IMG/VR virus record: IMGVR_UViG_3300028454_000679
Source of the DNA: a virus
Taxonomy: Duplodnaviria; Heunggongvirae; Uroviricota; Caudoviricetes
Length of the DNA: 64,000 bases
Strand: one strand, 5' to 3'
Shown: positions 1 through 64,000 of the stretch, one piece after another
How the letters are laid out: every line of letters starts with the position of its first letter
How positions within the stretch are numbered: the first letter of the stretch is position 1
Program-made: the position numbers and the translations under genes
Notes under the pieces: generated by a model
What the model was told of the DNA's origin: nothing
The model's input: only the letters and a program-made list of their open reading frames with translations
Database searches by the model: none

Positions 1-195
1 GTCCTGATCTTCTAACTCTGAAGGGCTATCCACTCCACTAGAGCTAACTGAACTGTTAGTAGTTACTTTGTTATAATCACTAGGCTGATTTTGTGGAGTA
101 TCCAAGCTAGGTACTCTAGAGTTCAATCGCAGTATGAGAATAACTAGAACTATTATGGTTACACTTAAAACACCTATAAGAAATTTCTTCATAAC

Positions 196-804
196 TTAAC
201 CTCGCGGCATTGCAAGCATAAGTATTTCAAAAGCCACTAAAAAGCCCCCTGTGAGTTCCAGAGCCTTATTCACTGGTCCATTAGCTTTACATACCTTTAA
301 GCAGTATCGCTGCGGTAGTGGATAAAGGTACTGGCATCCCTTGGTATTCAGAACATCAAGTCCTAAATGGGCAGCGTATGACACAACGAAACCGAAAGTT
401 GCAAGTGACCCAATAGCTAAACCACGGACTATAAGATAAAACGAAATACTGAAAAGGGCTGTGGCGAGTATAGAGTGTGTGAAACCTCTATGGGGTTGTT
501 TCGCACCAAAAACGGTCATTGCACCAAAAAGTAGCACACCAACAAGTTCCAGCGGTGTCCCGGTAATTCCTGTACTACTCACTCTTGATAAGTAGACAAA
601 ACCAATAACAGAAGCTACAATACCGTAAATAGCATACTTGTAGGTTTGCCTTGCAGCACCAACATCAACATCTGGTAAAGTAGATGCAACTGTTGCTGCT
701 CCTAAAATAGTAGCAATATCCATAGGCTGTATACTAGGCAGAGCTACTGATGCAACACCAAGTGCTGTTGCACAGCCAATCGCTGTATGAGTCTTTCCTG
801 TCAT
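196..804 (-). CDS. membrane-bound metal-dependent hydrolase-like protein (YdjM/DUF457-like)
   Basis: Multi-TM protein with a conserved His (GKTHTAIG). Start refined to the Met at 804, which has a GGAGGA RBS upstream; the upstream part of the ORF overlaps the next gene. Confidence 0.4.
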   Translation of the reverse strand: MTGKTHTAIGCATALGVASVALPSIQPMDIATILGAATVASTLPDVDVGAARQTYKYAIYGIVASVIGFVYLSRVSSTGITGTPLELVGVLLFGAMTVFGAKQPHRGFTHSILATALFSISFYLIVRGLAIGSLATFGFVVSYAAHLGLDVLNTKGCQYLYPLPQRYCLKVCKANGPVNKALELTGGFLVAFEILMLAMPRG

Positions 805-853
805 AATTCCTCCTACAAAAAAGAGACCCTCACGGGTCTCTCCTAATTCTAGT

Positions 854-1432
854 TTACTTTGTAAATACGTCGCTAGTCCCAAGGTTATAAAGTTTTGGCA
901 TATAGTCAGACAACTCAACGACCTGCTGTAGAACCTCTGACGACAATTCAACACTACCACCGCACTTTAAATCAGCTAAATCCTTGTAGAGGATAAAATT
1001 ATTCTTAATATTACATAAATCGCCGATATAGTTTATACGGTCGGAGTGTGTTATAGCATTCTTGATACTCAGAACTGGAGCATTTAAACTCTTATGCAAC
1101 CTTAAAAGCGACGTTATATGTTTCCCGCCTTTTACAAACTCATTAATCTTATTCTCAAGCTCTGTTACCTCAGTATGCTCTGGCTGAGCAAGAACCTTCT
1201 CACAGATTGGAGTAATAACAGTATACTTAAGCTTCTCCGGGAAGTAGCCATAAAACTGCACTAAGTCCAAGTTAATAGGCTCTTCCTCAAAAAGATTAAA
1301 AATAACATCGTCTGACTTGATAACACTAAAATCAATACTATCCGGAGTTACAAAGGACGCTTCCACTCCGAAAGCATCCTTAACCTCCTCTACATACTCA
1401 CTTAAATCTTTGTCTGAAATAATAAATAACAT
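854..1432 (-). CDS. hypothetical protein
   Basis: 192-aa ORF, co-directional and tightly packed, with no recognisable motif. Confidence 0.35.
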   Translation of the reverse strand: MLFIISDKDLSEYVEEVKDAFGVEASFVTPDSIDFSVIKSDDVIFNLFEEEPINLDLVQFYGYFPEKLKYTVITPICEKVLAQPEHTEVTELENKINEFVKGGKHITSLLRLHKSLNAPVLSIKNAITHSDRINYIGDLCNIKNNFILYKDLADLKCGGSVELSSEVLQQVVELSDYMPKLYNLGTSDVFTK

Positions 1433-1434
1433 AG

Positions 1435-2844
1435 TTACCTCTTAAACTTCACGATCTTGCCAAGGGATTCGAGCATATCGCATTCATCCGTATATTTTAA
1501 GACAAACATCGTTTTCTTTCTTATTTTATTTGGTACAGTGAAGTTAGTTCTGAAACACCCATCCGTAAACACAACATAGCATACATCATGCTTGCAATTC
1601 TCTTGAATATACTCTGTGACCCGTTGGTAGTTAGTTCCACCTGACTCAAACTGTATTGTCTTAGCTAAGCGTGGAATATCTGCCTCTGTCAAATCTAGGA
1701 ACTCTTTGTATACCTTAGTATTCCAAAGATACAGAGATACAGTGCACTTGTAAGACACACAGAGGTCTAAAGCTGTTGATAGAAAAAACTCCACATCCTC
1801 CTGAGTCATTGAGCCAGAAGTGTCCAAAAAGAGTCCTACATTATTGAATCTATCAACAGGACATGGACCTGGCATAACCAACTCATACGGTATATAATGC
1901 CTGTCTGGTGTTTGGAAGGAACTATCCTCTAGGGCAGTATGTTGAGAAAGGAACTTACGTAAATACTTATCCCAACGAATCCTCTCAACCTTAAACAGTT
2001 TTGACAACTGATACATGGCACCACCTTGACACAACTCGGAATAGTCCTTAATAAGTGACTCTGTGAAATTGTCCATAGCGAAGGAATTCATACTATCTTC
2101 CCCACACTCGTTTACTGGTGTGAATAAATCATTGAAGCCAAAATCGTCTGGGTTATCATCATCACTATGTTGTCCCTGAGTACTCCCTGCACTACCTTGA
2201 TTGTCTCCATTCTGCTGACTGTTGCCTTGGTTGTCTTCATCCTGCTGACTATTGCCTTGAGAATCACTCTGCTGACCGCCATCACCACCACTAAAAACTG
2301 CACTCTGTGAGAGACCACGTGGCACAGGCTGCTGGTCTGCTTCTGCTAAAAGTTTTGCGTAAAGTTGCTCTAAAGTGACTTCCTCAAGATCCTCTAAATT
2401 ACCATCAGCATCTTTCAGCAAAAGAGCATGGCTAGGGACTGTACAAAGCTTTTCAGCAGCTACCTCAGTTTTTATATCATTCTGAAGATGCCAGTTAACC
2501 ATATAATCAGCAGCTATATTAAATAGTTCATGATTATAGGATGGTATGTCTTTAGCACGTACAAGATGCCTAAACATAATATGGTACACTTCATGCAGAA
2601 CAACAAATGCGAACTCCTCATCAGTGAGTGTGTTCGCAAAGTCAGCATTTATATAAAGGTGCTTAGTGTCAACTGCCATAGTGGGAATTGTAGAATAAAG
2701 CTTATCCCCTTGCTGTAAAACTGTAGGGTCTCCTAACTTCAGTGTAGCGACACCAAACCACTTCGTTTCTAAAAATAGTCTGGTTCGAATATCATGAAAC
2801 CGCTTTTCTATTGATCTAGCGTTTATTTTAGTCACCTCCATCAC
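1435..2844 (-). CDS. VWA-domain protein with N-terminal HExxH metallopeptidase-like domain (DUF2201-type partner of MoxR ATPases)
   Basis: HEVYHIMFRH (HExxH) in the N-terminal half and DTSGSM (DxSxS MIDAS motif) in the C-terminal half. It lies in the same gene array as a MoxR-like AAA+ ATPase. Confidence 0.65.
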   Translation of the reverse strand: MMEVTKINARSIEKRFHDIRTRLFLETKWFGVATLKLGDPTVLQQGDKLYSTIPTMAVDTKHLYINADFANTLTDEEFAFVVLHEVYHIMFRHLVRAKDIPSYNHELFNIAADYMVNWHLQNDIKTEVAAEKLCTVPSHALLLKDADGNLEDLEEVTLEQLYAKLLAEADQQPVPRGLSQSAVFSGGDGGQQSDSQGNSQQDEDNQGNSQQNGDNQGSAGSTQGQHSDDDNPDDFGFNDLFTPVNECGEDSMNSFAMDNFTESLIKDYSELCQGGAMYQLSKLFKVERIRWDKYLRKFLSQHTALEDSSFQTPDRHYIPYELVMPGPCPVDRFNNVGLFLDTSGSMTQEDVEFFLSTALDLCVSYKCTVSLYLWNTKVYKEFLDLTEADIPRLAKTIQFESGGTNYQRVTEYIQENCKHDVCYVVFTDGCFRTNFTVPNKIRKKTMFVLKYTDECDMLESLGKIVKFKR

Positions 2845-2862
2845 TTTACATATTTAGCACAG

Positions 2863-3612
2863 TTACGACTTTTGAAAGCGTTTTTTGCACCATGCTTGTA
2901 GCTCCCCAGAAGCAAGTGAATCTTCAGTGTATGGGTGGAATAAGTTACTACCAAGAAAAATCTTAGTTGTTCTTGCAGGAGGTAGCATAGGAAAAGTACT
3001 GAGGTTAACACTACTGATTTTAGTATTACAAAACATCCACCTTGCTGATTCTATATTACTAAAATCCGCATAATCCCAAGTAATACTTTGCACCCCACTA
3101 TTCTGGAACATACCCTCTACATACTTAATATAGCATCCTCTGAAATCTGTAAAATTAATATCCTCTGCTTTGGCATCCACAAAAAGCCCATTTAGCGAAG
3201 TAATACTGGGCTTGTCAAAAGAGCTAGACAAAATAATATGCTGTGAGAATTCAGATAATCTTTTAATTGACAGAAAATCAGTTGGCCTTATATAAGTCTT
3301 TGAAAAATCAAGTGTTATAAAGTTTAAACACAGAGGTAGCAACCACCAATGACTACCTACAATTGTAGAAGTTCTAGTATTAACATACAATGGAATTGTG
3401 TTGCACACCTCTACTGTACCAGTTTTACCCCAGCTGGCTGGCATTAGACCTATTAAACCATTCTTATAGTCAACAATCTGAATACCCTGCTCTAAAAGCT
3501 TTTCTTGTTTCTCCAGGATTGTAGGTAAGTGGAGAGCGTAATCCTTACCCTCGCACTGCCAGTAAGTTAACCCCTTTAACTCCAATGCTTTTACTTGTTC
3601 TTCTGTTAGCAT
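2863..3612 (-). CDS. DUF285/BspA-like repeat protein, paralog 1 of 4
   Basis: N-terminus MLTEEQVKALELKGLTYWQCEGKDYAL is shared with 3615..4679. Repeats of the FTDFRGCYIKYVEGMF / ITWDYADFS / MFCNTKISSVNLSTF type (MF..C..L..W-D) are present. Confidence 0.45.
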   Translation of the reverse strand: MLTEEQVKALELKGLTYWQCEGKDYALHLPTILEKQEKLLEQGIQIVDYKNGLIGLMPASWGKTGTVEVCNTIPLYVNTRTSTIVGSHWWLLPLCLNFITLDFSKTYIRPTDFLSIKRLSEFSQHIILSSSFDKPSITSLNGLFVDAKAEDINFTDFRGCYIKYVEGMFQNSGVQSITWDYADFSNIESARWMFCNTKISSVNLSTFPMLPPARTTKIFLGSNLFHPYTEDSLASGELQAWCKKRFQKS

Positions 3613-3614
3613 AG

Positions 3615-4679
3615 TTATTCCTTGTCATAAACCTGCATAAGAAGATACACAAACTCATCAGTATACTTCTCTAGGCTTACATCGTCTGGTACAACAACCC
3701 TAGGCTTTATCCAAAAAAGGAAGCGTGCTATAACATCATAGTCAATTTTGAGAAACACTTTAAAAAGGTCATCAACATCAATACCGTCCTTGCTATAAAC
3801 AATTACAGTGTCCTCACTCATCTTAAAGTAAAGGTCGTCCTTTACAACAACACGCAAAAAGTTATCCCAAAAGTCCTCTTTGATAACGTATAGTGAAATG
3901 GAACTGCTTCTCTGCACTGCGGTGTACAAACACCCATAGGTCTTTCTACACATTTTCTGTAATTCCCCAGAAGCAAGTAAGCTTTCGGAGTATGGGTAAG
4001 TTAAGTTACTACTAAGAAAAATACCACTCATTGCTTCAAAAGACATCATAGGGAAAGTACCGAGATTAACATTCTTAATATCAGCTCCCCAAAACATACC
4101 AATTGCTGATTCCACACCACTAAAATCTACATAATCCCACGTAATATTCTGTACCTTACTACGCGCAAACATATGGTCTACATTCTTAACGTAGAGTCCT
4201 CTGAAATCTGTAAAATTGACATCCTCTGCTTCAGAACCTCTGAACAGTCCTGTCAGTGAAGTAATGCCTGGTTTATCTAAAGAGTTGGACAAAATAACAT
4301 GTTGTGAATGTTTGGCTAACCTGTTGATTGTTTTGATATCAGTTTGCCTTATATAGGTTTTTGAAAGATCAAGTGTTATAAAATTTGAGCATAGAGAATT
4401 GCCCCAGCTGTAATTATCTACGATTGTAGAAGTTTGCGTGTCAATATCCAATGGGATTGTATTACACACATCTACTGCAACAGTTCCAGGTTTGCACCAA
4501 CTGGCTGGTACTAAACGGATTACATTACCAGAAGCATTAAGAACCTGAATACCCTGTTCTAAAAGCTTTTCTTTCTTGTCTAAAATAGTCTTTAGGTCCA
4601 GTGCATAATCCTTACCTTCACACTGCCAGTAAGTTAACCCCTTTAATTCCAATGCCCTTACTTGCTCCTCTGTAAACAT
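3615..4679 (-). CDS. DUF285/BspA-like repeat protein, paralog 2 of 4
   Basis: N-terminal ~60 aa nearly identical to paralog 1 (MFTEEQVRALELKGLTYWQCEGKDYAL). Same FTDFRG / ITWDYVDFS repeat pattern, with a longer C-terminal extension. Confidence 0.45.
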   Translation of the reverse strand: MFTEEQVRALELKGLTYWQCEGKDYALDLKTILDKKEKLLEQGIQVLNASGNVIRLVPASWCKPGTVAVDVCNTIPLDIDTQTSTIVDNYSWGNSLCSNFITLDLSKTYIRQTDIKTINRLAKHSQHVILSNSLDKPGITSLTGLFRGSEAEDVNFTDFRGLYVKNVDHMFARSKVQNITWDYVDFSGVESAIGMFWGADIKNVNLGTFPMMSFEAMSGIFLSSNLTYPYSESLLASGELQKMCRKTYGCLYTAVQRSSSISLYVIKEDFWDNFLRVVVKDDLYFKMSEDTVIVYSKDGIDVDDLFKVFLKIDYDVIARFLFWIKPRVVVPDDVSLEKYTDEFVYLLMQVYDKE

Positions 4680-4681
4680 AG

Positions 4682-5461
4682 TTATGCCTCCTGTTTCTTA
4701 CACCACTGTTGTAATGTTCCTGTTGTAACAGCCTCTTCAGTAAATTGATAGGATAGTGAACTATTGTGAAAGATACCCTGACACTGCTCTGCACTCAGAA
4801 GAGGTAGAGAACTTAAATTCACATAGTTACACCCTCTAAAAGACTTGAAGGCATTTTTAGCACTACTGACACTCTGCAGTGAGGCATGCTTCCAAATAAA
4901 GTCACCTGCGTAAACACAATTGAAAGCATCATCTAAAGTCTGCAAGTACTTGCCAGTGAAGTCAGTAAAGTCTAGGGACTCAAAGTATCCACCCTCAAAG
5001 ATAGCCAACTCTGTAATATCAGGTTTATCAAAAGACTTCCCTAGCACAACACCACTCCGAGTATTCTGTGCGAAGAACCGAACGGTCTGCAAATCCTCAG
5101 GATGCACAAAGAATTCCCTAGCGTCGAAAGGTGGCAGAGGTGATGTGAAGCACAGGCAATCATCTGAAAGGTCTAGAGTGTAACTACACTGCTTAAGAGT
5201 CCTTGAATCAATAAACATTGGTAAAGTGGTGACATTGTGTGACTTGTAAGTATAACTAAAAGTTCCCTCATTACCAACAATCATAACCCCTTTTGGTGCT
5301 AACCCTATAACACCATTGCAGTCAGTTAATACTTCCAGACCCTGTAAAGCACTCAAGCATTGCGGTAAGTCGTTAGGATTGATTACAACATCCTTACTCT
5401 CAAATTGCCAGTAAATTCTGCCTGTGGCTTCAAGGGCTTTTACTTGTTCGTAACTAAGCAT
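4682..5461 (-). CDS. DUF285/BspA-like repeat protein, paralog 3 of 4 (divergent)
   Basis: N-terminus MLSYEQVKALEATGRIYWQFESKD. Motifs DFTDFTGKYLQTLDDAF and a C-terminal LQQWCKK tail are shared with paralogs 1 and 2. Confidence 0.4.
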   Translation of the reverse strand: MLSYEQVKALEATGRIYWQFESKDVVINPNDLPQCLSALQGLEVLTDCNGVIGLAPKGVMIVGNEGTFSYTYKSHNVTTLPMFIDSRTLKQCSYTLDLSDDCLCFTSPLPPFDAREFFVHPEDLQTVRFFAQNTRSGVVLGKSFDKPDITELAIFEGGYFESLDFTDFTGKYLQTLDDAFNCVYAGDFIWKHASLQSVSSAKNAFKSFRGCNYVNLSSLPLLSAEQCQGIFHNSSLSYQFTEEAVTTGTLQQWCKKQEA

Positions 5462-5481
5462 CTTGTACCTCCACTGTAATG

Positions 5482-6765
5482 CTAAATAATAGTAAGACCA
5501 CTGAAAATATCATCCACAGATTCAACTGCTTGCTGAGCCACTTGAGGCTGCTGAGCTGGCTGTGGTGCAGTGTTCGACGGTTGTACCAATTGCTGAGTAG
5601 ACTGTTGTGATATACCTGCAAAAACACCTGACTGCTGAACACTCTCTGGCTGTGGTGCTAATACATCAGGCGTAGTGTTGCTGTAAACATCACTAAGTGT
5701 GCTAGCCAAGTCACTAACACTGGAAGCATCAGCCAAAAGTGCTCTTTGAGTCACCTCAGGATCCACAGAAGAAATCGCCTGCACAAGAGATGCTTCAACC
5801 TCAGCTGACAACTGGTGTGCCCACTTTGAGATATTGTTATGTGCTAATACTCTAACATCCATATCAAATTCATCCGACTTACAAACATTAGAGTAAATAG
5901 AGATAATACTCTCAACAACAAACTGTCTAGTAGCTGCGTCAGTAGGTACTGCTGGATTCTCACCTGCTATAACTTCCTCAGCAGTTTGCTCGTTTGCGAA
6001 TAACTTTGCATACTTGTAAAACTCATAACCCAGAGTCTCCCCAACACACGCACAGATTTTATTCATAACGATAGTAGAGTTAATATCCCCTGCAACATTC
6101 AAAGTATCAGAAACACGTTTCCAAGTTCTCGGTGATGCGAATACAATCTCGTCCTCATTCTCCGACTGAGTATGCAGACTTGTAGGATGCGATTCTATAT
6201 AGGACGTCACAAGTGGGTTTACACCTTTACCATCCTTACCGCGGTAAACACGGGCATAATCCTCTACCCAGACTTTAGCATCCATCTGCACATTGTAAAT
6301 CTCAAAACGGTTTGCTAATGGTGCAGCTAACTCTTCATAGACACCACCATCGTCCTCCCCATTTCCTAAAGCAATAATAACAGTGTCATCAGGTAGGAAG
6401 TGTCTTCCAAGGCGTCTGTCCAACACAAGCTGGTAAGCAGCAACCTGTACACGTTTTGTAGCTGAAGTAATTTCATCCAAAAGTAGGATAGTCTTTGGAC
6501 CGCCCTCCTTTGGAAACCAATCCGGAATAAGCCAAGTGGTTTCTGTACGAGTTTCATTGGGGTAAATAAGTCCGCACAACTCAACTTCAGACATCTGTGC
6601 CAAACGTAAATCCTCCACGTGATACCCAAGTTCTCTACCAATCTGTTGAATAATCTCAGACTTTCCGATACCAGGTGCACCTAAACCCAAGATAGGTTGC
6701 TTTAATCCACTCTTGATTGTAAATTCAATAATCGACTTAAATTCCCTTGTGTTAATTGATCGCAT
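5482..6765 (-). CDS. MoxR-like AAA+ ATPase
   Basis: Walker A LGLGAPGIGKSE and Walker B ILLLDEITS. Core of ~300 aa followed by a Q/P-rich C-terminal tail. Adjacent to the VWA partner gene. Confidence 0.75.
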   Translation of the reverse strand: MRSINTREFKSIIEFTIKSGLKQPILGLGAPGIGKSEIIQQIGRELGYHVEDLRLAQMSEVELCGLIYPNETRTETTWLIPDWFPKEGGPKTILLLDEITSATKRVQVAAYQLVLDRRLGRHFLPDDTVIIALGNGEDDGGVYEELAAPLANRFEIYNVQMDAKVWVEDYARVYRGKDGKGVNPLVTSYIESHPTSLHTQSENEDEIVFASPRTWKRVSDTLNVAGDINSTIVMNKICACVGETLGYEFYKYAKLFANEQTAEEVIAGENPAVPTDAATRQFVVESIISIYSNVCKSDEFDMDVRVLAHNNISKWAHQLSAEVEASLVQAISSVDPEVTQRALLADASSVSDLASTLSDVYSNTTPDVLAPQPESVQQSGVFAGISQQSTQQLVQPSNTAPQPAQQPQVAQQAVESVDDIFSGLTII

Positions 6766-7795
6766 TGAAACCTCCTAAACTTAACAACTCTTTTTCTTCC
6801 TCTGTTATTTCATCTTTAAATTTGAAAGCAAACCCACCTGCCGTCTCTTGAAATGGATACTGCTTTAGACCCTGAAAATACACATTTGGTATCTCCTGTG
6901 TAAAAATACCTAAGCTGTCTGAAATATATAAACAACTTCGTTCAAATTCCTTCTCATAATACTTATTGAAAGCATCCATTGACGTAAAACGTGTGAACAG
7001 ATTATCTTTGTGCTTGAAACAATTGCTAAACTTAACAGTCTCTGGGAATGTACTGATATCAGCACCTAATTGACGATGGAAGGAATCCTCAACTACCCTC
7101 AGATTCTTCGGATTAAAATTTCTCCAGACTACACTAGTTCTGTAGGAGCTATTCATAAATCGATAAATCCTCTCCAAACACTCACCAGTGAAATCAGTAA
7201 AATCGATACCATCATAATGACGATTGTTAGCAAATGTTAGCTCCTTAGCGTTATTAAAAGATGCTCCTAATTCAAGATAGCACACGCTATCTGACAAGGT
7301 GCGATAAAGCTCAGGTAGAGCAAATCCCTCATACCACTCTATCTTATTCACATTCAAGTCGATAATAGTTCTATGATGGTTGAGAGTGAGTTGCGGTACA
7401 AATCCAGTAAGGTTAAAATCTGTATCAAGTGCAACAGGAAGCATTGTGATAATCTTGGACCCATTAGATCTTGCCTTCTCCCATTTTTTGTAGGCATTTT
7501 TATCACCATCTAACCAGTCAACAATAACCTGGTCATTGAAACTCTTTGGAGAAAACACACTAAAACTACAGGTGCCAGTTGGAATCATCTCAAAAGGATT
7601 AAAGAAAACAAACTTATCTCTCGTTTTATAAACTGCAAGACTGTAATCCTTAGCGAACTGTACAATGTTCTCTGGCTTAAGATGATGCTTTGACACAAAG
7701 ATACCACCTTTTATTGGTAGATAGATAAAACCACGGAGTCTCATTGCCTGTTTAATTGATTCATCAACCATTAGTAACCTCCACCTCTGAACCAT
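6752..7795 (-). CDS. DUF285/BspA-like repeat protein, paralog 4 of 4 (divergent, no shared N-terminus)
   Basis: DFTDFTGECLERIYRFMNSS and WRNFNPKNL-type repeats resembling paralogs 1-3. Located upstream of the MoxR gene. Confidence 0.35.
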   Translation of the reverse strand: MVQRWRLLMVDESIKQAMRLRGFIYLPIKGGIFVSKHHLKPENIVQFAKDYSLAVYKTRDKFVFFNPFEMIPTGTCSFSVFSPKSFNDQVIVDWLDGDKNAYKKWEKARSNGSKIITMLPVALDTDFNLTGFVPQLTLNHHRTIIDLNVNKIEWYEGFALPELYRTLSDSVCYLELGASFNNAKELTFANNRHYDGIDFTDFTGECLERIYRFMNSSYRTSVVWRNFNPKNLRVVEDSFHRQLGADISTFPETVKFSNCFKHKDNLFTRFTSMDAFNKYYEKEFERSCLYISDSLGIFTQEIPNVYFQGLKQYPFQETAGGFAFKFKDEITEEEKELLSLGGFNAIN

Positions 7796-8747
7796 CCAAT
7801 GCCCGCACTACAGTAAAGACATTAGCACTTTTGATTTCCTTGACATACCCAATAGAGCCATCTTCAAATATATACTCATCACCTGCTGACATGGTAGCCA
7901 GGTTAGAGGCAAATGCCTCTGCAATACCCTTATCAAATAGTGTTCCAGAATTCTCTCTAATATAACTTAAAGCTTGTACACATGTGTCAGCCTTTTTGTA
8001 AATTCTGTCTGAGACAAGTGCGTCATAGCAATCCACAATTCTTAAGATTCTCCCATAAATAGGAATCTTTGTACCTACAAGATTGTATGGGTACCCTGAC
8101 CCATCAAAGTTCTCATGATGAGTAAGGACAGCGTACTTAATCTCCTTAGACAAGTTAGCATTGTCCTTAATCATATTGAATCCAACAACAGGGTGCGATT
8201 GTATGCACTCTCGCTCCTCGTCCGTAAATCTGCCTTTCTTCCACATAACATTAGAAGGAATCATCTGCTTACCCAAATCATGTAAAAGACCGGCAATAGC
8301 AAGATCGTAAACCCTAGGTGTTTCCAGACCCAGTCGTATACCAAGTGCCGCTGCGTAGACTGCTACATTAACAGAGTGATTGAATGTGTATGAATCAAAA
8401 ACACACAAGTTCATAAGATTGCTCGTAATAAAACCTCTATCGTTGATAAGTAGCTCAGATGCTATTCTGTTTGCGTAAACAACACAGGCATCAAAGTTCA
8501 TAGACCTAAGAGCATGAATTGTCTCTGCTCTCGTCTTTACAGATATAGTCCCTTCCGCAACGCTTGTTACATCATCCAAGATACACACTTGACTGAAACC
8601 ACGTTTTTGTAGTAACTCTATGTCAGCATTGGTCAACTCGTCGTCTGCGTTTAAAGCAATACCGCCATTGAGATTATAGATAGGAAGAGCTAATCTGTCC
8701 TTTTCACACAATTCCTCAGTTTGGACAAAATGCATAATAATCTCCAT
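7764..8747 (-). CDS. HD-GYP domain phosphodiesterase (cyclic (di)nucleotide phosphodiesterase)
   Basis: LLHDLGK (HD motif) and HHENFDGSGYP (HD-GYP signature) in the C-terminal half. The N-terminal ~150 aa are of unknown function. Confidence 0.75.
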   Translation of the reverse strand: MEIIMHFVQTEELCEKDRLALPIYNLNGGIALNADDELTNADIELLQKRGFSQVCILDDVTSVAEGTISVKTRAETIHALRSMNFDACVVYANRIASELLINDRGFITSNLMNLCVFDSYTFNHSVNVAVYAAALGIRLGLETPRVYDLAIAGLLHDLGKQMIPSNVMWKKGRFTDEERECIQSHPVVGFNMIKDNANLSKEIKYAVLTHHENFDGSGYPYNLVGTKIPIYGRILRIVDCYDALVSDRIYKKADTCVQALSYIRENSGTLFDKGIAEAFASNLATMSAGDEYIFEDGSIGYVKEIKSANVFTVVRALDGSEVEVTNG

Positions 8748-8790
8748 TCAAGATTTTATAGTAATACTGGTAATGCTTTAAACTAAGTAG

Positions 8791-10044
8791 CTACTTTATA
8801 ACTACTGGAGTTCCGTAAATAATAAAACTTTCTAACCAATCTGCAAACTTCTCTGGCAGATTTATACCTCCATGAGAGCCTGCGGTTTTGTAAATGTTTC
8901 CACCGAAGGAGCCTCGCCAGTCAGCATCATGTAAGCCGACGCCGGAGTTCGTTAGACGATACCAATGATCTACCCAAGTACAATATCCGTCGCCTCTTAG
9001 GTACTTACCTTGCGGACTTATCTCTGTTACAGTGAATACACCTGATGGAGTATCATAAACACCAAGTGTTCCAGTGACACAGTCAGTCTCCTTGACCACT
9101 TTTCCATCTTTATATACATAAACATGCTGTTTCTTTTTGTTCACATAGATAAAGCTGTTTCCTACATCATCTGGAGCTTGTAGTCCAGTAATAGGTTTTT
9201 GGCTGTAGATCGGAGCAAACTGACCCAAGAAACCTTTATCCTTGTGCTGCTGTAGGAAAGCTTCTGCAGTTTTCTCCTCATCAACAACAAAGCCATATGT
9301 TCCTCCACTAACCTCAATATCCTTATCATTCAGATGAACAACATGTTTACTCCCTGCAGTGTTAAACTTTTCAGACAGCATACTTGCATAGGTTTTAGAA
9401 AGTGAGACAGTGTCTAAGGACACAGTACCTTTCTTGCTAATGGAAACAAACTTCTTAATGGTCTCAAAAGTAAGCGGACATTCCTTTTTAACTTCCCAAG
9501 ACTTGTAACTCTTTAGCTTCTTTAGCTGTTTATCTACTTTGCTATTATTATTTTTAGGCTCCTTTAGCCATTGTTCCACATGATAGATGCCTGCACCCTG
9601 CAATGGGATGCTGTCTACATCACACAAATAAGGCTTATTCTTAGAGGACACTGTTAAATCCTGATTTAGGGTCTTAACCGCAAAAAGAAAAGTTTGCTCA
9701 AAATGGCTCTGTAAAACGCCTTTGCTTCCTGGCTTCACAGACGCTTTAACAAACTTTTCGATTTTATCAGTAGCGGAAAAAAGATTGATATGTTCTATAC
9801 TCTCCTTATCCACACTAAATTCAAACAACTCCTCGTTTGGTATAGTACATTCCATACCAAATGCTTTAAATGTTGACTCTCCTGTGCTCAACTCATCTAC
9901 ATAATCATTCACAAGAGTAGCAGTTTCTCTTTGTACCCTTTTATTAAATTGATGGCACCCTAAAGCTGCCCCTAAAACAATAGCTAAAACAATAAGTGCA
10001 ATTCTTCGTTTCATAAATTCTCCTTGATTCCTAAGTATATTCAT
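8791..10044 (-). CDS. secreted L,D-transpeptidase (YkuD)-like protein, probably catalytically altered
   Basis: Signal peptide (MKRRIALIVLAIVLGAALGC). The C-terminal VGLHDADW....AGSHGGINLP....YGTPVVI matches the YkuD fold, but the SHGC catalytic Cys is replaced by Gly. Confidence 0.5.
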   Translation of the reverse strand: MNILRNQGEFMKRRIALIVLAIVLGAALGCHQFNKRVQRETATLVNDYVDELSTGESTFKAFGMECTIPNEELFEFSVDKESIEHINLFSATDKIEKFVKASVKPGSKGVLQSHFEQTFLFAVKTLNQDLTVSSKNKPYLCDVDSIPLQGAGIYHVEQWLKEPKNNNSKVDKQLKKLKSYKSWEVKKECPLTFETIKKFVSISKKGTVSLDTVSLSKTYASMLSEKFNTAGSKHVVHLNDKDIEVSGGTYGFVVDEEKTAEAFLQQHKDKGFLGQFAPIYSQKPITGLQAPDDVGNSFIYVNKKKQHVYVYKDGKVVKETDCVTGTLGVYDTPSGVFTVTEISPQGKYLRGDGYCTWVDHWYRLTNSGVGLHDADWRGSFGGNIYKTAGSHGGINLPEKFADWLESFIIYGTPVVIK

Positions 10045-10633
10045 ACTTGTAAACTACCTTAAAAGTACACTCACGCACCTAAGTGTGCACCAGTATATAA
10101 GTAAACACATAAGTCATTTCATGACTGTAAGTAGAATCATCTATTTCCTTATATGCAATCACTGACACATACTCATTCTCCTAAAGCCACGTAACCTCCT
10201 CTGTAGGCACAGCCTTACACTTACATACATCCTCTTACTCATACCCTAGAGCCACTGACAGGGAATACTCAAACACCAGTGCTAACACATAAGTCAGCTT
10301 ATAAGTCGCCACACATGCAAACACTAGTGTCTAAACATGTTAATACACTATGGTCAAAGTCAATGTATGCTTCAATAGTTGTGTATACTCATCAAACGAA
10401 TTGCACGCATGAGCCTACTTAGGTACAGTAGCATATTTCTAAATTACCTTAACAGACGGAGTCAGTCTATGCTTATATGTAGGCTTAGATACAGACTTGA
10501 CAGTTTGTGTCAGCTTATATATAGGTTTGGAAGTCAATGGCAGAGTAAACTCAAGCAACAGTGGTAGAGTAAACTTCTATACCAGAGTAAGTACAGACTT
10601 ATCATTCGACGGTGAAGTAACCACGGGCTGATT

Positions 10634-10729
10634 GTTGTCTAACGTGTTGATATGGTAAAGTGCCTGCTTTGCTCTCATGTACCCTAAGGTACTGCAGGTA
10701 AAATTACTCATATCAACACGTTAAACAAC
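10634..10729. repeat. inverted repeat carrying CTAACGTGTT motif (centromere/operator-like)
   Basis: gttgtctaacgtgttgatatgg and catatcaacacgttaaacaac form an inverted pair about 55 bp apart. Confidence 0.5.
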
Positions 10730-10732
10730 AAT

Positions 10733-11110
10733 AGGGGAGGTGGGGTAGTAAATGCTACCCCTATAATGGAAAATGCAAGCACAAACTAATGACACCTAAC
10801 GTGTTAGCACACCTAAAATCTTTTCACATATCCATTGTACCCAAAGGTACTAAAAGAGTAAAAGGTTGTGCTAACACGTTAGATGTCACAAAATACAAAT
10901 CCCTTGTAAGTTGTCACGTTAGACAACAAAGAGGAGGTCGGGGTAGCAAACACTACCCCTAAAAATGAAAAACACATCAAACTAATGGCACCTAACGTGT
11001 TAGCACACCTAAAATCTTTTTCACTCAAAAAGAATACCCAAAGGTACTAAAAGAATGAAGGTTATGCTAACACGTTAAGTGTCACAAAAACATAAGTCAA
11101 CTTATAAGTC
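10733..11110. repeat. two tandem ~190-bp repeats upstream of parA, each with a hairpin (GGGGTAG-N6-CTACCCC), a TATAAT-like box and two oppositely oriented CTAACACGTTAG sites; candidate parS/centromere
   Basis: Direct comparison of 10733-10925 with 10930-11110 gives about 85% identity. At least 7 copies of the 10-12 bp CTAACGTGTT motif in both orientations occur across 10636-11075. Confidence 0.55.
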
Positions 11111-11167
11111 AACTCATACATTGACACACCCAGAAAAAATTGCTATACTCTTAGTGGAGGTGTAATA

Positions 11168-11893
11168 ATGAAAACAATAGCAATAGCAAGCCAAAAGGGT
11201 GGTGTAGGTAAAACAACCACAGCCTTGGAACTCTATGACTGCTTAAAAGTTGCTGGTAAGTCTTGTTTATTCATAGACTTAGACCAACAGTGCAATGCAA
11301 CATCAACACTCGCTAACTTTCCTGACAACTGTAATACTATATATGACGTGCTCAAGAAAAACTGTGTAGCCAAACAAGCACTCCAAGGCGATATAATCCC
11401 TGGCAATCCATTACTCGCTTCAATTGAGTATGAACTCTCGTCAGTTATAGGTGGTGCGTTACGTCTAAAGCAGGCCCTTGCTGGATTAGACTACGATTAC
11501 TGCATAATAGACACGCCACCAAACTTAGGCATATACCTAATAAGTGCACTCATAGCTGCTACAGATGTTATAATACCAGTTAAGGCAGATGTATTCTCAA
11601 TCGAAGGGCTCTCAAACATACTAACGACAGTCAATGAAGTTAAAGAGAACTTCAACCAATCACTAAACATAATGGGTATACTTTTAACAAACTATGACCA
11701 GCGAAGGGAACTCGACCGGAAGATATGGAACACACTACACTATACAAAAATAGATTACCCGGTGTTCAATACCAAAGTACGAGTATGCCAAGACATAACA
11801 AAATCATGGAACAGTAAACAATTACTCTCTGAATACAATCCCAAGTGTAAGGCATATGAAGACTACTCAAAACTAGTAAAGGAGATAATTTAA
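11168..11893 (+). CDS. parA: ParA/Soj-family partition ATPase
   Basis: Deviant Walker A KGGVGKTT, then IDLDQQCN...IIDTPPNLG. 241 aa. RBS GGAGG. Located downstream of the repeat array. Confidence 0.85.
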   Translation: MKTIAIASQKGGVGKTTTALELYDCLKVAGKSCLFIDLDQQCNATSTLANFPDNCNTIYDVLKKNCVAKQALQGDIIPGNPLLASIEYELSSVIGGALRLKQALAGLDYDYCIIDTPPNLGIYLISALIAATDVIIPVKADVFSIEGLSNILTTVNEVKENFNQSLNIMGILLTNYDQRRELDRKIWNTLHYTKIDYPVFNTKVRVCQDITKSWNSKQLLSEYNPKCKAYEDYSKLVKEII

Positions 11894-12244
11894 ATGGCAG
11901 GAGATCAAAAAGTAAATGCAGCATCCTTATTGCTCAGCTCATTACAGACTAAAGAGAAGCAAGCACAAGAACCTCTAGCAACTCCAGAGACCTATGAGCA
12001 CGACTTTGGTGATGTAGACATGCAAGACTTGGAGTTTAACAGAGCAAAAGAACGTCAAGCTACACGAAACAAAATCCTACGAGAGGGTGATAACTTCGTA
12101 GTACAATCTGTGGAACGTAGAAGTAAGAAAAAGAACTTCATGTTTCCGGAATCCCTTGCTGAGAAGTTTGTTCAGGAAGCAAAAGCACTAAATGTTTCTC
12201 AAAACGAACTAATAGTCCAAATTCTTGAACAACGTTATAAGTAG
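11894..12244 (+). CDS. ribbon-helix-helix centromere-binding protein (ParG-like partner of ParA)
   Basis: Start codon abuts the parA stop. The C-terminal KKNFMFPESLAEKFVQEAKALNVSQNELIVQILE is RHH/CopG-like. Confidence 0.5.
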   Translation: MAGDQKVNAASLLLSSLQTKEKQAQEPLATPETYEHDFGDVDMQDLEFNRAKERQATRNKILREGDNFVVQSVERRSKKKNFMFPESLAEKFVQEAKALNVSQNELIVQILEQRYK

Positions 12245-12289
12245 CCTTGGTTGTTTAAAAATTATAATAGATAGATACAACTTATTATA

Positions 12290-12480
12290 CTTCTTTAAGA
12301 GAGGTGAAAATCCCCAAGTAACAAGGGTTTGCACAAGTTTACCCTTACCCTAAAGTAGAAACTTCTGTCCTAAAGATAGTAAACTACTGTATCGCTAGAT
12401 ACAAACTTCTTGTAGTGCAGTAGAGTAAAACTACTACATCTGGTGTATAAACTTCTGTATAGAAAGTAGAAAGTAGTGGC
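12290..12480. repeat. AT-rich region with repeated AAACTTCTGT / TAAACTACT motifs (possible origin-associated repeats)
   Basis: gaaacttctgtcc, caaacttcttgtag and taaacttctgtatag are direct repeats roughly 45 bp apart. Confidence 0.35.
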
Positions 12481-12539
12481 AGGAGAGTAGTAAGTTCAGC
12501 TAAATAGTGCCGAAGTGACTTTGTAAACCACAAAATATA

Positions 12540-12730
12540 GCAGTAACTGCCAAAATTCTACAAAAAGTACAGAACTTCAGTCAAAATTCTACACACTGAT
12601 TGGTAAAGCTTAGAGTACTCTACAAAATATACGGAACTTCAAAAAATCTACAAAATGAGCAGAACTTCCAAAAACGGGAAGAACAGTGAAAAATGTAGAG
12701 AAAGTTCTTGACAAAATGTAGAGACTATTG
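12540..12730. promoter_or_regulatory. iteron array plus promoter upstream of rep (putative replication origin)
   Basis: At least 3 direct repeats of ~22 bp, TCTACAAAAnnnnCnGAACTTC (12556, 12618, 12646), plus AAAATGTAGAGA x2. TTGACA (12708-12713), 17-bp spacer, TACACT, then RBS GGAGG. Confidence 0.5.
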
Positions 12731-12753
12731 TACACTCCTATTGGAGGTGTAGT

Positions 12754-13902
12754 ATGAGTAAAGAACCCACAACGTATGAGTATACATCGCTTGCTAAAGA
12801 CAACCTACTAATAAGTGCAAAGTATAGAGCAACACTACTAGAGCTTCGCGTGACCTATGCCTGCTTATTCATGATACAAAACAATAGCTATACAGAGAAA
12901 CCAGACGGCATCTATGTAAGCATGAAAGCAGGTGAACTCCGTGAGCTGATTGGTGCAAACTCGGGCTCTTTCTACAAGAGTCTTCTTCCTGTTGCTCAAA
13001 GTATGACAGCAAGGAGTCTGGGTATGGTAAACCCGGAGAATGAAGAGTTTGACTTTATTAGCCTAATAACTGAAGCCAAGTACAAAGATAGCGTGTTAAC
13101 AGTAGTCTTTAACAATAAGCTAAAGAAACATCTTGTTGCACTAAAGATGGACTATACAACAATACCAAAGCAGTACATAATGAAATTGAACTCAAATTAT
13201 GCTTTTAGGCTTTACGAGATACTGAAGAAGTCATGTTTTTATAGTAAAAGTTACAATGGGGAACGCAATGGCTATTTCCTCATACGACTCTCATTAGCAG
13301 AACTAAAATTGGATTTAGGTGTTGTAAATTCTGCACTAGACTCAGTTCAAAAAGAGCTACGTGGGTCCAAGACACCAAATTATGAAAAAGCTGTACAAGC
13401 CTCATCTGAAAAACTCTATGAGGACTGGTCATCATTCAAACGCTCATGTTTGGACAAGCCAATACGTGAGATAAACCAGAAAACTGACATACACGTTGAG
13501 TATGAAACTCATAGAGCCGGTCTAGGTGGTAAAGTGCATGCAGTGTCATTCACAGTGTATGTAAAAGAACTAGACAAGTCAAATACAACTGAAACCACCG
13601 GACTGACTGATCAAGAGAAGTTTTTATTTCACATGGAAGTTTACAAACTATTTGAGCAATACAAATTATCAATAGACTTCATTCAAAAACTCTCTGAGGC
13701 ATCAGACTACACCCTAGCCACACTCAAGGAAGTTGAAAAGGTTCTTAGAGCCTCTAATGGTGTGGCAAACATAGAGGGATGGCTTCTCAGTGCAGTAAAA
13801 GAGAGGTACTCACTACACCCTGCACAATCCGTAAACTTCAGGCAACGCGAGTATGATTACGATGAACTTGAAAGACGAATGCTTAACCGGAAAAGAACCT
13901 AA
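12754..13902 (+). CDS. replication initiator protein, Rep_3-like (iteron-type plasmid Rep)
   Basis: N-terminus YTSLAKDNLLISAKYRATLLELRVTYACLFMIQNN resembles the Rep_3/RepB motif (ARY.LS..E.RL.L..I..I). Iterons lie immediately upstream. Confidence 0.5.
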   Translation: MSKEPTTYEYTSLAKDNLLISAKYRATLLELRVTYACLFMIQNNSYTEKPDGIYVSMKAGELRELIGANSGSFYKSLLPVAQSMTARSLGMVNPENEEFDFISLITEAKYKDSVLTVVFNNKLKKHLVALKMDYTTIPKQYIMKLNSNYAFRLYEILKKSCFYSKSYNGERNGYFLIRLSLAELKLDLGVVNSALDSVQKELRGSKTPNYEKAVQASSEKLYEDWSSFKRSCLDKPIREINQKTDIHVEYETHRAGLGGKVHAVSFTVYVKELDKSNTTETTGLTDQEKFLFHMEVYKLFEQYKLSIDFIQKLSEASDYTLATLKEVEKVLRASNGVANIEGWLLSAVKERYSLHPAQSVNFRQREYDYDELERRMLNRKRT

Positions 13903-14002
13903 GACTTCGCAAAAGTCTTGTTTAACGAATAGTTAGTTCAAACTGTACACACTTATAAACTATCCTCGTAAGGGTAGCTTGTAAGTGAATACAGAGTGGA
14001 GT

Positions 14003-15076
14003 CTAAAGAGGCTCCACTCGAAGCTTTTTACACCTTGACTTAGAATAGAGTTTTACCTTGTATATGTCTTTTACAGTTGATGGCACTGTCACACTGTAAA
14101 CAGTTTTATTTGGTTTAACGCTCTCACGAGAGAAATGGAAAACATCACCTTGGGGCGTTACAAGTTTAGCAGTTGCAGTGGAATCCTTACACTCAAACCT
14201 AAAAGTGACAGGGTCTTCTGAAGGATGCTTCACACGAAACTTTTTTGTGTGACCATTCCTAAACTGTCCCTTTACAGAGACTTTCTCCACAGTTACACCT
14301 TTAAATGGATAAGTAACTGTTACATCCCCTGGCAAGTAGTTCACGCGGAACACTGCCTTACTCTTTCCCACACACTCAGGGTAAATTGTGTACCCTGAGC
14401 TATCCAAAGTAATACAAGGATATTCTAAATCTGAAACAAATCTTACGGTAACTATGGCACGCTTAACGGCACCGCACTCTTTAACAACTCTAACTCTTTG
14501 CTCCTCACTAGAACACGGAATAAACTCTCCATCCTGGCTGTAATCAAAGTAAGGCTCTGTGCAGTAAACTGGGCTTGAGAGCGTTTCAGTAAAACTAGTA
14601 CCCCTAACAGTCCTAGTGAACTTCTTACCATTCTTACGCTTGAAAACAACAGTGCAGCTTTTACCATCCTTTGCTGGATAAAAGCCATAGGGCACATCCT
14701 GCAAGGTCACCTTACTGCCATTCACACTGTAAAGGTAAGCACTCTTCCCATTGTACTTGCACAGTAATTTACCGCTCGTTGTCAACCTAACTCTAAATGG
14801 TAGGACATCAAAGTACATAAATGCTGGTGTGTAGTTTAGCGGTTCTACAGTATTCGAACACTTCACATCACCTGTTGTCTTTGGACTAGGTTGTGGAGCT
14901 GCTGCAGGAGTGGAGTTTTGAGAAACAGACCCCGAGCACCCTGAGAAAAACATACACACCAACAGAGTTAGAGCTAAAACACGTTTATTTACGACCAAAC
15001 CGATGTTACGGCAACCCAAGATGACCCATTGTAGTATTTTAACACACCTGGTGTGTAAGAAGATGTGTCTACCCAC
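14003..15076 (-). CDS. secreted lipoprotein, beta-rich (Ig-like) hypothetical
   Basis: Lipobox-like LLVCMFFSGC near the N-terminus; rich in T/V/K beta-strand pattern. The true start is probably internal to the listed ORF. Confidence 0.35.
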   Translation of the reverse strand: MGRHIFLHTRCVKILQWVILGCRNIGLVVNKRVLALTLLVCMFFSGCSGSVSQNSTPAAAPQPSPKTTGDVKCSNTVEPLNYTPAFMYFDVLPFRVRLTTSGKLLCKYNGKSAYLYSVNGSKVTLQDVPYGFYPAKDGKSCTVVFKRKNGKKFTRTVRGTSFTETLSSPVYCTEPYFDYSQDGEFIPCSSEEQRVRVVKECGAVKRAIVTVRFVSDLEYPCITLDSSGYTIYPECVGKSKAVFRVNYLPGDVTVTYPFKGVTVEKVSVKGQFRNGHTKKFRVKHPSEDPVTFRFECKDSTATAKLVTPQGDVFHFSRESVKPNKTVYSVTVPSTVKDIYKVKLYSKSRCKKLRVEPL

Positions 15077-15252
15077 AACTGGGATACATTAGTAGGCGCT
15101 GTATTACCAACAACGCAAGGTCCACCCGTTTGGTTCGTTGTAACCTTAGGTGCAGCCTTTACAGAATCAGCCAGGGCTGCTACTGCAAAAAAGGACGCCA
15201 AAAATCCGTAAATGCCTTTTTGAAGAAATTCTTTTCTAGACATACCTGACAT
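14989..15252 (-). CDS. small secreted protein with twin-arginine-like (RK) signal peptide; candidate Tat substrate
   Basis: Start refined to MSGMSRKEFLQKGIYGFLASFFAVAALADSVKA-AP. This gives S-R-K-x-F-L-x-K, a hydrophobic core and an AxA cleavage site. GGAGGAA RBS. Begins 2 nt after the tatC stop. Confidence 0.4.
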   Translation of the reverse strand: MSGMSRKEFLQKGIYGFLASFFAVAALADSVKAAPKVTTNQTGGPCVVGNTAPTNVSQLWVDTSSYTPGVLKYYNGSSWVAVTSVWS

Positions 15253-15253
15253 A

Positions 15254-15991
15254 CTAACATTCCTCCGAACTACGTTTTTCAATAAATGAACAAATAAAAA
15301 TACTAAACTGATACAGGAGTACAATAGGCACTGCAACTGCAATCTGGCTCACAACATCAGGCGGTGTTATAATTGCAGCTAATACAAAAGCAAGTACAAT
15401 TACAACCTTTCGTACCTTTCGTAAAAATGCTGTATGGACAAGACCTATCTTGCACAACACAACATTCACTAAAGGTATCTCACAGATAATACCTATTGCT
15501 AATCCCAATCCCACAAACAATCCCACAAAACTGTCCACACTAACAAGTGGTGTGACACCAAAGGCGGAATACCCCGTACCAAGTAAGAATTGTATGGTAA
15601 ATGGGATGAGCCACCTAAATGATGCATACATACCTGCCACAAAGACTCCATACCCAATGAAGGTGAAAAAGAACACCTTAAGCACTTTTACATTAAAAGC
15701 AGGTAAGACAAAAGCCAATACATTGTAAATGAGCAATGGTAAAGTGAGTAGGAAACTCAGAGTGAGACTGAGCTTTATCTCCTGCATAAATAGTGACTGT
15801 GGTGTTAAATACATAAATCTGAATCCAGCATTGTCCCCCACAAGCAGTATGCTTTGTATAACGGTCTTCCTGAACACGTAGGCTATCATAAACACAGCTA
15901 TAAGGAACACTGCGCAGATAAACAGCCTATGAGTTAGCTCCATCAGATGTTCCTGAGGATTCATCTGATTTACTGGTTTCTTCCTCTTCAT
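15254..15991 (-). CDS. tatC: Sec-independent protein translocase TatC
   Basis: Six predicted TM segments. N-terminal LMELTHRL motif and C-terminal ITPPDVVSQIAVAVPIVLLYQFSIF, which matches the TatC TPPDxxSQ..LA.P...LYE motif. Confidence 0.8.
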   Translation of the reverse strand: MKRKKPVNQMNPQEHLMELTHRLFICAVFLIAVFMIAYVFRKTVIQSILLVGDNAGFRFMYLTPQSLFMQEIKLSLTLSFLLTLPLLIYNVLAFVLPAFNVKVLKVFFFTFIGYGVFVAGMYASFRWLIPFTIQFLLGTGYSAFGVTPLVSVDSFVGLFVGLGLAIGIICEIPLVNVVLCKIGLVHTAFLRKVRKVVIVLAFVLAAIITPPDVVSQIAVAVPIVLLYQFSIFICSFIEKRSSEEC

Positions 15992-16121
15992 TTTCCTTCA
16001 AAGCCTTTCTGAAAATCTTTAAAGAGTCTCCTGCACCCTTTGCTAACTTAGGTAATTGAGTTGCCCCTCCTAAAAAGACTATAATTAACAAAACAATTAA
16101 CAATTCTGTTGTACTAACCAT
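15927..16121 (-). CDS. tatA: TatA/E-family translocase subunit
   Basis: Start refined to MVSTTELLIVLLIIVFLGGATQLPKLAKGAGDSLKIFRKAL: TM helix, Gly hinge and amphipathic helix. Acidic S/T-rich tail. Confidence 0.65.
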   Translation of the reverse strand: MVSTTELLIVLLIIVFLGGATQLPKLAKGAGDSLKIFRKALKENEEEETSKSDESSGTSDGANS

Positions 16122-16359
16122 TACTATCCTCCTTATTTGCAGTGTCCTCAGTGGTGGATACTGCATCTGCTAAATCCTGTTTGACCTCGTTAAGCGTATC
16201 CTTGACTTCATTTATAGGTACAGAGAGGGTCTCTGCACCCTCTCTGTAAGCTTTCATAGCTTTACCCAACTTCTCTGCGAACTGAGCTATCTGCTCTGGA
16301 GAGAAGAATATATGACAGCAAACAAGGATAACTATTAATTCTGGAACTCCAATACTCAT
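16114..16359 (-). CDS. tatB: second TatA/TatB-family subunit
   Basis: MSIGVPELIVILVCCHIFFSPEQIAQFAEKLGKAMKAYREG has TatA/B topology (TM, hinge FSP, amphipathic helix) with a longer charged tail. Confidence 0.55.
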   Translation of the reverse strand: MSIGVPELIVILVCCHIFFSPEQIAQFAEKLGKAMKAYREGAETLSVPINEVKDTLNEVKQDLADAVSTTEDTANKEDSNG

Positions 16360-16368
16360 ATGTCACCT

Positions 16369-19185
16369 CTACTGTCCTTGTGGTTTTTGATCATGTGTAG
16401 GTGTTCCGCCGGAACCAGAGCCAGTACCTGTGCCTGAGCTAGAGCTAGAGCTAGAGCCAGAGTCTGAGCTAGAGCTAGAGCCTCCACCATCATGAACCAC
16501 GCCGTCTTCGTATGTTCCTCCTGTTTCATGACCACCATTAGAGTTGATGCTTGACCATGCAGGGAAAGTTACATCAGATGTACTCGGAGTAGCATCCTGT
16601 AAACTATTAGCACTACCACTTACGGACAGAGTTATTGCATCAAGAATGATTTTTTGACTGTCAAATCGATTCTCAGTAGGCACTAGTGAAACTGTAAGTG
16701 TGGAACCAGAACCTGACACAGTCGCAATAGCTGGGATAGACGCAGCACCAAAAGTGAGGTCCACATTGGTTAAATCATCGTAAGTTATACCATACTGTTT
16801 TAAATCAATAGTAACTTTACTGGGGTTTACGACAGTAGGAGTTAGAGTATGATTGAAGCCACTAGTAACAACTATGGTTTGGGAATACTTATTCAACTGT
16901 GCAATGTAAGTACTGATAGCAGTCCAGATTGCCTTAGAGTCTTCATTCAAAGAAGTTGTAGCATCCATTAAAACATCCTGTGTATCAGTAACATACTTCA
17001 CAAGCTTCTGTGTGGCTTGTGCTAAATTTGTTTCATACTTGCTGGACAACTCTGTGTTTGCTTGATTCAGTTCAGTAACAGCATCAGACAGCTGACTATT
17101 AATTTCCGTAATAGAAGCATTGATGGTATTTAATTCTTCAGTTGTACTCTTGCTAAAGGTATCAAACTCAGAGTAGTTATGTTCAATTTTATTATTAAGT
17201 GCTACATCATCCTCATGACGCTTGGTAGCTTCTGAAGAGATTGATGTATTCAACTCATTCTTCGTCTGCTCCCTCTTTTCCTCTGTATCCTTTGCAAGGT
17301 CCTGTAAAGAGGTGGTAAGCTGTGTCTGAAGTTTCTCACGCTCTTGAGCATTCAGAGTGTCACTGTTTGCTAAAGTAGTAGTTAACTCATTGTAGATACG
17401 CTCACGCTCACTTTGACTTAAGCTGTTGCTCTCATTAATAGTATTTGTTAAAGAATTGAGTAATTCGGTTCTCTCCTGCTCATTAGTCTGTCTATCATCA
17501 GAGAGAGCAGTAATCAGCTCATTGTAGATTCTTTCGCGCTCATCAGCAGATGCTTTATCAAGACTCTGCAACTCATTAGTTAAATCCTGATACTTTGCTG
17601 CCTGCTCCTGTTCCAACTGAGCTACAGACTGGTTCAAAGCTTCCTGCAAATGAGTTTGCTCTTCCTTAGAAGCATTGCTTAAGTTAGAGATAGCTGTAGA
17701 AAGCTCGTCATGCATTTTAGCACGCTCTTCTTTGGAAACGTTACTTAAATTAGTGACAGATTCTGCCAGCTGTGACTGTAACTTCTCACGCTCTGCTTTA
17801 GAAGAGTCACCTAAATTCTCAATGGTCTTGGAAAGGTCGGAGTACATGGACGCTCTTTGGTCAGCCGTCTGTCCATTGAGTTCAGTGATAGATGACATAA
17901 TCTCACGATACATAGCATCCTTTGAAGCCTCAGATGTTTTATCCATACTGTTGACAAGATTCATCATTTCACTGTACTGTGAACTCAACTTGTCAACATC
18001 CTTACTACTTGCTCCATCACCATTGTTGCTATGGCTAACACCATTAATCTGTTCAACAATAGTATTGATTTTTTGAGAGACTTGGGAATCCTCTTTCGCA
18101 ACTTCCTGTTTCAGTCTCTCTAAAGCTGCACTTGTTCCCTTATTCCCTTCCTCAGCCTTAGCTACCTCTGCGTTGAGCTTGTCTGATAACTGATTGATAG
18201 AGTTAGAAACACTCGTCACTGAATTACTTGCGCTATTCAGTGATGTTTTTACGGAGTTGATTTCTTTATTTAGACTCTCATCAACCTGACCTAAAGCGGA
18301 GAGTTTAGCTTCTAAATCCCCAATCTTCTGAGAGTAATCCTTGATCATTGTGGCATAGGATTCCTTAACTTCAGTTACGCTCTTCACGATGTTATTTACT
18401 GTTTCGTTGTATTCGGTCTTTGAAAGATTGTTAGCAGATGACAGTAAACCGTCAAGTCCATTGGAACCATCAGAACCGTTGGAGCCGCTGGAGCCGCTGG
18501 AACCATCAGAACCATTTGAGCCATTGGAACCGTCCTTACCATCTTTACCCTTTACGAAGGAAATGGATTTCAAGATAGTTTCAGAAGACTTAAAGAACTT
18601 CTCTACCTGCTCAGGTGACAACTTTTCTAAATCAGGAGCTACACCATCACTAGTAGTCTTCTCCAACTCTGCAACCTGCTTTGCTAAAGTCACGATAGAA
18701 TCACGATTCTCATTCATTTGTGATTGAATAGCGGAGTAATCGTAAACCTGTGTGTATCCTGCTGCTTTCTCTTCTAGTGCCTCCGGCTTAATATCTGCTA
18801 CAGCATCAGATGCAACATTGGCAAGGTAACCCTTCGCCATTGCGGTAAGCTTACCATTTTCAAATTGAATTAAACCTTGTCTGTTCAATTCATCAACTTT
18901 GCCTTTTATGGCTTGTTTAATGGCTTGCTTATCAGATTCACTCAAAGAAACACCATTAGACTCCATAGTATCAATAGCTTTTTCATAAAGCCAGTCCACA
19001 ATAGAGTTTAAGTCTCCTTCCTTGATTTCATCCAAATTGTTGTAAGCTTCCATCTGCATTGCATCTGACAGATTTAGTGCTGACACAACTTTAGAGTTGT
19101 GGAACATTATAACTGTCATAAGAGCTAATGCACAAACCAAGGCAACACTAATTCCCGCATACAAAATCCTTTGCTTTTTTCGCAT
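16369..19185 (-). CDS. large membrane-anchored coiled-coil protein with collagen-like G-S-N repeats and S/G-rich tail
   Basis: 938 aa. N-terminal TM, extensive heptad-like E/K/L/Q/S segments, GSNGSNGSDGSSGSSGSNGSDGSNGLDG, and a C-terminal GGGSSSSSDSGSSSSSSSGTGTG. Internal and antisense ORFs are artifacts. Confidence 0.5.
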   Translation of the reverse strand: MRKKQRILYAGISVALVCALALMTVIMFHNSKVVSALNLSDAMQMEAYNNLDEIKEGDLNSIVDWLYEKAIDTMESNGVSLSESDKQAIKQAIKGKVDELNRQGLIQFENGKLTAMAKGYLANVASDAVADIKPEALEEKAAGYTQVYDYSAIQSQMNENRDSIVTLAKQVAELEKTTSDGVAPDLEKLSPEQVEKFFKSSETILKSISFVKGKDGKDGSNGSNGSDGSSGSSGSNGSDGSNGLDGLLSSANNLSKTEYNETVNNIVKSVTEVKESYATMIKDYSQKIGDLEAKLSALGQVDESLNKEINSVKTSLNSASNSVTSVSNSINQLSDKLNAEVAKAEEGNKGTSAALERLKQEVAKEDSQVSQKINTIVEQINGVSHSNNGDGASSKDVDKLSSQYSEMMNLVNSMDKTSEASKDAMYREIMSSITELNGQTADQRASMYSDLSKTIENLGDSSKAEREKLQSQLAESVTNLSNVSKEERAKMHDELSTAISNLSNASKEEQTHLQEALNQSVAQLEQEQAAKYQDLTNELQSLDKASADERERIYNELITALSDDRQTNEQERTELLNSLTNTINESNSLSQSERERIYNELTTTLANSDTLNAQEREKLQTQLTTSLQDLAKDTEEKREQTKNELNTSISSEATKRHEDDVALNNKIEHNYSEFDTFSKSTTEELNTINASITEINSQLSDAVTELNQANTELSSKYETNLAQATQKLVKYVTDTQDVLMDATTSLNEDSKAIWTAISTYIAQLNKYSQTIVVTSGFNHTLTPTVVNPSKVTIDLKQYGITYDDLTNVDLTFGAASIPAIATVSGSGSTLTVSLVPTENRFDSQKIILDAITLSVSGSANSLQDATPSTSDVTFPAWSSINSNGGHETGGTYEDGVVHDGGGSSSSSDSGSSSSSSSGTGTGSGSGGTPTHDQKPQGQ

Positions 19186-19232
19186 TCTACCAGCACCTCT
19201 TTAAATTTTATAGTAATTCTAATGCGGTAATT

Positions 19233-20498
19233 CTATTTATCTTCACTTTCTACATATGTGAAAGTTGCAGACTTAGCTATGCTGTCCAGAACCTTTGTTG
19301 ACAAAGCCATACGCTTTACAAAGTCCTCACCCTTCATAAACTCAGAGTCGTAGAGGGAGTAAACATCATCTGTACTAGACTCTTCGTATGATGAACCCTT
19401 TACAAGATCCTTTACGTAATTAGTTATCTCTTTCTTGGAGATAGTAGCATTCTCCTCTTCGGCAATCTTTAAAGAGATTGCTAAGTTTACTAAAGTGGAA
19501 TCCAAACGCTCTCTGGAATCCTGAACAAACTCCTCGTAAGTCTGACCACCGGACTGCTCGAGATACTCCTGTAGGGAGTTATATTGACTAGCATACATCT
19601 TAGTGTACTGATCAAGGTAAATTGCTAACTCCTGGTCTTTGACATCCTGTGAAATCTCAACGTCGGAGTTCTCTACAATCTCTGCAAGTAAAGTGGTACG
19701 TTTTGCCTGCTTCTCGTGGTAAGTATTGTAATCATTAGCAAAATCCTCACAATACTTCATAAACTCGTTAACACTCTTATAAGATGTGTTAGCTATAAGA
19801 ATATCGTCAGAAATAGTCTTATGGTCATACTTGATAGAACGCTCTGCACTTACAAGTGTGATTTTAAAGTCAGCCTTCTTCCCTGCAACATCGGAAGGTA
19901 GTAAGTTCTCATGTTCCTCCTTTTCAGGCGTTTCACCATCAAATGGGTCGAATTCCTCAGGAAGCTTCATACTAAACTTAAGAGGCTCTTTTGTTCCCAC
20001 TTTGTATCCTGTGAGACGTGCATCCACACCATGGCAGTATGCATCCTGTCCTAATTCATAATCAGGCAAAGTCATAGAACTGCCATTAAAAGTCTGACCA
20101 TCCACTGTTACTTCTATGTTGACTTTGAGCAAATCGCCAGTCTCAATCTTCTCACCAGCAGGCAATGTGTAGGTAGTGTCAAGCTGGCTAAGAACATAGT
20201 CGGCGTAATCCTCCTTTGTGAGTGTATCGTCATCCTTGTCAATTGTAACAGTTAAACCCTTATACTTACCAAGCTTTTTAACACAGTCAGCTAAATTGTA
20301 CTCAATAGCTTTCTTCGGTCTTCTGAAAGTACTCGTACTTTCAGATTTTTCCTTAACAACTTTCTTAGTGTCTTTACCATCTTTAAAGTACACGACACAG
20401 TTCATTAAAACTGATAGAATCAGGAAGGTGGCAAGTACTACGTTTGCTACTTTAAGAATTCTCACCTGCTGACTTAATTCTGTAATTCTTTTCTTCAT
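19233..20498 (-). CDS. trigger-factor-like protein (FKBP-type PPIase plus TF C-terminal-like domain), membrane anchored
   Basis: N-terminal TM, then ...GDLLKVNIEVTVDGQTFNGS (FKBP/trigger-factor PPIase pattern GD.V.ID..G..DGE.F.G), then a helical C-terminal region. Confidence 0.4.
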   Translation of the reverse strand: MKKRITELSQQVRILKVANVVLATFLILSVLMNCVVYFKDGKDTKKVVKEKSESTSTFRRPKKAIEYNLADCVKKLGKYKGLTVTIDKDDDTLTKEDYADYVLSQLDTTYTLPAGEKIETGDLLKVNIEVTVDGQTFNGSSMTLPDYELGQDAYCHGVDARLTGYKVGTKEPLKFSMKLPEEFDPFDGETPEKEEHENLLPSDVAGKKADFKITLVSAERSIKYDHKTISDDILIANTSYKSVNEFMKYCEDFANDYNTYHEKQAKRTTLLAEIVENSDVEISQDVKDQELAIYLDQYTKMYASQYNSLQEYLEQSGGQTYEEFVQDSRERLDSTLVNLAISLKIAEEENATISKKEITNYVKDLVKGSSYEESSTDDVYSLYDSEFMKGEDFVKRMALSTKVLDSIAKSATFTYVESEDK

Positions 20499-20509
20499 AA
20501 TTCTCCTCT

Positions 20510-20998
20510 TTACTGTTGCGGTTGTTCTTGCTGTTGTTCAGTAGACTCTGTAGTCTGCTGAGTTTGCTGTTCAGTAGACTGTACTGTCTGTTGTTCAGTA
20601 GATTCTGTTGGCTGCTGTGTCTGCTGTTCAGTAGATTCTGTAGACTGCTGTGTCTGTTGTTCAGTAGATTCTGTCGGCTGCTGTTGCTGTGGTTCAGTCG
20701 GCTGTACTGTTTGCTGTACAGGCTGAGCAGTTTGCTGGTCATGGAACAGTAAGTTACTATGAGTGAAGTAAAGCACTCCAAAAGTAACAGCAGCTGCAAG
20801 AACACCTATTAAAAGTTTTACTACAAGCTTTGGTGCACCCGAAGATTTTGAAGACTGTGTGAAAACTGCTCCACAATTCCAGCATTCCTCTTCACCCTCC
20901 TCAACCTCGGCGTGACACTTAGTGCATTCCCAAAGCTCCTCATCTTTCACCCAACGAATTCTCGCTTTCAAGGTAAGGTACCTCCTTTGTAAATTCAA
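20510..20998 (-). CDS. zinc-ribbon membrane protein with Q/T/E-rich tandem repeats
   Basis: CTKCHAEVEEGEEECWNCGAVF zinc ribbon, a TM segment, then 7 copies of a TESTEQQTQQ-like decapeptide encoded by a 30-bp DNA tandem repeat (20540-20700). Confidence 0.45.
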   Translation of the reverse strand: MNLQRRYLTLKARIRWVKDEELWECTKCHAEVEEGEEECWNCGAVFTQSSKSSGAPKLVVKLLIGVLAAAVTFGVLYFTHSNLLFHDQQTAQPVQQTVQPTEPQQQQPTESTEQQTQQSTESTEQQTQQPTESTEQQTVQSTEQQTQQTTESTEQQQEQPQQ

Positions 20999-21233
20999 TT
21001 TCCAGTAACGGTGTGTTGGGTTTAATGGTAATACTACTTAATCCATCATTATAAAGTGTAGCCTTAATAGCACCTTGCTGTAAGACGTCACTATTATTCT
21101 TAATACCCGTAACACTAATACACTTTACAGAAACAAGACTTTTTGAGATAAATCCAGTTTCGTATTGCACTTCCTCCTTTGGTCTAATTTTTAAAGACTC
21201 TTTGCAGTACAATACTTCAGGCAATAAGCTCAC
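20940..21233 (-). CDS. hypothetical protein
   Basis: 97-aa ORF in the co-directional array. Confidence 0.3.
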   Translation of the reverse strand: MSLLPEVLYCKESLKIRPKEEVQYETGFISKSLVSVKCISVTGIKNNSDVLQQGAIKATLYNDGLSSITIKPNTPLLEIEFTKEVPYLESENSLGER

Positions 21234-21582
21234 CTCCTATTTCTGTATAACCATGGTTCTTCAGATACTCTATCTTCTCTGAAACACTTTTAGAATCGTA
21301 ACGCCAAAACACAAATGCGACAACATCTGTTTGAGTGTTAAACCACCCAAACAAATACTCTTTTGTACCTCTTGTCTTACACTCCACAGCTTTGCTCTGG
21401 AGAGGCTTTGTGAAAAACTGTATCCTACCTAGCGGTATACTATCATAGTAAGTTCTGTAAACAACACAGTCTTTTCTGCTACTAAGCTGATAGGCACTGC
21501 AATCAGGATACTGCTTAAATACTCTGCCACACATAGGAGTTTTGAGATACACAATAACCCTGTCTAGAACACTATCAAGCAT
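21217..21582 (-). CDS. hypothetical protein
   Basis: 121-aa ORF. Confidence 0.3.
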   Translation of the reverse strand: MLDSVLDRVIVYLKTPMCGRVFKQYPDCSAYQLSSRKDCVVYRTYYDSIPLGRIQFFTKPLQSKAVECKTRGTKEYLFGWFNTQTDVVAFVFWRYDSKSVSEKIEYLKNHGYTEIGGELIA

Positions 21583-21594
21583 ACATCCACCTAC

Positions 21595-22053
21595 CTAAGC
21601 TCTGCCGACTTTTTCGATAATATCCATACCGTAGCAGGTAACACGTTTAAGTTGTTTTGTAAAGTCATCGACAGGGTTAATCTCAATTTCTATACCGCCA
21701 TTTCTGGTAGAAACAACACATCCAGAAACAGTGCGAGGCGTTTCCTCACCAGTTTTTTCATTGACAGATTTAAGCTTAACATACACTGACTCACCCTCGT
21801 GGTAAACTGGGACCTCAATAAGATCCTCGTTAATAGAAATACCATCGAAGTACTCAATGTAAAGAGCATTCTCTGGGGTCAATGGCAAACCTTTTCTGTA
21901 AATCAGGACACCAACTTTTCTGTTATCCTTGTAAGTAATCTGCCCAGGGATATCTATACTTCCTGATGCCCCTCTACGGACAACAACATTGTCCCCAATT
22001 TGGTAATTTTTAATTGCCAATCCTTTAAAAACATAACTATTATTTACATTCAT
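21595..22053 (-). CDS. hypothetical protein
   Basis: 152-aa ORF. Confidence 0.3.
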   Translation of the reverse strand: MNVNNSYVFKGLAIKNYQIGDNVVVRRGASGSIDIPGQITYKDNRKVGVLIYRKGLPLTPENALYIEYFDGISINEDLIEVPVYHEGESVYVKLKSVNEKTGEETPRTVSGCVVSTRNGGIEIEINPVDDFTKQLKRVTCYGMDIIEKVGRA

Positions 22054-22062
22054 AATAATACC

Positions 22063-22629
22063 TCACTTTAATATCCTTAAACTTGGAAAATACCGTAACC
22101 AAGCTTTTGCCACAATAGCTTCCCTACTTACAAATGCGTAGGACTCAGGATTCTCTAAACCTTGCTCCTTAGCTGTAATGGGCCAAAATCGTGCATCATT
22201 AGAGTTATCCCTGTTATCACCTAACACCCAATAGCATCCATTTGGAATACTAACCTTTATTCGATTATTAGCCACTGCCCATGGTCTATTCAGGTATGGT
22301 TCTCTAATAGCTTCCTTTGAACCATTCACATAAATTAGCCCGTTCTTCACTGAGATAGTTTCACCTGGTAAGCCAATAACCCGCTTGATATACAACTCTC
22401 CTGTCAGCGGGGCTTTAAATACAACAATGTCCCCACGCTTTATGTCAAAAGTGAATCCTGTGCGAATACACAAGACTCTATCTTTTGGATTTAAGGTTTT
22501 CTGCATTGAACCAGATGGGATTTTTGCATTTAGAAATACCAGATTAAAACACATGATAAAAGCTAGAATGGAAATTTGGTAAACCAAAACTTCTCGGAGC
22601 TTTTTCTTTTTGTCATAATTCATTCTCAC
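22063..22629 (-). CDS. lepB: signal peptidase I (S26 family)
   Basis: N-terminal TM. GSMQKTL (Ser box), YIKRVIGLPGE (Lys box), VLGDNRDNSNDARFW (box E). Confidence 0.85.
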   Translation of the reverse strand: MRMNYDKKKKLREVLVYQISILAFIMCFNLVFLNAKIPSGSMQKTLNPKDRVLCIRTGFTFDIKRGDIVVFKAPLTGELYIKRVIGLPGETISVKNGLIYVNGSKEAIREPYLNRPWAVANNRIKVSIPNGCYWVLGDNRDNSNDARFWPITAKEQGLENPESYAFVSREAIVAKAWLRYFPSLRILK

Positions 22630-22632
22630 GTC

Positions 22633-23247
22633 CTATTTGCTACAGTAACGCTTAGCCACATAGCCTTTAAAGTTACCATAGCGTACTTTATTCCAATCAC
22701 CAGTTGTATTCAGTACATGGATAGATGTGCCTCTAGGAATGAGAGTTAACACGTGTGAAGAAGTGCTTGCTCGTGCACGTAAGTACACATTTGCAGTAAC
22801 AACACTCGCCCCTGCACACTTGGACACTTCAGTGTCACCCGAATCATTCTTAGAAGTACTAGAAGCTTTCGCATCAGTCTCTTTTTCCTTAAAGGAGTCT
22901 TTTTTCTTAGTAGAATCTTTAGACTTAGTAGTTATGGTAGGCTCTCCAATAGACTCCTGTAAGTTCTGTAAACTCTTCTCCATGCTCTCAACCTTTACCT
23001 GTAAGGTGGCTATCTGCTTAGATAGTATTTCAACCTCGCCCCCTGCACTACTCTTAGAGTCTGCAGCAACTGGCTGTGCTAAGTTAAGTACAGAAGTAAC
23101 TGCCCCACAACTGATAGCACCTACAAGACACATAAAGAATGCGATTTTCAAAGGTTTACCAAGACGCACAAATACCTCGTCAGGGACATTCTCGTAAGCA
23201 TACTTTGCTAAAATACCAAGACCCAATAATACAACTGCGTAATTCAT
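22633..23247 (-). CDS. membrane-anchored coiled-coil protein with C-terminal bacterial SH3 (SH3b) domain
   Basis: TM segments, a coiled coil, then VVTANVYLRARASTSSHVLTLIPRGTSIHVLNTTGDWNKVRYGNFKGYV (SH3_3 pattern). Confidence 0.5.
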   Translation of the reverse strand: MNYAVVLLGLGILAKYAYENVPDEVFVRLGKPLKIAFFMCLVGAISCGAVTSVLNLAQPVAADSKSSAGGEVEILSKQIATLQVKVESMEKSLQNLQESIGEPTITTKSKDSTKKKDSFKEKETDAKASSTSKNDSGDTEVSKCAGASVVTANVYLRARASTSSHVLTLIPRGTSIHVLNTTGDWNKVRYGNFKGYVAKRYCSK

Positions 23248-23291
23248 AATAATTCCTCCTAACTGATAGTCAAAGACTATGGTAAATACAA

Positions 23292-23543
23292 CTAATCCCA
23301 GAAAATATGTGAACTTTGCACACCAACTTTTCCAGATTCACAATCGAGAATAAACTCATAACACTCTGCACTGTTCGATTTAGACCACTCCTTAAACTTC
23401 TCGTAGTAGTCCTTATTCAAATTCTGCAAACTCTTATGTGCTCTTGCCAGTGAGATAGCTGCAAGACACTCAAGATTGTCCAGAGTTTTTGTAAATTCTT
23501 TTGTACTGTAATTTGGCATTGTCATACCCTTCCTTTCTTTCAT
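23292..23543 (-). CDS. hypothetical protein
   Basis: 83-aa ORF. Confidence 0.3.
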   Translation of the reverse strand: MKERKGMTMPNYSTKEFTKTLDNLECLAAISLARAHKSLQNLNKDYYEKFKEWSKSNSAECYEFILDCESGKVGVQSSHIFWD

Positions 23544-23895
23544 TTTGTTATAATCTGTAAAAACCGGTATCTACTTTGTTAAATTGTCTGTGTTCAATCC
23601 AACACGCTTGTAACACCTTATTTCGTGCTAGGTTTTCCCAGTTTATAAAGCTTTACACACCTTCGTACAAGCTCATCTTGTAAAAATGCATCAAATTGAT
23701 CATGCTTATTAGCTCCATGGTAAGACCTATCCCTACTGTTGTTATCATTTACCACAGAGCTTTTCTGAACTTTTGTAACTTTCACACAATCACCCCGCTT
23801 ACTATCATTCTTGTGTATGTTGCAAGGTATTATATGACACTGTTCAAAAATCCACTGTAGCCACTTAGGCAGGCTAAAACCTTCCTACAACGTGA

Positions 23896-23927
23896 AAAAG
23901 GTCACTACAGTATGTAGTGACCTTTTA
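23896..23927. terminator. bidirectional intrinsic terminator
   Basis: AAAA-GGTCACTAC-agtat-GTAGTGACC-TTTT: a perfect 9-bp stem flanked by A and T runs, lying directly 3' of tRNA-Ser on the minus strand. Confidence 0.55.
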
Positions 23928-23939
23928 AACTAAAGGAAA

Positions 23940-24025
23940 CGGTTGGGGTGGGATTCGAACCCACGGACCCTTTCAAGTCGCTGATTTTCAAGACCAGTGC
24001 ACTAAGCCATCTATGCGACCCAACC
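23940..24025 (-). tRNA. tRNA-Ser (anticodon TGA)
   Basis: Manual fold: acceptor GGTTGGG/CCCAACC, D arm GCAT..GTGC, anticodon arm CTGGT-CTTGAAA-ATCAG, 16-nt variable arm, T arm GTGGG-TTCGAAT-CCCAC. 86 nt. Confidence 0.8.
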
Positions 24026-24027
24026 AT

Positions 24028-24053
24028 AGTGTCCACAGAACAGTGGACACTGA
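24028..24053. other. perfect hairpin immediately 5' of tRNA-Ser (minus strand)
   Basis: GTGTCCAC-agaaca-GTGGACAC, a perfect 8-bp stem abutting the tRNA 5' end. Coordinates approximate. Confidence 0.5.
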
Positions 24054-24183
24054 CATATTCAATTTTCATGCACTCTACGGTGCTACTATCTTTTGTTTGG
24101 TTGTGAGGCCGAACAAACGACAGTTACCTGTTAGCTCTACACTGTGTATGCGCAATGCCTAAACCGGCTAAAGTTATGTATTG

Positions 24184-24729
24184 CTAACGAAAGAAGCCGT
24201 AGGATTTGAACCTACTATAACTCTCCACTATAGAGTTAAGCTTCTTGTAAAATTGTATGGCAGTGTACAAGACTGCATCAAGTATACTGCTCACAAGACT
24301 CCTATTCGCCACAGTTGGATTCATGCACAACCACATCTGTAGCTTTCTTGCCACCTCTGACAAAACCTGTGCGGAAAACAACTTTTGGTGTAGTTCTACC
24401 TTTCCCTGTCCAATAAAGCTGATAGTGTCCCGAAACAAAGTGTGGCTTAGGGCTCTTATGAGTACCCGTAGCATCACTTCTCGTGGAGAGATAAAGGAAT
24501 TGTTAACTGTTCCGTGAGACAACTCAAATACACCATTAATTTTGCATTTATTGTCCAAACTTATCACAAAAACTTTTTCTTCTGGTAAATCTTGTACATG
24601 GAACACATTATTCATTATCTCTGCAATTTTCTTCGGTGAATCTGCCAAATTGGAATCCATACAGCTTCTCTCTTTTACAAGGTAAGGAGCTCTCTCTTCG
24701 TTTAGCAGTACACTATATACTGTGATCAT
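24184..24729 (-). CDS. hypothetical protein (weak RadC/JAB-like resemblance, no HNHPSG motif)
   Basis: 181-aa ORF. The last ~18 codons overlap tRNA-like element A, so the true stop or extent is uncertain. Confidence 0.3.
   Translation of the reverse strand: MITVYSVLLNEERAPYLVKERSCMDSNLADSPKKIAEIMNNVFHVQDLPEEKVFVISLDNKCKINGVFELSHGTVNNSFISPREVMLRVLIRALSHTLFRDTISFIGQGKVELHQKLFSAQVLSEVARKLQMWLCMNPTVANRSLVSSILDAVLYTAIQFYKKLNSIVESYSRFKSYGFFR
24191..24245 (-). ncRNA. tRNA-like element A lacking an anticodon arm (55 nt)
   Basis: Manual fold of the reverse complement: acceptor AGAAGCT/GGCTTCT (7 bp, one GU pair), D arm ACTC-TATAGTGGA-GAGT, a 4-nt linker, T arm GTAGG-TTCAAAT-CCTAC, discriminator T. 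No anticodon stem-loop is present. Confidence 0.35.
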
Positions 24730-24825
24730 CTTTTCCCTCCTTTTTGAGGTTCCCGTAAGAGAACCTCATGTGTTCACCTTCGGGGTTGAATGAGTTTCCC
24801 TTTCGTTGACAAAATCACATTTCAG

Positions 24826-25362
24826 TTACTCCCATTTTTCTATATCATTATTCTTTGCAGCTTTTCTGGTCGTTTTCTTCATGCTTGTTTTTAAAGCAGC
24901 TTTAGGTGAAGTAGTGGCTTCTGTTAGTTCACTTGCTCCCTCTTCGTCCTGTCCTCCTTCGCCACCTATTTGTCTGCTTATTTTTTGAAACATCTCCTGC
25001 TCATCCTTTACTTCATCCATAAGCTCCGGATGTGCTTCAAGGAAAGCCTGTCTTTTTTCAAAAGTATTCACCATCTCCTGTGACATCAGCTGATACTGAT
25101 GACGAACCACGTTGCAGATTTTGCAAGGTTCTGCTCCCTGCTCCATTCTGTCATTTACGCATATAGACTGCCTTGGACAGTCCGTCTGCCTTCTGTTGTA
25201 TCTGATGGTAACAATATCTGAATTGATAGGGCTGTCTATTTCTGTGACTGCAACTTCAGGAATAACATATGTTTTATTCCCGCAATCGTTACAGATAATA
25301 AGCATAGCTCCTTCTGAATGTAGATTTTCGCCTCCGCATTTTTGACATCTGATTTTCGTCAT
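24826..25362 (-). CDS. zinc-ribbon protein, paralog of 40623..41069
   Basis: MTKIRCQKCGGENLHSEGAMLIICNDCGNKTYVIPE has CxxC...CxxC, followed by EPCKICNVV. About 55% identical to the second copy 15 kb away. Confidence 0.45.
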   Translation of the reverse strand: MTKIRCQKCGGENLHSEGAMLIICNDCGNKTYVIPEVAVTEIDSPINSDIVTIRYNRRQTDCPRQSICVNDRMEQGAEPCKICNVVRHQYQLMSQEMVNTFEKRQAFLEAHPELMDEVKDEQEMFQKISRQIGGEGGQDEEGASELTEATTSPKAALKTSMKKTTRKAAKNNDIEKWE

Positions 25363-25444
25363 ATGTTCCTCCTCCTATACTTAGTTCTTGCCTTAAGCAG
25401 CTCTAGTAATCTTGTTTCTCTAAACAGCAATATTCTTCATCACC

Positions 25445-25666
25445 TCACATTAAAAATTGCTTTATCATGGATTGAACATCGTCCTTATCCAATCCATACT
25501 TTTCTGCGGTCTCCTCAAGCCATTTATTAAAGTCTTCAGCTATGTGTATTAACTCTTCTCTTGTCATTACCCACTCCTCACCTTTCCTGTACTTGTCAAT
25601 AACTTTGCACACCCTTTCTATAATCTCAGCTGTGTGGTCGTGTTGATCGCCATAATCAAAGTCCAT
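25445..25666 (-). CDS. hypothetical protein
   Basis: 73-aa acidic ORF. Confidence 0.3.
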   Translation of the reverse strand: MDFDYGDQHDHTAEIIERVCKVIDKYRKGEEWVMTREELIHIAEDFNKWLEETAEKYGLDKDDVQSMIKQFLM

Positions 25667-25784
25667 AAACTTAATCTCGGCTTTTATCCTGTCAAGCGTT
25701 TTTGCTTATGACTGCACAAACACTTCTTTTGTCTCTAAACTGGGGGTATACTACTCCATTTTCCCAAGTTTCAGTATTTAGCAC

Positions 25785-25820
25785 AAAAGGGGTAAGTACA
25801 ACATACTTACCCCCTTTAAA
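25785..25820. terminator. bidirectional intrinsic terminator
   Basis: AAAA-GGGGTAAGTA-caaca-TACTTACCCC-TTTAAAA: a 10-bp perfect stem. Confidence 0.55.
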
Positions 25821-26616
25821 ATGCCTAAATACCAAATGTCTAAACCTCTGCCACACTCAAACTTCATAGTGAATCCTCCTCTAGTTCTTCAGAGGTGTCA
25901 TTTGACACCTCTGACTGAAATCAGATTCTTGCACTTTTATCAGTTACTACCTGCATGGTCACTGTGGTCAACATTGTAATATAACACGAAGATAACCTTA
26001 AGCCAAACCTATGTAAACTTCGCCTTCCTGTAATCGTTTTGCTCTTCCGAAACAGGTTTCATGGGTTTTTATACAGACCAGAGCAATTAGGTATCTATAA
26101 AGCTGTTAGGCTTCCCACTTTTTACTTTTCTAATTCTTGCCTTGAAACGCCCCAGTCCGCCCAGCAGACACCCTGAATTTCGCACTCCGGCAAGCGAATC
26201 ATCGTACTCTCCTACTTGTTCACCTTTCCTTTTCGGCTTTCTTTGAATGATTCAGTTTTTTAAAAGGCTTATAGGTGCTTTAAGGTGAAATTAAAACACA
26301 ATGCTTTCTTTCGGGACGATAGTCACACAACTAATGCTTTCTTTTCTTTTTTGTAGCTTTTGAACGCTTTATGCCTTCGTTATGCTTGGTGGTGACTAAA
26401 TGTCTGTTCCTATTCATTAAAACACCTCCTAAACTAATAAGTTTATTAAAACAAAACCAACTAATAGGGATACACCCACAAAGCAAAGTGGCGATTGTGC
26501 ACACTTCTTGTACTCTGTTATACAATGTTGTTTCCCTTCACTAAGTCCTGTCAACACCATGTTTCCTCCTTGCAAACGTATTTCCTGTAGAGGGCAATAC
26601 CGTAGCATTAGTGAGT

Positions 26617-27387
26617 CTACTTCTCAACCCAGTATGCTGATTGCTCCGCAACTGCCATATCAATTAACCAATAATCATCAGACTCTTCGTCGTACATTAC
26701 GTCTATTGACCATTTCCCAGTCATTTCCACGTTTTTCGTGGCATTTCCTACCATTTCTGCCACTTGCTCTTTGTGCTTCTCGTAGAATTCTTCGATTTTC
26801 GGATATACAGTGTTATATACAATCTTATCTGTGGCGTTTTTACTAATAGCGTCCTGGCAGTATTCTTTATCCCAATAATTTACTGTGTACAGCACCTTTC
26901 CTTCATCAAAATCGTAAAACACTCTGAATTCCGGGCGCAAAGGCATACCATTGTAGATACACGGGATATTATCTTGGATATACTTCCATGACCCAACAAA
27001 TTCTCTCAATGCAACTTCCGAAATTCCACCGGCTCCAAGATACAAACTGGTGTATCCAATCTCAATTAGATGCAACGCAATTTCTTCTGCGCTTGCACGA
27101 CATTTGCAACTTTCGCCAAAATTGAACTTGTTGGAAAATGTACCGTTTTTCATAAAAACAAAAAACATGTTGTTTTCTTTTAGTACCGGCATAATCTTAT
27201 CCATCACAAAATGATAGATAATATTGTAATTGTCGACTCTGTTATCCATAAAAAGAGCCTTCATCACTTCTTCGCCCGTTGGAACAATAATCGTCTTCGG
27301 CACTCTCATACCGCAGTTTTCAATCTTGGAAAACCAACTCGAAATATTATTTGGATTTTGGGCGATATATTTAAACATTTTTAACAT
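26617..27387 (-). CDS. hypothetical protein, possible ATP-grasp-like fold
   Basis: 256 aa. The C-terminal WSIDVMYDEESDDYWLIDMAVAEQS resembles the ATP-grasp Mg-binding region. This is weak. Confidence 0.3.
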   Translation of the reverse strand: MLKMFKYIAQNPNNISSWFSKIENCGMRVPKTIIVPTGEEVMKALFMDNRVDNYNIIYHFVMDKIMPVLKENNMFFVFMKNGTFSNKFNFGESCKCRASAEEIALHLIEIGYTSLYLGAGGISEVALREFVGSWKYIQDNIPCIYNGMPLRPEFRVFYDFDEGKVLYTVNYWDKEYCQDAISKNATDKIVYNTVYPKIEEFYEKHKEQVAEMVGNATKNVEMTGKWSIDVMYDEESDDYWLIDMAVAEQSAYWVEK

Positions 27388-27478
27388 AACTTATTACTTC
27401 CTCTTCAGATTTTTAAATGATACAGTTTTCGGAAAATTTGCCCATAAAGGGAGCAATGACTCACACCATCTTGGGTGC

Positions 27479-28015
27479 TTAATTCTTATCTTGAAATGCC
27501 TCTAAATCCTTTTCAGAAACCTTGCCACCTTTTGGATTGTTGTATTTACCATACTGATTACAGGTGGTACAAGTCTTATTATCTTTGTATCGTTTTATAT
27601 CTGAAACTGCCGCAAGTATAATAGGTATGCTATTTAAAGCTAGTCCTATTATGAACGATACCAAAAGCATCATAGTCAAAACTCTCATAAAAGTATTGCT
27701 AGCTGGCTCATGCTCGATATCATACATCGTTATTGTATCTTCGTATGTTTCATAGCCATATTTCCCGTCTTTAAATTCTTTCAATAGTTGCTTCGTGGGT
27801 TTTACTTGCTCTCCATTTAATTCCCACTTGTATTTTTGTGCATTTTTAATACGATAGCTTTTCATACTCTCTATTGTATTATCCAACCCCTTGATAGAAT
27901 TCCTTGAAACCATTGGTAGCACTACAATAAGCACTGTACTCAGTATCAGAAGCGCTGTCCATAATTTTGGGTGTTCTTCCACACTCTTTGCTAATGAGTG
28001 ATTCTTTTCTTTCAT
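27479..28015 (-). CDS. membrane protein, hypothetical
   Basis: Three predicted TM segments and a C-terminal CTTC motif. Confidence 0.3.
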   Translation of the reverse strand: MKEKNHSLAKSVEEHPKLWTALLILSTVLIVVLPMVSRNSIKGLDNTIESMKSYRIKNAQKYKWELNGEQVKPTKQLLKEFKDGKYGYETYEDTITMYDIEHEPASNTFMRVLTMMLLVSFIIGLALNSIPIILAAVSDIKRYKDNKTCTTCNQYGKYNNPKGGKVSEKDLEAFQDKN

Positions 28016-28032
28016 AATACTCTCCTTTAATT

Positions 28033-28614
28033 CTAATAGGTGAATGCATTTTCAACTAATTCGAGCACTCGCTCTAATTCATGCGAATCATGCGGTACTA
28101 CTGGTTGAAGATAGTTCATGATGCTGTGCATCAACTGCTCATACTCAAACTCTCCCACTTTGTCAAGCAATGTATCTATATCATCTGGTGATGCTGTTAA
28201 CCACCTTTTCCCAGAAACACTTTCTAACTCCGGAAACTTTGTATCAAAAAAGGCATCTTGTACACTATCAGGATTCTCAGACTCAGAGATAATCTGGTAA
28301 TTTGTAAGCCACTCAGGTCTTATCTCTGACAACAGATAATCAGAGTAACCACAATTAAGTTGTTTACTACTACCAAAGAATGATTTATTAATGGAAGTAG
28401 TGTTATCTATTGCTCTGCAGCACTCGTCAGGCACATCCAAGTATAGTAGAACCTGTGGCATTGAAAGATCGAGTACAAATGCACGTTTGCGTGCATTCTC
28501 ATCAAAAGGAATAGTAAAGATCTTATCAAAAAGATCATCCTCTTTCTGCCTATAGGTTTTGCCACCCTCCAATGCTCTCAGAACTTTTAATGGTTGAAAC
28601 GTGCATAATTTCAT
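28033..28614 (-). CDS. hypothetical protein
   Basis: 193-aa ORF. Confidence 0.3.
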   Translation of the reverse strand: MKLCTFQPLKVLRALEGGKTYRQKEDDLFDKIFTIPFDENARKRAFVLDLSMPQVLLYLDVPDECCRAIDNTTSINKSFFGSSKQLNCGYSDYLLSEIRPEWLTNYQIISESENPDSVQDAFFDTKFPELESVSGKRWLTASPDDIDTLLDKVGEFEYEQLMHSIMNYLQPVVPHDSHELERVLELVENAFTY

Positions 28615-28617
28615 ACA

Positions 28618-28863
28618 TTACCTCCTTGCGTAATACTCCTTTAATTCTATTTTGACCTTAGAGTCTTCGCGCATTCGTTTTACAGTTGGTAAACCATACT
28701 TTCTGCCAAACTTGCACAGACCACACCCACAGTAAATCTTACCCTTCGAGTACTTCCCATCAGTACCCCTGTACCAGTCAAAACCATAAACTGAGCATGA
28801 GATATGTTTCTTACGTTGTATAACTTTTGCACGCTGATATCTAAAGTACGCTCTATCTCTCAT
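28618..28863 (-). CDS. hypothetical basic Cys-containing small protein
   Basis: 81 aa, with CSVYG....CGCGLC. Confidence 0.3.
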   Translation of the reverse strand: MRDRAYFRYQRAKVIQRKKHISCSVYGFDWYRGTDGKYSKGKIYCGCGLCKFGRKYGLPTVKRMREDSKVKIELKEYYARR

Positions 28864-29114
28864 AGGCCCTCCTTATAACTAGTTTTAATGGTTTGGTTTG
28901 TGTTACTATTATTGCGAGCAATTTCCATTTCCCAATCCAAGTATCTCTGAAATGTAGTATCAGTAGGATTGCGTTGTTGAATAGTCAGTTCATTTGAGGT
29001 ATTACTATTTTGTAACACCTCAGACTCCTGAATTTGTACCTTACGGTTATGTCTAAGTATAGCTGTCTCTTGATTCATAAACCAGGCAGCTTTTAATTCA
29101 AGAACATTCATCAC
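28860..29114 (-). CDS. hypothetical protein
   Basis: 84-aa ORF. Confidence 0.3.
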   Translation of the reverse strand: MMNVLELKAAWFMNQETAILRHNRKVQIQESEVLQNSNTSNELTIQQRNPTDTTFQRYLDWEMEIARNNSNTNQTIKTSYKEGL

Positions 29115-29314
29115 TTACACCCCCATTTAAAGGTGCTAAACAAAGGTTACCTATTAAGTGATAGAAGCTGCCTATCTTATTGTAAATACTATTTCTATCT
29201 TAAAACTTGATATATTGCATATCATGTTAATTGTGGTTTGTCACGATAACACTATCAAAGCCACTATGAGGACATTATGTTATTTGTTAGTGGTTCACCA
29301 CATGATAGCTTTAA

Positions 29315-29388
29315 TGGACCCCCTGAGACTCGAACTCAGGACCGACCGGTTATGAGCCGGTTGCTCTAACCAACTGAGCTAGAGGTCC
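29315..29388 (-). tRNA. tRNA-Met (anticodon CAT; elongator-type or tRNA-Ile lysidine type)
   Basis: Manual fold: acceptor GGACCTC/GGGGTCC (G1-C72), D arm GCTC-AGTTGGTTA-GAGC, anticodon arm ACCGG-CTCATAA-CCGGT, T arm CTGAG-TTCGAGT-CTCAG. Confidence 0.85.
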
Positions 29389-29572
29389 AAACTGTGGGCA
29401 AACCCTACAGTTTCTTATCCTTTGGGCGTTTCCGCTTCTTAAGGATAAATGCACCTGCGATAGGAGTTGCACCTAAAGCAAGGGCAGCTGCTGTACGTTG
29501 ATTATGTGACACAAAGTTCATCATAGTCTTAATCGTATCAGTTCTCTTCATAAAATCACTTCCTTTCCAAGT

Positions 29573-29680
29573 GTTAGATATGCGGTGAGATTGAGTGTTT
29601 ACTAAAAATGGTAATCGCGTGGTTTATAGTTAAAATGAGAAAACAAAAGAAAGAAAGGTTTACCTCACCACATATCTAAC
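29573..29680. repeat. long inverted repeat (17-bp arms, ~74-nt spacer) between tRNA-Met and tRNA-Gln
   Basis: gttagatatgCGgtgag ... ctcaccACatatctaac, with one mismatch pair. Confidence 0.4.
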
Positions 29681-29883
29681 ACCCCACCGAAGTGGAAAGT
29701 TAGCTACAGCATTAGTGGGTGCAGAAGTAACTGTACTGCACCCAAAACTACGCTGAAAGGATAGCCCACCCACTTTCTAACAATACCTATGAGCTATTCT
29801 CTACCCAACTCAGGTATTCGTGGTTTCCTATAGGTAGAGAGGCTTCTATAAAAACAGAAAACCGGGCAGTACTGACCGCCCTA

Positions 29884-29956
29884 CTGGACTACCGGGATTC
29901 GAATCCGGGGAATGCAGGAGTCAAAGTCCTGTGCCTTACCACTTGGCGATAGCCCA
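29884..29956 (-). tRNA. tRNA-Gln (anticodon TTG), slightly non-canonical
   Basis: Manual fold: acceptor TGGGCTA/TAGTCCA (U1-A72, one GU pair), 3-bp D stem, anticodon arm CAGGA-CTTTGAC-TCCTG, T arm CCGGA-TTCGAAT-CCCGG with an A53/C61 mismatch. Preceded on the minus strand by hairpin GGGGCGG-TTCCA-CCGCCCC (29961-29982) and a T run. Confidence 0.6.
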
Positions 29957-30015
29957 AAAACGGGGCGGTGGAACCGCCCCGTAAAAGAGGGAGAAAAATA
30001 CCCCGTGATAGGGGA

Positions 30016-30067
30016 AGCATCTTCCAGGATTCGAACCTGTCTTGTTAGCCACTCTAACTGAAGATGC
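30016..30067 (-). ncRNA. tRNA-like element B lacking an anticodon arm (52 nt)
   Basis: Manual fold: acceptor GCATCTT/AAGATGC, D arm GTTA-GAGTGGC-TAAC, a 3-nt linker, T arm ACAGG-TTCGAAT-CCTGG, discriminator T. Preceded on the minus strand by hairpin GGGTGG-TTCG-CCACCC (30071-30086). Confidence 0.35.
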
Positions 30068-30413
30068 ATAAGGGTGGCGAACCACCCTCAAGGGAAACGT
30101 TCAATTGGTGCCTCTTAACGAAGCAAGTAATTATATAAGAAGATTTTTCATAACTCAGTATCCAGACTAGGCTATTTAGCAGTCCTCATGCTCCCAAAAC
30201 TCCTCTGAAGATTCATTTGGGTGCATATCATACTCTGCAGCCTCATACTGTAGCTGACGCTCATTTTCCAAACTAGCCTTGAGTTTTAAAAGGCTTCTAT
30301 CCGACTCTTTTCGTAAATCTTCATGACTGTACTCTATATCACCAAACTCTTAGGAGAGATGAACCACTTCGCTAATAAGTCTGTTTCTCTCAGATTCTTT
30401 CATTTTGCTCAAA

Positions 30414-31034
30414 CTACTGTACCTCCTGCAAAATACACCAATCACCTTTAGCGGAGTGTTTACTGCCCTTAGTGTAAGCGTAAATACCCTCTACAGCTTT
30501 CTTGCACTTAGAAAGTTTCCAGATAGCTGTCTTCTTATCCTTAGACAGTGTCACATACTTACTCTTATGTGCAATTGCTTTCTTAAACTTAATCTTTATA
30601 GTATAGTCAATTTTGGCTTCTTTGAATGCTGATGTAATTGCTCCCCACTCAGCACTGTCAGATTCATCAGTTGATGCTATCATAAATCCATCCTTGTGAA
30701 CAATCATGTTATCAGACGGCGTATTGTATGCTACACGCTGAGTGGTCTTATGATAGTAGCACTTCTTACCATTGTGAGTCCTTACTGGTAACTTGGCTAC
30801 TTCCGAAATATCCATACCATCAAGTTTTACTGAACTGTTGGAGTTCTGCACTTCTGCCAACTGCTTATCAATCTCTGCCTTGTCATAAAATGCCTGCGTT
30901 ATAACCTTTGCACTTTTTGCTTTCGTAGCATCAACTGTCTGTACAGTATCCGCACACCCTACAACCGAGAACGCTACAGCTAATGCTGCAGCTAACGCTA
31001 AAACTTTCTTAAACATCTCACACCTCCTTAACAC
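30414..31034 (-). CDS. secreted lipoprotein, hypothetical
   Basis: Signal peptide with lipobox (LAVAFSVVGCADT). Confidence 0.4.
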   Translation of the reverse strand: MLRRCEMFKKVLALAAALAVAFSVVGCADTVQTVDATKAKSAKVITQAFYDKAEIDKQLAEVQNSNSSVKLDGMDISEVAKLPVRTHNGKKCYYHKTTQRVAYNTPSDNMIVHKDGFMIASTDESDSAEWGAITSAFKEAKIDYTIKIKFKKAIAHKSKYVTLSKDKKTAIWKLSKCKKAVEGIYAYTKGSKHSAKGDWCILQEVQ

Positions 31035-31215
31035 ATTTAGGACTAATTACTGCAGTTGTGCTGTCACTGTAAGTAATATGGACTCTAGCGTAAGTTGGAT
31101 CGTAGAGCCCTGCCCTACGATCCCTGTCATGTCTCTCACGCTCCTTACGAATACACTCATCGAAGTAAAGTCGCTCCTCTGGTGTCATCTTATGTTTACT
31201 AAGTAAAATACTCAT
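31018..31215 (-). CDS. hypothetical small protein
   Basis: 65-aa ORF. Confidence 0.25.
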   Translation of the reverse strand: MSILLSKHKMTPEERLYFDECIRKERERHDRDRRAGLYDPTYARVHITYSDSTTAVISPKCVKEV

Positions 31216-31217
31216 TG

Positions 31218-32744
31218 TTACTCCTCTGTAAAATCCTGTGGGTTACACTCCTGCTGTTTAGTTTCCTGAGTCTCAGACTCCTGCTGAACAGTTGTTACAC
31301 TTAACCCATTCACATTAACGTTTTTATTTACCTTAGCATCATAGGTACTTGCCTTCAAAATTTCTCTCATGTCTACACCTGTCGCCTCTGTCATGGTGTC
31401 AAATACCTGATGCATAATTTGTGGTGCAATACCGGAAATCTGGGATGCACCTCCATCAGAGGACGAACCGCCATAAATGTTGATCTTGTCAATCTGAGAA
31501 ATCGGCTGTGCAATTTCTTTTGCCATATCTGGTAAAATACGAATCATCATTTCCGCTACTGCTGCTCCATTGTACTTTTTGTAAGCTTCTGCCTTCTTAT
31601 CCATTGCTTCGGCTTCCGCAATACCTTTGGCACGGATGGCATTTGCTTCTGCTTCACCTTTCGCCTTGATGGCTTCGGCTTCAGCAAGACCTTTAGTACG
31701 AATTGCTTCGGCTTCTTGTTTCTGCCGGTAAAGAACAGCTTCTGCTTCTTTCTGCTCCTGAACAAGCTTTGCTTCTGCTTCTTTTTCTGCTTTATACTTT
31801 TCAGCATCTGCAGTACGTTCAATCTGTGCAGCCAGTTCCTGCTGACGTACAAGCACTTCCTTCTGTTTTAACTCTGCTTCACGTTCTGCCTTGGCAATCT
31901 GAGCATTGACGGTTTCGGCTTCAATTGCCTTGTTTTGAATCTGCTCCTGAATACGGAATGCTGCTTCAGCCTCTGCACGCTTGGTATCCTCTATAACCTT
32001 TAATTCCGACTGCTTGATTGAAAGTTCATTCTGTTTTTCAGCGATCTGCTTATCAGCTTCCACTCTGGCATCATTCGCTTCCCGCTCTGCCTGTGCTTTT
32101 GCAACTTCTACATCACGGTCTGCATTTGCTTTAGCAATAGATGCATCTTTCTGAATTTGTGCCATGTTATCCATACCTAAAGCGTTAATTAAATCCTGCT
32201 CGTCGGTGATAGTCTGGATATTACAAGAGATAATCTGGATACCAAGATTATCCATATCCATTTGAGCCTTAGACTGAACCTCATCACCAAACTTTTTACG
32301 GTCATTACACAGCTCTCTTAACTTAATTGTTCCAACGATTTCTCTCATATTACCCTGAAGAGAATCTGTAATCGTTCTCACAATCTGCTCTTCCCCCATG
32401 TTGAGGAAGTTCTTCATAGCAACCTGAATACCTTCAGGGTCATTCTTAATGCGGATTTTTGCAACGGCATCAATATTGACACCTATAAAATCTTCCGTAG
32501 GGATAAAACCATTTGTTTTAATATCAACGGAAATCTGTCTTAATAGCAATTTGTCAATTCTTTCTAAAAATGGAATGCGAATACCTGCACGACCAACGAG
32601 AATCTTTGGATTCTTGCGGAAACCAGAGATTATGTACGCAATATCTGGTGGTGCCTTTACATACCCCATTGCACAAATAAGCAAAACTACAACTACGACT
32701 ACCGCTGTTGCAATAAACTGCGGTGTAAGAATTGTTTCTAACAT
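31218..32744 (-). CDS. flotillin-like SPFH/band-7 protein (FloA/YqiK type)
   Basis: N-terminal TM, an SPFH core (IISGFRKNPKILVGRAGIRIPFLERI...DAVAKIRIKND), then a ~200-aa Ala/Glu/Lys-rich coiled coil (AEAEAIRAKG repeats). Confidence 0.8.
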   Translation of the reverse strand: MLETILTPQFIATAVVVVVVLLICAMGYVKAPPDIAYIISGFRKNPKILVGRAGIRIPFLERIDKLLLRQISVDIKTNGFIPTEDFIGVNIDAVAKIRIKNDPEGIQVAMKNFLNMGEEQIVRTITDSLQGNMREIVGTIKLRELCNDRKKFGDEVQSKAQMDMDNLGIQIISCNIQTITDEQDLINALGMDNMAQIQKDASIAKANADRDVEVAKAQAEREANDARVEADKQIAEKQNELSIKQSELKVIEDTKRAEAEAAFRIQEQIQNKAIEAETVNAQIAKAEREAELKQKEVLVRQQELAAQIERTADAEKYKAEKEAEAKLVQEQKEAEAVLYRQKQEAEAIRTKGLAEAEAIKAKGEAEANAIRAKGIAEAEAMDKKAEAYKKYNGAAVAEMMIRILPDMAKEIAQPISQIDKINIYGGSSSDGGASQISGIAPQIMHQVFDTMTEATGVDMREILKASTYDAKVNKNVNVNGLSVTTVQQESETQETKQQECNPQDFTEE

Positions 32745-32796
32745 AATACTAAGTCCTCCTAATTCTTTAAAACTAATAGCTTATGCTATAATGAAC

Positions 32797-33375
32797 CTAA
32801 CAATTTCCTGAACAACCTTTTGCTTTTCTCAAACGACCAGTTGTACCGTATGCCACACGCCATTCCATAATTGCAAGAAGTAAAAAGACTAATGCTCCTA
32901 CAAATGCACCCACTGCTGCATATTTGTTACCCAAAGATACGGCTGCACTGGACTTATGCACAGCCTTCTTAAAGCCATTATCCTTAGCAAGGTTATACTT
33001 CTTTATAATCTTTGAAGCCTTATAGTATTTCGAAATAAGCTGAACAGAGTTTTTCTTCTGCTGAACTAAATAGTACTTATCCAAAAGTTTATCTGTCATT
33101 ACTTCAGAAGAAGTCTTCCCGTGCTTTAAAAATACTGTATCCTCATCCGTGTTGTCTGCAACATACTTTGAGTATGCATCTAATTTCTCTCCTGCTGTGG
33201 GAGTGGAAGTTGACCGTATACCGAAATATGATCCCAAGAGAAAACATACAATACACGTGAGAATACAACAACTTAAAATTATCTCTATCGGTTCATCTAT
33301 AAGTGCAACCGCGACAACAAAATACACAAGAATCATAAATAGTCCAATAGCAGCGAAAATATTCGTCATAACCAA
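32797..33375 (-). CDS. membrane protein upstream of flotillin (possible NfeD-like partner; unsupported)
   Basis: Two N-terminal TM segments and one C-terminal; no clear OB-fold motif. The call rests on position only. Confidence 0.3.
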   Translation of the reverse strand: MVMTNIFAAIGLFMILVYFVVAVALIDEPIEIILSCCILTCIVCFLLGSYFGIRSTSTPTAGEKLDAYSKYVADNTDEDTVFLKHGKTSSEVMTDKLLDKYYLVQQKKNSVQLISKYYKASKIIKKYNLAKDNGFKKAVHKSSAAVSLGNKYAAVGAFVGALVFLLLAIMEWRVAYGTTGRLRKAKGCSGNC

Positions 33376-33419
33376 GACCTCCTAATACTTTAAATCTGAT
33401 AGCTTATGCTATAGAAAAA

Positions 33420-34214
33420 CTAATTGAATACACAGCTGGTCATACTGAACACACGTTGGAATGCCTCCCAGTTCTCATCATGTATACCAGGCTTAATAGC
33501 GTAAACACATGTTATACCACTGTGTCTAAATGTATCCTTAAAAATCTGTGCAACAGTTGTAGGGTCTTGCTTAAACACGCCACACCCAAATGCACCTAGA
33601 ACAGCATACTGTACACCCTCTGTAAGTAAAACGTCCCGAATAAACTCCACACGCTTAACAAGCACCTCTTTGTTCCTACGTACAAGTGCATCCATAGGTT
33701 GCCCTAACTTATCCGCACACTTCGTGATGGCGTAAAAGTTAGGAGATGCACAGGTGAGTACATCAACACGTGCCATTTCTGAACCCCGCTTAAAGGTGAC
33801 ACCTTTAGAGTAAATGCACCTATCCTCATAGAATCCGTAGTGCCTATGAGTTTTATTGTATTCATAAAACTCTGACATATCAGTAAGGTAATGGTACAAA
33901 TTGCTCTCGTGGCACAGCGACTCCTCTTGTGCACAACTTCCCTCCAAAAACTTACCACCAGGGTTAGTAAAGGAAGCAAAGTTAAGTGCACAGACTTTTG
34001 CCCCTGTTGCTGCCGCCTTCATAATACAAGATACAGTGTCCTCGTGAACAACAGTCTGTGACGTGCTGATAAAAGAAGTCTGTCTAGTTGGTGGATACAA
34101 CTTACGGTCGTAGACCACACTAGAGCCTCTCGGCCATTCTTTCGTTTCCTGTATCCACAACTTTGCATGTGCTGCCCGCTCCTTACGGTCTCCCCAATAA
34201 ACTTGATTTGACAT
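33420..34214 (-). CDS. bacterial-type poly(ADP-ribose) glycohydrolase-like macrodomain protein (DUF2263/TIGR02452-like)
   Basis: NPGGKFLEGSCAQEESL matches the bacterial PARG signature GGG-X6-8-QEE. VLGAFGCGVFKQDP matches the macrodomain diphosphate-binding loop. Confidence 0.6.
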   Translation of the reverse strand: MSNQVYWGDRKERAAHAKLWIQETKEWPRGSSVVYDRKLYPPTRQTSFISTSQTVVHEDTVSCIMKAAATGAKVCALNFASFTNPGGKFLEGSCAQEESLCHESNLYHYLTDMSEFYEYNKTHRHYGFYEDRCIYSKGVTFKRGSEMARVDVLTCASPNFYAITKCADKLGQPMDALVRRNKEVLVKRVEFIRDVLLTEGVQYAVLGAFGCGVFKQDPTTVAQIFKDTFRHSGITCVYAIKPGIHDENWEAFQRVFSMTSCVFN

Positions 34215-34229
34215 ACCTTATCCTCCTCC

Positions 34230-34547
34230 TTAAATCCTCTCCTCTGACAGTGTTAATACTGACATACCGTCATTATGCTGAACAAGTCGGGAAACATGAT
34301 GCTTCTCTGCGTAACTGTACAGTGACCTGCAGTATTTGGATTTCTCCCAACCTTTCGTAAACACAACGAGGTCTGAGATCATCACTGCTTTAGTTGCCTC
34401 TTCCAAAGCTTGTGAGCTAAACTTAGACTTCGGTGTTATAAACTCAACATTCCTTGGGTCGTAATCAAACGTACTTAGCTCTTTGATAATTGCATTACAC
34501 TCTTTCTGACGCAGTCCCCATGCAGGATGACTAACAAATACTTTCAT
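34230..34547 (-). CDS. hypothetical protein (Rossmann-like, TIR/nucleoside-deoxyribosyltransferase-like start MKVFVSHP; weak)
   Basis: Start refined to MKVFVSHPAWG, with an AAAGGAGAG RBS. Confidence 0.3.
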   Translation of the reverse strand: MKVFVSHPAWGLRQKECNAIIKELSTFDYDPRNVEFITPKSKFSSQALEEATKAVMISDLVVFTKGWEKSKYCRSLYSYAEKHHVSRLVQHNDGMSVLTLSEERI

Positions 34548-34573
34548 AAACTCTCCTTTCTTTGCTTTATGAA

Positions 34574-34642
34574 AAGACACTGCAGGAATTGAACCTGCGC
34601 CACACGACACAGTCGTTGCTCTACCAACTGAGCTAAGTGTCT
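34574..34642 (-). ncRNA. tRNA-like element C with a 3-nt anticodon loop (TGT) instead of a 7-nt loop (69 nt)
   Basis: Manual fold: canonical acceptor AGACACT/AGTGTCT, D arm GCTC-AGTTGGTA-GAGC, T arm GCAGG-TTCAATT-CCTGC. The anticodon arm is ACGAC-TGT-GTCGT, a 5-bp stem with a 3-nt loop. Confidence 0.4.
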
Positions 34643-34648
34643 TAATAC

Positions 34649-34849
34649 CTAAAACACAGATGACTTACGTATCAATGTTGCGTTGATTGAGTCATCGTAC
34701 TTGTCTACTGTTGCATAATCTGGTGTAGCATTTTCAATTCTTGCATGGTCAGCTGCATAAGTAGACGACATACCATCTGTTCGGAAACAGTCGTCCATCC
34801 CAGAAAATCCTTCGAGCTGTCCAAGCTCTCTTACAATATCCTCAGGCAT
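34649..34849 (-). CDS. hypothetical small protein
   Basis: 66-aa ORF. Confidence 0.25.
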   Translation of the reverse strand: MPEDIVRELGQLEGFSGMDDCFRTDGMSSTYAADHARIENATPDYATVDKYDDSINATLIRKSSVF

Positions 34850-34884
34850 CGCTCTGTCCTCCTAATTTTTATAGTAATGCTGTT

Positions 34885-35658
34885 TTAAGGTATTCGACCG
34901 ATTGTATCAACACACACTGCAGTTACAGTAAAGCGTTGGTTGCCACCATAACACGTTGACAAGGTTACCCATTGCTCAAATGGTGTCTCTGGAACCTTAA
35001 CACCTTCTGGAGCTAAGAACTCGTCTCGAAAGTTGTTAAAGTCTACTGAATCCTCGAATTGAGTTTGGTAGAGTTTAGAATTCTTAGTGGTTTCCTCAAA
35101 TTTCACGATTTGAAATCTATAAATTTGAGTATTGGTGAATACCTGAAAAAACTTATGCTTTTTTAGATACCCTTTCTTCTGCTGATAAAACTTTAGTTTG
35201 CCAAACATAGACAAATCCTTCATATTGTGGCCATAAAGGATAGAATGCTTGTCAGTGAAGAATGGGGAATTGGTTGACTCCAGAATAATAGACCCTGAGT
35301 TGTTCTCTGTACCATTGTAAAGCTTGTACAGATACTTTGTATTACTTCTTGAATGTACAACAGGATAACTAATATCAATGTCCTCAAAGAATACCCAACC
35401 AACGACATCTGGATTAGTCTCCTGTAATGATTCAAGGTCCACAGTAATAAGCTTATTCCAGGGGGTGTAAACTTTTGGCTGTTCAGTGGATTCTAAAGCC
35501 CTCTGAGGTGCAACTGGTGTTACAACCTCTTTTACAAGCGTGTCATAAAACTTGGCACTTTCTTGATACTGAACAAACCCTAAAAACACTTTGAACCCTG
35601 TCAACCCTACGAGAATGCCTAAAACGGCGCACAGAAGATAACTTACTGTTTTTCGCAT
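34885..35658 (-). CDS. membrane-anchored hypothetical protein
   Basis: N-terminal TM; 257 aa. Confidence 0.35.
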   Translation of the reverse strand: MRKTVSYLLCAVLGILVGLTGFKVFLGFVQYQESAKFYDTLVKEVVTPVAPQRALESTEQPKVYTPWNKLITVDLESLQETNPDVVGWVFFEDIDISYPVVHSRSNTKYLYKLYNGTENNSGSIILESTNSPFFTDKHSILYGHNMKDLSMFGKLKFYQQKKGYLKKHKFFQVFTNTQIYRFQIVKFEETTKNSKLYQTQFEDSVDFNNFRDEFLAPEGVKVPETPFEQWVTLSTCYGGNQRFTVTAVCVDTIGRIP

Positions 35659-36144
35659 TCCTTATCGACCTTAATTATCTCTCCATTCTTGATTGTAAAT
35701 ACATACCCTTCTGATGCCAATCTCTCAATCTCCTCCATAGGTAACTTGTTAAGATCAGCAAGACCACCTGGTGTATTAAACACTGATGACTTATTCAATG
35801 ACATACTTCTGCCTCCTAAACAAATTTAAAACGCTTGTTAGCTTTCTTTACTTCGTCAACTTTCTCACCATGTGCACGAAGAAAAGAAAACGTTATTACT
35901 CCGACAAGGAGTCCTAAAACTCCTAAAACAATCTTCTTCATTACTAAGCTCCTTAAATTAAGAGAGCAGGGAAATTAGTCTCCCTGCTCTCTACTTATAA
36001 CATTTGATCTCTTTACCGTAGACTTCTCCATACACTGCATAGGATGCGAGTCTGAAACACCCTCCTCACCATACATGCATGCGTTTGTACCGTAGTTATA
36101 GTAGCACCCACTACATTCTTCTCTATCCATTGTAAATACCTCCG

Positions 36145-36831
36145 CTAATTAAAGACACTGGACTTTTTGATATCCTCATACTCCCACTGGCTAATCTTAA
36201 GAAAGGAGCTGTACGCATGATTAAGAGCCTCAACAGGGTCTTCCACTTCTTCAGTTAATAGTGTAGATGCTAAAGTAGCCACACTGTCCATATCATCAAC
36301 CACATACCAGCCAGCATTCTCTAGCCACTGCAACTCCTCTCGCAATTCATGCTCAGACAGTCCAGAATACTTTGAAGCTAATTCCCAGAACTCTGACTCC
36401 TCATGACCCCAGACATCAATAACGACATTATCCATAATACTCGCATCATTGGTGAGCAGAAATTCATTACTCTCATGTACTGCAGAGTAGAGAACAGTTA
36501 CTGAAGGGAATACATGATTGATGGAATCCGCGATGGTCTCCTCCGTACTTGCGTACTTCCACTCTGTGTGAAAGACAACACGATTCTCAGAAACTTCTGG
36601 CATCTTCACAACTTCTCCGGCGCACTTGTATTCCGGTGTAAAACCCTCGCCGTTCCAAGTAGCTACACCACTTCCCAGAGGAAACAGACCAACCCAAGGT
36701 GCTATAAAGTTAATACCATTTGGGGGTGAGATGCTCAACCATTTAGTAATAGTTTGGCACACTTTCGTAGCCTCTGCTTCATCCTCACACAGCAGAGTGT
36801 ATTCTGTAAAACAACTCTCTGACATACCCAT
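36145..36831 (-). CDS. acidic hypothetical protein
   Basis: 228-aa, E/D-rich. Confidence 0.35.
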   Translation of the reverse strand: MGMSESCFTEYTLLCEDEAEATKVCQTITKWLSISPPNGINFIAPWVGLFPLGSGVATWNGEGFTPEYKCAGEVVKMPEVSENRVVFHTEWKYASTEETIADSINHVFPSVTVLYSAVHESNEFLLTNDASIMDNVVIDVWGHEESEFWELASKYSGLSEHELREELQWLENAGWYVVDDMDSVATLASTLLTEEVEDPVEALNHAYSSFLKISQWEYEDIKKSSVFN

Positions 36832-36836
36832 ACCTC

Positions 36837-37346
36837 CTAAAAAATTTCCATAGCTTCAGTAGTGTGTATAGCAAAGATGCCAGCATCAGCAGCTTCCATA
36901 ACCTCAAAGTAAGAATCATCTACAAAGAAAACTTGGTCAAGCGGAACACCCTCACGCTCAGCAATAATCTTCATAACTAAAACTTTCTTTGAACGGCTAT
37001 CCACAGAAATAAGATCACCATGATTCGTAAAGATACCATCGTAACACTCTCTTAGACGATTATACTTTGCATTGTACTCGAAGCTATTTGAGCATTCTGT
37101 CAGACCGTAAATCTTTGAACCTGTGGTATGTAGTCGAGTAAGCAGCCGATGCATAGGTTTTGGAGCTTTACAATGAATGTAAGCATTATTACAGATATTG
37201 TATTTCAACCAGTCCTCATACTCTCTAACTCCAACAATACGTTTACCATTGTCCTTGTCATTGACACCGTTGTTGTTGTACATATGTAAAGACAGTAGAG
37301 TGTTATCCACATCTGCAAAAGCTAATCTAAATTTTTCTAAATTCAC
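36837..37346 (-). CDS. HAD-superfamily phosphatase
   Basis: Motif I FADVDNTL (DxDxT) and motif IV FFVDDS. Confidence 0.6.
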   Translation of the reverse strand: MNLEKFRLAFADVDNTLLSLHMYNNNGVNDKDNGKRIVGVREYEDWLKYNICNNAYIHCKAPKPMHRLLTRLHTTGSKIYGLTECSNSFEYNAKYNRLRECYDGIFTNHGDLISVDSRSKKVLVMKIIAEREGVPLDQVFFVDDSYFEVMEAADAGIFAIHTTEAMEIF

Positions 37347-37360
37347 TTCGATTCTCCTAA

Positions 37361-37876
37361 CTAATTCTTAACAACTCTGAAGTTCTTACCCAGTGCATTA
37401 CGCACACGTTCAACCTCACTCGGGCTAAAATCAATCTCGTCCTGTGCAAAACGTCTTTCTAACTCTTCTAGTTTCGCCTTAGAGTCTCTAGACACATACC
37501 GACTACGTCTAACATTCTCAGGAGCTTCAACAAATACTGCCTCAACATTCTCCGCACCAAAGTGTTCAATAGCAGCTAAAACGCCGTTAATATCTAATAC
37601 ACCTACGTAATCAGCTTGACTAACCTTCTGGCTGCAAGACCCATAGAACCATTCACCCTCTGTAGTGCTATGCTTGCGATACTCAAAGATATCACCAGTC
37701 TCAACACGCTTCAAAAACTCTTTCTCTGAAAGAAACCAGTAATCAACACCATCAACTTCTCCAGGTCTTGGAGGACGTGTTGTGCAAGTAACAAAATTTC
37801 TCCAACCTTTAGCAACATCTTGCTTAGTGAGATAGTCCTTGCCTGAAGCAGATTTACCGAAATAAATTCTAAGCAT
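37361..37876 (-). CDS. gmk: guanylate kinase-like nucleoside monophosphate kinase
   Basis: P-loop GKSASGKD, plus TTRPPRPGEVDGVDYWFLSEKEF (the guanylate kinase signature TTR.PR.GE.dG.dY.F). Confidence 0.7.
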   Translation of the reverse strand: MLRIYFGKSASGKDYLTKQDVAKGWRNFVTCTTRPPRPGEVDGVDYWFLSEKEFLKRVETGDIFEYRKHSTTEGEWFYGSCSQKVSQADYVGVLDINGVLAAIEHFGAENVEAVFVEAPENVRRSRYVSRDSKAKLEELERRFAQDEIDFSPSEVERVRNALGKNFRVVKN

Positions 37877-38205
37877 TAAACACCTCCGAAATTAACTGCT
37901 GTTGAACCAAACTGTGGTTGTGCCTGTGGTGTTGTAAACTGTTCCTCACTATCAACATCACCAAAGTCGTACTCCTCTAAACCCTCATCAGGTGCCGGAA
38001 CAGACTCTTGGGCAGTCTCACTATAGTATGGCTGCGCATTGGTTGTAAGTGATGTCTGGGAAGGAGTGGATTCAATAAAAGCTTCGAGAATACTCTTTCC
38101 TGCTGATGCTGTAAAAGTGACACCACAACCATTACACGTAGCTGCTTCATTACCATTAAAAGTAATTACATGTGACCCACAAAATGGGCAATTTTTAATC
38201 CTCAT
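37876..38205 (-). CDS. zinc-ribbon hypothetical protein
   Basis: CPFCGSHV...CNGCG. Confidence 0.35.
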   Translation of the reverse strand: MRIKNCPFCGSHVITFNGNEAATCNGCGVTFTASAGKSILEAFIESTPSQTSLTTNAQPYYSETAQESVPAPDEGLEEYDFGDVDSEEQFTTPQAQPQFGSTAVNFGGV

Positions 38206-38262
38206 ACTTAATTCCTCCTAAACTGAACTCTAGACTCCTAGAGTTATTAACTACACACTTAA

Positions 38263-38985
38263 CTAGTTAGCAACTCTACACTTGTTCTTCAATGCATATA
38301 ATTGTTTTTGATTCACATACTTATTTACAATATCCTCATCAAACTCTGCTAATGTGCACCCATAGTGAACAGTACCAGATGGACTCTCAGACACACGTAC
38401 AATTTTAGCAACCAGTTTGAAAGTAACCTGCTTGCTTAAAAACTCACCACTCAATTGAAGAGTGTCCGTAAACTGCACACCAACATAATCCCCTTCACTC
38501 AGTAGGCTAGAACTCTTTACAACTTCTAAAAGAATTCCTCTTGTTGATACATTCACAATGGTGCCATCTAAAGTACCCCTATGCTCACCTAGTGAGATAG
38601 TACAATTCCTGTATACTGGCACTCTGTACGCATTCCTTCTGTCAATTCTATGACCACTACCTCTAGCATCATAAATCATAAACGATTCTGTGCCTACAGT
38701 TCGACGGGAAACGGTTACATGATTCCACTTAAACGTATAACCTGAAACAGAGTCATTGGCTACTAAGGTGTACTCTAAATCCTCGGCATCAAATGCAATA
38801 ACTCTCCCAGAGTAACGAAGCAGGTCAGATACAACAAAGTGCTCACCTTCCCTAAGCGTAGGACGAACAACTTCAGCTTCATGCTCCTGCAGTGTCTTTG
38901 TAGTACCCTCTAAGACAGCTACAAGGTTTCCTCTTCTTGCATAAAGCGTAAAATGGGTATTACTGCGTAATTCATCTAGCTCCAT
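38263..38985 (-). CDS. YcgR-like PilZ-domain protein (c-di-GMP receptor)
   Basis: RIDRRNAYRV (RxxxR) and IVNVSTRGILL (D/NxSxxG) in the C-terminal half; the N-terminal beta-rich domain is PilZN-like. Confidence 0.5.
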   Translation of the reverse strand: MELDELRSNTHFTLYARRGNLVAVLEGTTKTLQEHEAEVVRPTLREGEHFVVSDLLRYSGRVIAFDAEDLEYTLVANDSVSGYTFKWNHVTVSRRTVGTESFMIYDARGSGHRIDRRNAYRVPVYRNCTISLGEHRGTLDGTIVNVSTRGILLEVVKSSSLLSEGDYVGVQFTDTLQLSGEFLSKQVTFKLVAKIVRVSESPSGTVHYGCTLAEFDEDIVNKYVNQKQLYALKNKCRVAN

Positions 38986-39231
38986 AAATCACCAACCTAA
39001 AACAATATAGTAATTCTAATAACTGCTACAGTTAGGTGAAAAGCTTAAGGGCAGAATTCCATTACTTACTCTGTCTAGAGTGTTTTTCTTCCCAAAGGAG
39101 TTTTGCCTTATGTAAAGCTTCTTCGCAATCACGAGCGAAAACGACAAACGTCTCACCTTTAATAGCTGTAACATACTTATGTTCAAACACTTTTCCCACC
39201 TCCGTAAATTTTATATGCACAAATGCATTAA

Positions 39232-39292
39232 TACAGCTTACGGGACTTGAACCCATACTCTACACCGTAGTGTGCACTTACACCAAAGCTGT
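39232..39292 (-). ncRNA. tRNA-like element D with 4-bp stem / 3-nt loop (GGT) in place of the anticodon arm (61 nt)
   Basis: Manual fold: acceptor ACAGCTT/AAGCTGT, D arm GTGT-AAGTGC-ACAC, mini-hairpin CTAC-GGT-GTAG, T arm ATGGG-TTCAAGT-CCCGT. Preceded on the minus strand by a terminator hairpin and T12. Confidence 0.35.
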
Positions 39293-39318
39293 ACTGCGGA
39301 CTACCGCAATTCGTGAAC

Positions 39319-39348
39319 GAAAAAAAAAAAACCCTCTCAGCGAGAGGG
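39319..39348 (-). terminator. intrinsic terminator (minus strand)
   Basis: CCCTCTC-agc-GAGAGGG followed, on the minus strand, by a run of 12 T. Confidence 0.6.
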
Positions 39349-39474
39349 TGCAGAAAAACTTGGAACAGGGATGAAAGGAGAACACGGGATGTCAAGCCCA
39401 TTAGAAACACCCTGCTTCCAAGTCAATAGGTTATAATCAATTTAAGAGTAAAAAGTAGTAGCGAAAAGTGCTAC

Positions 39475-39831
39475 CTAAGACTTCTCTACTTCCTCTATAA
39501 CATAGAAAAGTTCAGGACACAAATGAATTTCGCAAGAGTGCTTGTGGTTATACTCATCCAAGTAAAGTATGAGTAAGAGTTGTTCATCTTTTATAATATT
39601 AGTTGTGAAGTAACCCTCTATCTCAAAGACGGGTCTAGAACCCCTAACATTCACAACAGAGAGTTTTCGGTTCGTGTTGAGCTGTAATAGTAATTCATCT
39701 GTCTTCTCTATCCTCTCCATATACCAACAGTACAGTAAGTAAATACACAATGCAATGGTTGCAAGTGTAATACAAAGTACTACGATTTGCATGACAATTC
39801 CTCCTAAACAACCAGTAATACTTAAACCCAT
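39475..39831 (-). CDS. membrane hypothetical protein
   Basis: N-terminal TM. Confidence 0.3.
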   Translation of the reverse strand: MGLSITGCLGGIVMQIVVLCITLATIALCIYLLYCWYMERIEKTDELLLQLNTNRKLSVVNVRGSRPVFEIEGYFTTNIIKDEQLLLILYLDEYNHKHSCEIHLCPELFYVIEEVEKS

Positions 39832-39980
39832 ACACTACTAAGTAATGTATGGGTTCTATCATGGTTGTCAGTAAGCTTTGCTTACTTCTTTAATTCAATA
39901 ATGGCTTCTTGTCCAGTCTTTATATCCTTAGGGATAACATGAACAGAGCGTATAGGCTGTGACACCTATACGCTCTGTGT

Positions 39981-40616
39981 TTATTTATCTAATTCTATTG
40001 TAGTCTCCTTGCCTGTCTTGATACTCTTTAAGATGTAGGAGCTATCATTCTCTGATTTAATTGGCTGTATCTCGTAAACATCTGTTGGGTCTAGTTTACC
40101 ATCAACCTTCTTATACAGTTCTTTCATTCTTGGCACAGCAAAGTTACTATGAACAAGTACGGGTGCTTTATCAGAAAACGTATTTCTAATTCCAATCACC
40201 TTACCATTTTGTACTTCCACAAAGCTGTCACTTCCTTGAAGATGGTAGGTGTAAACATTACTGTCATGAAAACCGCCATACCTAAACCTAAACTTTGTTT
40301 CAGCACCTAAGTACTCCCCTACAAGTTCATTAACTTTTGGTAAAAGGTTTTCACCATTCTTGTGGTTACCGTCAGATGTATCAATAGAAATAAAATTATC
40401 TCCAAGTACCCCACTAGTTTCTAGATACTTGAAAGGGTGCTCTTGATTTTGGTATGATGTAACAACACCTTCTAAATGTTCAGTCTGCTTAGCTATTTCA
40501 CCAAAATGCTTCTCAAGACTAACCACTTTATTATATGTTAAATAATTAAAAGCAGTATTACCGATCGCAAACAAAAGAACCAAGACTAAGAGAACTTTAT
40601 CAAATACTTTACTCAT
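39981..40616 (-). CDS. membrane-anchored hypothetical protein
   Basis: N-terminal TM; 211 aa. Confidence 0.35.
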   Translation of the reverse strand: MSKVFDKVLLVLVLLFAIGNTAFNYLTYNKVVSLEKHFGEIAKQTEHLEGVVTSYQNQEHPFKYLETSGVLGDNFISIDTSDGNHKNGENLLPKVNELVGEYLGAETKFRFRYGGFHDSNVYTYHLQGSDSFVEVQNGKVIGIRNTFSDKAPVLVHSNFAVPRMKELYKKVDGKLDPTDVYEIQPIKSENDSSYILKSIKTGKETTIELDK

Positions 40617-40622
40617 AAATTA

Positions 40623-41069
40623 TCACTCCCAGTTTCCCTGATCTTCTTTTTGCTGTGTTTTCTTTGAACAACGTTTTGTTTTCTTAGGACATTCCTGTTG
40701 CTCCTGCTGAGCCTCTTCTAATTCCTGTAACTCAGGATGCTGTGCCAAGTACAGCTCACGACGTTCATTTACATTGATAAGTTCTCTATTGAGAACATCA
40801 AGCTTATGTTGAACAACCTTGCACACTTTGCATGGTTCTGCATCTGGGAACATCTTGTCATTCAGACACAAACCCTTACGAGGTTGCTCTGTTAAACTGC
40901 GATCATACTCAATTGTTACAAGATTCCCAGAGATTGGATTATTCACCCGTACTATTGAGCACTCTGGAATCATAAAAGTTTTAGCACCGCAGCAGTCACA
41001 GACTACTAGGGTGGCTCCTTCAGTATGCAACTCTTCTCCGCCACACACTTGACATCTAATTTTTGTCAT
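40623..41069 (-). CDS. zinc-ribbon protein, paralog of 24826..25362
   Basis: Start refined to MTKIRCQVCGGEELHTEGATLVVCDCCGAKTFMIPE, with a GGAGGT RBS. Located directly downstream of the Cys-rich peptide genes. Confidence 0.45.
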   Translation of the reverse strand: MTKIRCQVCGGEELHTEGATLVVCDCCGAKTFMIPECSIVRVNNPISGNLVTIEYDRSLTEQPRKGLCLNDKMFPDAEPCKVCKVVQHKLDVLNRELINVNERRELYLAQHPELQELEEAQQEQQECPKKTKRCSKKTQQKEDQGNWE

Positions 41070-41092
41070 AAGATTACCTCCATTAAAAATTA

Positions 41093-41530
41093 TTATGCAG
41101 TTGTTGCTTGTACAGATGATGCTAAGCAACCAGATTTGCAACCTGAGCTGCAGCTAGAGTTGCAACCACCACAAGAGGAACACCCTGAGCAAGAGGTGCA
41201 GCCACCGGTGCAACCTGAACAACCACCAGTGCAATCAGCTCTACAAGAAGCAGTGCAATATGTGCAACCGTTTTCGCAACCGCCTGTGCACTGCCAGTCA
41301 CACCTGCCTCCACAGCCACCACAGCGTACATCACAGGCAGCACAATCAAACCAGCAGCGATTTCCACAACCATCGCATTCTGCATGAACATCCGTACTTA
41401 TATTAACTAATGCTGCTAGTCCTGCTGCAGTTGCTACCACTTCCTTCAGTTTGCTCTTTCTACTTGTGTCGTTCTGCTCACTAAAGTTATCATTAGAGGG
41501 AGTCTTATCTTTTTCTTCCATATAAAACAC
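41093..41530 (-). CDS. Cys-rich secreted precursor-like protein 1 (CxxC/CxC repeats)
   Basis: Signal-like KLKEVVATAAGLAALVNISTDVHA-E, then 42 Cys in ~95 aa. C-terminal [29 protein letters not shown]. Confidence 0.5.
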   Translation of the reverse strand: MFYMEEKDKTPSNDNFSEQNDTSRKSKLKEVVATAAGLAALVNISTDVHAECDGCGNRCWFDCAACDVRCGGCGGRCDWQCTGGCENGCTYCTASCRADCTGGCSGCTGGCTSCSGCSSCGGCNSSCSSGCKSGCLASSVQATTA

Positions 41531-41581
41531 CTTCCTATTTTTATTATAGTAATACCTGATATAATAGGTTTGATACTGTAA

Positions 41582-42214
41582 CTATGCAGCCGTTATAGAT
41601 ACAGAGGAGGCTAAGCAACCAGATTTGCAACCACTTCCACAGCTAGTATTACATCCACCGCAAGAGGAGCAACCTGTGCAACCGGTACAACCTGAACAAG
41701 AAGTGCAACCTGAGCAAGAGGTACAGTCACCAGTGCAACTACCAGTACAATCATCTCTACACCTACCATTGCAACTGTAATCGCAACCACCACAACTCCT
41801 GCCGCACCCATCAGAACATACAGACCCACAGCCACTGCATCCATCACAGCTGGTACATCCACTATCACAACCACCGCAGCCACCGCAGCCACCACAGCCG
41901 CCGCATCCGCCGCAGCTACCACCACAGCCACTGCAACCGTCACAGCTGGTACATCCACTGGCACATACAGAGCAGCCTCCGCAGCCATCGCAACCACCAC
42001 AGCCTACTCCGCAGCTACCACCACAGTTAGAGCCACAACCTACTGCACATGCTTGATTACATGCTGCATTTACTTTTGTATCAACTGACACAACAGCCGC
42101 TATGCCTGCCGCTATCAGTGCTGCTTTTTTTAGTTTATTTTCACCACTCAGTTTAAAATTCTCTTGTTGGTCAGTTTGTAAATCGAATTGGGATTCCTTT
42201 GACATAATAATCAC
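41582..42214 (-). CDS. Cys-rich secreted precursor-like protein 2
   Basis: Signal-like [25 protein letters not shown], long (CGG)n / CxxC repeats, and the same C-terminal motif ...[23 protein letters not shown]. Confidence 0.5.
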
Positions 42215-42235
42215 CCTTTCTAACTTTTGATTTCT

Positions 42236-43612
42236 TTAGTGTGATTTAATGCATATTTCCCCTTCATTAACTTTTCCGCCCATAGAAAGTGTAAGCTCCC
42301 TCAGTGCTTCGTAATCCTTCTCACCAATAAGTGGTACAGCCCATTCTCTCGGACACCAGAGGTCAAGCACTTCTGTACGACCTGTTTCTTTGTAATAATG
42401 GTTCCAATAGTAAACTATGGCAAGTGAGCGCACCTTTTGAACATCACAGATAAATGTGCACCGTTTGTCAACAGTTCCGTTAATCTGATAATTGTAAGCA
42501 GAACACCAAGAGCATCCTTTTGCTACGGGGCAGTAAAAGCATTCATCTGTTGATTGAGATCTCCTCGTAATGGCACTCATACATGTGATACAGTCCTGTT
42601 CACATTTCTTCTGCGCAATTCCTGTCCAAACATCACCAATTATAATAGGTGGTTGGTCCAAACCGAGCGATGATTCCATATACCGTAAACATGGAAACAG
42701 CTTACCATCAGGATCGCACGCCAACATCCTCGCATTACCGCCGCACCAATTATCATTGTCTGTTTCCTCCATAGGCATACCCCAAGTGTTATCCAAGAAA
42801 GAAATTGCATAATCCTCTTGGTCAAATTCGCTTTTACGAATCCAATCTGAAAACTCCTTACACTGCTCCCAGACTACCCTAGCATGCTCTGGTTTCCAAA
42901 CATCCTCGAAAACCTCATTGGCATTTATATCTTCATACCCATCGTAAATCATCTGTTTGAGACAATCTGCAAAGTACTTAATATTTTCCGGTGCCATAGT
43001 GATTTTGGAACCCATATAGTATCCTCTAGCCATCCAATCCTGTGCTGCATCATGAGCCAAATCGTATGATGGTCGACCGTCAGGGAACCTTCGACAAGCA
43101 TCATGGAGTTCTTTTGTTCCATCCACCGTGACGGAAAAAGAAATATTACGGAAGTTCTTTTGTAAAAATGCCTGAACCTTGGGGTCTCTGTATGCAACAC
43201 CATTGGAGCAGATAGAAATAGAAAACTTTTCTGCCCAAGGATGATTCATCTCAATGGCTCTTTTCCTAAAATAGTCCACTGTTTTATCAATAAGAGCTAT
43301 CTCAAGGAAAGGCTCCCCTCCAATAAACTCCAGAATAATTGCTGGTGCATCTCCAAGATACTCCCTAAAACCATTTTGACCAGTCAAAACATCATCAACT
43401 AATCTAAATGCAACCTCTTCCGACATTCGTCTTGTACCCTTATTTGTTTGGTAACAATATGAGCATGCAAGTGAACAAGCATCTGTAACTTGCCAGGTTA
43501 CAGATCTTGCCATATTTGCTATACCTCTTTCTGTATCGCCACCCAACTCTGGGTACATTCTTGCAATCCAATCCTGAAATTGAATCAATTGTTTCCTTTT
43601 CTTTGTTGCCAT
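42236..43612 (-). CDS. radical SAM / SPASM-domain peptide-modifying enzyme
   Basis: CSLACSYC (Cx3Cx2C). C-terminal auxiliary cluster motifs CGGNARMLACDPDGKLFPC and CFYCPVAKGCSWC. Start refined to MATKKRKQ. Confidence 0.8.
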   Translation of the reverse strand: MATKKRKQLIQFQDWIARMYPELGGDTERGIANMARSVTWQVTDACSLACSYCYQTNKGTRRMSEEVAFRLVDDVLTGQNGFREYLGDAPAIILEFIGGEPFLEIALIDKTVDYFRKRAIEMNHPWAEKFSISICSNGVAYRDPKVQAFLQKNFRNISFSVTVDGTKELHDACRRFPDGRPSYDLAHDAAQDWMARGYYMGSKITMAPENIKYFADCLKQMIYDGYEDINANEVFEDVWKPEHARVVWEQCKEFSDWIRKSEFDQEDYAISFLDNTWGMPMEETDNDNWCGGNARMLACDPDGKLFPCLRYMESSLGLDQPPIIIGDVWTGIAQKKCEQDCITCMSAITRRSQSTDECFYCPVAKGCSWCSAYNYQINGTVDKRCTFICDVQKVRSLAIVYYWNHYYKETGRTEVLDLWCPREWAVPLIGEKDYEALRELTLSMGGKVNEGEICIKSH

Positions 43613-43623
43613 AATTTTTCCTT

Positions 43624-44028
43624 TCAGTTTACTGCATAAGAAGATGCCATACATCCTGTCTTGCATCCCCCACCACAGCTAGTATTACATCCACCACAGG
43701 AAGAACATCCGGAGCAACCTGTGCAGCCACCAGTACAGCCACTACCGCATCCGCCTCCACATCCTGTGCAGTCACCGCAGCCAGTTCCACAGTTGTCCCA
43801 GCAACCCAGACTACAGTTTTCCATACAGCGGTGGCCACAGCCATCACAGCCTGGGTAATGAATGGTACCACCACCTGAGTTTCCTCCACCACCAGTACCA
43901 CCACCGGATTCACCAGTACCAGGGCTACTACGACCACCGGCACACAGCTGTGTGCACCCACTACCGCACCCACAACCTCCAGGACCGACGACAGTTCCAG
44001 CCTGTGTATCAAACTTTAGCTGATACAA
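43624..44028 (-). CDS. Cys-rich precursor-like protein 3 (no obvious signal peptide)
   Basis: G/S-rich N-terminal half, then CxxC repeats and the shared C-terminus [26 protein letters not shown]. Confidence 0.45.
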
Positions 44029-44214
44029 TGATGCTAAAGCTGCTGCGGAAAAGACTATATTCTCTAACTTATCATTAAATTTCTTACCACCACCATCATC
44101 TTTTAACGTATACCCTCCAGATTATTCCACAATCATCTTGACTAGTTACAAACTCAACCCAAATTCATAAATTATAATTTAAATGAGGATGTCACACATC
44201 CTGCTGAGCACCCT

Positions 44215-44790
44215 CTAATTCTTTGCGCCGCTGTTACACCCTGTACCACAGGAAGCAGAACACCCAGTGCAGCCATTACACTGCCCTATACATGAACCCA
44301 CGCACAAACCTGTGCAAGCTCCGCCGCAATGTGTTACTTCTGTTTTATTGTTATTATTAACCTTACCTCCAGAACCGCCTGGTAAATCGTAGGCTACACC
44401 GTTGTAAGTTCCCTTAAATCCACCTCTGTTAGAAGCAGTATCAGCATCAGCATCCAACTGACTGCAAATACTGTTGATATCAGCAGCGTTAAATCCAGGT
44501 GGGATCTTTCCGCCTTGATGTGTATAGTTAGAACCTAACTTATTCTCAAAGGCAAACCCGGTGTTATTGTCAGCACCTTTTACAATCTGTAAAAGGCAGT
44601 CAATGGTTGCTTTACCTACCTGTGCAGTAATGGGCTGTCCTTTCTGAGGAGTAGGTGATGGTAATGCATACGCTGAATTAGTTGCATACTGATTGACCTT
44701 ACCAGGACCGGCTCCTCTTTTGTTTAAGGTTGTTGTAATTCTCGCTTTCATGGCAGCTAACTCCCCAGGTGTCATTGCCATATAAATCAC
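44215..44790 (-). CDS. hypothetical protein with Cys-rich C-terminal tail (related to the precursor family)
   Basis: The C-terminal HCGGACTGLCVGSCIGQCNGCTGCSASCGTGCNSG follows an unrelated ~150-aa domain. Confidence 0.4.
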   Translation of the reverse strand: MIYMAMTPGELAAMKARITTTLNKRGAGPGKVNQYATNSAYALPSPTPQKGQPITAQVGKATIDCLLQIVKGADNNTGFAFENKLGSNYTHQGGKIPPGFNAADINSICSQLDADADTASNRGGFKGTYNGVAYDLPGGSGGKVNNNNKTEVTHCGGACTGLCVGSCIGQCNGCTGCSASCGTGCNSGAKN

Positions 44791-44796
44791 CCCTTC

Positions 44797-45126
44797 CTAA
44801 ACTTCGGTTTGTTGTAAGTATTGATAGACACAGATTTGATTGTCATCTGTAAATTCATACTTTTCTGGAACTCTCAGTTCGCCAGAATCTAAATTCTCAG
44901 TGAACAAGTTAACAGCAACACCTAATTGAAAAATATTATTTTGTACACATGCATCTACAGCCCTATCCATTAGTCGCCTGAAAATATCACTGTCTAATGC
45001 ATCTGCACTATCAAGATGCTTTGATAGGAAAAAAGAAACATTTGAGCATGCTTTCGTGAACTCAAAAAATCCTCTATCAAGCACATATTTGTAACTCTCT
45101 GGAACATCTATTACATTCTCAACCAT
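44797..45126 (-). CDS. hypothetical protein
   Basis: 109-aa ORF. Confidence 0.3.
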   Translation of the reverse strand: MVENVIDVPESYKYVLDRGFFEFTKACSNVSFFLSKHLDSADALDSDIFRRLMDRAVDACVQNNIFQLGVAVNLFTENLDSGELRVPEKYEFTDDNQICVYQYLQQTEV

Positions 45127-45142
45127 ACTATCACCTTTACAC

Positions 45143-45445
45143 TTAGTAAGTAACAGTTAACTCGTTGGTACCATAACTCAGATTCCAACCTTTAACCTTG
45201 CTCTGTTTGTCCTCCGGAATATACTGCATAACCATTGCATCCTTTGCCTGTTCCCAAGCAAGCTTATCTGCAAACATGCTCTCCTGGAATGTTGCAAAAA
45301 TTGGGCTTGACAATGCTTTGTCATCTCTATCAAGCTGATGCTCAGTTAAAAACTCTTTTACTATCTGTCGTTTGGTTTCGTACTTCATCTGCTTGAGCTG
45401 AATGTCTGCCACTATCTCTTCATTAACCTTAATTACTTCGTTCAT
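45143..45445 (-). CDS. hypothetical protein
   Basis: 100-aa ORF. Confidence 0.3.
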   Translation of the reverse strand: MNEVIKVNEEIVADIQLKQMKYETKRQIVKEFLTEHQLDRDDKALSSPIFATFQESMFADKLAWEQAKDAMVMQYIPEDKQSKVKGWNLSYGTNELTVTY

Positions 45446-45542
45446 TCTTTAATACCTTGCAGCTGTACACTGCATTCCTTTCTACAATTTGATATTGGAG
45501 TTGATAACTCCTTGTAAATGGTGATAGCGCAAAACTACCACC

Positions 45543-45573
45543 AAAGTAAAACAGCAGGGATTTAACCCTGCTG
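45543..45573 (-). terminator. intrinsic terminator (minus strand) after the MCP gene
   Basis: CAGCAGGG-atttaa-CCCTGCTG followed by TTTTACTTT on the minus strand. Confidence 0.5.
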
Positions 45574-45586
45574 TCGCTTTATCGCA

Positions 45587-47605
45587 CTAAATTTTGTAGT
45601 GTGATAACGCCTGTGCAATAGACTCTGAGTTTTCAGAAAGATCGTCACTAATAGTACTAATCCTGCTGGATTCCTCTTTAACAGTTTGCGCCTCTTTCAG
45701 CAACTTTTGTGTTGTCTCCAGAACAAGTTGTGTACTTGCAGACTGCTCCTCTGTAACAGCTGCCATAGATGTAGCAACGTCATCCACTTCCTTAATACTC
45801 TCAACAACATCAGTAATAGCAGATTCTGTTGTTTCAACCTTGCTGTAAATCTCCTCGAAGGCACTGTCTGTCTCTGCAACAAGATTCATAGAGACTTCCA
45901 TATCAGCTGCTGATTGATTAGCCTGCTCAGATGCACTTTCAATAGATTGAGTGATTCCAAGAACAAGCTCATTAATATTCTGAACAGCCTCCGCAGACTG
46001 ATTAGCTAAAGAGCCTATTTCAGTGGCTACAACTGAGAATCCTCTACCTGCATCACCAGCTCTGGCAGCTTCAATAGAAGCATTAAGAGCAAGCAAGTTA
46101 GTCTGAGAGGCAATCTCTGAAATAGCTTGCGTAATCTCATCAATTTTCTTGGTACTTGCTTTCATCTCAATCATAGAATCGTTAAGATTCTTAACTGTGC
46201 TTTCCAAAGCTTGCATATTGGTGGTTACACTGGACATAGCTTGTTTACCAGTGGTTGTAATTCCAACAACCTCTTGCATCAACTCACCTGCCATACGCCC
46301 CTTGCTAAACAACTCCTGAGAAGATTGTGCCAAGTTTGTAGCACCATTTGCAATATCTTCAGTAGTTGTAGAGAAGTCATTCATGGTTGTATTCATAGAA
46401 TCCATACTACCAGCTTGTACATCTGAGGATTGCGATAGTAAATTGGAGGCTTCTGAAGACTGCTCACTATTACTCTGTAAAGTCGCTGAAATACTGGTAA
46501 GATTCCGCATCATATCTCGGGTAGACCCAATATAGTCATTCAACTTCTCACACAACGTAGTAATCTCATTATTACCGCTCACAACTACTTCTGTTGAAAA
46601 ATCACCATCGTAGATTTGTTCAATGGCACCGTTAATATCCTTCAGTGGTTTAGTGTACTTGCGAATAAGATAATACAAGAAAATGGCAAATAAAGTCGCT
46701 GCTGCAAATCCAACAACAATTGCAACTGTTACTGCCTTATTTACAGTTTTAGCAACAACAGACTTCGGTGTTAAGGAAAGTACAACCCAATTCGTATCAG
46801 CCACAGGTTCACTTGCTAAAACCCAAGAACTTCCATCAGCCTTAAATTCGTACACAGTACCCTTGGTGACACCATCACTTAACTTCACCTCTTTTAACAC
46901 ACTATCGTCTGTAGAGGTAAGTTTCTGGCTGATAAGTTTCATATTCTTTGCAGCAAGAATCTCAGTAGTGTTTGAGTCCACAAGGTATGTGCTACTACCC
47001 TCAGTACCCGCTCTAGCATTTAATTTATCAGAAAGCACAGAGAGGAAGATATCAATGGCTAAAACTTCATTGTCTTTTGTGTTCATAGATGCTGAAATAA
47101 CAAATGAGCCAGATTCATCATCCAAGTACGGAGCACCTGTTACAAGTTCCCCCTTAGCAGCCATAGCATCCTTAAACCATGGACGTTCTGATGGAACCCA
47201 ATCCTTCTCAGGAGCCCAACCAGAGCAGTCAATATAACGATATGGCATACCATTCTCGTTTGGCTCTTTTGCAAGTTTTGTGTCACCTAAATAGTAACCT
47301 GCAGGTGTTGATTCATCTACGTCCTTTGAGCCCATAAGAATATCATGAACATCATCGTCAGTTAAATCAGCAGACCGGAGTGCTAAACCAGTACTCTCTA
47401 CCTTGCCAAGCACGGAACCCCACCATGCAGAAATCTCTTCAGCAAAAGCCTCTGAATTCGATTTTAAATTGGTTTTTGTTAAGCGATTCATTTCGTACGA
47501 AAGTAGTGCTCCTGCTGCTGCAACAAGTGCAAGAACAACCGCAAAGACAAGTGGAATCGCTCTAAGTGTAATTGACATTCTTATAGTTTTTCTTTTCTTT
47601 GTCAT
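45587..47605 (-). CDS. methyl-accepting chemotaxis protein (Cache-like sensor + HAMP + MCP signalling domain)
   Basis: [37 protein letters not shown] is the highly conserved MCP signalling motif. Two TM segments flank a ~280-aa extracytoplasmic domain. Start refined to MTKKRK, with an AAGGAG RBS. Confidence 0.8.
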
Positions 47606-47736
47606 AGTAACTCCTTTTATTCGAGTATTTTTTAATTGTACAGGAATTACCTCCATACTCCCTAAATTGTCGATTACCCTCAACGCCGTCATGCAAGTAT
47701 CTGTGAATAAACACCCTCAAGTAATTCCTAACTGTA

Positions 47737-47919
47737 TTACGCTACCTTGTAGTCCATACTGCCCTGGCATTCCTCTACAAGTCCCAATGACAGTAAATGG
47801 TCTAAGTGCGTCTGGACAACATCCAAGTTAATACCAGTTTGAGCTGCTAACTCCTCTGCAGAGGCCTCTGGTATTTTATTCAATGTACAATAAATTAAAA
47901 CAGATAAAGTGTCTAGCAT
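47737..47919 (-). CDS. small winged-helix/HTH-like protein
   Basis: IPEASAEELAAQTGINLDVVQTHLDHLLSLGLVE is an HTH-like pattern. 60 aa. Confidence 0.3.
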   Translation of the reverse strand: MLDTLSVLIYCTLNKIPEASAEELAAQTGINLDVVQTHLDHLLSLGLVEECQGSMDYKVA

Positions 47920-47928
47920 TCTTAACCC

Positions 47929-48396
47929 CTAATCAAAAACTTTTACCTTCAATGCATCCGGATTAGCTTCTGCATTGTGTATACTTACCTTAAGGAATTC
48001 TGAAATCATGGAATCCACACGATTTACAACTTCTGGACTGTATTGTATTGGATGACTGAACAATATGTTCAAATCAATATAGCATCGCGTTGAATCCTTT
48101 AGCAATTCAGAAAGATCTCTTTCCTTACAAATAGCTTCTGACTTCAAAACTGCAATGGCTTTAAAGTCATTAACGTCCAAATCAAGCCCCTGATACTCAA
48201 TAGTACTTAGGTCGATTGACATAATAAGAGGAGTCTGTTCACACTTCTCAAAGATTACCCTCTTCCAATATCTTTCAAATGCGAGCCAAAAAGCATGCTG
48301 AATAATACTTACATACTCCTCATGTGTTGTAATTGGAACTGCTATATCTCTCGGGTCTATTGTAAGTGTATCAGGGAAGTCATAATTTAAAGTCAT
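47929..48396 (-). CDS. hypothetical protein
   Basis: 155-aa ORF. Confidence 0.3.
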   Translation of the reverse strand: MTLNYDFPDTLTIDPRDIAVPITTHEEYVSIIQHAFWLAFERYWKRVIFEKCEQTPLIMSIDLSTIEYQGLDLDVNDFKAIAVLKSEAICKERDLSELLKDSTRCYIDLNILFSHPIQYSPEVVNRVDSMISEFLKVSIHNAEANPDALKVKVFD

Positions 48397-48398
48397 AC

Positions 48399-48884
48399 CT
48401 AACGCTCCTTACGAAAAATAGCGTACCCTGCAGCTGCCAAAGCACTTACAAGTCCAAGAATATAAACTGGCATGCTGTCAGCTGTCTTAGGCGTTTTAAC
48501 CTTTTTCTTAGTAGCTTCTACATCGACCTCAGTATCCTCGGTGTCTTCAGTGTCCTCTGTGGAAGAATCGTCATTCCACGGATCGTAACCTGTGTCTTCA
48601 TCCTCTGTAGGTGTGGTAGTGGTTGAGCCATCCTCAGTGGTACCATTCTCAGTAAGACCTGGGTTTGTGTCCCCATCAGAACGGGTTTTTGGTTTACCGT
48701 AGTCATTGACATCATGCTCATCCTCAACAGTGTCTAAACTGTCAATCTCACTTCCGGTAAGCTCATCGTTAGAACCATCCTCAGTGTACTCTGTGTCAAT
48801 ACCCGTCGCGAATACAGCTGATGGATTTAAAAGAAGAACACCTGTAGCTACCGACATAATAAATAACGCTTTTCTTAACTTCAT
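48399..48884 (-). CDS. acidic T/D/E-rich secreted protein with C-terminal sorting-signal-like anchor
   Basis: Signal peptide. C-terminal KTPKTADS + hydrophobic stretch + RKER tail, arranged like a sortase substrate. Confidence 0.35.
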   Translation of the reverse strand: MKLRKALFIMSVATGVLLLNPSAVFATGIDTEYTEDGSNDELTGSEIDSLDTVEDEHDVNDYGKPKTRSDGDTNPGLTENGTTEDGSTTTTPTEDEDTGYDPWNDDSSTEDTEDTEDTEVDVEATKKKVKTPKTADSMPVYILGLVSALAAAGYAIFRKER

Positions 48885-48986
48885 TGATTTCACTCCTTTT
48901 AAATACAAAGTTAATTCTGTAAGCACTATGCTTACTAAAGGCAAGACTGGTATCGAAACCAGTCACTCCGAAAAGTCACCTGTTGC

Positions 48987-49317
48987 CTATTCGCTCTCAA
49001 AACTCCTGCTATGTTTGAATAAAGAATGATACTCCTTGAGGCGCTTTATCTCCTCAAACAATTCCTTAAGATCCCTCTGCACTGCAGCATTGGTCTCAAT
49101 CTGCACAGAGTTAATCTCTGTCTGCAATGCTATAATCCTTTGGAATTCTTCCATACCGCTATAATCACTCTTAGCACTAACTTCTTTATACTCAGCATTC
49201 CAGGCAAATTTGCAACCGTTACGATTGTATTTGCACTCGCGACATGGTACTTCAAATACACATTGTGCTGCTGGCTTGTACCCAAAAATCTCTTCAAACT
49301 TCTGTGCTAATGTCATA
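48987..49317 (-). CDS. hypothetical protein
   Basis: Start refined to MTLAQKF, giving a tight junction with the upstream gene. Confidence 0.3.
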
Positions 49318-49320
49318 GTT

Positions 49321-49707
49321 CTAATCCCTCCTAAAGTAATGCAAATCACTACACTGCGGTACCTCCACAAGAAGTGCCCCATCTGACGCTTGAATGCACT
49401 CAACTGCACAATGGCACCTAACTGCACTCTCAGAATCAACAACGTCATAAAATACAACACCAAGATTACCCAAGTATTCTTTAAATTCCCTGACACTGTG
49501 AACTCCTCTTGGTGCAGGTAGTCCACTACTCCAACAATACTCAAAAATACTTAAACCATTATCTGATGCAATAAGATATCTGTTCTTCATGCAAAAAGAC
49601 TCTAAGGATTTTCCCAGAGTCTTTTTATACCTTGATGGAAGCGAGTTAAATGCTTTTGCCACAGCTTCGAACTCACATGGTACCCCATCTATAAATACAA
49701 CCTTCAT
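49321..49707 (-). CDS. hypothetical protein
   Basis: 128-aa ORF. Confidence 0.3.
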   Translation of the reverse strand: MKVVFIDGVPCEFEAVAKAFNSLPSRYKKTLGKSLESFCMKNRYLIASDNGLSIFEYCWSSGLPAPRGVHSVREFKEYLGNLGVVFYDVVDSESAVRCHCAVECIQASDGALLVEVPQCSDLHYFRRD

Positions 49708-49861
49708 TCAAACACCCCTAACTCTGTTTGGGTACAACCTAACCGCTTAAGACCACTTCTCAGCCAGCTTGATACACAAACTTCTAACTACACTCATTGT
49801 GTTCTGCCTTACGGCTAGAAGTTTATAAAGTTCGGTACTTTAGAACTGTATCAAGGTGTAA

Positions 49862-49910
49862 ACCAAAACAGTAGGTACTGTACACACTGCCACAGTACCT
49901 ACCAACTTTT
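49862..49910 (-). terminator. intrinsic terminator (minus strand)
   Basis: GTAGGTACTGT-loop-ACAGTACCTAC (11-bp stem), followed by a T-rich tract on both strands. Confidence 0.45.
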
Positions 49911-49927
49911 CTTACTATACAGAGCTA

Positions 49928-50758
49928 TCACCAAATAACAGCTACGTCTACCTTTACACCTGACCCATTTGTTGTAAATGAACCGGTGTCACATACAATA
50001 GCTTTTCCCCTGGATGTTCTTATAATAGAACCACGAGGATGTTCATTAAGATTGCAAGCCACCATAACATACTGACCTAGCATCTTGCACCCATCTGCAC
50101 GTACCCAGTATCGATCATTATTGCCCATGTTGCGCATAATCTGAACAACACCCTCCATAGGTAAGTTGTAATAAGTCTCCTTGCCAGATGGACCATAGTA
50201 TGTCCCACCTCGTTTAGTTAAACAGTCGCCACTTTGGATTCGTTCCTGTAATGCACTGTCTTCCTTTGCATCCTGCGTTACTTTGTCAACTATCTCAACA
50301 GGCATAGTTTTAGAAACGTAATTAAGACTTACCCAACCTTTATTGGTTAGACCCCAATCACCTAGCTTGGCGACAAGTTTAATCTTATCCCGGTAAACAT
50401 ACTGTCCAATAATGTCCGAAACTGTGTCGGGTGCTACACGAATATTCAGCTTATTCACACTACAGTAAACTGTGGACTTCTTAGCTTTCTTAGAAACACA
50501 GACACCCTGTTCATTGACACTAAAATCCTTAGACTTGCTTAAATCCTTGAGTGCAAAGAACATTGGTGTAAAGTTAGCTGATGACTCTAAAGTTAGGCTA
50601 CGCCCGACCTGGTCAGTACTAATCATTGGATACCTAATACCACTACGCAGTGCTTCTGCACTACCACTACCCACTCGTGGGTCTGCTTTAACTGTTGATG
50701 CTACTAATAAAAAAGACAGCATCGCAATGGATGCTGTCGCTTTAATACTACATTTCAT
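49928..50758 (-). CDS. secreted cell-wall-binding/hydrolase-like protein (SH3b + 3D domain)
   Basis: Signal peptide. SH3_3-like VYCSVNKLNIRVAPDTVSDIIGQYVYRDKIKLVAKLGDWGLTNKGWVSLNYV. C-terminal 3D-domain-like GSIIRTSRGKAIVCDTGSF...VDVAV. Confidence 0.5.
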   Translation of the reverse strand: MKCSIKATASIAMLSFLLVASTVKADPRVGSGSAEALRSGIRYPMISTDQVGRSLTLESSANFTPMFFALKDLSKSKDFSVNEQGVCVSKKAKKSTVYCSVNKLNIRVAPDTVSDIIGQYVYRDKIKLVAKLGDWGLTNKGWVSLNYVSKTMPVEIVDKVTQDAKEDSALQERIQSGDCLTKRGGTYYGPSGKETYYNLPMEGVVQIMRNMGNNDRYWVRADGCKMLGQYVMVACNLNEHPRGSIIRTSRGKAIVCDTGSFTTNGSGVKVDVAVIW

Positions 50759-50761
50759 TAA

Positions 50762-51154
50762 CTAATCCTCCGAGTATACAAAAATAACTGAATTTCCTTC
50801 TACTGTTGCTGCATAATTGTAATCAGCAAGTTGTGCTAAGAGTTCCGGTTGAATATCGGTTGATGACTTAACATCAATACGAACTCCTTGATTGGTAACA
50901 ACAGTTACAGCTGCTTTACCACTATCAATGCACTTTACAACATCCTGCCCTTGAACAACCTTACCATTGTAAAGTTCCTCAAGTGTAGGCTCTTTCGGTT
51001 GCTGTTCTTCTACCTGCTCTTCGACTGGATTTACAGCCTCCTCATACCTCTCAACAGCTTGACTCATCACAACCTGTGAGTAGGTAAAGAGAATACAGAC
51101 AAAAGTAAACACATATGCAACTAGCATTGGAACCACTGTCTTTATTACTTTCAT
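50762..51154 (-). CDS. membrane-anchored hypothetical protein
   Basis: Start refined to MKVIKTVVPML, with a GGAGG RBS. Confidence 0.3.
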   Translation of the reverse strand: MKVIKTVVPMLVAYVFTFVCILFTYSQVVMSQAVERYEEAVNPVEEQVEEQQPKEPTLEELYNGKVVQGQDVVKCIDSGKAAVTVVTNQGVRIDVKSSTDIQPELLAQLADYNYAATVEGNSVIFVYSED

Positions 51155-51222
51155 ATTACCTCCTTTGAAACTTATTGAGAAGTTATCTATACTTCTCTGA
51201 AGCACTATACTGCATACACACC

Positions 51223-51633
51223 TTACTTGCGATTTAAGTATGCTCGTAGAGATGCTTGTGCTTTTGATAATGCTGGTGGTATTTGCTCTGCTTGAGTTGG
51301 TACTGACGATGGGACTGACTCTGCGGACTGAGACAAATCACTTACGCAATCGGAAAAGATACTACTAGCATGCAATGCTAAATCCTGTTCAGTTGCACTT
51401 ACTTCCTGTTGCGTGCTAGACTGCTTAATTTGTACACTTTGCGGCTGGGAAGCCTCATTATTAAGAAACTCTCTTAAAAGGGACTTGCCCTCCGTAGACA
51501 AATTTATACCTCTGCCCATTTCATCATTAGGTCCCCATTCCCGAATACTAAAAGTACCACCATCCAGAATACACACTTCTGTCCGCCAATTATTTTTCTT
51601 CTGTTCCAGAACTAGAAGTGTCTCCCGCTTCAT
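51223..51633 (-). CDS. hypothetical protein
   Basis: ORF trimmed to avoid overlap with the upstream gene. Confidence 0.3.
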   Translation of the reverse strand: MKRETLLVLEQKKNNWRTEVCILDGGTFSIREWGPNDEMGRGINLSTEGKSLLREFLNNEASQPQSVQIKQSSTQQEVSATEQDLALHASSIFSDCVSDLSQSAESVPSSVPTQAEQIPPALSKAQASLRAYLNRK

Positions 51634-52300
51634 CGTGTAACCCATACTTTGCATTCATCTCCTTAAATAAATCGAAATAAACTCGTGGAGTGTAAACCCG
51701 TGAGTTAATGCTTCTAAGTGCTTCAACACACTCAGACTTTGAAGTTCGCTTCTGGAACAATGCGTCAAGCTCCCGTGCAATGTCTACCTGCACCTGTGAC
51801 TTCCTACGAATCTGTCTGACCTCATGCAACCTTTTTGCTATTGCCACATAATCCTCATCTGACAGGTCATAAAACTCCAGAATATGCAACAAGTCCTGCT
51901 GCTGCAGGTTTGCAAGGTCTAAAAGACTCTGACTTTCATTACGCGCAGATGATACCTGTGTACACACTTCAAGAACATCAGTAATAGCATTTACATCGGC
52001 AATGTCACTCACACTGAAAACCGCTGATGTAAATCCTCTTGTGTTATTGAAATGACTAAATGCTTCCGAAATACCAGAGTATCCTTCTTGCTCTAACTCC
52101 TCTTCTGAAACAATTCGGACCGATTCAAATACACCCTGTTCCTTGATAGCCTTCTTAGCCTGCGTCTTGGATGTTGCAGTTCCAACATCCTTGATAGTGC
52201 TTGCGAAGTTATTCAAGGACTTATTTAAGAACTGTCCGGTTGCTTCATCCTTGTAATAATAAATCATAAACTCTTGAGTGCAACACTTTTCTAAATGCAC
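51590..52300 (-). CDS. hypothetical protein
   Basis: 236-aa ORF. Confidence 0.3.
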   Translation of the reverse strand: MHLEKCCTQEFMIYYYKDEATGQFLNKSLNNFASTIKDVGTATSKTQAKKAIKEQGVFESVRIVSEEELEQEGYSGISEAFSHFNNTRGFTSAVFSVSDIADVNAITDVLEVCTQVSSARNESQSLLDLANLQQQDLLHILEFYDLSDEDYVAIAKRLHEVRQIRRKSQVQVDIARELDALFQKRTSKSECVEALRSINSRVYTPRVYFDLFKEMNAKYGLHDEAGDTSSSGTEEK

Positions 52301-52605
52301 TCTCCTCCTTGAAATACTAAATGTGAAGCTACCTCACGGTGCTACACTTATTGACAAATTATTATATTGTCGAAATTTCGTAATCTCGGTAATCAAATTA
52401 TTCATGTACTACCAAGATTTAAAGAAAGTATGGTATTTACATACTTGTACATGGCAAAAGTTACTGACACCATAAACTGGAAAGGGACAGAACCCTAAAG
52501 TCCTGCCCTTGAAATTAAGCTAATGCTTGGAAGCAAAGTCATCTTCATTAGTTCCAATTCTTTTGCAGCTATTATGACTATCATTGGCTTTCATAGTAAT
52601 CCTTA

Positions 52606-53448
52606 TCATCTTGTCCGGTATCTATTTATAAAATCATCAACACTTATTATATCTCCTGTTCTAACACTTTTCTGATTGAATACTTTTGGCTCAAGGCTTT
52701 CCATTTTATATTCAATATTTTCATCCTCATTTCCGCCATTAGAATAAATCCATACATTTCCAGTTTTCTTTATCACCGACTTGTAGTCTCTTCTCTTACC
52801 ATTTTCAAAATTCGATTCATGAATTCCTTGCAGTATTCCATTACTATCGAATTCATTTGTTATGCAATAACCATACCATTGATACTTCTTGTTATATTGT
52901 CCTAAAAAATACACCTCGCTACTTCCTTGTTTAAAAGAAAGTAATATAGGTCTACCTATTAGCTCTCTTGCTGTATATTTTCTTCCATTGAAGTCTTCTC
53001 CCAAAACAGTGTCACTATTTAATGAGACCACTGATTCAGAATCATGGTTTGACAAAACTGTCGCAGTATCTTTCTCCTTTGTTGATATCAGTGTATTACT
53101 ATTTTCCAATTCCTTAATCCTCACAACCAAAGAATCTTCTCCATAGTTGATTTGACGATCTAATTCCTTAATTTGATTATTTAACTCATTATTTACCCCA
53201 TCAATTTTAGTGATTATATCTTTATCAGCAGTACTTAACCCTTCGATTTTGCCATCAATCATGCTATCTATATTTTTCATTGCATGCATATTTCCCATAT
53301 ACCATGCAGGAACAGCCACAACTAATCCACTAATAATTGCTACAGTAATAGATGTAATAGCCATTACAATAATGGGATACTCCTTCCGCCATTTGTGTAA
53401 AGCTACTTTTTCGCTTGTTGATATCTTCTCTTGTTTTCCCATAATCAT
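52606..53448 (-). CDS. membrane-anchored coiled-coil hypothetical protein
   Basis: TM segment near the N-terminus and a coiled coil. Confidence 0.35.
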   Translation of the reverse strand: MIMGKQEKISTSEKVALHKWRKEYPIIVMAITSITVAIISGLVVAVPAWYMGNMHAMKNIDSMIDGKIEGLSTADKDIITKIDGVNNELNNQIKELDRQINYGEDSLVVRIKELENSNTLISTKEKDTATVLSNHDSESVVSLNSDTVLGEDFNGRKYTARELIGRPILLSFKQGSSEVYFLGQYNKKYQWYGYCITNEFDSNGILQGIHESNFENGKRRDYKSVIKKTGNVWIYSNGGNEDENIEYKMESLEPKVFNQKSVRTGDIISVDDFINRYRTR

Positions 53449-53530
53449 AACCTTCTTTCCCTCTGTACTATTACATCACCTGCTGTTATTACCCTCTATA
53501 GCTTACAGCACAGTGTGATACCATAAATTA

Positions 53531-53566
53531 GAAAAGGACAAGGTCATAAAATAACCTTGTCCTTTC
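53531..53566. terminator. bidirectional intrinsic terminator
   Basis: AAAA-GGACAAGGT-cataaaata-ACCTTGTCC-TTTC. Confidence 0.5.
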
Positions 53567-53630
53567 TGTGCAGTTACAACTCGCTTCTCTATCCCTATTC
53601 CTGACGTAACTGTTATAATGAATAATATTT
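53567..53630. repeat. intergenic repeat copy 1 (CAGTTACAACTC...ATTCCTGA(C/T)GTAACTGTTAT)
   Basis: About 85% identical over ~65 bp to 55972-56035. Contains the inverted pair CAGTTAC/GTAACTG with a ~32-bp spacer. Confidence 0.45.
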
Positions 53631-53803
53631 TCTAGTTCCTTGACAGTTAATGATTTTTTTTCACTTCTTTGTTTCGATTAAATAAAGTGCTTTTCTGTAA
53701 CATATAAAACTCCCGTTTACTATGATTTCAATGCGTTGAATTAAATAACTAACAATACAAAATGAGACCTAATGGTCTCCTTTACCTGATGAATATCACA
53801 ATC

Positions 53804-54391
53804 TCACCTTTCTGAATTCTTGACATCACATATTTGATTAGACTTACTTATAACAATCTTTTTCTGTGACTTTGAATCCCTGTTAGATTCATCTGTTGTC
53901 GCTGAATCATTTGTGCATGACTGATTTTCATTGAAAGATGTACACAATATATGCAGCTTTCCATCTTTATCCTCAATCTTGAGATTTCGCACATTTGACT
54001 CTTTGTCTGGAATGGTAACATTAAAAGCGTGATTGTAGTCATCTATTTCATAAATCAGATGCTTGAACATCGTAGCACTCAGAATCATTTGACAGGGTAA
54101 ATCTAACTCACATGCAATAATTGACATGTTGGAAAATACCAAGTCACCAACTATAAGATTAGGCAATCTGTATATGTTACCTTTAGCTTTACCTCCAAAC
54201 CCTCCAAATTCTACATTTCGTGATGCAAGAGTTGCACCAAATATAGACAATATCTCTTCTTTTTCTACCCAGATTGGGAATAAAGCTCCTGTATCAAGCA
54301 TAGCAAAAATATTAGTTGATTTTCCAAGATATACAATGGGCCTTTGTGAATGTTCATCTAGAGGTAGTGTAAATTGTTTCATTTTAAACAC
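53804..54391 (-). CDS. retropepsin-like aspartyl protease (putative)
   Basis: FAMLDTGALFPI gives a DTG(A) active-site motif in the correct N-terminal position. Confidence 0.35.
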   Translation of the reverse strand: MFKMKQFTLPLDEHSQRPIVYLGKSTNIFAMLDTGALFPIWVEKEEILSIFGATLASRNVEFGGFGGKAKGNIYRLPNLIVGDLVFSNMSIIACELDLPCQMILSATMFKHLIYEIDDYNHAFNVTIPDKESNVRNLKIEDKDGKLHILCTSFNENQSCTNDSATTDESNRDSKSQKKIVISKSNQICDVKNSER

Positions 54392-54618
54392 CCCGCTATC
54401 CCTAAAGGATTGAGATGATCCGGAGAGGTGTAAACACTCATTATTTCTCCTGTAGTGAATTGAATCATCGCAAGTTCTCCCCTGTCCATCCCAGTATATC
54501 TTACAACTCCAGATAAAATTGTTGAGCCATCTAATTCTGCCTCAGCTATACCAACCCACTGGTCAGGATACTTTTCTACTATTTCCTCCCACGTCATTCT
54601 CTTATTAACTTCTTCCAT
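54379..54618 (-). CDS. hypothetical protein
   Basis: 79-aa ORF. Confidence 0.25.
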   Translation of the reverse strand: MEEVNKRMTWEEIVEKYPDQWVGIAEAELDGSTILSGVVRYTGMDRGELAMIQFTTGEIMSVYTSPDHLNPLGIAGCLK

Positions 54619-54895
54619 AGGAACTCCTCCTTATAAGGCTAACAATTTACTCCTATCTTTACTATAGCACTGATTATGCACATAAACAAGAAAAGAGACC
54701 TAGTGGTCTCCTCGATTTTACTGTTGTTATTTTGCGTTTAGTCTGAGAATAACTTTAAACTGTCATATGGCGGGTTTAATGGATAAATGAACAAGGCTTT
54801 GAAGTCTGTTAAGTAAGAAAAAGAACCACCTTTTCTCAGCTGTGAGAATTGGATGGTTCCTATTTTTCTGATATAGATTTTTCAGTACAGCCATT

Positions 54896-55860
54896 TTAAA
54901 TGGCAATTGGTATATCCTTAATTTGCTCTCCGAACTGGTAATCTTCTACAATTAAATCTTCAGTTGTAAAATCATAAAAATCCTTAATTGCTGGATTTAA
55001 TCTTACCTTTGGAGCTGGATACCCTTCTCTTTTTAATAATTCCTCTATCATTGGGACATGCCGGTCGTAAATATGACAATCTGCAATTACATGAACCAAT
55101 TCCCCTGGAACCATATTACATACCTGTGCAATCATCATAAGAAGGATTGCATACTGAGCTACATTCCATCCGTTTGCTGCAAGCATATCCTGCGAACGCT
55201 GGTTTAAAATACCATTAAGAACCAATTGTCCATCTTCTTCTGTAACATTAAATGTCATAGAATACGCACATGGTTCTAACGCCATTTCATGTAATTCCGC
55301 AGGATTCCACATTGTTGTCATGATACGACGTGAAAATGGATCGTTTTTCAGATCATAAATCACTTTATCGATCTGTGTCATCAGCCAGTGTTCCCCATAT
55401 CGCAACGCGACCTCATGCGCAGGGTGATTTTCTTTGCATGCATGCTCAACTGTGGCTCCTCTTGTAATCTTTACATCTGGAAAGGCTTTTTGCAAACCTT
55501 CTTCCGTCACATCTTTGTACTGATTTCTAATGCCCATTTGATATCCGTAAGCATTTCCAATAAAGCCGTCTTCATCTGCCCATTCGTCCCAAATGTGAGA
55601 TTTTAAATCGTGTACATTGTTAGATTGTTTCTGGTAAATCCATAGGATTTCGTCCATTGCACTTTTTAAATAAATCTTACGAAGTGTAACAGCTGGGAAT
55701 TCCTTTCTAAGGTCGTACCGATTTACAACTCCAAATTTTTCAGGGTGTATGCTGTCTCTCCGTCTGCCCAGTGCGGTCTGACAGCCTGACCTTTTGTGTT
55801 TGTTCCGTTTGTTAAGATGTCTTGGCAGGTTTCTTTAAATAATTCATCTGCTCTACTCAT
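54896..55860 (-). pseudogene. thyA: thymidylate synthase ThyA (B. subtilis ThyA-type) interrupted by a 1-nt frameshift in a homopolymer
   Basis: The C-terminal frame SRRIMTTMWNPAELHEMALEPC...QRSQDMLAANGWNVAQYAILLMMIAQ...ADCHIY is diagnostic. The N-terminal 42 codons (MSRADELFKETCQDILTNGTNTKGQAVRPHWADGETAYTLKN) are in another frame and join at the aaaaattt run (+ strand 55733-55740). Confidence 0.6.
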
Positions 55861-55971
55861 TACAGTCCTCCTCTTTTAAATCATTTACACCATTCACAAT
55901 TATCATGATTGCGACAACTACCTTCAAAACTTTTGCTACCATAATAAGATTTTCTGTGTTCTTTGTGGTGT

Positions 55972-56035
55972 TCTATGCAGTTACAACTCACTTCTCCATT
56001 CCTATTCCTGATGTAACTGTTATGGTGACTAATGT
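55972..56035. repeat. intergenic repeat copy 2 (see 53567..53630)
   Basis: Lies ~115 bp upstream (minus strand) of the thyA start, as copy 1 lies ~120 bp upstream of gene 52606..53448. Confidence 0.45.
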
Positions 56036-56188
56036 TTTTCTTGTTTCTTCATCCTCTATTGCCAATTGATTACAATTACACTCAATATTATAGTCACTGC
56101 CATACTTCTTGACTATAGCATCGGTGATGACATCTCTTACGTCTGTTGCATTCATATTATTTACTCTCTCCTTTCTGCATCTGAACAA
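55988..56188 (-). CDS. hypothetical small protein (3' end overlaps repeat copy 2; doubtful)
   Basis: 66-aa ORF. Confidence 0.2.
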   Translation of the reverse strand: MFRCRKERVNNMNATDVRDVITDAIVKKYGSDYNIECNCNQLAIEDEETRKTLVTITVTSGIGMEK

Positions 56189-56481
56189 TAGTCATTTTCG
56201 TTTGTCATATGACCACAATGGCAAGGATGCACACAAACAGGTGTTTCAGTCTCCTCTGTAAAATAATGTTTGCAATCCTTGCAAAAGACGATTTCAGCTA
56301 TTGGACAATTTTTCATATCCATGTCTGTAAATGAATCTTTACAGGCACTCATTTTAAAACAATTCCACCTTTCATCCTTTTGCAGTCGACACGTACACGC
56401 TGTACGGTTGGGGTCTGGTACTGCAAACACTTTACATGTGAAGCATGATGTTGGCATTTCCATGCCCTTAATCGCTATCAT
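56161..56481 (-). CDS. Cys/His-rich zinc-finger-like hypothetical protein
   Basis: Multiple CxxC / HxC pairs (CFTCKV, CTC, CKDC, CHCGH). Confidence 0.3.
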   Translation of the reverse strand: MIAIKGMEMPTSCFTCKVFAVPDPNRTACTCRLQKDERWNCFKMSACKDSFTDMDMKNCPIAEIVFCKDCKHYFTEETETPVCVHPCHCGHMTNENDYCSDAERRE

Positions 56482-56502
56482 TTTCCAATCTCACTTTCTT
56501 CC

Positions 56503-56763
56503 TTATTTGTTATACCAAGCCACATAAGGGTATTTCTCTATAAAACCTTCAATACCCATGATTTTTACTTTATCTTTAATAAACGTGAATATACTTTCTT
56601 CAAATCCGTCTATCATGAAATCAGTTCCATCATGAATATATCCAACTCCATCATATGGCGTAATGCATCCAGACTCTACATAATCTAAAAACTCTGATGT
56701 GGGCAGTAAGCACTCTTTTTCCCAATCACTTATTCCATCTTGTACTTCTTCAAAAGTTTTCAT
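56503..56763 (-). CDS. hypothetical protein
   Basis: 86-aa ORF. Confidence 0.3.
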   Translation of the reverse strand: MKTFEEVQDGISDWEKECLLPTSEFLDYVESGCITPYDGVGYIHDGTDFMIDGFEESIFTFIKDKVKIMGIEGFIEKYPYVAWYNK

Positions 56764-57305
56764 TCCTTATCACGCCTTTCCACACTGTACTGGTCAAGAA
56801 TATGAAACAACTCTTCCCTTCCGCTCTCAATCTTTAGCGTACCATTCTGAATTGATTGAATTAACTCTTCTCTTATCTTGTTGAGAACAGGATCTTTCCT
56901 AATATTACTTGTTACCCTGTCGAAGCTGTCAATAATTCCATCTGCTTCTTCATTTGTTGGGAGAAAATCAAGCGTGGTATAAACATCGTGCATAAAATCT
57001 TCTCGTGCGTCATCTAAACTCCATGTTTCAGATTCCTGCTCCAATGCTTTAATTGCCTCACACATATTCTCTCCGACTATATGATTGTGGGACTTCTCAC
57101 CTTTATAGCCTAAATATGCGGCAATTGAATAAAGATATGACTTTGCTTCGTCTTTTGACATCCCCTCTTTGACTCTATCCTTACTTTCTACTTTACACCT
57201 ATCAGACACTGTTGTGCCTTCTGTTAATGCAGTGATGATGTAATTAGCAAAAGCAGGCTCGAACGCCTTATTTACTTCTTGCATTGCTTCCTCTTTTGTC
57301 ACCAT
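56760..57305 (-). CDS. hypothetical protein
   Basis: 181-aa ORF. Confidence 0.3.
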   Translation of the reverse strand: MVTKEEAMQEVNKAFEPAFANYIITALTEGTTVSDRCKVESKDRVKEGMSKDEAKSYLYSIAAYLGYKGEKSHNHIVGENMCEAIKALEQESETWSLDDAREDFMHDVYTTLDFLPTNEEADGIIDSFDRVTSNIRKDPVLNKIREELIQSIQNGTLKIESGREELFHILDQYSVERRDKE

Positions 57306-57654
57306 CTATCCCTCCTTCTGCTGCTTCAACAAGTTCGACGTAATCCTCAACCATATCCAGGATTTTATCGGCACATTCGATAGAGATGTCGCCGTACACT
57401 CTATCGATACCACCATAATGTAACGGTATCATTACTTACCCTCACGTTCTACTTCTGCCAATGCGCTTAAAATCCACTGTTGCTTAAACTTGGCTTTTAT
57501 CTGTTCTGCTGTCCTATTATGTCCGTCTACCCATAGAGGGCAATGGCGCATTAAGAGACACATTTCCATTGACGTACTGTCGCACTTGGCGCACACTTCG
57601 TTTCTTGTCATTCCGTTTTATTCTCCCCTCCTGTCATATACTTATCAATAATAG

Positions 57655-57924
57655 TTAATACCTCTTTTTAATTTCCCCAGGCGTTTTTAGCCATACATCA
57701 TTGCTATCATTCGTGCCATAACTGTTTACTGATTCTATCTCGGCTCTTACTTTGCTAAGAATAGGCTCTTTCTCATAATCCTCCTCATCATCTTTATAAA
57801 TCAGTACCCAGCCCTCTGATTCTTTGCTGGCATTTGTGATACTGACAATCTGGTCTGGTCTAATTCCTTCGTTAAGATATTTGACCAGCCCTCCGTACGT
57901 GTAAAATGTTTCACTTTTATACAT
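57655..57924 (-). CDS. hypothetical protein
   Basis: 89-aa ORF. Confidence 0.3.
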   Translation of the reverse strand: MYKSETFYTYGGLVKYLNEGIRPDQIVSITNASKESEGWVLIYKDDEEDYEKEPILSKVRAEIESVNSYGTNDSNDVWLKTPGEIKKRY

Positions 57925-57993
57925 TATAATTCTTTCACCTCGCTTGCTCTAGCGTCAATAATCTAATCAAGTACGGATTTGTCTTCGTTAACA

Positions 57994-58443
57994 TTAAGTG
58001 TATAGTACTTTACGAACTTTCCCGCACTTCTTGCAATATTTGAATGTGTCGGGGGTGTCAAAAACAGACCCATACTTTCCTGAAACTGTTTCGGTGCGAA
58101 CTGTAAACTGTTGCCATTCATGATTACATGGTAGCGATTCCTCAACAGCTTCTGGCTTGTACTTGTCAATAACGCCGAGACAGTAGTTTATACCTTTAAG
58201 ATACTCTGTTTTTCCACTAATTTCTTGCTCATATGCTCCTGTGTTCTCTATCTCGGCTCTTATTTTGCCAAGAATATCCTCTTGCTCTAACGCTTTGACT
58301 GCCGCCTTTAAAGACTTTATTGTATTTTGGTATTCATCACACAGTCCTGGATGTGCTGTTGCATTTATATTCTCTGCTTGCCATTCATACAATTCTATTT
58401 GATATCTTAAAGATTCAATTGCTTCTTCTCTTTCTTCTGTCAT
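57994..58443 (-). CDS. hypothetical protein with C-terminal zinc ribbon
   Basis: CNHEW...CKKCGKV. Confidence 0.3.
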   Translation of the reverse strand: MTEEREEAIESLRYQIELYEWQAENINATAHPGLCDEYQNTIKSLKAAVKALEQEDILGKIRAEIENTGAYEQEISGKTEYLKGINYCLGVIDKYKPEAVEESLPCNHEWQQFTVRTETVSGKYGSVFDTPDTFKYCKKCGKVRKVLYT

Positions 58444-58724
58444 ATGCTACTCTCCTAAATTATTTTCCTTTGGTTCCGAAAGTGTTTGAGGTCTTTATAA
58501 ACACACCACTCTTTGTATCTGGTTCTAGGATTATTGGTGTATCTATACAAACCTTAACTTCATCACCCTTTACATGCCGAACAAAAAGGCAGACTTACCA
58601 GTTTCACGTAATTCTCCATCATGTGCCATTATTTCTTCATACACAGCCTTTGGCATATTAAGTACTATCTGCATATTTTACCTCCGTTCCGACATGTATC
58701 TCTTCACTCCTGTATTTGCCTAAA

Positions 58725-59033
58725 TTATTCTCCTATCTGTTTCTTTATATCAGTCTTCAAATACTTTTTAGCGTCCTTAAAATCATCAAGGCGGTGCAAC
58801 CTTACACTAACAATATAGATAGCCTTTTTGTTAAATGGGTCTCCAATCTTTTCTATTATGGTGTTCGCAAGAAAGTTATCTCCGTCTTTTCGATATTTTT
58901 CTTCAATATCTATGGGCTTATCCCCGCCATTATAATAAATTTTATATCCATCTAATTTTGCCAATTGTGAGTATAGTTCGCTATTGTACTCTAGGAGTTT
59001 ACTCTGCATTTTGAATATTTTTTTCACGTTCAT
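58725..59033 (-). CDS. hypothetical protein
   Basis: 102-aa ORF. Confidence 0.3.
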   Translation of the reverse strand: MNVKKIFKMQSKLLEYNSELYSQLAKLDGYKIYYNGGDKPIDIEEKYRKDGDNFLANTIIEKIGDPFNKKAIYIVSVRLHRLDDFKDAKKYLKTDIKKQIGE

Positions 59034-59229
59034 CCTGACACTCTTTATTTACTTTTGGAACAGTGAATAAGAGAAATACAAATCCTATTAGCACCATCAG
59101 CAGCGTCACAACTATAGGCTTCCAGCATTTCTCTCCTTTGGTATACCCTAGAGCCATCATCACCAACATAAAGAATGCTGCGAGCGTGAAGGAAACACCG
59201 ACAATTACTAACATGTCTAATATGCTCAT
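58999..59229 (-). CDS. small membrane protein
   Basis: Two TM segments. Confidence 0.3.
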   Translation of the reverse strand: MSILDMLVIVGVSFTLAAFFMLVMMALGYTKGEKCWKPIVVTLLMVLIGFVFLLFTVPKVNKECQDEREKNIQNAE

Positions 59230-59476
59230 TACTTTACACTCCTTTAATTCTGAAAACTGTTTGAGGTCTTTACAAGCTCCTCACTCTCACCATCATCAGC
59301 TTTAACGTCTGCCATTAAATCTGACACATCCGCTATCCACACCCATTCTCCATCAGGGCACGCTTCACAAGTGTAACCGACCATACCACACACATGCTTA
59401 CTATTCCCAAGTGCACAAACTCATTTGCCTTTGAGATTCTTCTTGTCCATCATATCTATATCTCCTCTCTTAGTTA

Positions 59477-59761
59477 CTACTCATGTATTCCAAACTTCGC
59501 TCTCACATTTTTATCACCAGAGTAGAGTAACTTCCACCCATCCTTGTTAAAGTAGTGCTCATCATACTTATCACCTCCCTGAGTAAATACAAGGGTACAT
59601 TTGGTTTCATTATAGAATACACCATCCATATGAGATGCGTCCATTTCCCAGCCACTATCACTCATCATAGTAACATCAGCTGGAATATTATTTTCCTCTA
59701 AAATCTTAATAAACTTTCCTGTAGTCATTTTAACCTCTTCCTTTCCTATACTAATTGACAT
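59477..59761 (-). CDS. hypothetical protein
   Basis: 94-aa ORF. Confidence 0.3.
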   Translation of the reverse strand: MSISIGKEEVKMTTGKFIKILEENNIPADVTMMSDSGWEMDASHMDGVFYNETKCTLVFTQGGDKYDEHYFNKDGWKLLYSGDKNVRAKFGIHE

Positions 59762-60446
59762 ACTCCCAACTACCTGTAGTTAGGTCAATGCTAACAAAAC
59801 GTTGCTCACCCACTGGAGTACCATCGCGATGTGTAGAAAATGTATCAAGTGACAGTACAGAACCAAACTGTGTTGCTTTTGGTAAAGGAGAATGTCCAAC
59901 AACCTGAAGCAACCCTGGATACCAAGAACCTCGACCGTATTGTGGACGTGCCCAGATAGGTGAATCATCATTCCATAGCTCTGACACACTCATAGAGTTT
60001 ATACTATCAATTGCATCATCCAAACTAAAGTTACTTGGGTCAAAATACTTTCGAACAAACGACTCTGTTAGACCAGCGTGACTAAAAACAACCTCACCTA
60101 AACGTAGAACAAAGCCTTGATGGTCTGACGGTAAGAGTCTACGTAATTGCAATGACCTCTCCCTAACAGTGTCCTCTGCAGCTTTAGAATACCCCGATTC
60201 TAAGCATTTCCAAAGGTAACTCACATCATGATTACCATAGCACCAGTATACCTCAAATTGTCTAGCAAGTTTCTCAACTGCGTCAAAGGTCTCATTGTAT
60301 AACTGGACATTATATTGTTGATTAAAGTCATCAACAAGATCACCCAGAAGAACTACAACGTCGCAATCTGACCGTTCAAGTATCTTTGTAGCCTCTGTAA
60401 ACATCCATGGTTTTAAATGGACATCCGGGACAACTAATGCCTTCAT
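59751..60446 (-). CDS. calcineurin-like metallophosphoesterase
   Basis: VVPDVH, LLGDLVD and YGNHD are metallophosphoesterase motifs I-III. Confidence 0.65.
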   Translation of the reverse strand: MKALVVPDVHLKPWMFTEATKILERSDCDVVVLLGDLVDDFNQQYNVQLYNETFDAVEKLARQFEVYWCYGNHDVSYLWKCLESGYSKAAEDTVRERSLQLRRLLPSDHQGFVLRLGEVVFSHAGLTESFVRKYFDPSNFSLDDAIDSINSMSVSELWNDDSPIWARPQYGRGSWYPGLLQVVGHSPLPKATQFGSVLSLDTFSTHRDGTPVGEQRFVSIDLTTGSWEYVN

Positions 60447-60457
60447 ATCCGACCTCC

Positions 60458-60856
60458 TTAATACTTAAATTTTCTGTGATCTTTCCTACGCTGCTTTTGC
60501 ATCTCCAACCATACCTTACCATCTTCCAATCCACTTTGAGAAGGTATAACTTTACCATAGTAAGATAGTGGCGGTTTGAATAGTTTGTTTTGGATAAATT
60601 TCTTTGCTTGTAGATTGGATACACAAAAGTAAAAGATTTCACCCCTTTTGAACTCTATCTCAGTAAAGAGCTTAGTGTATGGGAGAAACTGTTCATGCTC
60701 ATTAAGTTTAACCACATAACCTTTAGGTTGTTTGTCAATTACATGGATTTCGTTAATACTAAATGTCTTATCTGTTTTAAATGTTGCTAAGTATAATGTC
60801 TTATGCATAAAGCGGTTCCTCACTTTTAGTAATATATTAATGTCATTAGAGATCAC
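60458..60856 (-). CDS. hypothetical protein
   Basis: 132-aa ORF. Confidence 0.3.
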   Translation of the reverse strand: MISNDINILLKVRNRFMHKTLYLATFKTDKTFSINEIHVIDKQPKGYVVKLNEHEQFLPYTKLFTEIEFKRGEIFYFCVSNLQAKKFIQNKLFKPPLSYYGKVIPSQSGLEDGKVWLEMQKQRRKDHRKFKY

Positions 60857-60966
60857 TGAGCACCAGTAGGCTCCCTAGGGAGCCTACTTGATCATCTGTA
60901 AAGTAATTAACAAGCTGCAACGCGCAAGCCACCAGTAGTGAAGTCAAAATCTACACACTGTAGATT

Positions 60967-61566
60967 TTACATAAAGTAACCTAATGTCGAGTCATAAAAG
61001 TATGGTATGTCAGACAGCACATCAGCTTGATTTAGCACAGTATGATTTACACTTTTAATCATACTTCCAAGCTGCTCTCTATCCTCATACTGATTGCCTA
61101 ACAGAACAATGCACTCATGTATAGAGCACGGTATAATAGTAATTGCACTATCGGTTATCTGTCTAGCAACTTCTGGGATAAACACAGTTGAGGCACCAAA
61201 ACGACCAGAAGCATTTGAGACCACTAAAGATGTCCTGTCATAGGAATTAACACAATCACTTCTTTCGAAGTCTTCAGGATTCATAAACTTTTCTAAAACA
61301 CGCCACATTGGCATACACTTGAATCCTTGCATTGTATTTCTCTTTGCAATCTCATAGAGTTCCTCTTCTGTTTTACCCCATTCTACAACTGGTTTCTTTA
61401 AATTGAATATCATATTGTGGCTATCACTTTCAAAAGTGACATAAAGTCCAAAGGCGAGGTTAGTGCCTTCAACTCTTTTACAGGAGTAACCATGCCCTTC
61501 TCGTCGCACTAGTAGATACAAGTTATCCCTTACAAAATTAAAATCAAACAGTAATTCTTTACCCAT
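60967..61566 (-). CDS. hypothetical protein
   Basis: 199-aa ORF. Confidence 0.3.
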   Translation of the reverse strand: MGKELLFDFNFVRDNLYLLVRREGHGYSCKRVEGTNLAFGLYVTFESDSHNMIFNLKKPVVEWGKTEEELYEIAKRNTMQGFKCMPMWRVLEKFMNPEDFERSDCVNSYDRTSLVVSNASGRFGASTVFIPEVARQITDSAITIIPCSIHECIVLLGNQYEDREQLGSMIKSVNHTVLNQADVLSDIPYFYDSTLGYFM

Positions 61567-61669
61567 CCAAATCCTCCTTTCGTTGACTCTCAGTATGATT
61601 CATTGGGATAAGAATTCTATACCACTCTACGTAGTATACATAAACTGTTATTACGCTGCTCACCACCTT

Positions 61670-61864
61670 TCATTTTAGATTACATTTGAAGTAAGCTTCT
61701 GCTGTTCTGTCTTGCATACTGCTTAGCAGTGAATTTATCTCGTCTAAGCATTTTGTTGCTGGTATAGTGGTATCAGCACATTGCTCAGAATCGAGGCTAT
61801 CAATATAGAACAGAACTGCTGTGTTGAGATTTCTTAATTCCTCAGCTAGCTGTTTACTTCCCAA
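61670..61864 (-). CDS. hypothetical small protein
   Basis: 64-aa ORF. Confidence 0.25.
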   Translation of the reverse strand: MGSKQLAEELRNLNTAVLFYIDSLDSEQCADTTIPATKCLDEINSLLSSMQDRTAEAYFKCNLK

Positions 61865-62035
61865 GTTCCTTACCTCCTTTCTGCATTTTGTTATAATAGG
61901 CTATTTTAAATAAACCTGTAGCCAAAGTTGGTAAAAGATGTATAAACGCAAAAAGGCTATGGGAGAAAATCCCATAGCCTTTACTAAACTCTGTAATTCT
62001 AAAACCATTGCACTCCAGTGCACTACTAAAGTGGC

Positions 62036-62419
62036 TTACTCAAGTCTAGTGTATGCAAGGTAATGCCCCTTTCCTACGGATACAGATAAACCACCTTTGG
62101 ACACTATAGCAAATCTATACAATCCACTATCATCACTCAAGGGATCCCCAAGAGCCTCTACACTTATCACTTTTCCACCTATACGTACAGTTGGGTCAGG
62201 ATTATCTGTAATAAACACAACTGTGCCAGGCTTTCCTGTGCTAAATGAAGTAAAGCCCTTATGGTTGGAGGCACCCTCTTTAGGTATTCCAACAACACTA
62301 GATGCTTTTGAACTATTGGCAGGCTCATATCTTATTGCCATTGCAGCAATGCAAATAAGGAAAGCCACAGCCACCATATAAATAGGATACTTCTTCATAA
62401 ACCCTCCTAAAATACACAT
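62036..62419 (-). CDS. small membrane-anchored secreted protein, tandem paralog a
   Basis: N-terminal TM, then FITDNPDP...SVEAL, which is shared with the adjacent gene. Confidence 0.35.
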   Translation of the reverse strand: MCILGGFMKKYPIYMVAVAFLICIAAMAIRYEPANSSKASSVVGIPKEGASNHKGFTSFSTGKPGTVVFITDNPDPTVRIGGKVISVEALGDPLSDDSGLYRFAIVSKGGLSVSVGKGHYLAYTRLE

Positions 62420-62793
62420 GTATATGAAAACTTTTTACCCATTCCAACGTAGATATCCAACCAGAACGTAAACTGTATAGTGTACCGATACAGCTTGTCC
62501 TTCCCTTTCAGAGAGTCCTTCAAGGCTTCTACACTTACAACATAGGGATTGCTGTCCAAGCTGTCTTGAAATAAGACGTATGGGTCAGGGTTACTGGTAA
62601 TAAAGGTTACGGTGTAAAGACCTTTAACTAATGGTCTGAATCTAACACCTGTACCTGCATTAGAAACACCTGCGTACGGCATACACACTAAACTCTCAGC
62701 TTTAGTTGTCTTAGGCTCTTGTAAATCTGCTATAAAATATGCAGCTGTAATAACAAAAGCAACTGTAACAATAAATCCTATGACTTTCTTCAT
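62407..62793 (-). CDS. small membrane-anchored secreted protein, tandem paralog b
   Basis: N-terminal TM, then FITSNPDP...SVEAL. Confidence 0.35.
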   Translation of the reverse strand: MKKVIGFIVTVAFVITAAYFIADLQEPKTTKAESLVCMPYAGVSNAGTGVRFRPLVKGLYTVTFITSNPDPYVLFQDSLDSNPYVVSVEALKDSLKGKDKLYRYTIQFTFWLDIYVGMGKKFSYTCVF

Positions 62794-63083
62794 TGTGAGT
62801 TCCTCTGTGACATAACTTCTTCAACACACTTAGCAGCTATACGTAAATGATAAACAAATTGCTGCGCCTGCTCACTTCGTGTTACATCCTTTAGAAACTT
62901 CTTCTCGTGCTGCTTAATAACCCGAAGTGTCTTTTGCATATCATCAACCGAGACAGCATTGAGAGAACAATCTAATGCTTTTGTACCTTCAACAAAATCG
63001 CTGGTATTGATCTTCTCGCACATAGGTGGTTCTTGGTTGAACTCCTTAGCGAGGTCCTTTATAATCTCCTCTTTATTTCTCAT
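62790..63083 (-). CDS. hypothetical protein
   Basis: 97-aa ORF. Confidence 0.3.
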   Translation of the reverse strand: MRNKEEIIKDLAKEFNQEPPMCEKINTSDFVEGTKALDCSLNAVSVDDMQKTLRVIKQHEKKFLKDVTRSEQAQQFVYHLRIAAKCVEEVMSQRNSQ

Positions 63084-63147
63084 TGCAATTCTCCTAATTC
63101 ATAAATTATATACAATACGAAACATTCTTCGCCTTAAAGCAAATCCG

Positions 63148-63411
63148 TCACACCTCCCGAAACGAAGCATCGAATACAACTGACTTCTCTGCAGAATCCA
63201 ATTTAGACTTCTCGGCATATTCTAAATCACAAAAGGTCTCCTCTTTCATAAACTGCTTGATAAATCCAACAGGGTTGATTGGCATCTGTGACTCTTTGAT
63301 ATACCCTTTCTGATTCAACTGTTCCCAGTACCCCTGCAGTAGGAAGTAAAGATTTTGTTCAATAACCCACTGTTCAGAACCATACTCTTTGAATACGTCT
63401 TTATTTAACAT
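63148..63411 (-). CDS. hypothetical protein (first gene of the minus-strand array)
   Basis: 87-aa ORF. Confidence 0.3.
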   Translation of the reverse strand: MLNKDVFKEYGSEQWVIEQNLYFLLQGYWEQLNQKGYIKESQMPINPVGFIKQFMKEETFCDLEYAEKSKLDSAEKSVVFDASFREV

Positions 63412-63516
63412 AATACATTCTCCTTTCGAAGTTTAATAAAGTTGTATCCTTGACAAGCCCGACGTAGCCCAGTTGTTCATGCTAACCCTATACAGTGATT
63501 CAAATTTGCTGAAGTA

Positions 63517-63545
63517 TTGACAAATTACTCCAATTGTATTATAAT
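63517..63545 (+). promoter_or_regulatory. consensus sigma70/sigmaA-type promoter at the strand switch
   Basis: TTGACA (63517-63522), 17-bp spacer, TATAAT (63540-63545), and a second TATAAT at 63564-63569. Followed by RBS GGAGGA and an ATG. Confidence 0.55.
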
Positions 63546-63584
63546 ACATGGTGGGTTAAATAATATAATGTATTGGAGGAACAA

Positions 63585-64000
63585 ATGATGGGAACCTATA
63601 GTTACAATGATGCAAAATGCAAAACATTAAATGCGAAAGAACTATTTAAAGGTCTGAATGAGAGTGTTACTCAATTATGTCGGTTCATCAATGCATGCAA
63701 GGAAGACGAAAGAACTGCGAAGGATATGGCAGCTAATATCCCCCTGCATGAAGAACTATTAGAACTCTATTCAGAGAAAGAAATCAGTAATTTAGATAAA
63801 CTAAATAATGCAGTTAAAGAGGAAATGAGCACAATAGAGGAGTCTGCAGAATTGCTAAAATCTCCTAATTTAACTGATGATTTAGAAAATCTCAAAGAAC
63901 GTGCTGAGATTGTATGTGGTGTTTATTCAACCATAGTGTTTTATGATTTTAAACTTGCCGCACTTCTTAATGGTGAACTTGTGACCTTACCGGGCAATCC
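63585..64000 (+). CDS. hypothetical protein (5' part; continues beyond the window)
   Basis: Open frame from ATG 63585/63588 to the window end, with an RBS and promoter upstream. Confidence 0.4.
   Translation, partial: MMGTYSYNDAKCKTLNAKELFKGLNESVTQLCRFINACKEDERTAKDMAANIPLHEELLELYSEKEISNLDKLNNAVKEEMSTIEESAELLKSPNLTDDLENLKERAEIVCGVYSTIVFYDFKLAALLNGELVTLPGN

What the first reader, a model, noticed from the sequence alone, without database searches (positions are those of the whole stretch)
14989..16359. Complete TatA/TatB/TatC twin-arginine translocase on the element, followed by a small protein with an RK twin-arginine-like signal
Seen in sequence: three consecutive minus-strand genes encode two TatA/B-type subunits (N-terminal TM helix, hinge, amphipathic helix) and a six-TM TatC with the TPPDVVSQ...LYQFS motif. 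The next ORF begins 2 nt after the tatC stop and encodes MSGMSRKEFLQKGIYGFLASFFAVAALADSVKA-AP, which has an S-R-K-x-F-L-x-K pattern, a hydrophobic core and an AxA site, followed by a lipoprotein gene. Established knowledge: Tat exports folded, often cofactor-bearing proteins, and KR/RK variants of the RR motif can be Tat-competent. Inference: a mobile element supplying its own Tat machinery plus a putative cargo is unusual. Together with lepB, a trigger-factor-like PPIase, a flotillin and SH3b proteins nearby, it suggests the element remodels envelope protein export.
Basis: partly seen in the sequence, partly recalled or inferred. Interest (0 to 1): 0.7.

Follow-up and report, generated by a model that had tools for sequence, protein, structure and literature searches.

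The report
Plasmid-borne Tat exporter with one-arginine cargo
A giant gut-bacterial plasmid carries its own folded-protein export machine (Tat). Its receptor has lost the residue that normally grips the second "twin" arginine, and the small protein encoded next to it has lost that arginine too, so the two look like a matched private export pair.

Summary
On the minus strand lie two TatA-family genes (16359-16114 and 16121-15927), a TatC gene (15991-15254; Pfam 147 bits, TIGR00945 142 against a cut-off of 132.7) and an 87-aa ORF (15252-14989) that starts 2 nt after the tatC stop. A lipoprotein gene follows, and next comes a Rep_3/ParA replicon. The element is at least 234 kb.

New here:
- **Small-protein family.** The 87-aa protein belongs to about 50 sequence clusters. 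All carry [ST]-R-x-[DE]-F-L-K-K, a short Gly-rich hydrophobic core, a basic residue before A-x-A, and a roughly 50-aa phage-fibre-like domain. The first Arg never varies. The second position is K, L, A, R, M, S, G or E. Members with RR pass the TAT_signal model.
- **Linkage.** In 34 of 34 loci with at least 3.5 kb of upstream DNA, the small-protein gene lies 0-3 kb downstream of tatA-tatA-tatC. These are human-gut contigs of 240-269 kb.
- **Receptor change.** These TatCs form one clade that lacks Glu103, which is almost invariant elsewhere and forms a salt bridge with the second arginine in E. coli. They keep His12, Glu15 and Phe94.

Best reading: a retuned Tat system dedicated to plasmid cargo. 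"TatB" is not established. This is a new variant of a known kind; interest about 0.6.

The parts
16114..16359 (-). tatA-family gene 1. The longer paralogue, 81 aa, with hinge 'FFSPEQI' in place of the usual FG hinge. It may act like TatB, but this is not shown.
   Evidence: PF02416 scores 26.5 bits against a cut-off of 21. The best NCBIfam hit is a TatA/E model at 36 bits; TatB (TIGR01410) scores 26 against 56.5. The order long paralogue, short paralogue, tatC recurs in the related loci.
15927..16121 (-). tatA-family gene 2. A canonical TatA, 64 aa, reading ...FLGGATQLPKLAKGAGDSLKIFRKAL.
   Evidence: PF02416 scores 53.6 bits and TIGR01411 scores 50.8. An AAGGAGG ribosome-binding site lies upstream, and the start overlaps the tatA1 stop by 8 nt.
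15254..15991 (-). tatC, 245 aa. It keeps His15, Glu18 and Phe94 (own numbering), which match E. coli His12, Glu15 and Phe94. It has Val103 where E. coli has Glu103, and the whole TM2-TM3 loop (PAFNVKVLKV) has no acidic residue.
   Evidence: PF00902 147 bits; TIGR00945 142, above 132.7; 4B4A E=6.6e-27. Loop and clade analysis.
15683..15685 (-). Codon for Val103 of TatC, the position of the almost invariant Glu103 of E. coli TatC.
   Evidence: Alignments. The role of Glu103 is described in PMC13323110 and PMC5539426.
14989..15252 (-). Candidate cargo, 87 aa. A Tat-type signal peptide lacking the second arginine, followed by a roughly 54-aa domain resembling those of phage fibres.
   Evidence: Family of about 50 clusters. 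Always 0-3 kb downstream of tatC. Members with RR pass TIGR01409. Model pLDDT is about 90 for residues 50-80. Fold hits are phage fibre proteins, with weak E-values.
15154..15252 (-). Predicted signal peptide, residues 1-33. The S-R-K-E-F-L-Q-K motif is at 15217-15240. A hydrophobic core follows, then V-K-A with predicted cleavage before A-P.
   Evidence: Read directly from the sequence. Family conservation of the motif, the basic residue before the cleavage site and A-x-A.
14003..14998 (-). Lipoprotein gene with lipobox FFSGC. Conserved only in the closest sub-lineage (L006, and the partial downstream ORF in L007); start codon uncertain.
   Evidence: No Pfam or NCBIfam hit.
16369..19185 (-). 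938-aa protein directly upstream of tatA1. It has an N-terminal transmembrane anchor, a collagen-like Gly-X-Y stretch and long coiled coils. In five other lineages a homologue lies between tatC and the small protein.
   Evidence: a collagen hit below the Pfam cut-off and apolipoprotein-like hits; family 5.
19233..20498 (-). Trigger-factor-like PPIase/chaperone with an N-terminal transmembrane anchor and no ribosome-binding domain. Probably acts outside the cytoplasm.
   Evidence: Trigger_C and FKBP_C. TIGR00115 scores 85 bits, matching from profile position 106 onward.
12754..13902 (+). Rep_3 replication initiator, 100 bp from the end of the tat-small-lipoprotein gene string.
   Evidence: Rep3_N E=3.5e-22 and Rep3_C. 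The closest PLSDB relatives are Lachnospiraceae megaplasmids from Butyrivibrio and Roseburia, 28-31% identical.
11168..12244 (+). parA, followed by a small gene in the position of a partition partner (unannotated).
   Evidence: AAA_31 E=1.7e-44 for ParA. The second gene gave no Pfam hit. The same pair lies next to Rep_3 in L006.
41093..45445 (-). CXXX-repeat radical-SAM module: four Cys-rich repeat proteins, the maturase (42236-43666) and two small accessory genes. In the eight other lineages sampled, Cys-rich repeat proteins lie just downstream of tatC and the small protein, and the maturase too in the seven with enough downstream DNA. These proteins may be additional Tat cargo.
   Evidence: TIGR04115 scores 419.8 against a cut-off of 350. 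Synteny. Signal-like N-termini.

Best explanation
The window comes from a large Rep_3/ParA plasmid-like element of a Gram-positive gut or rumen bacterium, probably Lachnospiraceae-like. It encodes its own Tat translocase: two TatA-family paralogues and a TatC.

The TatC belongs to a monophyletic clade whose signal-peptide binding site has changed. It keeps the residues that in E. coli hold the first arginine and the consensus Phe (His12, Glu15, Phe94). It has lost Glu103, which forms a salt bridge with the second arginine.

The gene translationally coupled to tatC encodes a small pre-protein whose signal peptide mirrors that change. S/T-R-x-D/E-F-L-K-K is conserved, but the second 'twin' position is free.

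Proposed mechanism (inferred, not shown):
1. The small protein folds, and perhaps forms trimers, in the cytoplasm.
2. Its one-arginine signal docks on the plasmid's own TatC.
3. TatA protomers assemble and the folded protein crosses the membrane.
4. Signal peptidase cuts after V-K-A. The element also encodes a LepB.
5. The protein joins a plasmid-encoded surface module: an anchored coiled-coil/collagen-like protein and radical-SAM-matured Cys-rich repeat proteins.
For: Shown:
- Tat genes pass curated HMMs and the PDB comparison.
- The genes are tightly packed and overlapping, with ribosome-binding sites.
- About 50 small-protein clusters all carry R-x-[DE]-F-[LI] near the N-terminus. The second position is K 27, L 8, A 5, R 4, M 2, S 2, G 1, E 1 in the regex tally, plus two more K by eye.
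- 39 of 40 parsed members have Lys or Arg between a short Gly-rich hydrophobic core and A-x-A. These are the features the Tat review lists for Tat signals (PMC7317946).
- RR members P0132, P0139 and P0148, and RK member P0134, exceed the TIGR01409 cut-off.
- In 34 of 34 loci with at least 3.5 kb of upstream DNA, tatA-tatA-tatC lies 0-3 kb upstream on the same strand. These represent about 10 lineages whose TatC is 35-49% identical to the window's.
- No other ORF in the window or the loci has this motif followed by a hydrophobic core.
- All 108 conventional TatCs in the tree have Glu at position 103. All 26 element-clade TatCs have V, M, H, I, K or R there, and they form one neighbour-joining clade with no Glu-bearing member. 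Two further clade members outside the tree have L and F.
- 56 of the top 150 clusters at 50% identity lack Glu103, including all of the top 20.
- The window's TatC has no acidic residue anywhere in that loop.

From the literature:
- R1 bonds to Glu15 through a water molecule and stacks on Phe94. R2 forms a salt bridge with Glu103. Phe sits in a pocket formed by Phe94, Leu9, His12 and Leu13 (PMC13323110).

Covariation across 10 lineages:
- TatC with a hydrophobic or neutral residue at 103 pairs with K or R at signal position 2 (5 of 5).
- TatC with K or R at 103 pairs with L, M, A or G (5 of 5).
Against: - There are no expression or export data.
- The window's own 87-aa protein hits no Tat-signal model.
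- Its hydrophobic core is Phe-rich and could engage Sec.
- A roughly 54-aa cofactor-less protein is an atypical Tat passenger.
- In E. coli the loss of Glu103 inactivates TatC, so function here is inferred only from conservation.
- The covariation splits along two subclades, so it may reflect only one or two evolutionary events.
- RR-bearing members also sit beside Glu103-less TatCs (L053). The second arginine is therefore tolerated rather than excluded.
- Most of the element, at least 170 kb, was not examined for other cargo.
- The host is unknown, and so is whether it has its own Tat system.
Confidence: 0.6

Rival explanations
1. The Tat system's main cargo is the set of radical-SAM-matured CXXX-repeat proteins. 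These would be cross-linked in the cytoplasm and so unable to pass through Sec. The small protein would be a co-cargo or an accessory piece of the same surface structure. This extends the best explanation rather than excluding it.
For: In the eight other lineages sampled, Cys-rich repeat proteins lie directly downstream of tatC and the small protein, and the TIGR04115 maturase follows in the seven with enough downstream DNA. The window holds the same module 26 kb away. The secreted-type CXXX proteins have long charged N-regions with a conserved x-K-L-[KR]-[KN] motif and weakly hydrophobic Ala/Val/Thr cores. Some carry RR or R-K in register with the small protein's motif. The window's 41093-41530 reads S-R-K-S-K-L-K-E against S-R-K-E-F-L-Q-K, and L047 reads R-R-S-K-L-K-K. 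A cultured CXXX system, Anaerococcus pAPRE01, has an ABC-transporter ATP-binding gene beside the maturase and no Tat. No ABC transporter gene was annotated in the Pfam gene tables of L009 and L010. The other clusters were not scanned for one.
Against: Many of these N-termini have no arginine in register and lack the consensus Phe. The conserved N-terminal motif could instead be a leader recognised by the maturase. In the window the module is not adjacent to tat. The chemistry and the location of the modification are unknown.
Confidence: 0.3
2. The small protein is an ordinary Sec substrate. Its N-terminal motif is a relic of a Tat-signal ancestor, and the Tat genes serve cargo encoded elsewhere on the element or in the host.
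For: The window's protein has no RR and no Tat-signal HMM hit. Its hydrophobic core is fairly hydrophobic. [quoted passage not shown] The element encodes a LepB.
Against: A relic would not keep R, D/E, F, L, K, K and the basic residue before the cleavage site across about 50 clusters that are 31-68% identical. Nor would it stay tightly linked to tatC in every lineage. No alternative cargo with a Tat motif was found in 64 kb of window or in the 20-kb flanks of relatives.
Confidence: 0.17
3. The TatC clade without Glu103 no longer works as a translocase receptor. It is a decaying copy, or it has taken on another membrane role. Alternatively, the small protein is an uncleaved membrane-anchored partner of the complex rather than a passenger.
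For: E103A and E103K are transport- and binding-negative in E. coli (PMC13323110 and PMC5539426). Weak N-terminal hits of 23 of 42 family members to NF038009, 'Tat system-associated protein' (18 bits or less against a cut-off of 100).
Against: The clade is large and old, with at least 50 clusters at 50% identity. It keeps intact ORFs and the residues corresponding to E. coli His12, Glu15, Phe94, Pro97, Glu170 and the PPD motif. It keeps two TatA paralogues in a fixed order with overlapping genes. In E. coli, more hydrophobic signal peptides suppress E103K, so transport without Glu103 is mechanistically possible (PMC5539426). A-x-A is conserved in the small-protein family.
Confidence: 0.1

Closest known systems
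E. coli TatABC with S-R-R-x-F-L-K signal peptides (cryo-EM of the TatBC-substrate complex, PMC13323110)
   Same: A TatC core with the same fold-level alignment, TatA-family partners, and the residues for the first-arginine and Phe pockets retained. The cargo motif matches at the S/T, R1, F, L and K positions, and A-x-A cleavage is present.
   Different: Glu103, the salt-bridge partner of R2, is absent, and the window's copy has no acidic residue in the TM2-TM3 loop. Cargo position 2 is variable. No paralogue can be identified as TatB. The gene order is long TatA paralogue, short TatA paralogue, TatC. The genes are plasmid-borne in a Gram-positive-type element.
Bacillus subtilis TatAd-TatCd with its co-encoded substrate PhoD (recalled from my own knowledge, not checked here)
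   Same: A Gram-positive Tat translocase encoded next to, and apparently dedicated to, one substrate gene.
   Different: PhoD is a large metal-dependent enzyme with a canonical RR signal. That system is chromosomal and has a single TatA. Here there are two TatA paralogues, a roughly 54-aa cofactor-less passenger and a changed receptor site.
Natural Tat signals lacking one arginine, such as Salmonella TtrB (Hinsley et al. 2001, cited in PMC7317946; the 'KR' sequence is from my own memory)
   Same: A natural signal with only one of the two arginines.
   Different: Those are isolated exceptions served by a normal TatC that has Glu103. Here a whole cargo family varies at position 2, including L, A, M, G and E, and the cognate TatC clade has changed as well.
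'Hodor' conjugative megaplasmids of human-gut Bacillota (PMC12934698)
   Same: A very large Rep_3/ParA element from gut samples that carries its own protein-export and surface-display genes: a trigger-factor-like gene, class B sortase and large surface proteins.
   Different: Hodors carry SecY/SecG/SecE, and that paper does not mention Tat at all. They have 44.6-47.1% GC and average 357 kb. This window has about 40% GC, no Sec genes within the window, and a Tat plus CXXX-repeat module.
CXXX-repeat radical-SAM peptide systems (TIGR04115), such as Anaerococcus prevotii pAPRE01
   Same: The maturase is a clear member of the family (419.8 bits).
   Different: The cultured example pairs the maturase with ORFs of about 40-56 aa and an ABC-transporter ATP-binding gene. 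Here the targets are 130-230-aa proteins, some with signal-like N-termini, and the genes next door are Tat genes.

Membership tests
TatC (PF00902 / TIGR00945) | Full-length match to the family HMM above the curated cut-off | tested here: met
   PF00902 scores 147 bits against 25.1, covering profile positions 1-208 of 208. TIGR00945 scores 142 against 132.7.
TatC (PF00902 / TIGR00945) | Six-transmembrane-helix core that can be aligned with solved TatC structures | tested here: met
   Aligns with residues 4-233 of 4B4A, E=6.6e-27, and also matches the E. coli cryo-EM chains. A hydropathy scan gives overlapping segments that I read as roughly six blocks, which is not an independent count. No 3D model of this TatC was made.
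TatC (PF00902 / TIGR00945) | Conserved signal-binding residues His12, Glu15, Phe94 and Glu103 (E. coli numbering) | tested here: not met
   The residues matching His12, Glu15 and Phe94 are present. Position 103 is Val, and the loop PAFNVKVLKV has no acidic residue. All 26 clade members in the tree lack Glu103.
TatA/E (PF02416 / TIGR01411) | HMM match; an N-terminal transmembrane helix, a hinge and an amphipathic helix | tested here: met
   Both proteins exceed the Pfam cut-off (26.5 and 53.6 bits against 21). The second scores 50.8 against 53.9 on TIGR01411, just below. The first is weak on all NCBIfam models.
TatB (TIGR01410) | Match to the TatB equivalog model above its cut-off, and scoring better than the TatA/E models | tested here: not met
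   The first paralogue scores 26.1 bits against 56.5, and it scores higher on TatA/E models (36.1 and 28.7). The second shows only weak hits to TatB models. A TatB-like role stays possible, because the two paralogues are conserved in a fixed order.
Twin-arginine signal peptide (TIGR01409 / PF10518) | Two consecutive arginines within S/T-R-R-x-F-L-K | tested here: not met
   The window's protein reads S-R-K-E-F-L-Q-K. In the family tally only 4 of 52 have RR.
Twin-arginine signal peptide (TIGR01409 / PF10518) | HMM match above the cut-off | tested here: inconclusive
   The window's protein gives no hit. Homologues P0132, P0139, P0148 and P0134 score 22.6, 26.5, 27.2 and 17.2 bits against a cut-off of 16.7. 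Ten of 42 members hit at E<=1.
Twin-arginine signal peptide (TIGR01409 / PF10518) | Other Tat-signal traits: a weakly hydrophobic Gly-rich core, a basic residue before the cleavage site, and A-x-A | tested here: met
   39 of 40 parsed members have K or R between the hydrophobic core and A-x-A. The cores are short and rich in Gly, Ala and Leu. The window's copy has V-K-A before the predicted cleavage site. The criteria come from PMC7317946.
Twin-arginine signal peptide (TIGR01409 / PF10518) | Export that depends on Tat and not on Sec | not testable with these tools
   This needs genetics or export assays.
Rep_3-type plasmid / gut Bacillota megaplasmid (Hodor-like class) | Rep_3 initiator plus ParA partition genes on a contig longer than 200 kb; own sortase B and trigger-factor-like genes | tested here: met
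   Rep3_N and Rep3_C, and ParA. A 234,325-bp contig carries the identical tat region. SrtB and the trigger-factor-like gene. No phage hallmark protein was seen in the Pfam scans of the window. PHROGs was not run.
Rep_3-type plasmid / gut Bacillota megaplasmid (Hodor-like class) | Membership of Hodor groups G1 or G2: SecYEG operon, giant >7300-aa surface protein, 44.6-47.1% GC | tested here: not met
   No Sec genes and no giant ORF in the 64-kb window. GC is about 40%. The rest of the element was not seen.
CXXX-repeat radical-SAM maturase system (TIGR04115) | Maturase above the cut-off, with adjacent Cys-rich CXXX-repeat targets | tested here: met
   419.8 bits against 350. Four Cys-rich repeat proteins lie at 41093-44790.

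The most novel reading that the evidence does not exclude
These plasmids run a private 'one-arginine' Tat pathway. A TatC clade has dropped the Glu103 partner of the second arginine and has co-evolved with its cargo's signal. Where TatC has Lys or Arg at 103, the signal has a non-basic residue at position 2. Where TatC has a neutral residue at 103, the signal has Lys or Arg. This would give an export channel separate from the host's Sec and Tat traffic. The plasmid would use it to move pre-folded or pre-cross-linked building blocks across the membrane and build a new surface structure. Those blocks would be the fibre-tip-like mini-protein and the radical-SAM-matured Cys-rich repeat proteins.
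Probability: 0.3. Interest if true: 0.8.

Novelty: new variant of a known kind. Interest (0 to 1): 0.62.

Why it matters
Glu103 of TatC and the arginine pair are treated as nearly universal marks of Tat transport. Here a natural, diverse and monophyletic TatC clade lacks Glu103, and its dedicated cargo has correspondingly freed the second arginine. That is an evolutionary test of the R2-Glu103 salt bridge seen in the 2026 cryo-EM structure. It is also a ready-made system for asking what the minimal Tat targeting code is.

There is a practical consequence. Tat-substrate predictors that require RR would miss this cargo; the curated Tat-signal models run here gave no hit on the window's protein.

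The finding also adds a second example, after the Sec-carrying 'Hodor' plasmids, of very large gut Bacillota plasmids that bring their own protein-export hardware. It links Tat to a CXXX-repeat radical-SAM system for which I found no papers.

Tried and rejected
- **Near-identical DNA.** Megablast of 13900-20600 found nothing in PLSDB or in the phage collection.
- **TatC by tblastn.** The best plasmid and phage records are at most 32% identical. The few 'phage' hits are short or bacterial-looking contigs.
- **Exact look-up of the 245-aa TatC.** This failed because public gene calls start at Met17. The 229-aa form was found.
- **IMG/VR scans.** TatC found no relatives. The small-protein alignment found only two weak fibre-like hits.
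- **GTDB genome scan** with the small-protein patterns found nothing, so the host is not identified.
- **The 42-sequence alignment** was too diverse for pattern scans.
- **Other RR, RK or KR signals in the window.** Only poor candidates turned up: the YkuD lipoprotein's KRRIAL and the protein at 48399-48944 with LRKALF.
- **Foldseek against the PDB** gave nothing significant for the small-protein model. The viral library gave only weak E-values of 2.5e-3 or worse, although the hits are consistently phage fibres.
- **Promoter and terminator scan** was no better than shuffled sequence.
- **Strict pairing of RR cargo with Glu103-bearing TatC** was rejected. RR member P0139 sits beside a TatC with Phe at that position.
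- **Lachnospiraceae megaplasmids with the closest Rep_3** (pNP243 and the Roseburia sp. 831b plasmid) have no tat genes near rep.
- **Literature.** A search for 'CXXX repeat' with 'radical SAM' returned no papers. No paper listed in the 'huge phages'/TatC search contained the term 'huge phages'.
- **Not run:** PHROGs, PADLOC, and a structure prediction for TatC.

Full report
**1. What is at the coordinates**

The minus strand between 19185 and 14003 carries a tight string of genes:
- a 938-aa membrane-anchored coiled-coil protein with a collagen-like stretch (19185-16369);
- tatA-like 1 (16359-16114, 81 aa);
- tatA-like 2 (16121-15927, 64 aa), which has its own AAGGAGG site and whose ATG overlaps the tatA1 stop by 8 nt;
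- tatC (15991-15254, 245 aa), which overlaps the end of tatA2;
- an 87-aa ORF (15252-14989), whose ATG follows the tatC TAG after one base;
- a lipoprotein gene (about 14998-14003, lipobox FFSGC).

Both TatA-like proteins exceed the Pfam TatA_B_E cut-off, at 26.5 and 53.6 bits against 21. TatC matches PF00902 end to end (147 bits, E=8.7e-43) and passes the NCBI equivalog model TIGR00945 (142 against 132.7). It aligns with the solved A. aeolicus and E. coli TatC chains.

The label 'TatB' is not confirmed. The longer paralogue scores 26 bits on TIGR01410 (cut-off 56.5) and slightly higher on TatA/E models.

**2. What the element is**

One hundred bases beyond the lipoprotein gene lie a Rep_3 initiator (12754-13902) and a parA gene followed by a small partner gene (11168-12244). 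Repeat arrays lie upstream of both. The identical tat region sits on a 234,325-bp metagenome contig.

The rest of the window encodes:
- signal peptidase I, a class B sortase, a YkuD L,D-transpeptidase, a flotillin and an SH3_3 protein;
- a trigger-factor-like protein with an N-terminal membrane anchor and no ribosome-binding domain;
- a methyl-accepting chemotaxis protein and a PilZ protein;
- four tRNAs and a frameshifted thyA;
- a CXXX-repeat radical-SAM system.

The Pfam scans showed no phage structural genes. The nearest Rep_3 proteins in PLSDB belong to megaplasmids of Butyrivibrio and Roseburia, at 28-31% identity. I read the element as a megaplasmid of a motile Gram-positive gut or rumen bacterium, probably Lachnospiraceae-like. 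The host itself was not identified.

A 2026 preprint describes a comparable class, the 'Hodor' megaplasmids of human-gut Bacillota. These have Rep_3/ParA and carry their own SecYEG, trigger factor and sortase B. That paper does not mention Tat, and its elements have a higher GC content (PMC12934698).

**3. The small protein belongs to a family with a conserved one-arginine Tat-type signal**

A profile search found about 50 full-length clusters of 80-110 aa. All have, near the N-terminus, [ST]-R-x-[DE]-F-L-K-K. The Arg and the Phe never vary. The second 'twin' position in the regex tally is K (27), L (8), A (5), R (4), M (2), S (2), G (1) or E (1), and two members whose motif the regex missed or misread also have K.

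The motif is followed by a short hydrophobic core rich in Gly, Ala and Leu. A Lys or Arg comes before the cleavage site in 39 of 40 parsed members, and then A-x-A. These are the traits the Tat literature lists for Tat rather than Sec signals (PMC7317946).

The four RR or near-consensus members tested exceed the curated TAT_signal_seq cut-off, at 17-27 bits against 16.7. The window's own protein gives no hit. So the signal descends from, and still looks like, a Tat signal in which only the first arginine is required.

**4. The mature part of the small protein**

The mature roughly 50 aa (…GTTAPxNxxxLWIDTSxxGVLKYWNGSxW…) also occur in proteins whose N-terminal sequences resemble phage tail fibres (their annotations were not checked). 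The AlphaFold model has pLDDT about 90 for residues 50-80. Its best fold matches, although weak, are trimeric phage fibres, tail collar proteins and receptor-binding proteins. A fast-folding trimeric mini-domain would give a reason for using Tat. That step is inference.

**5. Linkage to tat**

In 34 of 34 loci where the small-protein gene has at least 3.5 kb of upstream DNA, tatA(long)-tatA(short)-tatC lies 0-3 kb upstream on the same strand. These include human-gut contigs of 240-269 kb. They represent about ten lineages whose TatC is 35-49% identical to the window's. No other ORF in the window or in these loci carries the motif followed by a hydrophobic core.

**6. The receptor has changed in step with the signal**

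In an alignment of 134 TatCs, all 108 conventional sequences have Glu at the position of E. coli Glu103. All 26 element-linked TatCs have V, M, H, I, K or R there. They form a single neighbour-joining clade that contains no Glu-bearing member. Two further element-linked TatCs outside the tree have L and F.

The window's TatC has Val103, and its TM2-TM3 loop (PAFNVKVLKV) has no acidic residue at all. The residues matching E. coli His12, Glu15, Phe94, Pro97, Glu170 and the PPD motif are kept.

A search of 1.84 billion cluster representatives with a clade profile found that all of the top 20, and 56 of the top 150 clusters at 50% identity, lack Glu103. The clade is therefore large.

The 2026 E. 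coli TatBC-substrate structure shows three contacts (PMC13323110):
- R1 is bonded through a water molecule to Glu15 and stacks under Phe94.
- R2 forms a salt bridge with Glu103.
- The consensus Phe sits in a pocket formed by Phe94, Leu9, His12 and Leu13.

Phe94 and Glu103 are 'almost completely invariant' across life, and E103A and E103K are inactive. However, more hydrophobic signals can suppress E103K (PMC5539426). The pattern here fits that structure closely: R1, Phe and their pockets are kept, while R2 and its partner are lost.

Across ten lineages, TatCs with a hydrophobic or neutral residue at 103 pair with K or R at signal position 2. TatCs with K or R at 103 pair with L, M, A or G. This split follows two subclades, so it is suggestive rather than statistically independent.

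**7. Wider module**

In the eight other lineages sampled, CXXX-repeat Cys-rich proteins lie just downstream of tatC and the small protein. The TIGR04115 maturase follows in the seven lineages with enough downstream DNA, and the anchored coiled-coil protein lies between tatC and the small protein in five. In the window the CXXX module lies 26 kb away, at 41093-45445.

The secreted-type CXXX proteins have conserved x-K-L-K-K N-regions and weak hydrophobic cores. A few carry R-R or R-K in register with the small protein's motif. A cultured CXXX system has an ABC-transporter ATP-binding gene next to the maturase instead. These proteins may therefore be further Tat cargo, but the evidence is only suggestive.

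**8. Verdict**

The Tat genes are real and complete in the Gram-positive sense (TatA-family plus TatC). The downstream ORF is the best cargo candidate. The system is a distinct variant of Tat whose receptor and signal have changed in matching ways, carried by a family of very large gut plasmids.

- **Shown:** gene identities, family motif, synteny, loss of Glu103, monophyly of the clade.
- **Inferred:** that the system is active, that the small protein depends on it, that the passenger folds before export, and that the module builds a surface structure.

I rate the Tat-dependent dedicated-cargo reading at about 0.6, and overall interest at about 0.6.

Noticed in passing
window 41093-45445 (-): A complete CXXX-repeat radical-SAM system. 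It has four Cys-rich repeat proteins (about 6-21% Cys), a maturase at 42236-43666 (TIGR04115, 419.8 bits) and two small accessory genes. The targets are 130-230-aa proteins rather than short peptides. Two of them (41093-41530 and 41582-42214) have signal-like N-termini.
   Followed up: partly
window 55657-55860 (-): The thymidylate synthase gene is split by a frameshift at an A-run (…CTGAAAAATTTGG…). The N-terminal 45 aa and the remaining 253 aa are in different frames. This could be an assembly error, a pseudogene or programmed slippage.
   Followed up: partly
window 19233-20498 (-): The trigger-factor-like protein has an N-terminal transmembrane helix and lacks the ribosome-binding domain; its TIGR00115 match begins at profile position 106. 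It looks like a membrane-tethered foldase acting outside the cytoplasm rather than a ribosome-associated chaperone.
   Followed up: partly
window 23940-24025, 29315-29388, 29884-29956, 34574-34642 (-): Four tRNA genes on the element: Ser-TGA, Met-CAT, Gln-TTG, and a fourth found only by Rfam and not by ARAGORN.
   Followed up: partly
window 10717-11110 and 12534-12668: A roughly 197-bp unit is duplicated in tandem upstream of parA. Two 45-nt repeats spaced 90 nt apart lie upstream of rep. These may be a centromere-like site and iterons.
   Followed up: no
window 2863-7795 (-): Four paralogous genes (2863-3612, 3615-4679, 4682-5461, 6752-7795) share an N-terminus of the type MLTEEQVKALELKGLTYWQ. 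At least one carries a DUF285-like repeat region. They are interrupted by an AAA_5 (MoxR-like) ATPase gene. A DUF2201 metallopeptidase/VWA protein is encoded nearby.
   Followed up: no
window 48399-48944 (-) and 34885-35658 (-): An acidic, Thr/Asp/Glu-rich secreted protein ends in …PKTADS, a hydrophobic helix and RKER. This looks like a cell-wall sorting signal and could be a substrate of the element's class B sortase.
   Followed up: no
window 24826-25362 and 40623-41141 (-): Two paralogous zinc-ribbon proteins (MTKIRCQ.CGGE.LH.EGA…) are encoded 15 kb apart. Function unknown.
   Followed up: no
L010 8669-9484; L047 4929-5744: The human-gut relatives carry an ArdC-like gene (ArdcN plus a metalloprotease domain in L010; the L047 homologue was assigned by blastp family only) just upstream of the tat genes, with ParA about 9 kb upstream. 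ArdC is an anti-restriction protein typical of conjugative plasmids, which fits a plasmid identity.
   Followed up: no
TatC clade: Many Glu103-less TatCs have Asp or Glu three residues earlier (P-A-F-D/E-x-K-x), at the position of E. coli Tyr100. The window's copy has Asn there. The acidic residue may have moved rather than been lost outright.
   Followed up: partly

What the first reader, a model, noticed from the sequence alone, without database searches (positions are those of the whole stretch)
23940..39292. Four anticodon-loop-deficient tRNA-like genes interspersed with canonical tRNAs, each preceded by a perfect hairpin
Seen in sequence: besides well-formed tRNA-Ser(TGA), tRNA-Met(CAT) and tRNA-Gln(TTG), four minus-strand elements fold with a canonical 7-bp acceptor stem, a D arm (containing AGTGG/AGTTGG) and a T arm (TTCGAAT/TTCAAAT/TTCAATT/TTCAAGT), yet lack a functional anticodon arm. 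A (24191..24245) and B (30016..30067) have only a 3-4 nt linker. C (34574..34642) and D (39232..39292) have a short stem closed by a 3-nt loop whose sequence (TGT, GGT) equals a threonine anticodon. Every one of the seven genes is immediately preceded on the transcribed strand by a perfect 6-9 bp hairpin, in two cases with a T run. Inference: these are not random decay products, because four independent loci share the same architecture. Candidate roles are decoys or competitors for host anticodon nucleases, tRNA-modification enzymes or aminoacyl-tRNA synthetases; processing signals; or tRNA-derived recombination sites. None of these is established.
Basis: partly seen in the sequence, partly recalled or inferred. 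Interest (0 to 1): 0.75.

Follow-up and report, generated by a model that had tools for sequence, protein, structure and literature searches.

The report
Anticodon-less tRNA-like genes in a phage
Four small genes in this giant phage-like genome fold like the top half of a tRNA but cannot read a codon; similar genes occur in many other phages, where they most likely mark the places at which long messenger RNAs are cut and stabilised.

Summary
The core observation is real. Besides tRNA-Ser, tRNA-Met and tRNA-Gln, four minus-strand elements have a perfect 7-bp acceptor stem, a D arm and a T arm, but no usable anticodon arm. A and B have a 2-4 nt linker; C and D have a short stem with a 3-nt loop. 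About 0.07 such hits are expected by chance per window.

The hairpin claim holds for 5 of the 7 genes, not for A or C.

No close relative of this roughly 234-kb genome exists, so orthologues could not be compared. A spacing pattern that excludes a normal anticodon arm nevertheless found the same architecture in more than 120 viral contigs. These show compensatory changes in the acceptor and T stems. A model built only from them finds A-D in the window (E from 5e-13 to 8e-3). Many lie between genes of late operons, next to major capsid, tail or terminase genes, and 32% have a stable hairpin ending 0-8 nt upstream.

Best reading (inferred, confidence about 0.45): they recruit RNase P and RNase Z to cut polycistronic RNA, like plant mitochondrial t-elements or MALAT1-mascRNA. 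Decoy and pseudogene readings remain open. A decoy for anticodon nucleases is unlikely.

The parts
24191..24245 (-). Element A. A 55-nt tRNA-like gene without an anticodon arm: 7-bp acceptor stem, D-type hairpin, 2-4 nt linker, 5-bp T arm with loop UUCAAAU, discriminator U, no CCA.
   Evidence: Sequence. The MFE fold is the three-way junction (-17.8 kcal/mol, z -3.2). Found by the custom scan. The armless model R1 scores 25.9 bits, E 3e-5, full length. Not called by ARAGORN or by Rfam even at E<=10. It lies in the 3' tail of a degenerate RadC-like ORF.
30016..30067 (-). Element B. A 52-nt tRNA-like gene without an anticodon arm: 7-bp acceptor stem, D hairpin with loop AGUGG, AAGA linker, 4-bp T arm with loop UUCGAAU, discriminator U.
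   Evidence: MFE -18.7 kcal/mol, 92% of the ensemble, z -3.2. R1 scores 17.8 bits, E 7.6e-3.
34574..34642 (-). Element C. A 69-nt cloverleaf whose anticodon stem (5 bp) is closed by a 3-nt loop, UGU. It starts 6 nt after the stop codon of the upstream ORF and ends 26 nt before the next start codon.
   Evidence: Rfam RF00005 scores 55.9 bits with 6 model positions of the anticodon loop replaced by 2 nt. Fold. R1 gives E 5e-13. ORF positions.
39232..39292 (-). Element D. A 61-nt tRNA-like gene: 7-bp acceptor stem, 4-bp D stem, a 4-bp stem closed by the 3-nt loop GGU, and a 5-bp T arm with loop UUCAAGU, discriminator A.
   Evidence: The MFE is the cloverleaf but only 12% of the ensemble (z -1.0), so this is the weakest of the four. 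R1 scores 20.4 bits, E 1.2e-3.
23940..24025 (-). Canonical tRNA-Ser(UGA), with no CCA encoded.
   Evidence: ARAGORN; Rfam 51.8 bits.
29315..29388 (-). Canonical tRNA-Met(CAU), with no CCA encoded.
   Evidence: ARAGORN; Rfam 67.6 bits.
29884..29956 (-). Canonical tRNA-Gln(UUG), with no CCA encoded.
   Evidence: ARAGORN; Rfam 53.6 bits.
24028..24051 (-). Perfect 9-bp hairpin ending 2 nt upstream of tRNA-Ser.
   Evidence: The upstream 36-nt fold is -15.6 kcal/mol, in the top 0.5% of window background.
29389..29413 (-). 10-bp hairpin with one bulge, directly abutting the 5' end of tRNA-Met.
   Evidence: (top 2.4%).
29960..29982 (-). 9-bp G+C-rich hairpin followed by UUU, directly upstream of tRNA-Gln.
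   Evidence: suhB-like alignment; -19.9 kcal/mol, top 0.2%.
30069..30090 (-). 9-bp hairpin with a UUCG loop, ending 1-3 nt upstream of element B and with no U tract.
   Evidence: (-14.4 kcal/mol, top 0.7%).
39293..39310 (-). 7-bp hairpin directly abutting the 5' end of element D.
   Evidence: (top 3.8%).
39320..39349 (-). Intrinsic-terminator-like hairpin (8 bp) followed by a run of 12 T, 28 nt upstream of element D.
   Evidence: Terminator scan.
29864..29881 (-). Terminator-like hairpin just downstream of tRNA-Gln.
34649..34849 (-). 66-aa ORF whose stop codon lies 6 nt upstream of element C.
   Evidence: called gene L001 7896-8096. No family hit.
34230..34547 (-). 105-aa ORF with an AAAGGAG ribosome-binding site, starting 26 nt downstream of element C.
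   Evidence: No family hit.

Best explanation
A-D are genuine tRNA-derived genes that cannot decode. They keep the parts of a tRNA that the maturation machinery reads: the acceptor stem, the T arm, and a D arm that can form the elbow. The anticodon loop is lost or crippled.

They belong to a widespread and essentially uncharacterised class found mainly in phage genomes.

Proposed mechanism (inferred, not shown):
1. The elements are co-transcribed with their neighbours on long minus-strand transcripts.
2. Host RNase P cuts at their 5' end.
3. Because none encodes CCA, RNase Z cuts after the discriminator.
4. These cuts divide the polycistronic RNA. Where a stable hairpin ends 0-4 nt upstream (B, D, and the three true tRNAs), the upstream RNA is left with a hairpin-capped 3' end that resists 3' exonucleases.
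5. A 52-69 nt mini-tRNA is released and can receive CCA.

The anticodon arm is dispensable for all of these steps, which would explain why it is the one part that is lost. This works like plant mitochondrial t-elements and like the MALAT1-mascRNA 3'-end module.
For: Shown:
- The structures are real and far above chance.
- All four are on the coding strand. C fills an intercistronic gap, 6 nt after a stop codon and 26 nt before the next start, which leaves no room for its own promoter or terminator.
- All seven genes lack CCA and have U directly after the discriminator.
- Hairpins abut 5 of the 7 genes.

Evidence from the wider class:
- A D-arm-to-T-arm spacing pattern that excludes a normal anticodon arm hit more than 120 viral contigs. 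Of 95 unique sequences, 67 have 7/7 acceptor pairs although the pattern did not require this.
- In an alignment of 10 armless examples, 99% of cells are paired and 9 of 16 pairs change on both sides. No shuffle (0 of 500) reaches the observed value on any of the five measures.
- The diverged homologous loci L122 and L180 keep a 50/51-nt armless element with at least 5 compensatory pair changes.
- Model R1, built without any window sequence, finds C, A, D and B at E 5e-13, 3e-5, 1.2e-3 and 7.6e-3. The next non-tRNA hit has E 0.73.
- With gap 6-16, there are 89 viral contigs against 98 hits in 596 Gb of prokaryote genomes. Only 29 of those 98 are unmasked and acceptor-paired.

Context of the relatives:
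- The L152 family lies 46 nt after the major head gene and 25 nt before a tail gene.
- L327 and L343 lie between the scaffold and major head genes.
- L107 lies between the major-head region and the head-tail adaptor.
- L336 lies after the gene in the major-tail-protein position.
- L381 and L360 lie upstream of the small terminase gene.
- 12-15 bp hairpins without U tracts end 4 nt upstream of the element in L152, L107 and L358.
- 32 of 100 short tRNA-likes have a hairpin of at least 7 bp ending 0-8 nt upstream. The rate is 8-9% at control offsets and 17% for canonical-size tRNAs in the same loci.

Precedents from the literature:
- In Firmicutes, RNase P and then RNase Z process CCA-less precursors (PMC1874595, PMC8549757).
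- RNase P cleaves polycistronic operon mRNAs (PMC11143913).
Against: - No transcript or cleavage data exist for any of these elements. No orthologue of A-D exists beyond identical copies, so selection on these four is argued by analogy only.
- A and C have no notable upstream hairpin.
- A strong terminator lies 28 nt upstream of D, so D would be made only by read-through.
- A true tRNA would serve equally well as a cutting signal, so this model does not by itself explain why the anticodon arm is lost.
- The D arm is retained, with compensatory changes in L122/L180, although minimal RNase P and RNase Z substrates do not need it.
- CCA is encoded in 24 of 70 short relatives, which hints that the released RNA itself matters.
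- A hairpin only 0-4 nt from the cleavage site could hinder binding of the bacterial RNase P protein to the 5' leader (my own knowledge).
- A crude ORF-distance comparison did not separate short elements from canonical tRNAs.
- The background for the hairpin enrichment is mostly coding sequence. The positional control answers this only in part.
Confidence: 0.45

Rival explanations
1. The elements act in trans as decoys or sponges. After processing and CCA addition, the mini-tRNAs accumulate and bind factors that recognise the acceptor end or the elbow rather than the anticodon. Candidates are toxins and defence effectors that modify or cut tRNA 3' ends (nucleotidyltransferase, pyrophosphokinase or acetyltransferase toxins, and Cas12a3-type tail nucleases), or host tRNA-handling enzymes. 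Binding would protect the phage's and host's real tRNAs.
For: - The D arm and the T-loop elbow are retained, and they co-vary in L122/L180.
- CCA is encoded in 24 of 70 short relatives, and only where neighbouring tRNAs also encode it.
- Many elements sit in phage tRNA islands on the same strand as true tRNAs (33 of 33).
- The window has four tRNA-likes to three tRNAs.
- Cas12a3 cleaves truncated tRNA substrates that keep the acceptor stem and CCA (PMC12851939), so acceptor-end targeting immunity does exist.
Against: - No defence or anti-defence gene is linked to the elements.
- No conserved sequence is shared among A-D beyond general tRNA features.
- The acceptor stems differ completely, so the elements cannot mimic one specific tRNA.
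- The placement next to capsid, tail and terminase genes, with an abutting hairpin, is not predicted by this model.
- Nine full-text literature searches on this class (a tenth looked only for RNase Z background) found no such phage decoy.
- A decoy for anticodon nucleases specifically is implausible, because the anticodon loop is absent.
Confidence: 0.22
2. The elements are non-functional remnants: phage tRNA genes disabled by deletions in the anticodon arm and not yet decayed, carried along because they are harmless inside tRNA-rich regions.
For: - All elements are clearly tRNA-derived. C scores 55.9 bits on Rfam tRNA, and armless relatives score 41-53 bits.
- A overlaps a degenerate RadC-like ORF in a region that looks decayed.
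- The four share no specific sequence.
- D folds weakly.
- CCA is retained less often in short elements than in canonical-size tRNAs (24 of 70 against 70 of 98).
- Conservation of A-D themselves cannot be tested.
Against: - Four of seven genes lost exactly the same arm while keeping 7/7 acceptor pairs and 4-5 of 5 T-stem pairs. No other kind of tRNA fragment is seen in the region, even at Rfam E<=10.
- A, B and D have drifted so far from the tRNA consensus that Rfam misses them, yet their helices are intact.
- In relatives the architecture persists through divergence with compensatory changes.
- The spacing in relatives has a sharp mode: 12 nt in 32 of 69 unique viral sequences.
- The elements occupy specific intercistronic sites beside a positioned hairpin.
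Confidence: 0.2
3. The elements are dedicated amino-acid carriers for reactions outside translation. They would be charged by a synthetase that ignores the anticodon, and would donate the amino acid to cell-wall, lipid, peptide or DNA-modifying transferases without entering the ribosome.
For: - The acceptor stem and T arm, which EF-Tu and the transferases read, are intact.
- The window is rich in cell-envelope genes: an L,D-transpeptidase, a sortase, a signal peptidase and a flotillin.
- tRNA-dependent DNA hypermodification by a phage enzyme has been reported (title and abstract of PMC13219725).
Against: - None of A-D has the G3-U70 (Ala) pair, a long variable arm (Ser, Leu) or a G-1 (His) identity element.
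- No aminoacyl-tRNA transferase, synthetase or CCA-adding enzyme was found among the roughly 70 ORFs scanned.
- The four acceptor stems are all different.
Confidence: 0.05

Closest known systems
Plant mitochondrial t-elements (Forner et al. 2007, PMC1920247; described in PMC5499578)
   Same: Both are degenerate tRNA-like structures that keep an acceptor stem and T arm and at least a degenerate D arm; some lack the anticodon arm. Both lie next to protein-coding genes on the same transcript. t-elements act as cis signals for RNase P and/or RNase Z that define mRNA ends.
   Different: t-elements occur in an organelle and are cut by a protein-only RNase P; here the context is a phage and a bacterial host. 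No cleavage has been shown here. The frequent hairpin abutting the 5' end, and the location inside phage tRNA islands, are not features reported for t-elements. There is no sequence homology beyond general tRNA features.
MALAT1/MEN-beta 3'-end module with mascRNA (mascRNA: 58-nt tRNA-like RNA processed from the MALAT1 3' end, bioRxiv 10.64898/2026.01.19.700226; the RNase P cleavage and the protective triple helix are from my own knowledge of Wilusz et al. 2008 and 2012)
   Same: In both, a stabilising RNA structure is followed immediately by a small tRNA-like element with a crippled anticodon arm. A cut at the 5' end of the tRNA-like element would leave a protected 3' end on the upstream RNA and release a mini-tRNA of about 50-70 nt that can receive CCA.
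   Different: MALAT1 is a eukaryotic nuclear lncRNA, whereas these are phage operons. The protective structure there is a triple helix; here it is a simple hairpin. The Rfam mascRNA family gives no hit in the region. The processing is inferred, not shown.
Stable tRNA-like RNAs in the tRNA clusters of phage T5 (RNA1, RNA2, RNA3), and the T4 species 1 and 2 RNAs (from memory)
   Same: These are phage-encoded, sit among true tRNA genes on the same strand, are tRNA-like with a T arm and acceptor stem, and have unknown function. GenBank NC_005859 annotates them as 'tRNA-like stable RNA with unknown functions'. R1 matches the 3' part of T5 RNA2 weakly (19 bits, E 0.0026).
   Different: The T5 RNAs are larger (73-144 nt) and have extra domains in place of the D and anticodon arms. 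They are not the compact three-way junction of 50-60 nt or the triloop cloverleaf seen here. No homology was shown.
'tRNA-OTHER' of Staphylococcus phage JS1 (Twortvirinae, PQ849840) and the same locus in phage 184DA
   Same: This is the closest annotated sequence to element C (81.5% identity over 61 nt). It is a cloverleaf with normal acceptor, D and T arms, but its anticodon stem of 6 bp is closed by a 4-nt loop.
   Different: The host and phage family differ. The loop has 4 nt rather than 3. It is annotated only as an undetermined tRNA, or as a hypothetical protein, and no function is known.
tRNA-like domain of tmRNA
   Same: Both have an acceptor stem, a T arm and a D-loop analogue without an anticodon arm.
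   Different: tmRNA has a G3-U70 alanine identity pair, pseudoknots and a tag reading frame between the two halves. None of these is present here, and ARAGORN finds no tmRNA.

Membership tests
Canonical tRNA (Rfam RF00005) | 7-bp acceptor stem, D arm, and a 5-bp T arm with a T-psi-C-type loop | tested here: met
   All four elements meet this. B has 4 of 5 T-stem pairs.
Canonical tRNA (Rfam RF00005) | 5-bp anticodon stem with a 7-nt loop carrying U33 and an anticodon | tested here: not met
   A and B have no such arm. C and D have 3-nt loops. ARAGORN calls none of the four.
Canonical tRNA (Rfam RF00005) | Score at or above the Rfam gathering threshold (29 bits) | tested here: inconclusive
   C reaches 55.9 bits. 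A, B and D are not reported even at E<=10.
Phage armless or short-loop tRNA-like class (defined here; model R1) | Full-length match to a covariance model built from IMG/VR armless elements, without any window sequence | tested here: met
   C 52.3 bits (E 5e-13), A 25.9 bits (3e-5), D 20.4 bits (1.2e-3), B 17.8 bits (7.6e-3). All align to model positions 1-58. The next non-tRNA hit has E 0.73. E-values are rough because calibration was short.
Phage armless or short-loop tRNA-like class (defined here; model R1) | Same strand as the flanking genes and tRNAs, in an intergenic or intercistronic position | tested here: met
   In the window. In relatives: 33 of 33 are co-oriented with nearby tRNAs, and 16 against 3 are co-oriented with the flanking coding sequence where this is clear.
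t-element-type cis processing signal | Degenerate tRNA that keeps the acceptor stem and T arm but lacks an anticodon arm or a canonical D arm | tested here: met
   The definition is taken from PMC5499578.
t-element-type cis processing signal | mRNA 5' or 3' ends map to the element borders (cleavage by RNase P and/or RNase Z) | not testable with these tools
   No transcript data are available. The positions are compatible: C lies between two ORFs, and relatives flank capsid and tail genes.
MALAT1-mascRNA-type 3'-end module | A protective RNA structure lies immediately upstream of the tRNA-like element | tested here: inconclusive
   Present for B and D and for the three true tRNAs, but absent for A and C. 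In relatives it is present in 32%, against 8-9% at control offsets.
MALAT1-mascRNA-type 3'-end module | Match to the Rfam mascRNA-menRNA family | tested here: not met
   No such hit at E<=10 in 22000-41000.
tmRNA tRNA-like domain | G3-U70 pair, tag reading frame and pseudoknots between the acceptor halves | tested here: not met
   Position 3:70 is A-U in all four elements. ARAGORN finds no tmRNA.
attP or tRNA gene fragment left by integrative elements | Only the 3' part of a tRNA gene is present, next to an integrase | tested here: not met
   Both acceptor strands and the D arm are present. No integrase was found among the scanned ORFs.

The most novel reading that the evidence does not exclude
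Phages of many lineages use anticodon-less mini-tRNAs, often coupled to an abutting hairpin, as portable modules that recruit host RNase P and RNase Z. These modules make protected mRNA 3' ends without stopping transcription. Examples lie next to major capsid and tail genes, and in the accessory and tRNA region of this jumbo phage-like genome. This would be a prokaryotic counterpart of MALAT1-mascRNA and of plant t-elements. The released CCA-tailed mini-tRNAs may have a second life as sponges for defence factors that target tRNA ends.
Probability: 0.35. Interest if true: 0.85.

Novelty: new variant of a known kind. Interest (0 to 1): 0.7.

Why it matters
If the processing model holds, phages would control the amounts of their most abundant proteins with a small, transferable RNA part that borrows the host's tRNA maturation enzymes. 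Such a device is known from plant mitochondria and human nuclei, but has not been recognised as a class in phages or bacteria.

There is a practical consequence for annotation. tRNA finders skip these genes, and where they are annotated it is as 'tRNA-OTHER', as unannotated tRNA-model hits, or even as hypothetical proteins. Phage tRNA counts are therefore off, and a regulatory layer is missed.

If the released RNAs instead act as decoys, they would be a new kind of counter-defence in the current tRNA-centred arms race.

Either way, the class is now defined well enough to be tested directly. A spacing pattern and a covariance model exist, and dozens of loci have known gene context, including relatives in Microbacterium genomes (probably prophages) and the 'tRNA-OTHER' locus of cultured Staphylococcus phages.

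Tried and rejected
Megablast of the region against phage and plasmid collections found only generic tRNA hits. The exact core of C is absent from IMG/VR. The sortase neighbour has no IMG/VR relative. Protein searches with three neighbours (flotillin, the 256-aa phrog_12834 protein, the PARG-like protein) gave at best 86%, 57% and 47% identity, none in the same gene order. All contigs that share the region are 100% identical. The test could therefore not be run.
- **77 IMG/VR loci around relatives of the 256-aa protein (1.45 Mb).** These hold 23 tRNAs and no convincing tRNA-like element, so the elements are not a feature of that protein's neighbourhood.
- **Assembly artefact.** Rejected, because three pipelines give the same sequence. 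The underlying samples may overlap.
- **Reading the single hairpin of A as an anticodon arm (loop AUAGUGG, 'anticodon' AGU) of a tRNA without a D arm.** Rejected. B has no U33 in the equivalent loop, and AGUGG is the usual D-loop motif with G18 and G19.
- **Threonine link of the UGU and GGU loops.** No support.
- **attP or recombination site.** Rejected (see the membership test).
- **tmRNA-like domain.** Rejected.
- **Synthetase identity elements (Ala, Ser, Leu, His).** None found.
- **Search for tRNA-related enzymes in the window.** None found among about 70 ORFs.
- **Base after the discriminator in other phages' CCA-less tRNAs.** My first attempt used unreliable ARAGORN borders. It was redone, and no general U preference appeared in that mixed-host set.
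- **ORF-distance comparison of short against canonical-size elements.** Uninformative.
- **Literature.** Ten full-text searches, nine of them aimed at this class and one at RNase Z background, found no description of it. The library lacks most subscription journals, so prior description cannot be excluded.

Full report
**1. What is in the window.** ARAGORN finds three tRNA genes, all on the minus strand: Ser(tga) 23939-24026, Met(cat) 29314-29389 and Gln(ttg) 29883-29957. At its gathering threshold, Rfam finds the same three plus a fourth full-length tRNA match at 34574-34642. In its alignment, six model positions of the anticodon loop are replaced by two bases.

- A (55 nt) and B (52 nt) are three-way junctions: a 7-bp acceptor stem, one D-type hairpin whose loop carries AGUGG, a linker of 2-4 nt, and a T arm with loop UUCAAAU or UUCGAAU.
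- C (69 nt) and D (61 nt) are cloverleaves in which the 'anticodon' stem is closed by only three bases, UGU and GGU.

The folds of A, B and C are the dominant structures (48-92% of the ensemble, z from -2.5 to -3.2). D is weaker (12%, z -1.0).

**2. Is it more than chance?** I scanned both strands for a T loop TTCRANN with at least 4 stem pairs, followed directly by a 7-nt strand pairing 7/7 with a strand 45-95 nt upstream, plus a D stem. The scan returns only Ser, Met, A, B, C and D. Thirty dinucleotide-preserving shuffles give a mean of 0.07 such hits. Loosening every criterion adds only hits at the shuffle rate. All elements are on the strand that carries almost every gene of the window.

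**3. The hairpins.** I compared the 36 nt upstream of each gene with about 1,700 windows of the same strand. The fold is exceptional for Ser (9 bp, ends 2 nt upstream), Gln (9 bp G+C-rich, then UUU) and B (9 bp with a UUCG loop, ends 1-3 nt upstream). It is good for Met (abutting) and D (7 bp, abutting). It is ordinary for A and C. The hairpin claim therefore holds for five of seven genes. D also has a canonical intrinsic terminator, with a run of 12 T, 28 nt upstream. None of the seven genes encodes CCA, and in all seven the base after the discriminator is U.

**4. What genome is this?** The window matches a metagenomic contig of about 234 kb, and three assembly pipelines give 100% identical sequence over the elements. 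Its flotillin is 86% identical to that of 209-225 kb contigs that carry a T4-type portal, PolA and RecA.

The window itself carries a ParA plus Rep3 replication module. The best Rep match is a Butyrivibrio plasmid at 31% identity. It also carries many host-like envelope and signalling genes. The genome therefore looks like a jumbo phage or phage-plasmid of a Lachnospiraceae host.

No tRNA-handling enzyme was found among the roughly 70 ORFs scanned. Element A lies in the 3' tail of a RadC-like ORF that matches only the first half of the JAB domain, so that ORF is probably degenerate. Element C starts 6 nt after the stop codon of a 66-aa ORF and ends 26 nt before the start of a 105-aa ORF with a good ribosome-binding site. 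This leaves no room for a promoter or terminator of its own, so C must be part of an mRNA.

**5. Relatives of the loci.** I could not find any. DNA searches and three neighbour-protein searches gave nothing closer than 47-57% amino-acid identity in the same neighbourhood.

**6. Relatives of the architecture.** I searched IMG/VR for the commonest bacterial D arm (TAGCTCAGNNGGNAGAGC) followed by GTTCRANTC after only 6-24 nt. A normal tRNA needs 26-27 nt there.

Of 95 unique sequences, 67 have a perfect 7/7 acceptor stem and 80 have at least 6/7 with an intact T stem, although the pattern constrains neither. ARAGORN calls almost none of them. They range from elements with no anticodon arm (spacing 11-14, like A and B), through short stems with loops of 3-5 nt (like C and D), to conserved families with unusual inserts.

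Ten armless examples align with 99% of cells paired. All seven acceptor pairs and two T-stem pairs change on both sides. No shuffle, and no slid register, comes near this. I chose those ten for good acceptor pairing, so the independent figure is the 67 of 95 above.

Two diverged homologous loci, L122 and L180, each carry a 68-nt short-loop element followed by a 50/51-nt armless element. There are at least five compensatory pair changes in the armless element alone, while the flanks barely align. That is direct evidence that the armless form is maintained by selection in at least one lineage.

A covariance model built from the ten IMG/VR sequences was run over the whole window without filters. 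It finds C, A, D and B as full-length matches at E 5e-13, 3e-5, 1.2e-3 and 7.6e-3. The next non-tRNA hit has E 0.73.

**7. Viral or cellular?** With the spacing limited to 6-16 nt, the count is complete. There are 89 viral contigs (69 unique sequences, 49 with 7/7 acceptor pairs, and a sharp mode at 12 nt). There are 98 hits in 596 Gb of prokaryote genomes. Of those 98, 24 contain masked N runs that most likely hide ordinary anticodon arms. Another 45 lack acceptor pairing, most of them a family seen largely in Bacteroidota genomes. Only 29 are comparable to the viral elements. Several of those 29, from Microbacterium, belong to the same family as the viral L107 and are probably in prophages. 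The class is therefore strongly enriched in viruses.

**8. Where the relatives sit.** About 40% of the paired elements (33 of 80) lie within 500 nt of a true tRNA, always on the same strand. Many others are solitary and wedged between genes of late operons. PHROG assignments of the neighbours show the following:
- The L152 family lies 46 nt after the major head gene and 25 nt before a tail gene.
- L327 and L343 lie between the scaffold and major head genes.
- L107 has the order major head, a 137-aa ORF, the element, a 135-aa ORF, then the head-tail adaptor.
- L336 has the order tail terminator, a gene in the major-tail-protein position, the element, a gene in the chaperone position, then the tape measure gene.
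- L381 and L360 lie just upstream of the small terminase gene.

In L152, L107 and L358, a 12-15 bp G+C-rich hairpin without a U tract ends exactly 4 nt before the element. Across 100 unique short elements with no tRNA just upstream, 32% have a hairpin of at least 7 bp ending 0-8 nt upstream. The rate is 8-9% at control offsets of 20-40 nt, and 17% for canonical-size tRNAs in the same loci.

**9. Mechanism.** The parts that are kept are those read by RNase P, RNase Z and the CCA-adding enzyme: the acceptor stem, the T arm and a D arm able to form the elbow. The part that is lost is the one needed only for decoding. In Firmicutes, CCA-less precursors are cut by RNase P and then by RNase Z after the discriminator (PMC1874595, PMC8549757). 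RNase P is also known to cut polycistronic operon mRNAs (PMC11143913).

Because C sits between two cistrons, excising it necessarily cuts the mRNA. Where a hairpin abuts the 5' end, the RNase P cut would leave the upstream RNA with a hairpin-capped 3' end. This is the usual protection against 3' exonucleases, and it is obtained without terminating transcription. Placement beside the genes for the most abundant virion proteins is what one would expect of such a device.

All of this is inference; no RNA data were available. The model has weak points. A and C lack the hairpin. D follows a strong terminator. A true tRNA would do the same job. The D arm is conserved although minimal substrates do not need it. 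A third of relatives encode CCA, which suggests that the released RNA may matter in its own right.

I therefore put the processing model at about 0.45, a trans-acting decoy or sponge at about 0.2, inert remnants at about 0.2, and an amino-acid carrier at about 0.05. That A-D are real tRNA-derived genes that cannot decode I regard as near certain.

**10. Comparison with known systems.** The closest functional analogues are plant mitochondrial t-elements. These are described as degenerated tRNAs with acceptor and T-arm mimics, some lacking the anticodon arm, and acting as cis signals for RNase P and RNase Z (PMC5499578, PMC1920247). The other close analogue is the MALAT1-mascRNA module.

Among phages, T5 has long-annotated 'tRNA-like stable RNAs with unknown functions' inside its tRNA cluster, but they are larger and built differently. 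The closest annotated sequence to C is the 'tRNA-OTHER' of Staphylococcus phage JS1, whose anticodon stem is closed by four bases. In a sister phage the same locus is annotated as a hypothetical protein.

Nine full-text searches aimed at this class found no description of it. The library is incomplete, so this is not proof of novelty.

**11. Verdict.** The core observation is confirmed, and the hairpin detail is partly confirmed. I rate the finding as a new variant of a known kind of element and of considerable interest. The window led to a widespread, testable class of phage RNA elements that current annotation overlooks.

Noticed in passing
window 11168-13902 (+), within a genome whose relatives are L004-L010: A ParA-type ATPase (11168-11893) and a Rep3-family initiator (12754-13902) are the only large plus-strand genes. 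They form a plasmid-type partition and replication module inside a genome of about 234 kb. Its flotillin relatives are 209-225 kb contigs with a T4-type portal, PolA and RecA. This may be a jumbo phage-plasmid of a Lachnospiraceae host.
   Followed up: partly
window 7764-10044, 15254-15991, 19233-20498, 22063-22629, 31218-35658, 37361-38985, 45587-47692: There is an unusual load of host-like signalling and envelope genes: an HD-GYP-type HD_5 protein, a YkuD L,D-transpeptidase, TatC, a trigger-factor-like protein, signal peptidase S26, flotillin, a PARG-like protein, sortase, guanylate kinase, a PilZ protein and a full methyl-accepting chemotaxis protein.
   Followed up: no
window 24184-24729 (-): The RadC-like ORF matches only positions 2-61 of the 121-position JAB domain. 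The rest of the ORF, including the part that overlaps element A, has no match. It is probably a truncated or decayed gene.
   Followed up: partly
IMG/VR loci L103, L106, L117, L121, L128, L141, L155, L163, L164, L166, L174, L197, L201, L210, L212, L213 (for example L155 2852-2920): A large conserved family of 68-69 nt tRNA-likes carries CACCGC(A/G)CC(A/G)GGAGGTATGCG, a Shine-Dalgarno-like AGGAGG, in place of the anticodon arm. At least the two copies examined (L155, L212) have an encoded ACCA end. Three different acceptor stems, each fully compensated, occur in this family (GCAGACG, GGTTTCG, GCAAGCG). It could pair with the 3' end of 16S rRNA.
   Followed up: no
genome loci such as L246, L253, L262, L293, L296, L300, L307 (Larkinella, Spirosoma, Chitinophagaceae): A chromosomal family seen largely in Bacteroidota genomes has a canonical D arm, the motif AACAG plus about 10 nt, and a GCAGG-TTCGAAT-CCTGC T arm, but no acceptor pairing with its immediate flanks. 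It may be a tRNA-like domain of a larger RNA.
   Followed up: no
L218 (phage T5, NC_005859) 7960-8084 (-): T5 RNA2 is annotated as a 'tRNA-like stable RNA with unknown functions'. Its acceptor stem is formed between its 5' end (ATTCTAG) and its 3' end (CTAGGAT). It has a normal T arm and a second internal T-arm-like hairpin. The armless model hits its 3' 51 nt at E 0.0026.
   Followed up: partly
L217 (Vibrio phage pVp-1, JQ340389) 9127-9195 (+): This is an unannotated tRNA-like gene with a 4-bp anticodon stem, a 9-nt loop, G3-U70 and G4-U69 wobble pairs in the acceptor stem, and an encoded CCA. The record annotates no tRNA in the 16-kb stretch fetched, where ARAGORN finds 22.
   Followed up: no
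window, the base after the discriminator of all seven genes (23939, 24190, 29314, 29883, 30015, 34573, 39231): All seven tRNA and tRNA-like genes have U directly after the discriminator and no CCA. This is consistent with a shared RNase Z-type 3' processing signal. No such preference appeared in a mixed-host set of other phage tRNAs.
   Followed up: partly
L004 15741-18494, L007 15743-18064: The related 210-kb phages carry an intein (PT-HINT and Intein_splicing domains) in a gene just upstream of the portal gene, and several NUMOD4/HNH homing endonuclease genes. These are variably present between otherwise collinear genomes.
   Followed up: no
L156 2632-2938 (-): This viral contig encodes a tmRNA, matching both the betaproteobacterial and the permuted Rfam models, next to an array of nine tRNA-model hits. 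One of these is a 64-nt short-loop tRNA-like element.
   Followed up: no

Follow-up and report, generated by a model that had tools for sequence, protein, structure and literature searches.

Why would a megaplasmid carry a macrodomain enzyme of the bacterial poly(ADP-ribose) glycohydrolase (PARG) type, with no cognate transferase detected nearby, and which ADP-ribose linkages would such an enzyme hydrolyse? We addressed these questions for a gene within a stretch of 64,000 nt, here called the window, of the IMG/VR record IMGVR_UViG_3300028454_000679. The initial annotation had placed this gene on a mobile element, in agreement with our finding that the window belongs to a circular, extrachromosomal replicon of ~234 kb with Rep3 and ParA genes. 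This replicon is most like the megaplasmids of Lachnospiraceae and points to a gut or rumen Firmicute as host. The inspected part comprised the 64-kb window plus ~6 kb past its high end, the remaining ~165–170 kb lying outside. Positions 30000..38000 showed no nucleotide similarity to INPHARED phages or PLSDB plasmids, and neither a 39-mer of the gene nor a 52-mer of a nearby tRNA-like element had an exact match in IMG/VR. The possibility that the window represents a jumbo phage was considered and found unsupported, as none of 50 ORFs matched a capsid, terminase or tail PHROG and the Rep3/ParA module is present. A phage-plasmid status of the ~234-kb element, of which ~170 kb lies outside the window, is possible.

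The gene is read from ATG to TAG as a full-length ORF with a strong ribosome-binding site (Table 1). It lies on the minus strand, which had been left unstated in the initial annotation. Its translation contains both sequence motifs that had been quoted for the 264-aa protein. Regarding the signature GGG-X6-8-QEE that had been assigned to the first of them, the QEE triplet and the spacing hold, but the triple glycine does not, the actual loop being GGK-X7-QEE (G86-G87-K88-X7-Q96-E97-E98). The second motif, the diphosphate-binding loop, follows the pattern G-A-x-G-C-G-V-F (G207-A208-F-G210-C211-G212-V213-F214).

Table 1. Features of the PARG locus, with positions counted from the first nucleotide of the window
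Feature	Position	Strand	Basis
PARG-type macrodomain gene, 264 aa (PF10021 / TIGR02452)	33420..34214	-	ORF, Pfam, TIGR02452, PDB match, AF2, Foldseek
Shine-Dalgarno sequence GGAGGAGG, 7 nt 5' of the PARG ATG	34222..34229	-	read from sequence
Catalytic loop GGKFLEGSCAQEE, residues 86-98, catalytic pair E97-E98	33921..33959	-	translation
Diphosphate-binding loop VLGAFGCGVFKQDP, residues 205-218	33561..33602	-	translation
Asn248, at the 'ribose cap' position	33471..33473	-	profile alignment to DrPARG chains, T267K mutant included
Upstream 105-aa ORF, stop 15 nt before the PARG start	34230..34547	-	sequence; gene call in three assemblies
tRNA-like element, 26 nt upstream of the 105-aa ORF	34574..34642	-	Rfam tRNA, 55.9 bits vs gathering score 29
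Membrane-protein ORF, 190-192 aa, ~50 nt past the PARG stop, own AGGAGG	32797..33375	-	gene calls
Flotillin / SPFH (Band 7) gene, following the membrane-protein ORF	31218..32744	-	PF01145 E 1.6e-21, PF15975 E 7.9e-09

The proposed membership in the DUF2263/TIGR02452 family of bacterial PARG-like enzymes was confirmed at several levels. The protein scored 102.4 bits against PF10021 (PARG_cat_microb / DUF2263; cut-off 23.5, E 3.7e-29) and 159 bits against TIGR02452 of NCBIfam (cut-off 50, E 1.6e-46), the latter match spanning protein residues 28–248 and model positions 32–255 of 266. Sequence matches in the PDB were both solved bacterial PARGs (5zdb, E 8e-22; 3sig, E 2.5e-19), and the catalytic loop GGKFLEGSCAQEE aligns with its counterpart GGGFLGGAQAQEE in the PARG of Deinococcus radiodurans (DrPARG). 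A structural comparison, which had been proposed as a check, gave the same answer. The AlphaFold (AF2) model (pLDDT 91.1, pTM 0.90) displays a macrodomain fold that includes the helical extension specific to PARGs, and Foldseek placed bacterial PARG structures on ranks 1–13 (E 7.8e-20 to 4e-15; TM up to 0.79), led by 3sih of Thermomonospora curvata (E 7.8e-20, TM 0.79). Generic macrodomains and eukaryotic PARGs followed at ~1e-6, other macrodomains thus scoring ~14 orders of magnitude worse. Identity to the characterised PARGs was 24–28% in the Foldseek alignments; the nearest relative of all is 47% identical.

Conservation was evaluated among the 120 nearest homologues. G86, Q96, E97 and E98 are invariant, as are G207, A208, C211, G212 and F214, and G87 is a glycine in 119 of them; the whole diphosphate loop is invariant or nearly so in this set as well as in a set of 62 homologues. 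At residue 88, lysine occurs in 57 sequences, glycine in 27 and methionine in 23. K88 is therefore normal for this clade, and we rejected the notion of GGK as the sign of an inactive enzyme, since lysine is the commonest state and the QEE triplet does not vary. The clade is under clear purifying selection. Hence, the window protein is a genuine member of the bacterial-type PARG family with an intact active site. It is apparently active, with a chemistry that can be predicted from its homology to characterised enzymes.

One position in the active site differs from the T. curvata enzyme (TcPARG) in a way that may bear on the mode of cleavage. In TcPARG, Arg268 and Asp261 form a cap that blocks the 2'-OH of the bound adenosine ribose and makes the enzyme an obligate exo-glycohydrolase, while DrPARG, with Thr267 and no Arg cap, has endo as well as exo activity (PMC6445106). 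Based on the alignment to DrPARG and on the equivalence of Arg268 and Thr267 stated in PMC6445106, the corresponding residue of the window protein is Asn248, and the Arg268/Asp261 pair is replaced by Asn248/Pro242, so that a TcPARG-like cap is lacking. Asparagine prevails in this column of the 120 homologues (N 95, T 17, A 5, K 3, R 0). Because the Arg 'ribose cap' is absent and Asn248 stands in its place, the window PARG may, by analogy with the D. radiodurans enzyme, also act inside chains.

The genes surrounding the PARG gene in the window encode a sortase, a membrane protein, a flotillin, a guanylate kinase and a PilZ protein. The short ORF directly upstream is probably co-transcribed with the PARG gene. 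It is a near-ORFan, for which an exhaustive HMMER search among 1.8 billion representatives yielded one credible relative of 91 aa, and a word-indexed search the self-match only. Its Pfam match to DUF4406 (E 0.057) is below threshold and constitutes a weak lead, its single-sequence AF2 model reached a pLDDT of 59, and Foldseek found no match below E 0.01. Further upstream, 360 nt from the PARG gene, the tRNA-like element possesses a complete acceptor stem, D arm and T arm, whereas its anticodon arm (ACGAC-UGU-GUCGU) is 4 nt too short; ARAGORN did not call it. The cloverleaf has a minimum free energy of −26.2 kcal/mol (z −2.95), and the T arm together with the adjoining U run also scores terminator-like. 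The tRNA-like RNA, the 105-aa protein and the PARG may be expressed as one unit in the plasmid. A promoter and terminator scan of positions 30000..38500 gave counts equal to the shuffled expectation. The downstream membrane-protein ORF matched no family, and on the viral contig L033 a flotillin with 37% identity to that of the window is encoded 2.4 kb from a PARG gene. We also noticed recurring C-terminal '...SSVFN' endings; with three ORFs and the loose motif AAGTC..TGT.TT..TAG these are too weak to interpret.

An enzyme that writes the modification was not found in the inspected part. Neither the window ORFs of ≥120 aa nor the precomputed Pfam hits in the 20 kb around the gene included an ART, PARP, SIR2 (sirtuin) or DarT, and the Pfam hits of the ~6 kb past the high end of the window included no PARP-like transferase; a partner transferase elsewhere on the ~234-kb plasmid, beyond these limits, is possible. 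The PARG protein itself matched no family of PADLOC (PADLOC-DB v2) and no PHROG (PHROGs v4) at E ≤ 0.01. No PADLOC defence system was recognized among the PARG and nine ORFs of the surrounding 8.5 kb, where matches of neighbouring ORFs were marginal (E 0.0045–0.0068).

Relatives of the gene occur in at least 568 bacterial species, also commonly on chromosomes, and in at least 178 IMG/VR contigs, mostly of large phages, and they are found on several megaplasmids and on conjugative, phage and jumbo-phage contigs. Named examples are those of the Lak megaphages, gp114 of Bacillus phage G and BPR_RS16755 on pCY360 of Butyrivibrio proteoclasticus. Bacterial PARPs are rare by comparison, with 28 sequences from 27 species (PMC5966428), and most members of the PARG family are therefore orphans. 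All-against-all clustering of the ORFs at 84 loci, which were grouped into 28 PARG lineages, yielded no conserved partner gene, as every family was confined to 7 lineages or fewer. Private to the window element were the 105-aa ORF, the membrane protein, the sortase and others, and recurrence was restricted to the flotillin (one other lineage) and the guanylate kinase (two). Among the Pfam-annotated neighbourhoods of relatives, some of which cover selected neighbours only, no PARP or ART was present. Such a spread over megaplasmids, conjugative elements and large phages is compatible with an accessory 'conflict' gene; location on a plasmid alone implies no such role, the family being common on chromosomes, too.

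With moderate confidence, we interpret the protein from its sequence as an orphan PARG eraser of ribose- or phosphate-linked ADP-ribose that would protect the plasmid and its host from ART toxins or defence. Glu97 and Glu98 of the GGK-X7-QEE loop would hydrolyse the bond at C1'' of the bound terminal ADP-ribose. Likely substrates would be those with ribose–ribose O-glycosidic ADP-ribose, namely poly(ADP-ribose) (PAR) and 2'-O-ADP-ribosylated RNA, and in addition RNA or DNA whose phosphate ends are capped by ADP-ribose. Standing alone as an 'eraser' on a circular Lachnospiraceae-type megaplasmid, the enzyme could undo the ADP-ribosylation of nucleic acids, chiefly RNA, or polymer ADP-ribosylation caused by ART toxins of competitors or by abortive-infection and defence systems, and would thus serve as an orphan immunity or repair enzyme shielding plasmid and host cell. 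For bacterial PARGs, the demonstrated substrates other than PAR are ADP-ribose linked to the 2'-OH or the 5'-phosphate at RNA and DNA ends (PMC11833690). The enzymes of Streptomyces coelicolor and D. radiodurans strip 2'-OH-linked ADP-ribose made on RNA by RhsP2 as well as 5'-phosphate-linked ADP-ribose, and each of them confers on E. coli a protection against RhsP2 that equals that of the cognate immunity protein (PMC11833690). The substrates proposed here are extrapolated from enzymes that are 24–28% identical to the window protein; for PAR or ribose-linked ADP-ribose, hydrolysis is predicted from TcPARG, DrPARG, SCO0909 and CdPARG. RhsP2-type toxins are known from Pseudomonas and not from Lachnospiraceae. 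A counter-toxin or counter-defence role for the plasmid PARG is plausible.

Two other roles are unlikely though credible. The enzyme could be a housekeeping partner turning over PAR from a PARP that resides in the chromosome of the host or in another part of the plasmid, an arrangement like that of Herpetosiphon, C. difficile CD160 and D. radiodurans. Pairs of PARP and DUF2263 proteins with working PAR metabolism are documented (PMC5966428; PMC6445106), DrPARG is itself megaplasmid-borne, and ~170 kb of plasmid sequence lies beyond the inspected part; yet neither the window ORFs of ≥120 aa, nor the 20 kb around the gene, nor the annotated neighbourhoods of relatives contain a PARP or ART, and bacterial PARPs are rare relative to the PARG family. 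With a similarly low probability, the enzyme could serve RNA or tRNA repair, clearing ADP-ribose by-products or end-blocks, e.g. on 5' phosphates as made by enzymes of the Tpt1/KptA type, during the repair of cleaved tRNAs and together with the element's own tRNAs. DrPARG, whose gene DRB0099 shares its operon with genes for an RNA/DNA ligase and an HD-polynucleotide kinase, removes 5'-phosphate ADP-ribose (PMC11833690), and Macro domains in NAD-dependent RNA repair were proposed for jumbo phages (PMC7824862). Enzymes of tRNA or RNA processing (CCA-adding enzyme, Thg1-like, RNase T-like, DUF2828) lie within 6 kb of the gene in 10–11 of the 28 lineages, an association in phage loci that has no background control and could reflect a general clustering of accessory genes. 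Genes for tRNAs are near the PARG gene in 6 of the 28 lineages, and in the window tRNA-Gln and tRNA-Met follow 3.5–4.1 kb downstream, in addition to the tRNA-like element upstream. However, RNA ligase, Pnk, KptA and RlaP genes were not found in the window, and its own PARG neighbourhood has no kinase, phosphatase or CCA-adding gene for RNA repair. The repair reading overlaps with that of an orphan eraser, for which the processing enzymes near relatives also speak and against which the lack of such genes around the window PARG also counts, and differs from it mainly in the source of the ADP-ribose.

More specialised, and rather improbable, is that the clade with the Asn cap and the GGK loop is a dedicated counter-defence enzyme of mobile elements, which would erase the ribose-linked ADP-ribose put on tRNA, rRNA or mRNA by ARTs of immune or abortive-infection systems, or cleave the 1''-2' bond of the Thoeris signal 2'cADPR. 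Our literature search retrieved no experimentally shown anti-defence protein of the PARG type; if true, this reading would make it the first of its class.

The initial annotation had suggested that the ssDNA ADP-ribosylation made by DarT could be reversed. Such a function, or more broadly the stripping of base- or protein-linked mono-ADP-ribose, on ssDNA thymidine or on modified proteins, by which the element's replication would be rescued, is very improbable in our view. The protein is a macrodomain encoded on a mobile element, and phages do neutralise DarTG, by a NADAR-type orphan antitoxin in T4-like phages (PMC11825919) and by a DarG2-like macrodomain in chimalliviruses (PMC13309987), but these enzymes belong to the NADAR and DarG/ALC1-like classes. 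DarT attaches ADP-ribose to the thymidine base, from which human PARG, MacroD1 and ARH3 fail to remove it (reviewed in PMC9967889). DarG is a macrodomain of a different, ALC1/TARG1-like class. Mono-ADP-ribose linked to Glu or Ser is, moreover, resistant to DrPARG (PMC6445106). Features of a DarG-type antitoxin were also missing at the locus, where no DarT, ART or PADLOC match adjoins the gene and both sequence and fold, the latter with PARGs only as top matches, are of the PARG class. The DarT part of the initial annotation is thus not upheld, and reversal of DarT-made DNA ADP-ribosylation by the window PARG is unlikely.

Still less probable is a glycosidase that opens 2'cADPR or 3'cADPR at the 1''-2' (or 1''-3') ribose–ribose bond, yielding linear ADP-ribose, and thereby silences TIR signalling in Thoeris. 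The bond is of the type that PARG cleaves in PAR (PMC11833690), the phage glycosidase RyDEP, which has a different fold, was reported in 2026 to perform exactly this reaction (PMC13232231), and Macro domains were predicted to target cADPR-type signals (PMC9503650). Nevertheless, nothing indicates that any PARG accepts a substrate cyclised within the molecule, what the pocket binds is a terminal ADP-ribose in extended form, and NARP or NAD-salvage genes do not adjoin the gene. Finally, an inactive ADP-ribose-binding module acting as sensor or sponge is extremely improbable, for while some macrodomains are readers only (PMC9503650) and a lysine here replaces the third glycine of the classical signature, Q96, E97, E98 and the diphosphate loop do not vary and GGK is the commonest form in a clade kept by purifying selection.

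Returning to the orphan eraser, bacterial PARGs far outnumber PARPs, and the reversal of toxin-made RNA ADP-ribosylation described in 2025 is one answer to what their natural role is. The present results add a distinct PARG clade that occurs without a transferase on the very large mobile elements that Firmicutes of gut and rumen harbour. Its viral relatives, at least 178, and several plasmid relatives form a concrete set for testing PARG-class erasers against ADP-ribosylating immunity. For the window locus, the gain is mainly a secure annotation with a corrected target, i.e. ribose-linked ADP-ribose on RNA or polymers instead of DarT-modified DNA.

Among known systems, the closest in structure is TcPARG (3SIG/3SIH), the founding enzyme of the bacterial type (DUF2263), to which the profile alignment covers residues 31–256. 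Both share the QEE loop at matching spacing, the GAxGCGVF loop and the N-terminal helical extension (helix 10–26 in the model), but they are 28% identical, and the window protein has Lys for the third Gly and Asn248/Pro242 for Arg268/Asp261. The best PDB match by sequence is DRB0099 (5ZDA–5ZDG; E 8e-22 with the single sequence and 1.2e-43 with the profile), which is likewise plasmid-borne, on megaplasmid MP1, and without the Arg cap (Thr267). DRB0099 belongs to a DNA-damage-induced ligase–PARG–HD/Pnk operon (PMC11833690), whereas the neighbours of the window gene are unrelated, and it is without the N-terminal helix (PMC6445106) that the window protein, judged from the model, appears to keep.

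The NADAR-type anti-DarTG1 protein and the DarG2-like macrodomain of chimalliviruses follow the same concept of a mobile 'eraser' without a 'writer' directed against ADP-ribosylation by the host. They are of different classes and act on base-linked DNA ADP-ribose, and the window protein is in neither family. The PARGs of large phages and megaplasmids are of the same family, 27–46% identical, and stand singly among accessory genes of very large mobile replicons with neighbours that vary by locus; the window copy differs in residing on a Rep3/ParA plasmid and not on a recognisable phage. The functional model adopted here is that of SCO0909 of S. coelicolor, a stand-alone PARG without cognate transferase that reverses toxin-made RNA ADP-ribosylation (PMC11833690). 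SCO0909 is chromosomal and actinobacterial, while the window protein belongs to a clade rich in Firmicute, phage and plasmid members.

The initial annotation had proposed a PARG-like macrodomain enzyme encoded by a 264-aa ORF. This ORF was confirmed on the minus strand, running from ATG to TAG and encoding both peptides quoted at that time, GGKFLEGSCAQEE (residues 86–98) and VLGAFGCGVFKQDP (residues 205–218). The Shine-Dalgarno sequence GGAGGAGG is located 7 nt 5′ of the start codon, and the plus-strand ORFs across the same interval are at most 56 aa long. The GC content of the gene (44%, GC3 42%) is near that of its neighbours (37–44%) and of the window (40%) and hence bears no mark of recent insertion.

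The family assignment was upheld by several searches. PF10021, the "Microbial-type PARG catalytic domain", matched with an E value of 3.7e-29 (102 bits, cut-off 23.5), and NCBIfam TIGR02452 matched almost end to end (E 1.6e-46, 159 bits, cut-off 50). In the PDB, sequence matches were restricted to the two solved bacterial PARGs, from D. radiodurans (E 8e-22) and T. curvata (E 2.5e-19); with a profile built from 62 homologues these values were 1.2e-43 and 1.6e-38, respectively. An AlphaFold2 model based on the alignment of these 62 homologues was confident, with a pLDDT of 91.1 and a pTM of 0.90. The structural match to PARG/macro folds called for earlier was found as well: the top 13 Foldseek matches in the PDB were all bacterial PARG structures, led by 3SIH (E 7.8e-20, TM 0.79), with generic macrodomains and eukaryotic PARGs ranking below them at E values around 1e-6. 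Among 120 homologues, G86, Q96, E97, E98, G207, A208, C211, G212 and F214 are invariant, G87 is conserved in 119, and K88 is the commonest residue of its column (K 57, G 27, M 23). Together, these matches identify the protein as a full-length family member with an intact active site.

On the minus strand, the order 5′ to 3′ is sortase, a 66-aa ORF, a tRNA-like element, a 105-aa ORF and PARG, followed after about 50 nt by a 190-aa membrane protein and then by flotillin, a 65-aa ORF, a lipoprotein, tRNA-Gln and tRNA-Met. The 105-aa ORF is a near-orphan by homologue search, and neither family search nor structure modelling assigned it a function. Located 26 nt upstream of it, the tRNA-like element was not called by ARAGORN. 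Its anticodon arm measures only 13 nt (ACGAC-UGU-GUCGU), which allows either a loop of 3 nt or a stem of 3 bp with UGU as "anticodon"; the element may have decayed from a tRNA, serve as an RNase P/Z processing signal or as a terminator, or be a decoy. Three neighbouring minus-strand ORFs with 3′ ends at 33420, 34649 and 36145 terminate in (K)SSVF(N) or TSCVFN, and a fourth ORF starts with MSLNKSSVFN. A loose AAGTC-N3-4-TGT-N-TT pattern just 5′ of the stop is common to the SSVFN-type ORFs; it may be due to chance or represent a short motif at junctions. The second gene upstream of sortase encodes a very acidic protein of 228 aa without family match.

Two contigs encode the exact PARG protein, one of 234,325 bp (ENA ERZ27247021 k141_88331) and one of 234,307 bp (JGI 3300019373 Ga0187895_1000023). 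A second gene of the window, 26 kb away, occurs on both and on a contig of 234,317 bp (JGI 3300021319 Ga0214520_100095). On the ENA contig, PARG is located at 23.2 kb and the second gene 3 kb from the far end, so the contig ends fall inside the window. This, together with near-identical lengths in three assemblies that break at different positions, indicates that the window is part of a circular replicon, complete at about 234 kb. It encodes a Rep3-type initiator (WH1+WH2) and a ParA-type ATPase, in agreement with the mobile element context suggested initially. The ATPase is probably the 241-aa ORF of the plus-strand island. Almost all genes of the window lie on one strand and the GC skew is strongly negative throughout, turning briefly positive at 12–14 kb; the replication origin probably resides within this island. 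The nearest plasmid relative of the initiator belongs to a 242.7-kb plasmid of Butyrivibrio fibrisolvens (31% identity, E 2e-54); others are a 242.8-kb Roseburia plasmid and B. proteoclasticus pCY186. The nearest genomic relatives of PARG are in Lachnospiraceae MAGs, and no capsid, terminase or tail family was detected among 50 window ORFs scanned against PHROGs. The best label for the replicon is a Lachnospiraceae-type megaplasmid; it may instead be a phage-plasmid, as about 170 kb lie outside the window.

The window further encodes a radical-SAM enzyme, RadC and DUF5688. Unusual for a mobile element is the number of "cell-biology" genes: L,D-transpeptidase, a trigger-factor-like PPIase, flotillin, sortase, a Cache/HAMP chemoreceptor, TatC, signal peptidase, PilZ, guanylate kinase, thymidylate synthase and a MoxR-like AAA+ ATPase with a DUF2201 metallopeptidase/VWA protein.

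Features of the window and of loci carrying PARG homologues
Feature	Sequence	Position	Strand	Remark
PARG	window	33420..34214	-	264 aa
105-aa ORF	window	34230..34547	-	15 nt before PARG
tRNA-like element	window	34574..34642	-	Rfam tRNA model 55.9 bits; perfect acceptor, D and T arms
ORF starting MSLNKSSVFN	window	35760..35804		
Acidic protein	window	36145..36831	-	228 aa
Plus-strand island, the main one	window	11168..13902	+	241-aa ORF and Rep3 initiator
Rep3-type initiator	window	12754..13902	+	family match
tRNA-Ser (UGA)	window	23939..24026	-	canonical
tRNA-Met (CAU)	window	29314..29389	-	canonical
tRNA-Gln (UUG)	window	29883..29957	-	canonical
"Cell-biology" genes	window	8791..10044, 19233..20498, 31218..32744, 34885..35658, 45587..47692	-	and others
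PARG homologue and HNH gene	L172	578..2554		among the two closest homologues
PARG homologue and HNH gene	L173	4422..5757		among the two closest homologues
Large-phage locus	L033	5986..10747		example
Large-phage locus	L058	4983..7636		example
Large-phage locus	L037	5983..8167		example
Large-phage locus	L057	5800..9116		example
Large-phage locus	L018	9578..11071		example

Altogether 1,618 proteins matched PARG at E ≤ 0.001, the nearest among 5.8 billion clusters being only 47% identical. The family occurs in at least 568 GTDB species; the 80 loci listed are mostly from Streptomyces and other actinobacteria. Plasmids of PLSDB carry it in 27 cases, among them Deinococcus MP1, B. proteoclasticus pCY360 and plasmids of Lactococcus. 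It was also found in 19 GenBank phage records (every Lak megaphage of the collection, along with Bacillus phage G and a phage of 642 kb) and in at least 178 IMG/VR contigs, mostly of 90–340 kb. In the two closest homologues (47% and 44% identity), the gene is directly followed by an HNH endonuclease gene. The settings of closer homologues include a conjugation locus with PrgI, VirB4-like, Fic and primase genes, the early region of a phage, and a position beside genes for tubulin and RNA-polymerase beta of the kind typical of jumbo phages.

All ORFs of 84 loci, representing 28 PARG lineages at 70% identity, were clustered. No neighbour family was present in more than 7 of the 28 lineages; thus, PARG travels alone. 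Genes for tRNA or RNA processing lie within 6 kb of PARG in 10–11 lineages and recur in phage loci. They encode a CCA-adding enzyme, a Thg1-like enzyme, an RNase T-like exonuclease and DUF2828/DUF7788, with weak matches to RNA ligase and Pol-beta nucleotidyltransferase near phage PARGs; tRNA genes occur in 6 lineages. Counted without a background control, this association in phage loci is suggestive only. Housekeeping in RNA repair is a rather unlikely role. Two metallophosphoesterase families also recur, singly or together, in 10 lineages. In two lineages PARG is followed by a metallophosphoesterase and a family-5 protein, a string that in one large-phage locus (L033) runs on to a flotillin 37% identical to that of the window.

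The catalytic mechanism would be that of the family, in which a glutamate of the signature loop promotes the attack of water on the oxocarbenium intermediate at C1″, releasing ADP-ribose (PMC8120803, PMC6445106). PAR is cleaved by the bacterial-type PARGs of T. curvata, H. aurantiacus, D. radiodurans and C. difficile (CD160) (PMC8120803, PMC6445106, PMC5966428). Pairing with an endogenous PARP is rather unlikely. ART, PARP, sirtuin and DarT families were absent from the window ORFs of at least 120 aa and from the Pfam annotation precomputed for the 20 kb surrounding PARG, and PADLOC identified no system among PARG and nine nearby ORFs. SCO0909 and DRB0099, the PARGs of S. coelicolor and D. radiodurans, remove 2′-OH-linked ADP-ribose placed on RNA by the toxin RhsP2, the same 1″-2′ ribose-ribose bond as in PAR, and also 5′-phosphate-linked ADP-ribose; in E. 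coli, their expression confers protection from RhsP2 equal to that of the cognate immunity protein (PMC11833690). By contrast, human PARG could not remove the thymidine-ADP-ribose made by DarT (PMC9967889), the anti-DarT enzymes so far known from phages are of the NADAR type or resemble DarG (PMC11825919, PMC13309987), and mono-ADP-ribose linked to Glu or Ser is not cleaved by DrPARG (PMC6445106). DarT, the example target named initially, is therefore unlikely, and action against DarT or on protein mono-ADP-ribose has little probability. Cleavage of the Thoeris signals 2′cADPR or 3′cADPR, known from a phage glycosidase of another fold (PMC13232231), is more doubtful still, and an inactive reader in place of an enzyme is the least credible, the active site being intact.

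From the published substrate range and the resistance of the DarT product to human PARG, the best-supported reading is an orphan "eraser" that would act on ribose- or phosphate-linked ADP-ribose on RNA or polymers and would thereby protect plasmid and host from ART toxins. Its family, fold and active-site steps are those observed here; we infer substrate and biological role. An anti-defence role is a reasonable hypothesis, and the literature searched contained no tests of a phage- or plasmid-borne enzyme of the PARG class.

Macro domains occur in 56% of jumbo phages; the roles proposed for them are in NAD-dependent RNA repair and in acting on ADP-ribose signals (PMC9503650, PMC7824862). Bacterial PARGs were shown to be protective enzymes in 2025 (PMC11833690). 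The locus therefore adds a divergent member, on a previously uncharacterised megaplasmid, rather than a new kind. In TcPARG, Arg268 and Asp261 form a "ribose cap" that limits the enzyme to exo-cleavage, and Thr267 is the DrPARG counterpart of Arg268 (PMC6445106). A profile alignment with DrPARG, including the T267K mutant chain, reaches the C-terminus and places Asn248 at Thr267 and Pro242 at Asp260. Since the Asn248 column contains no Arg in 120 homologues (N 95, T 17, A 5, K 3), this clade is predicted not to consist of obligate exo-glycohydrolases.
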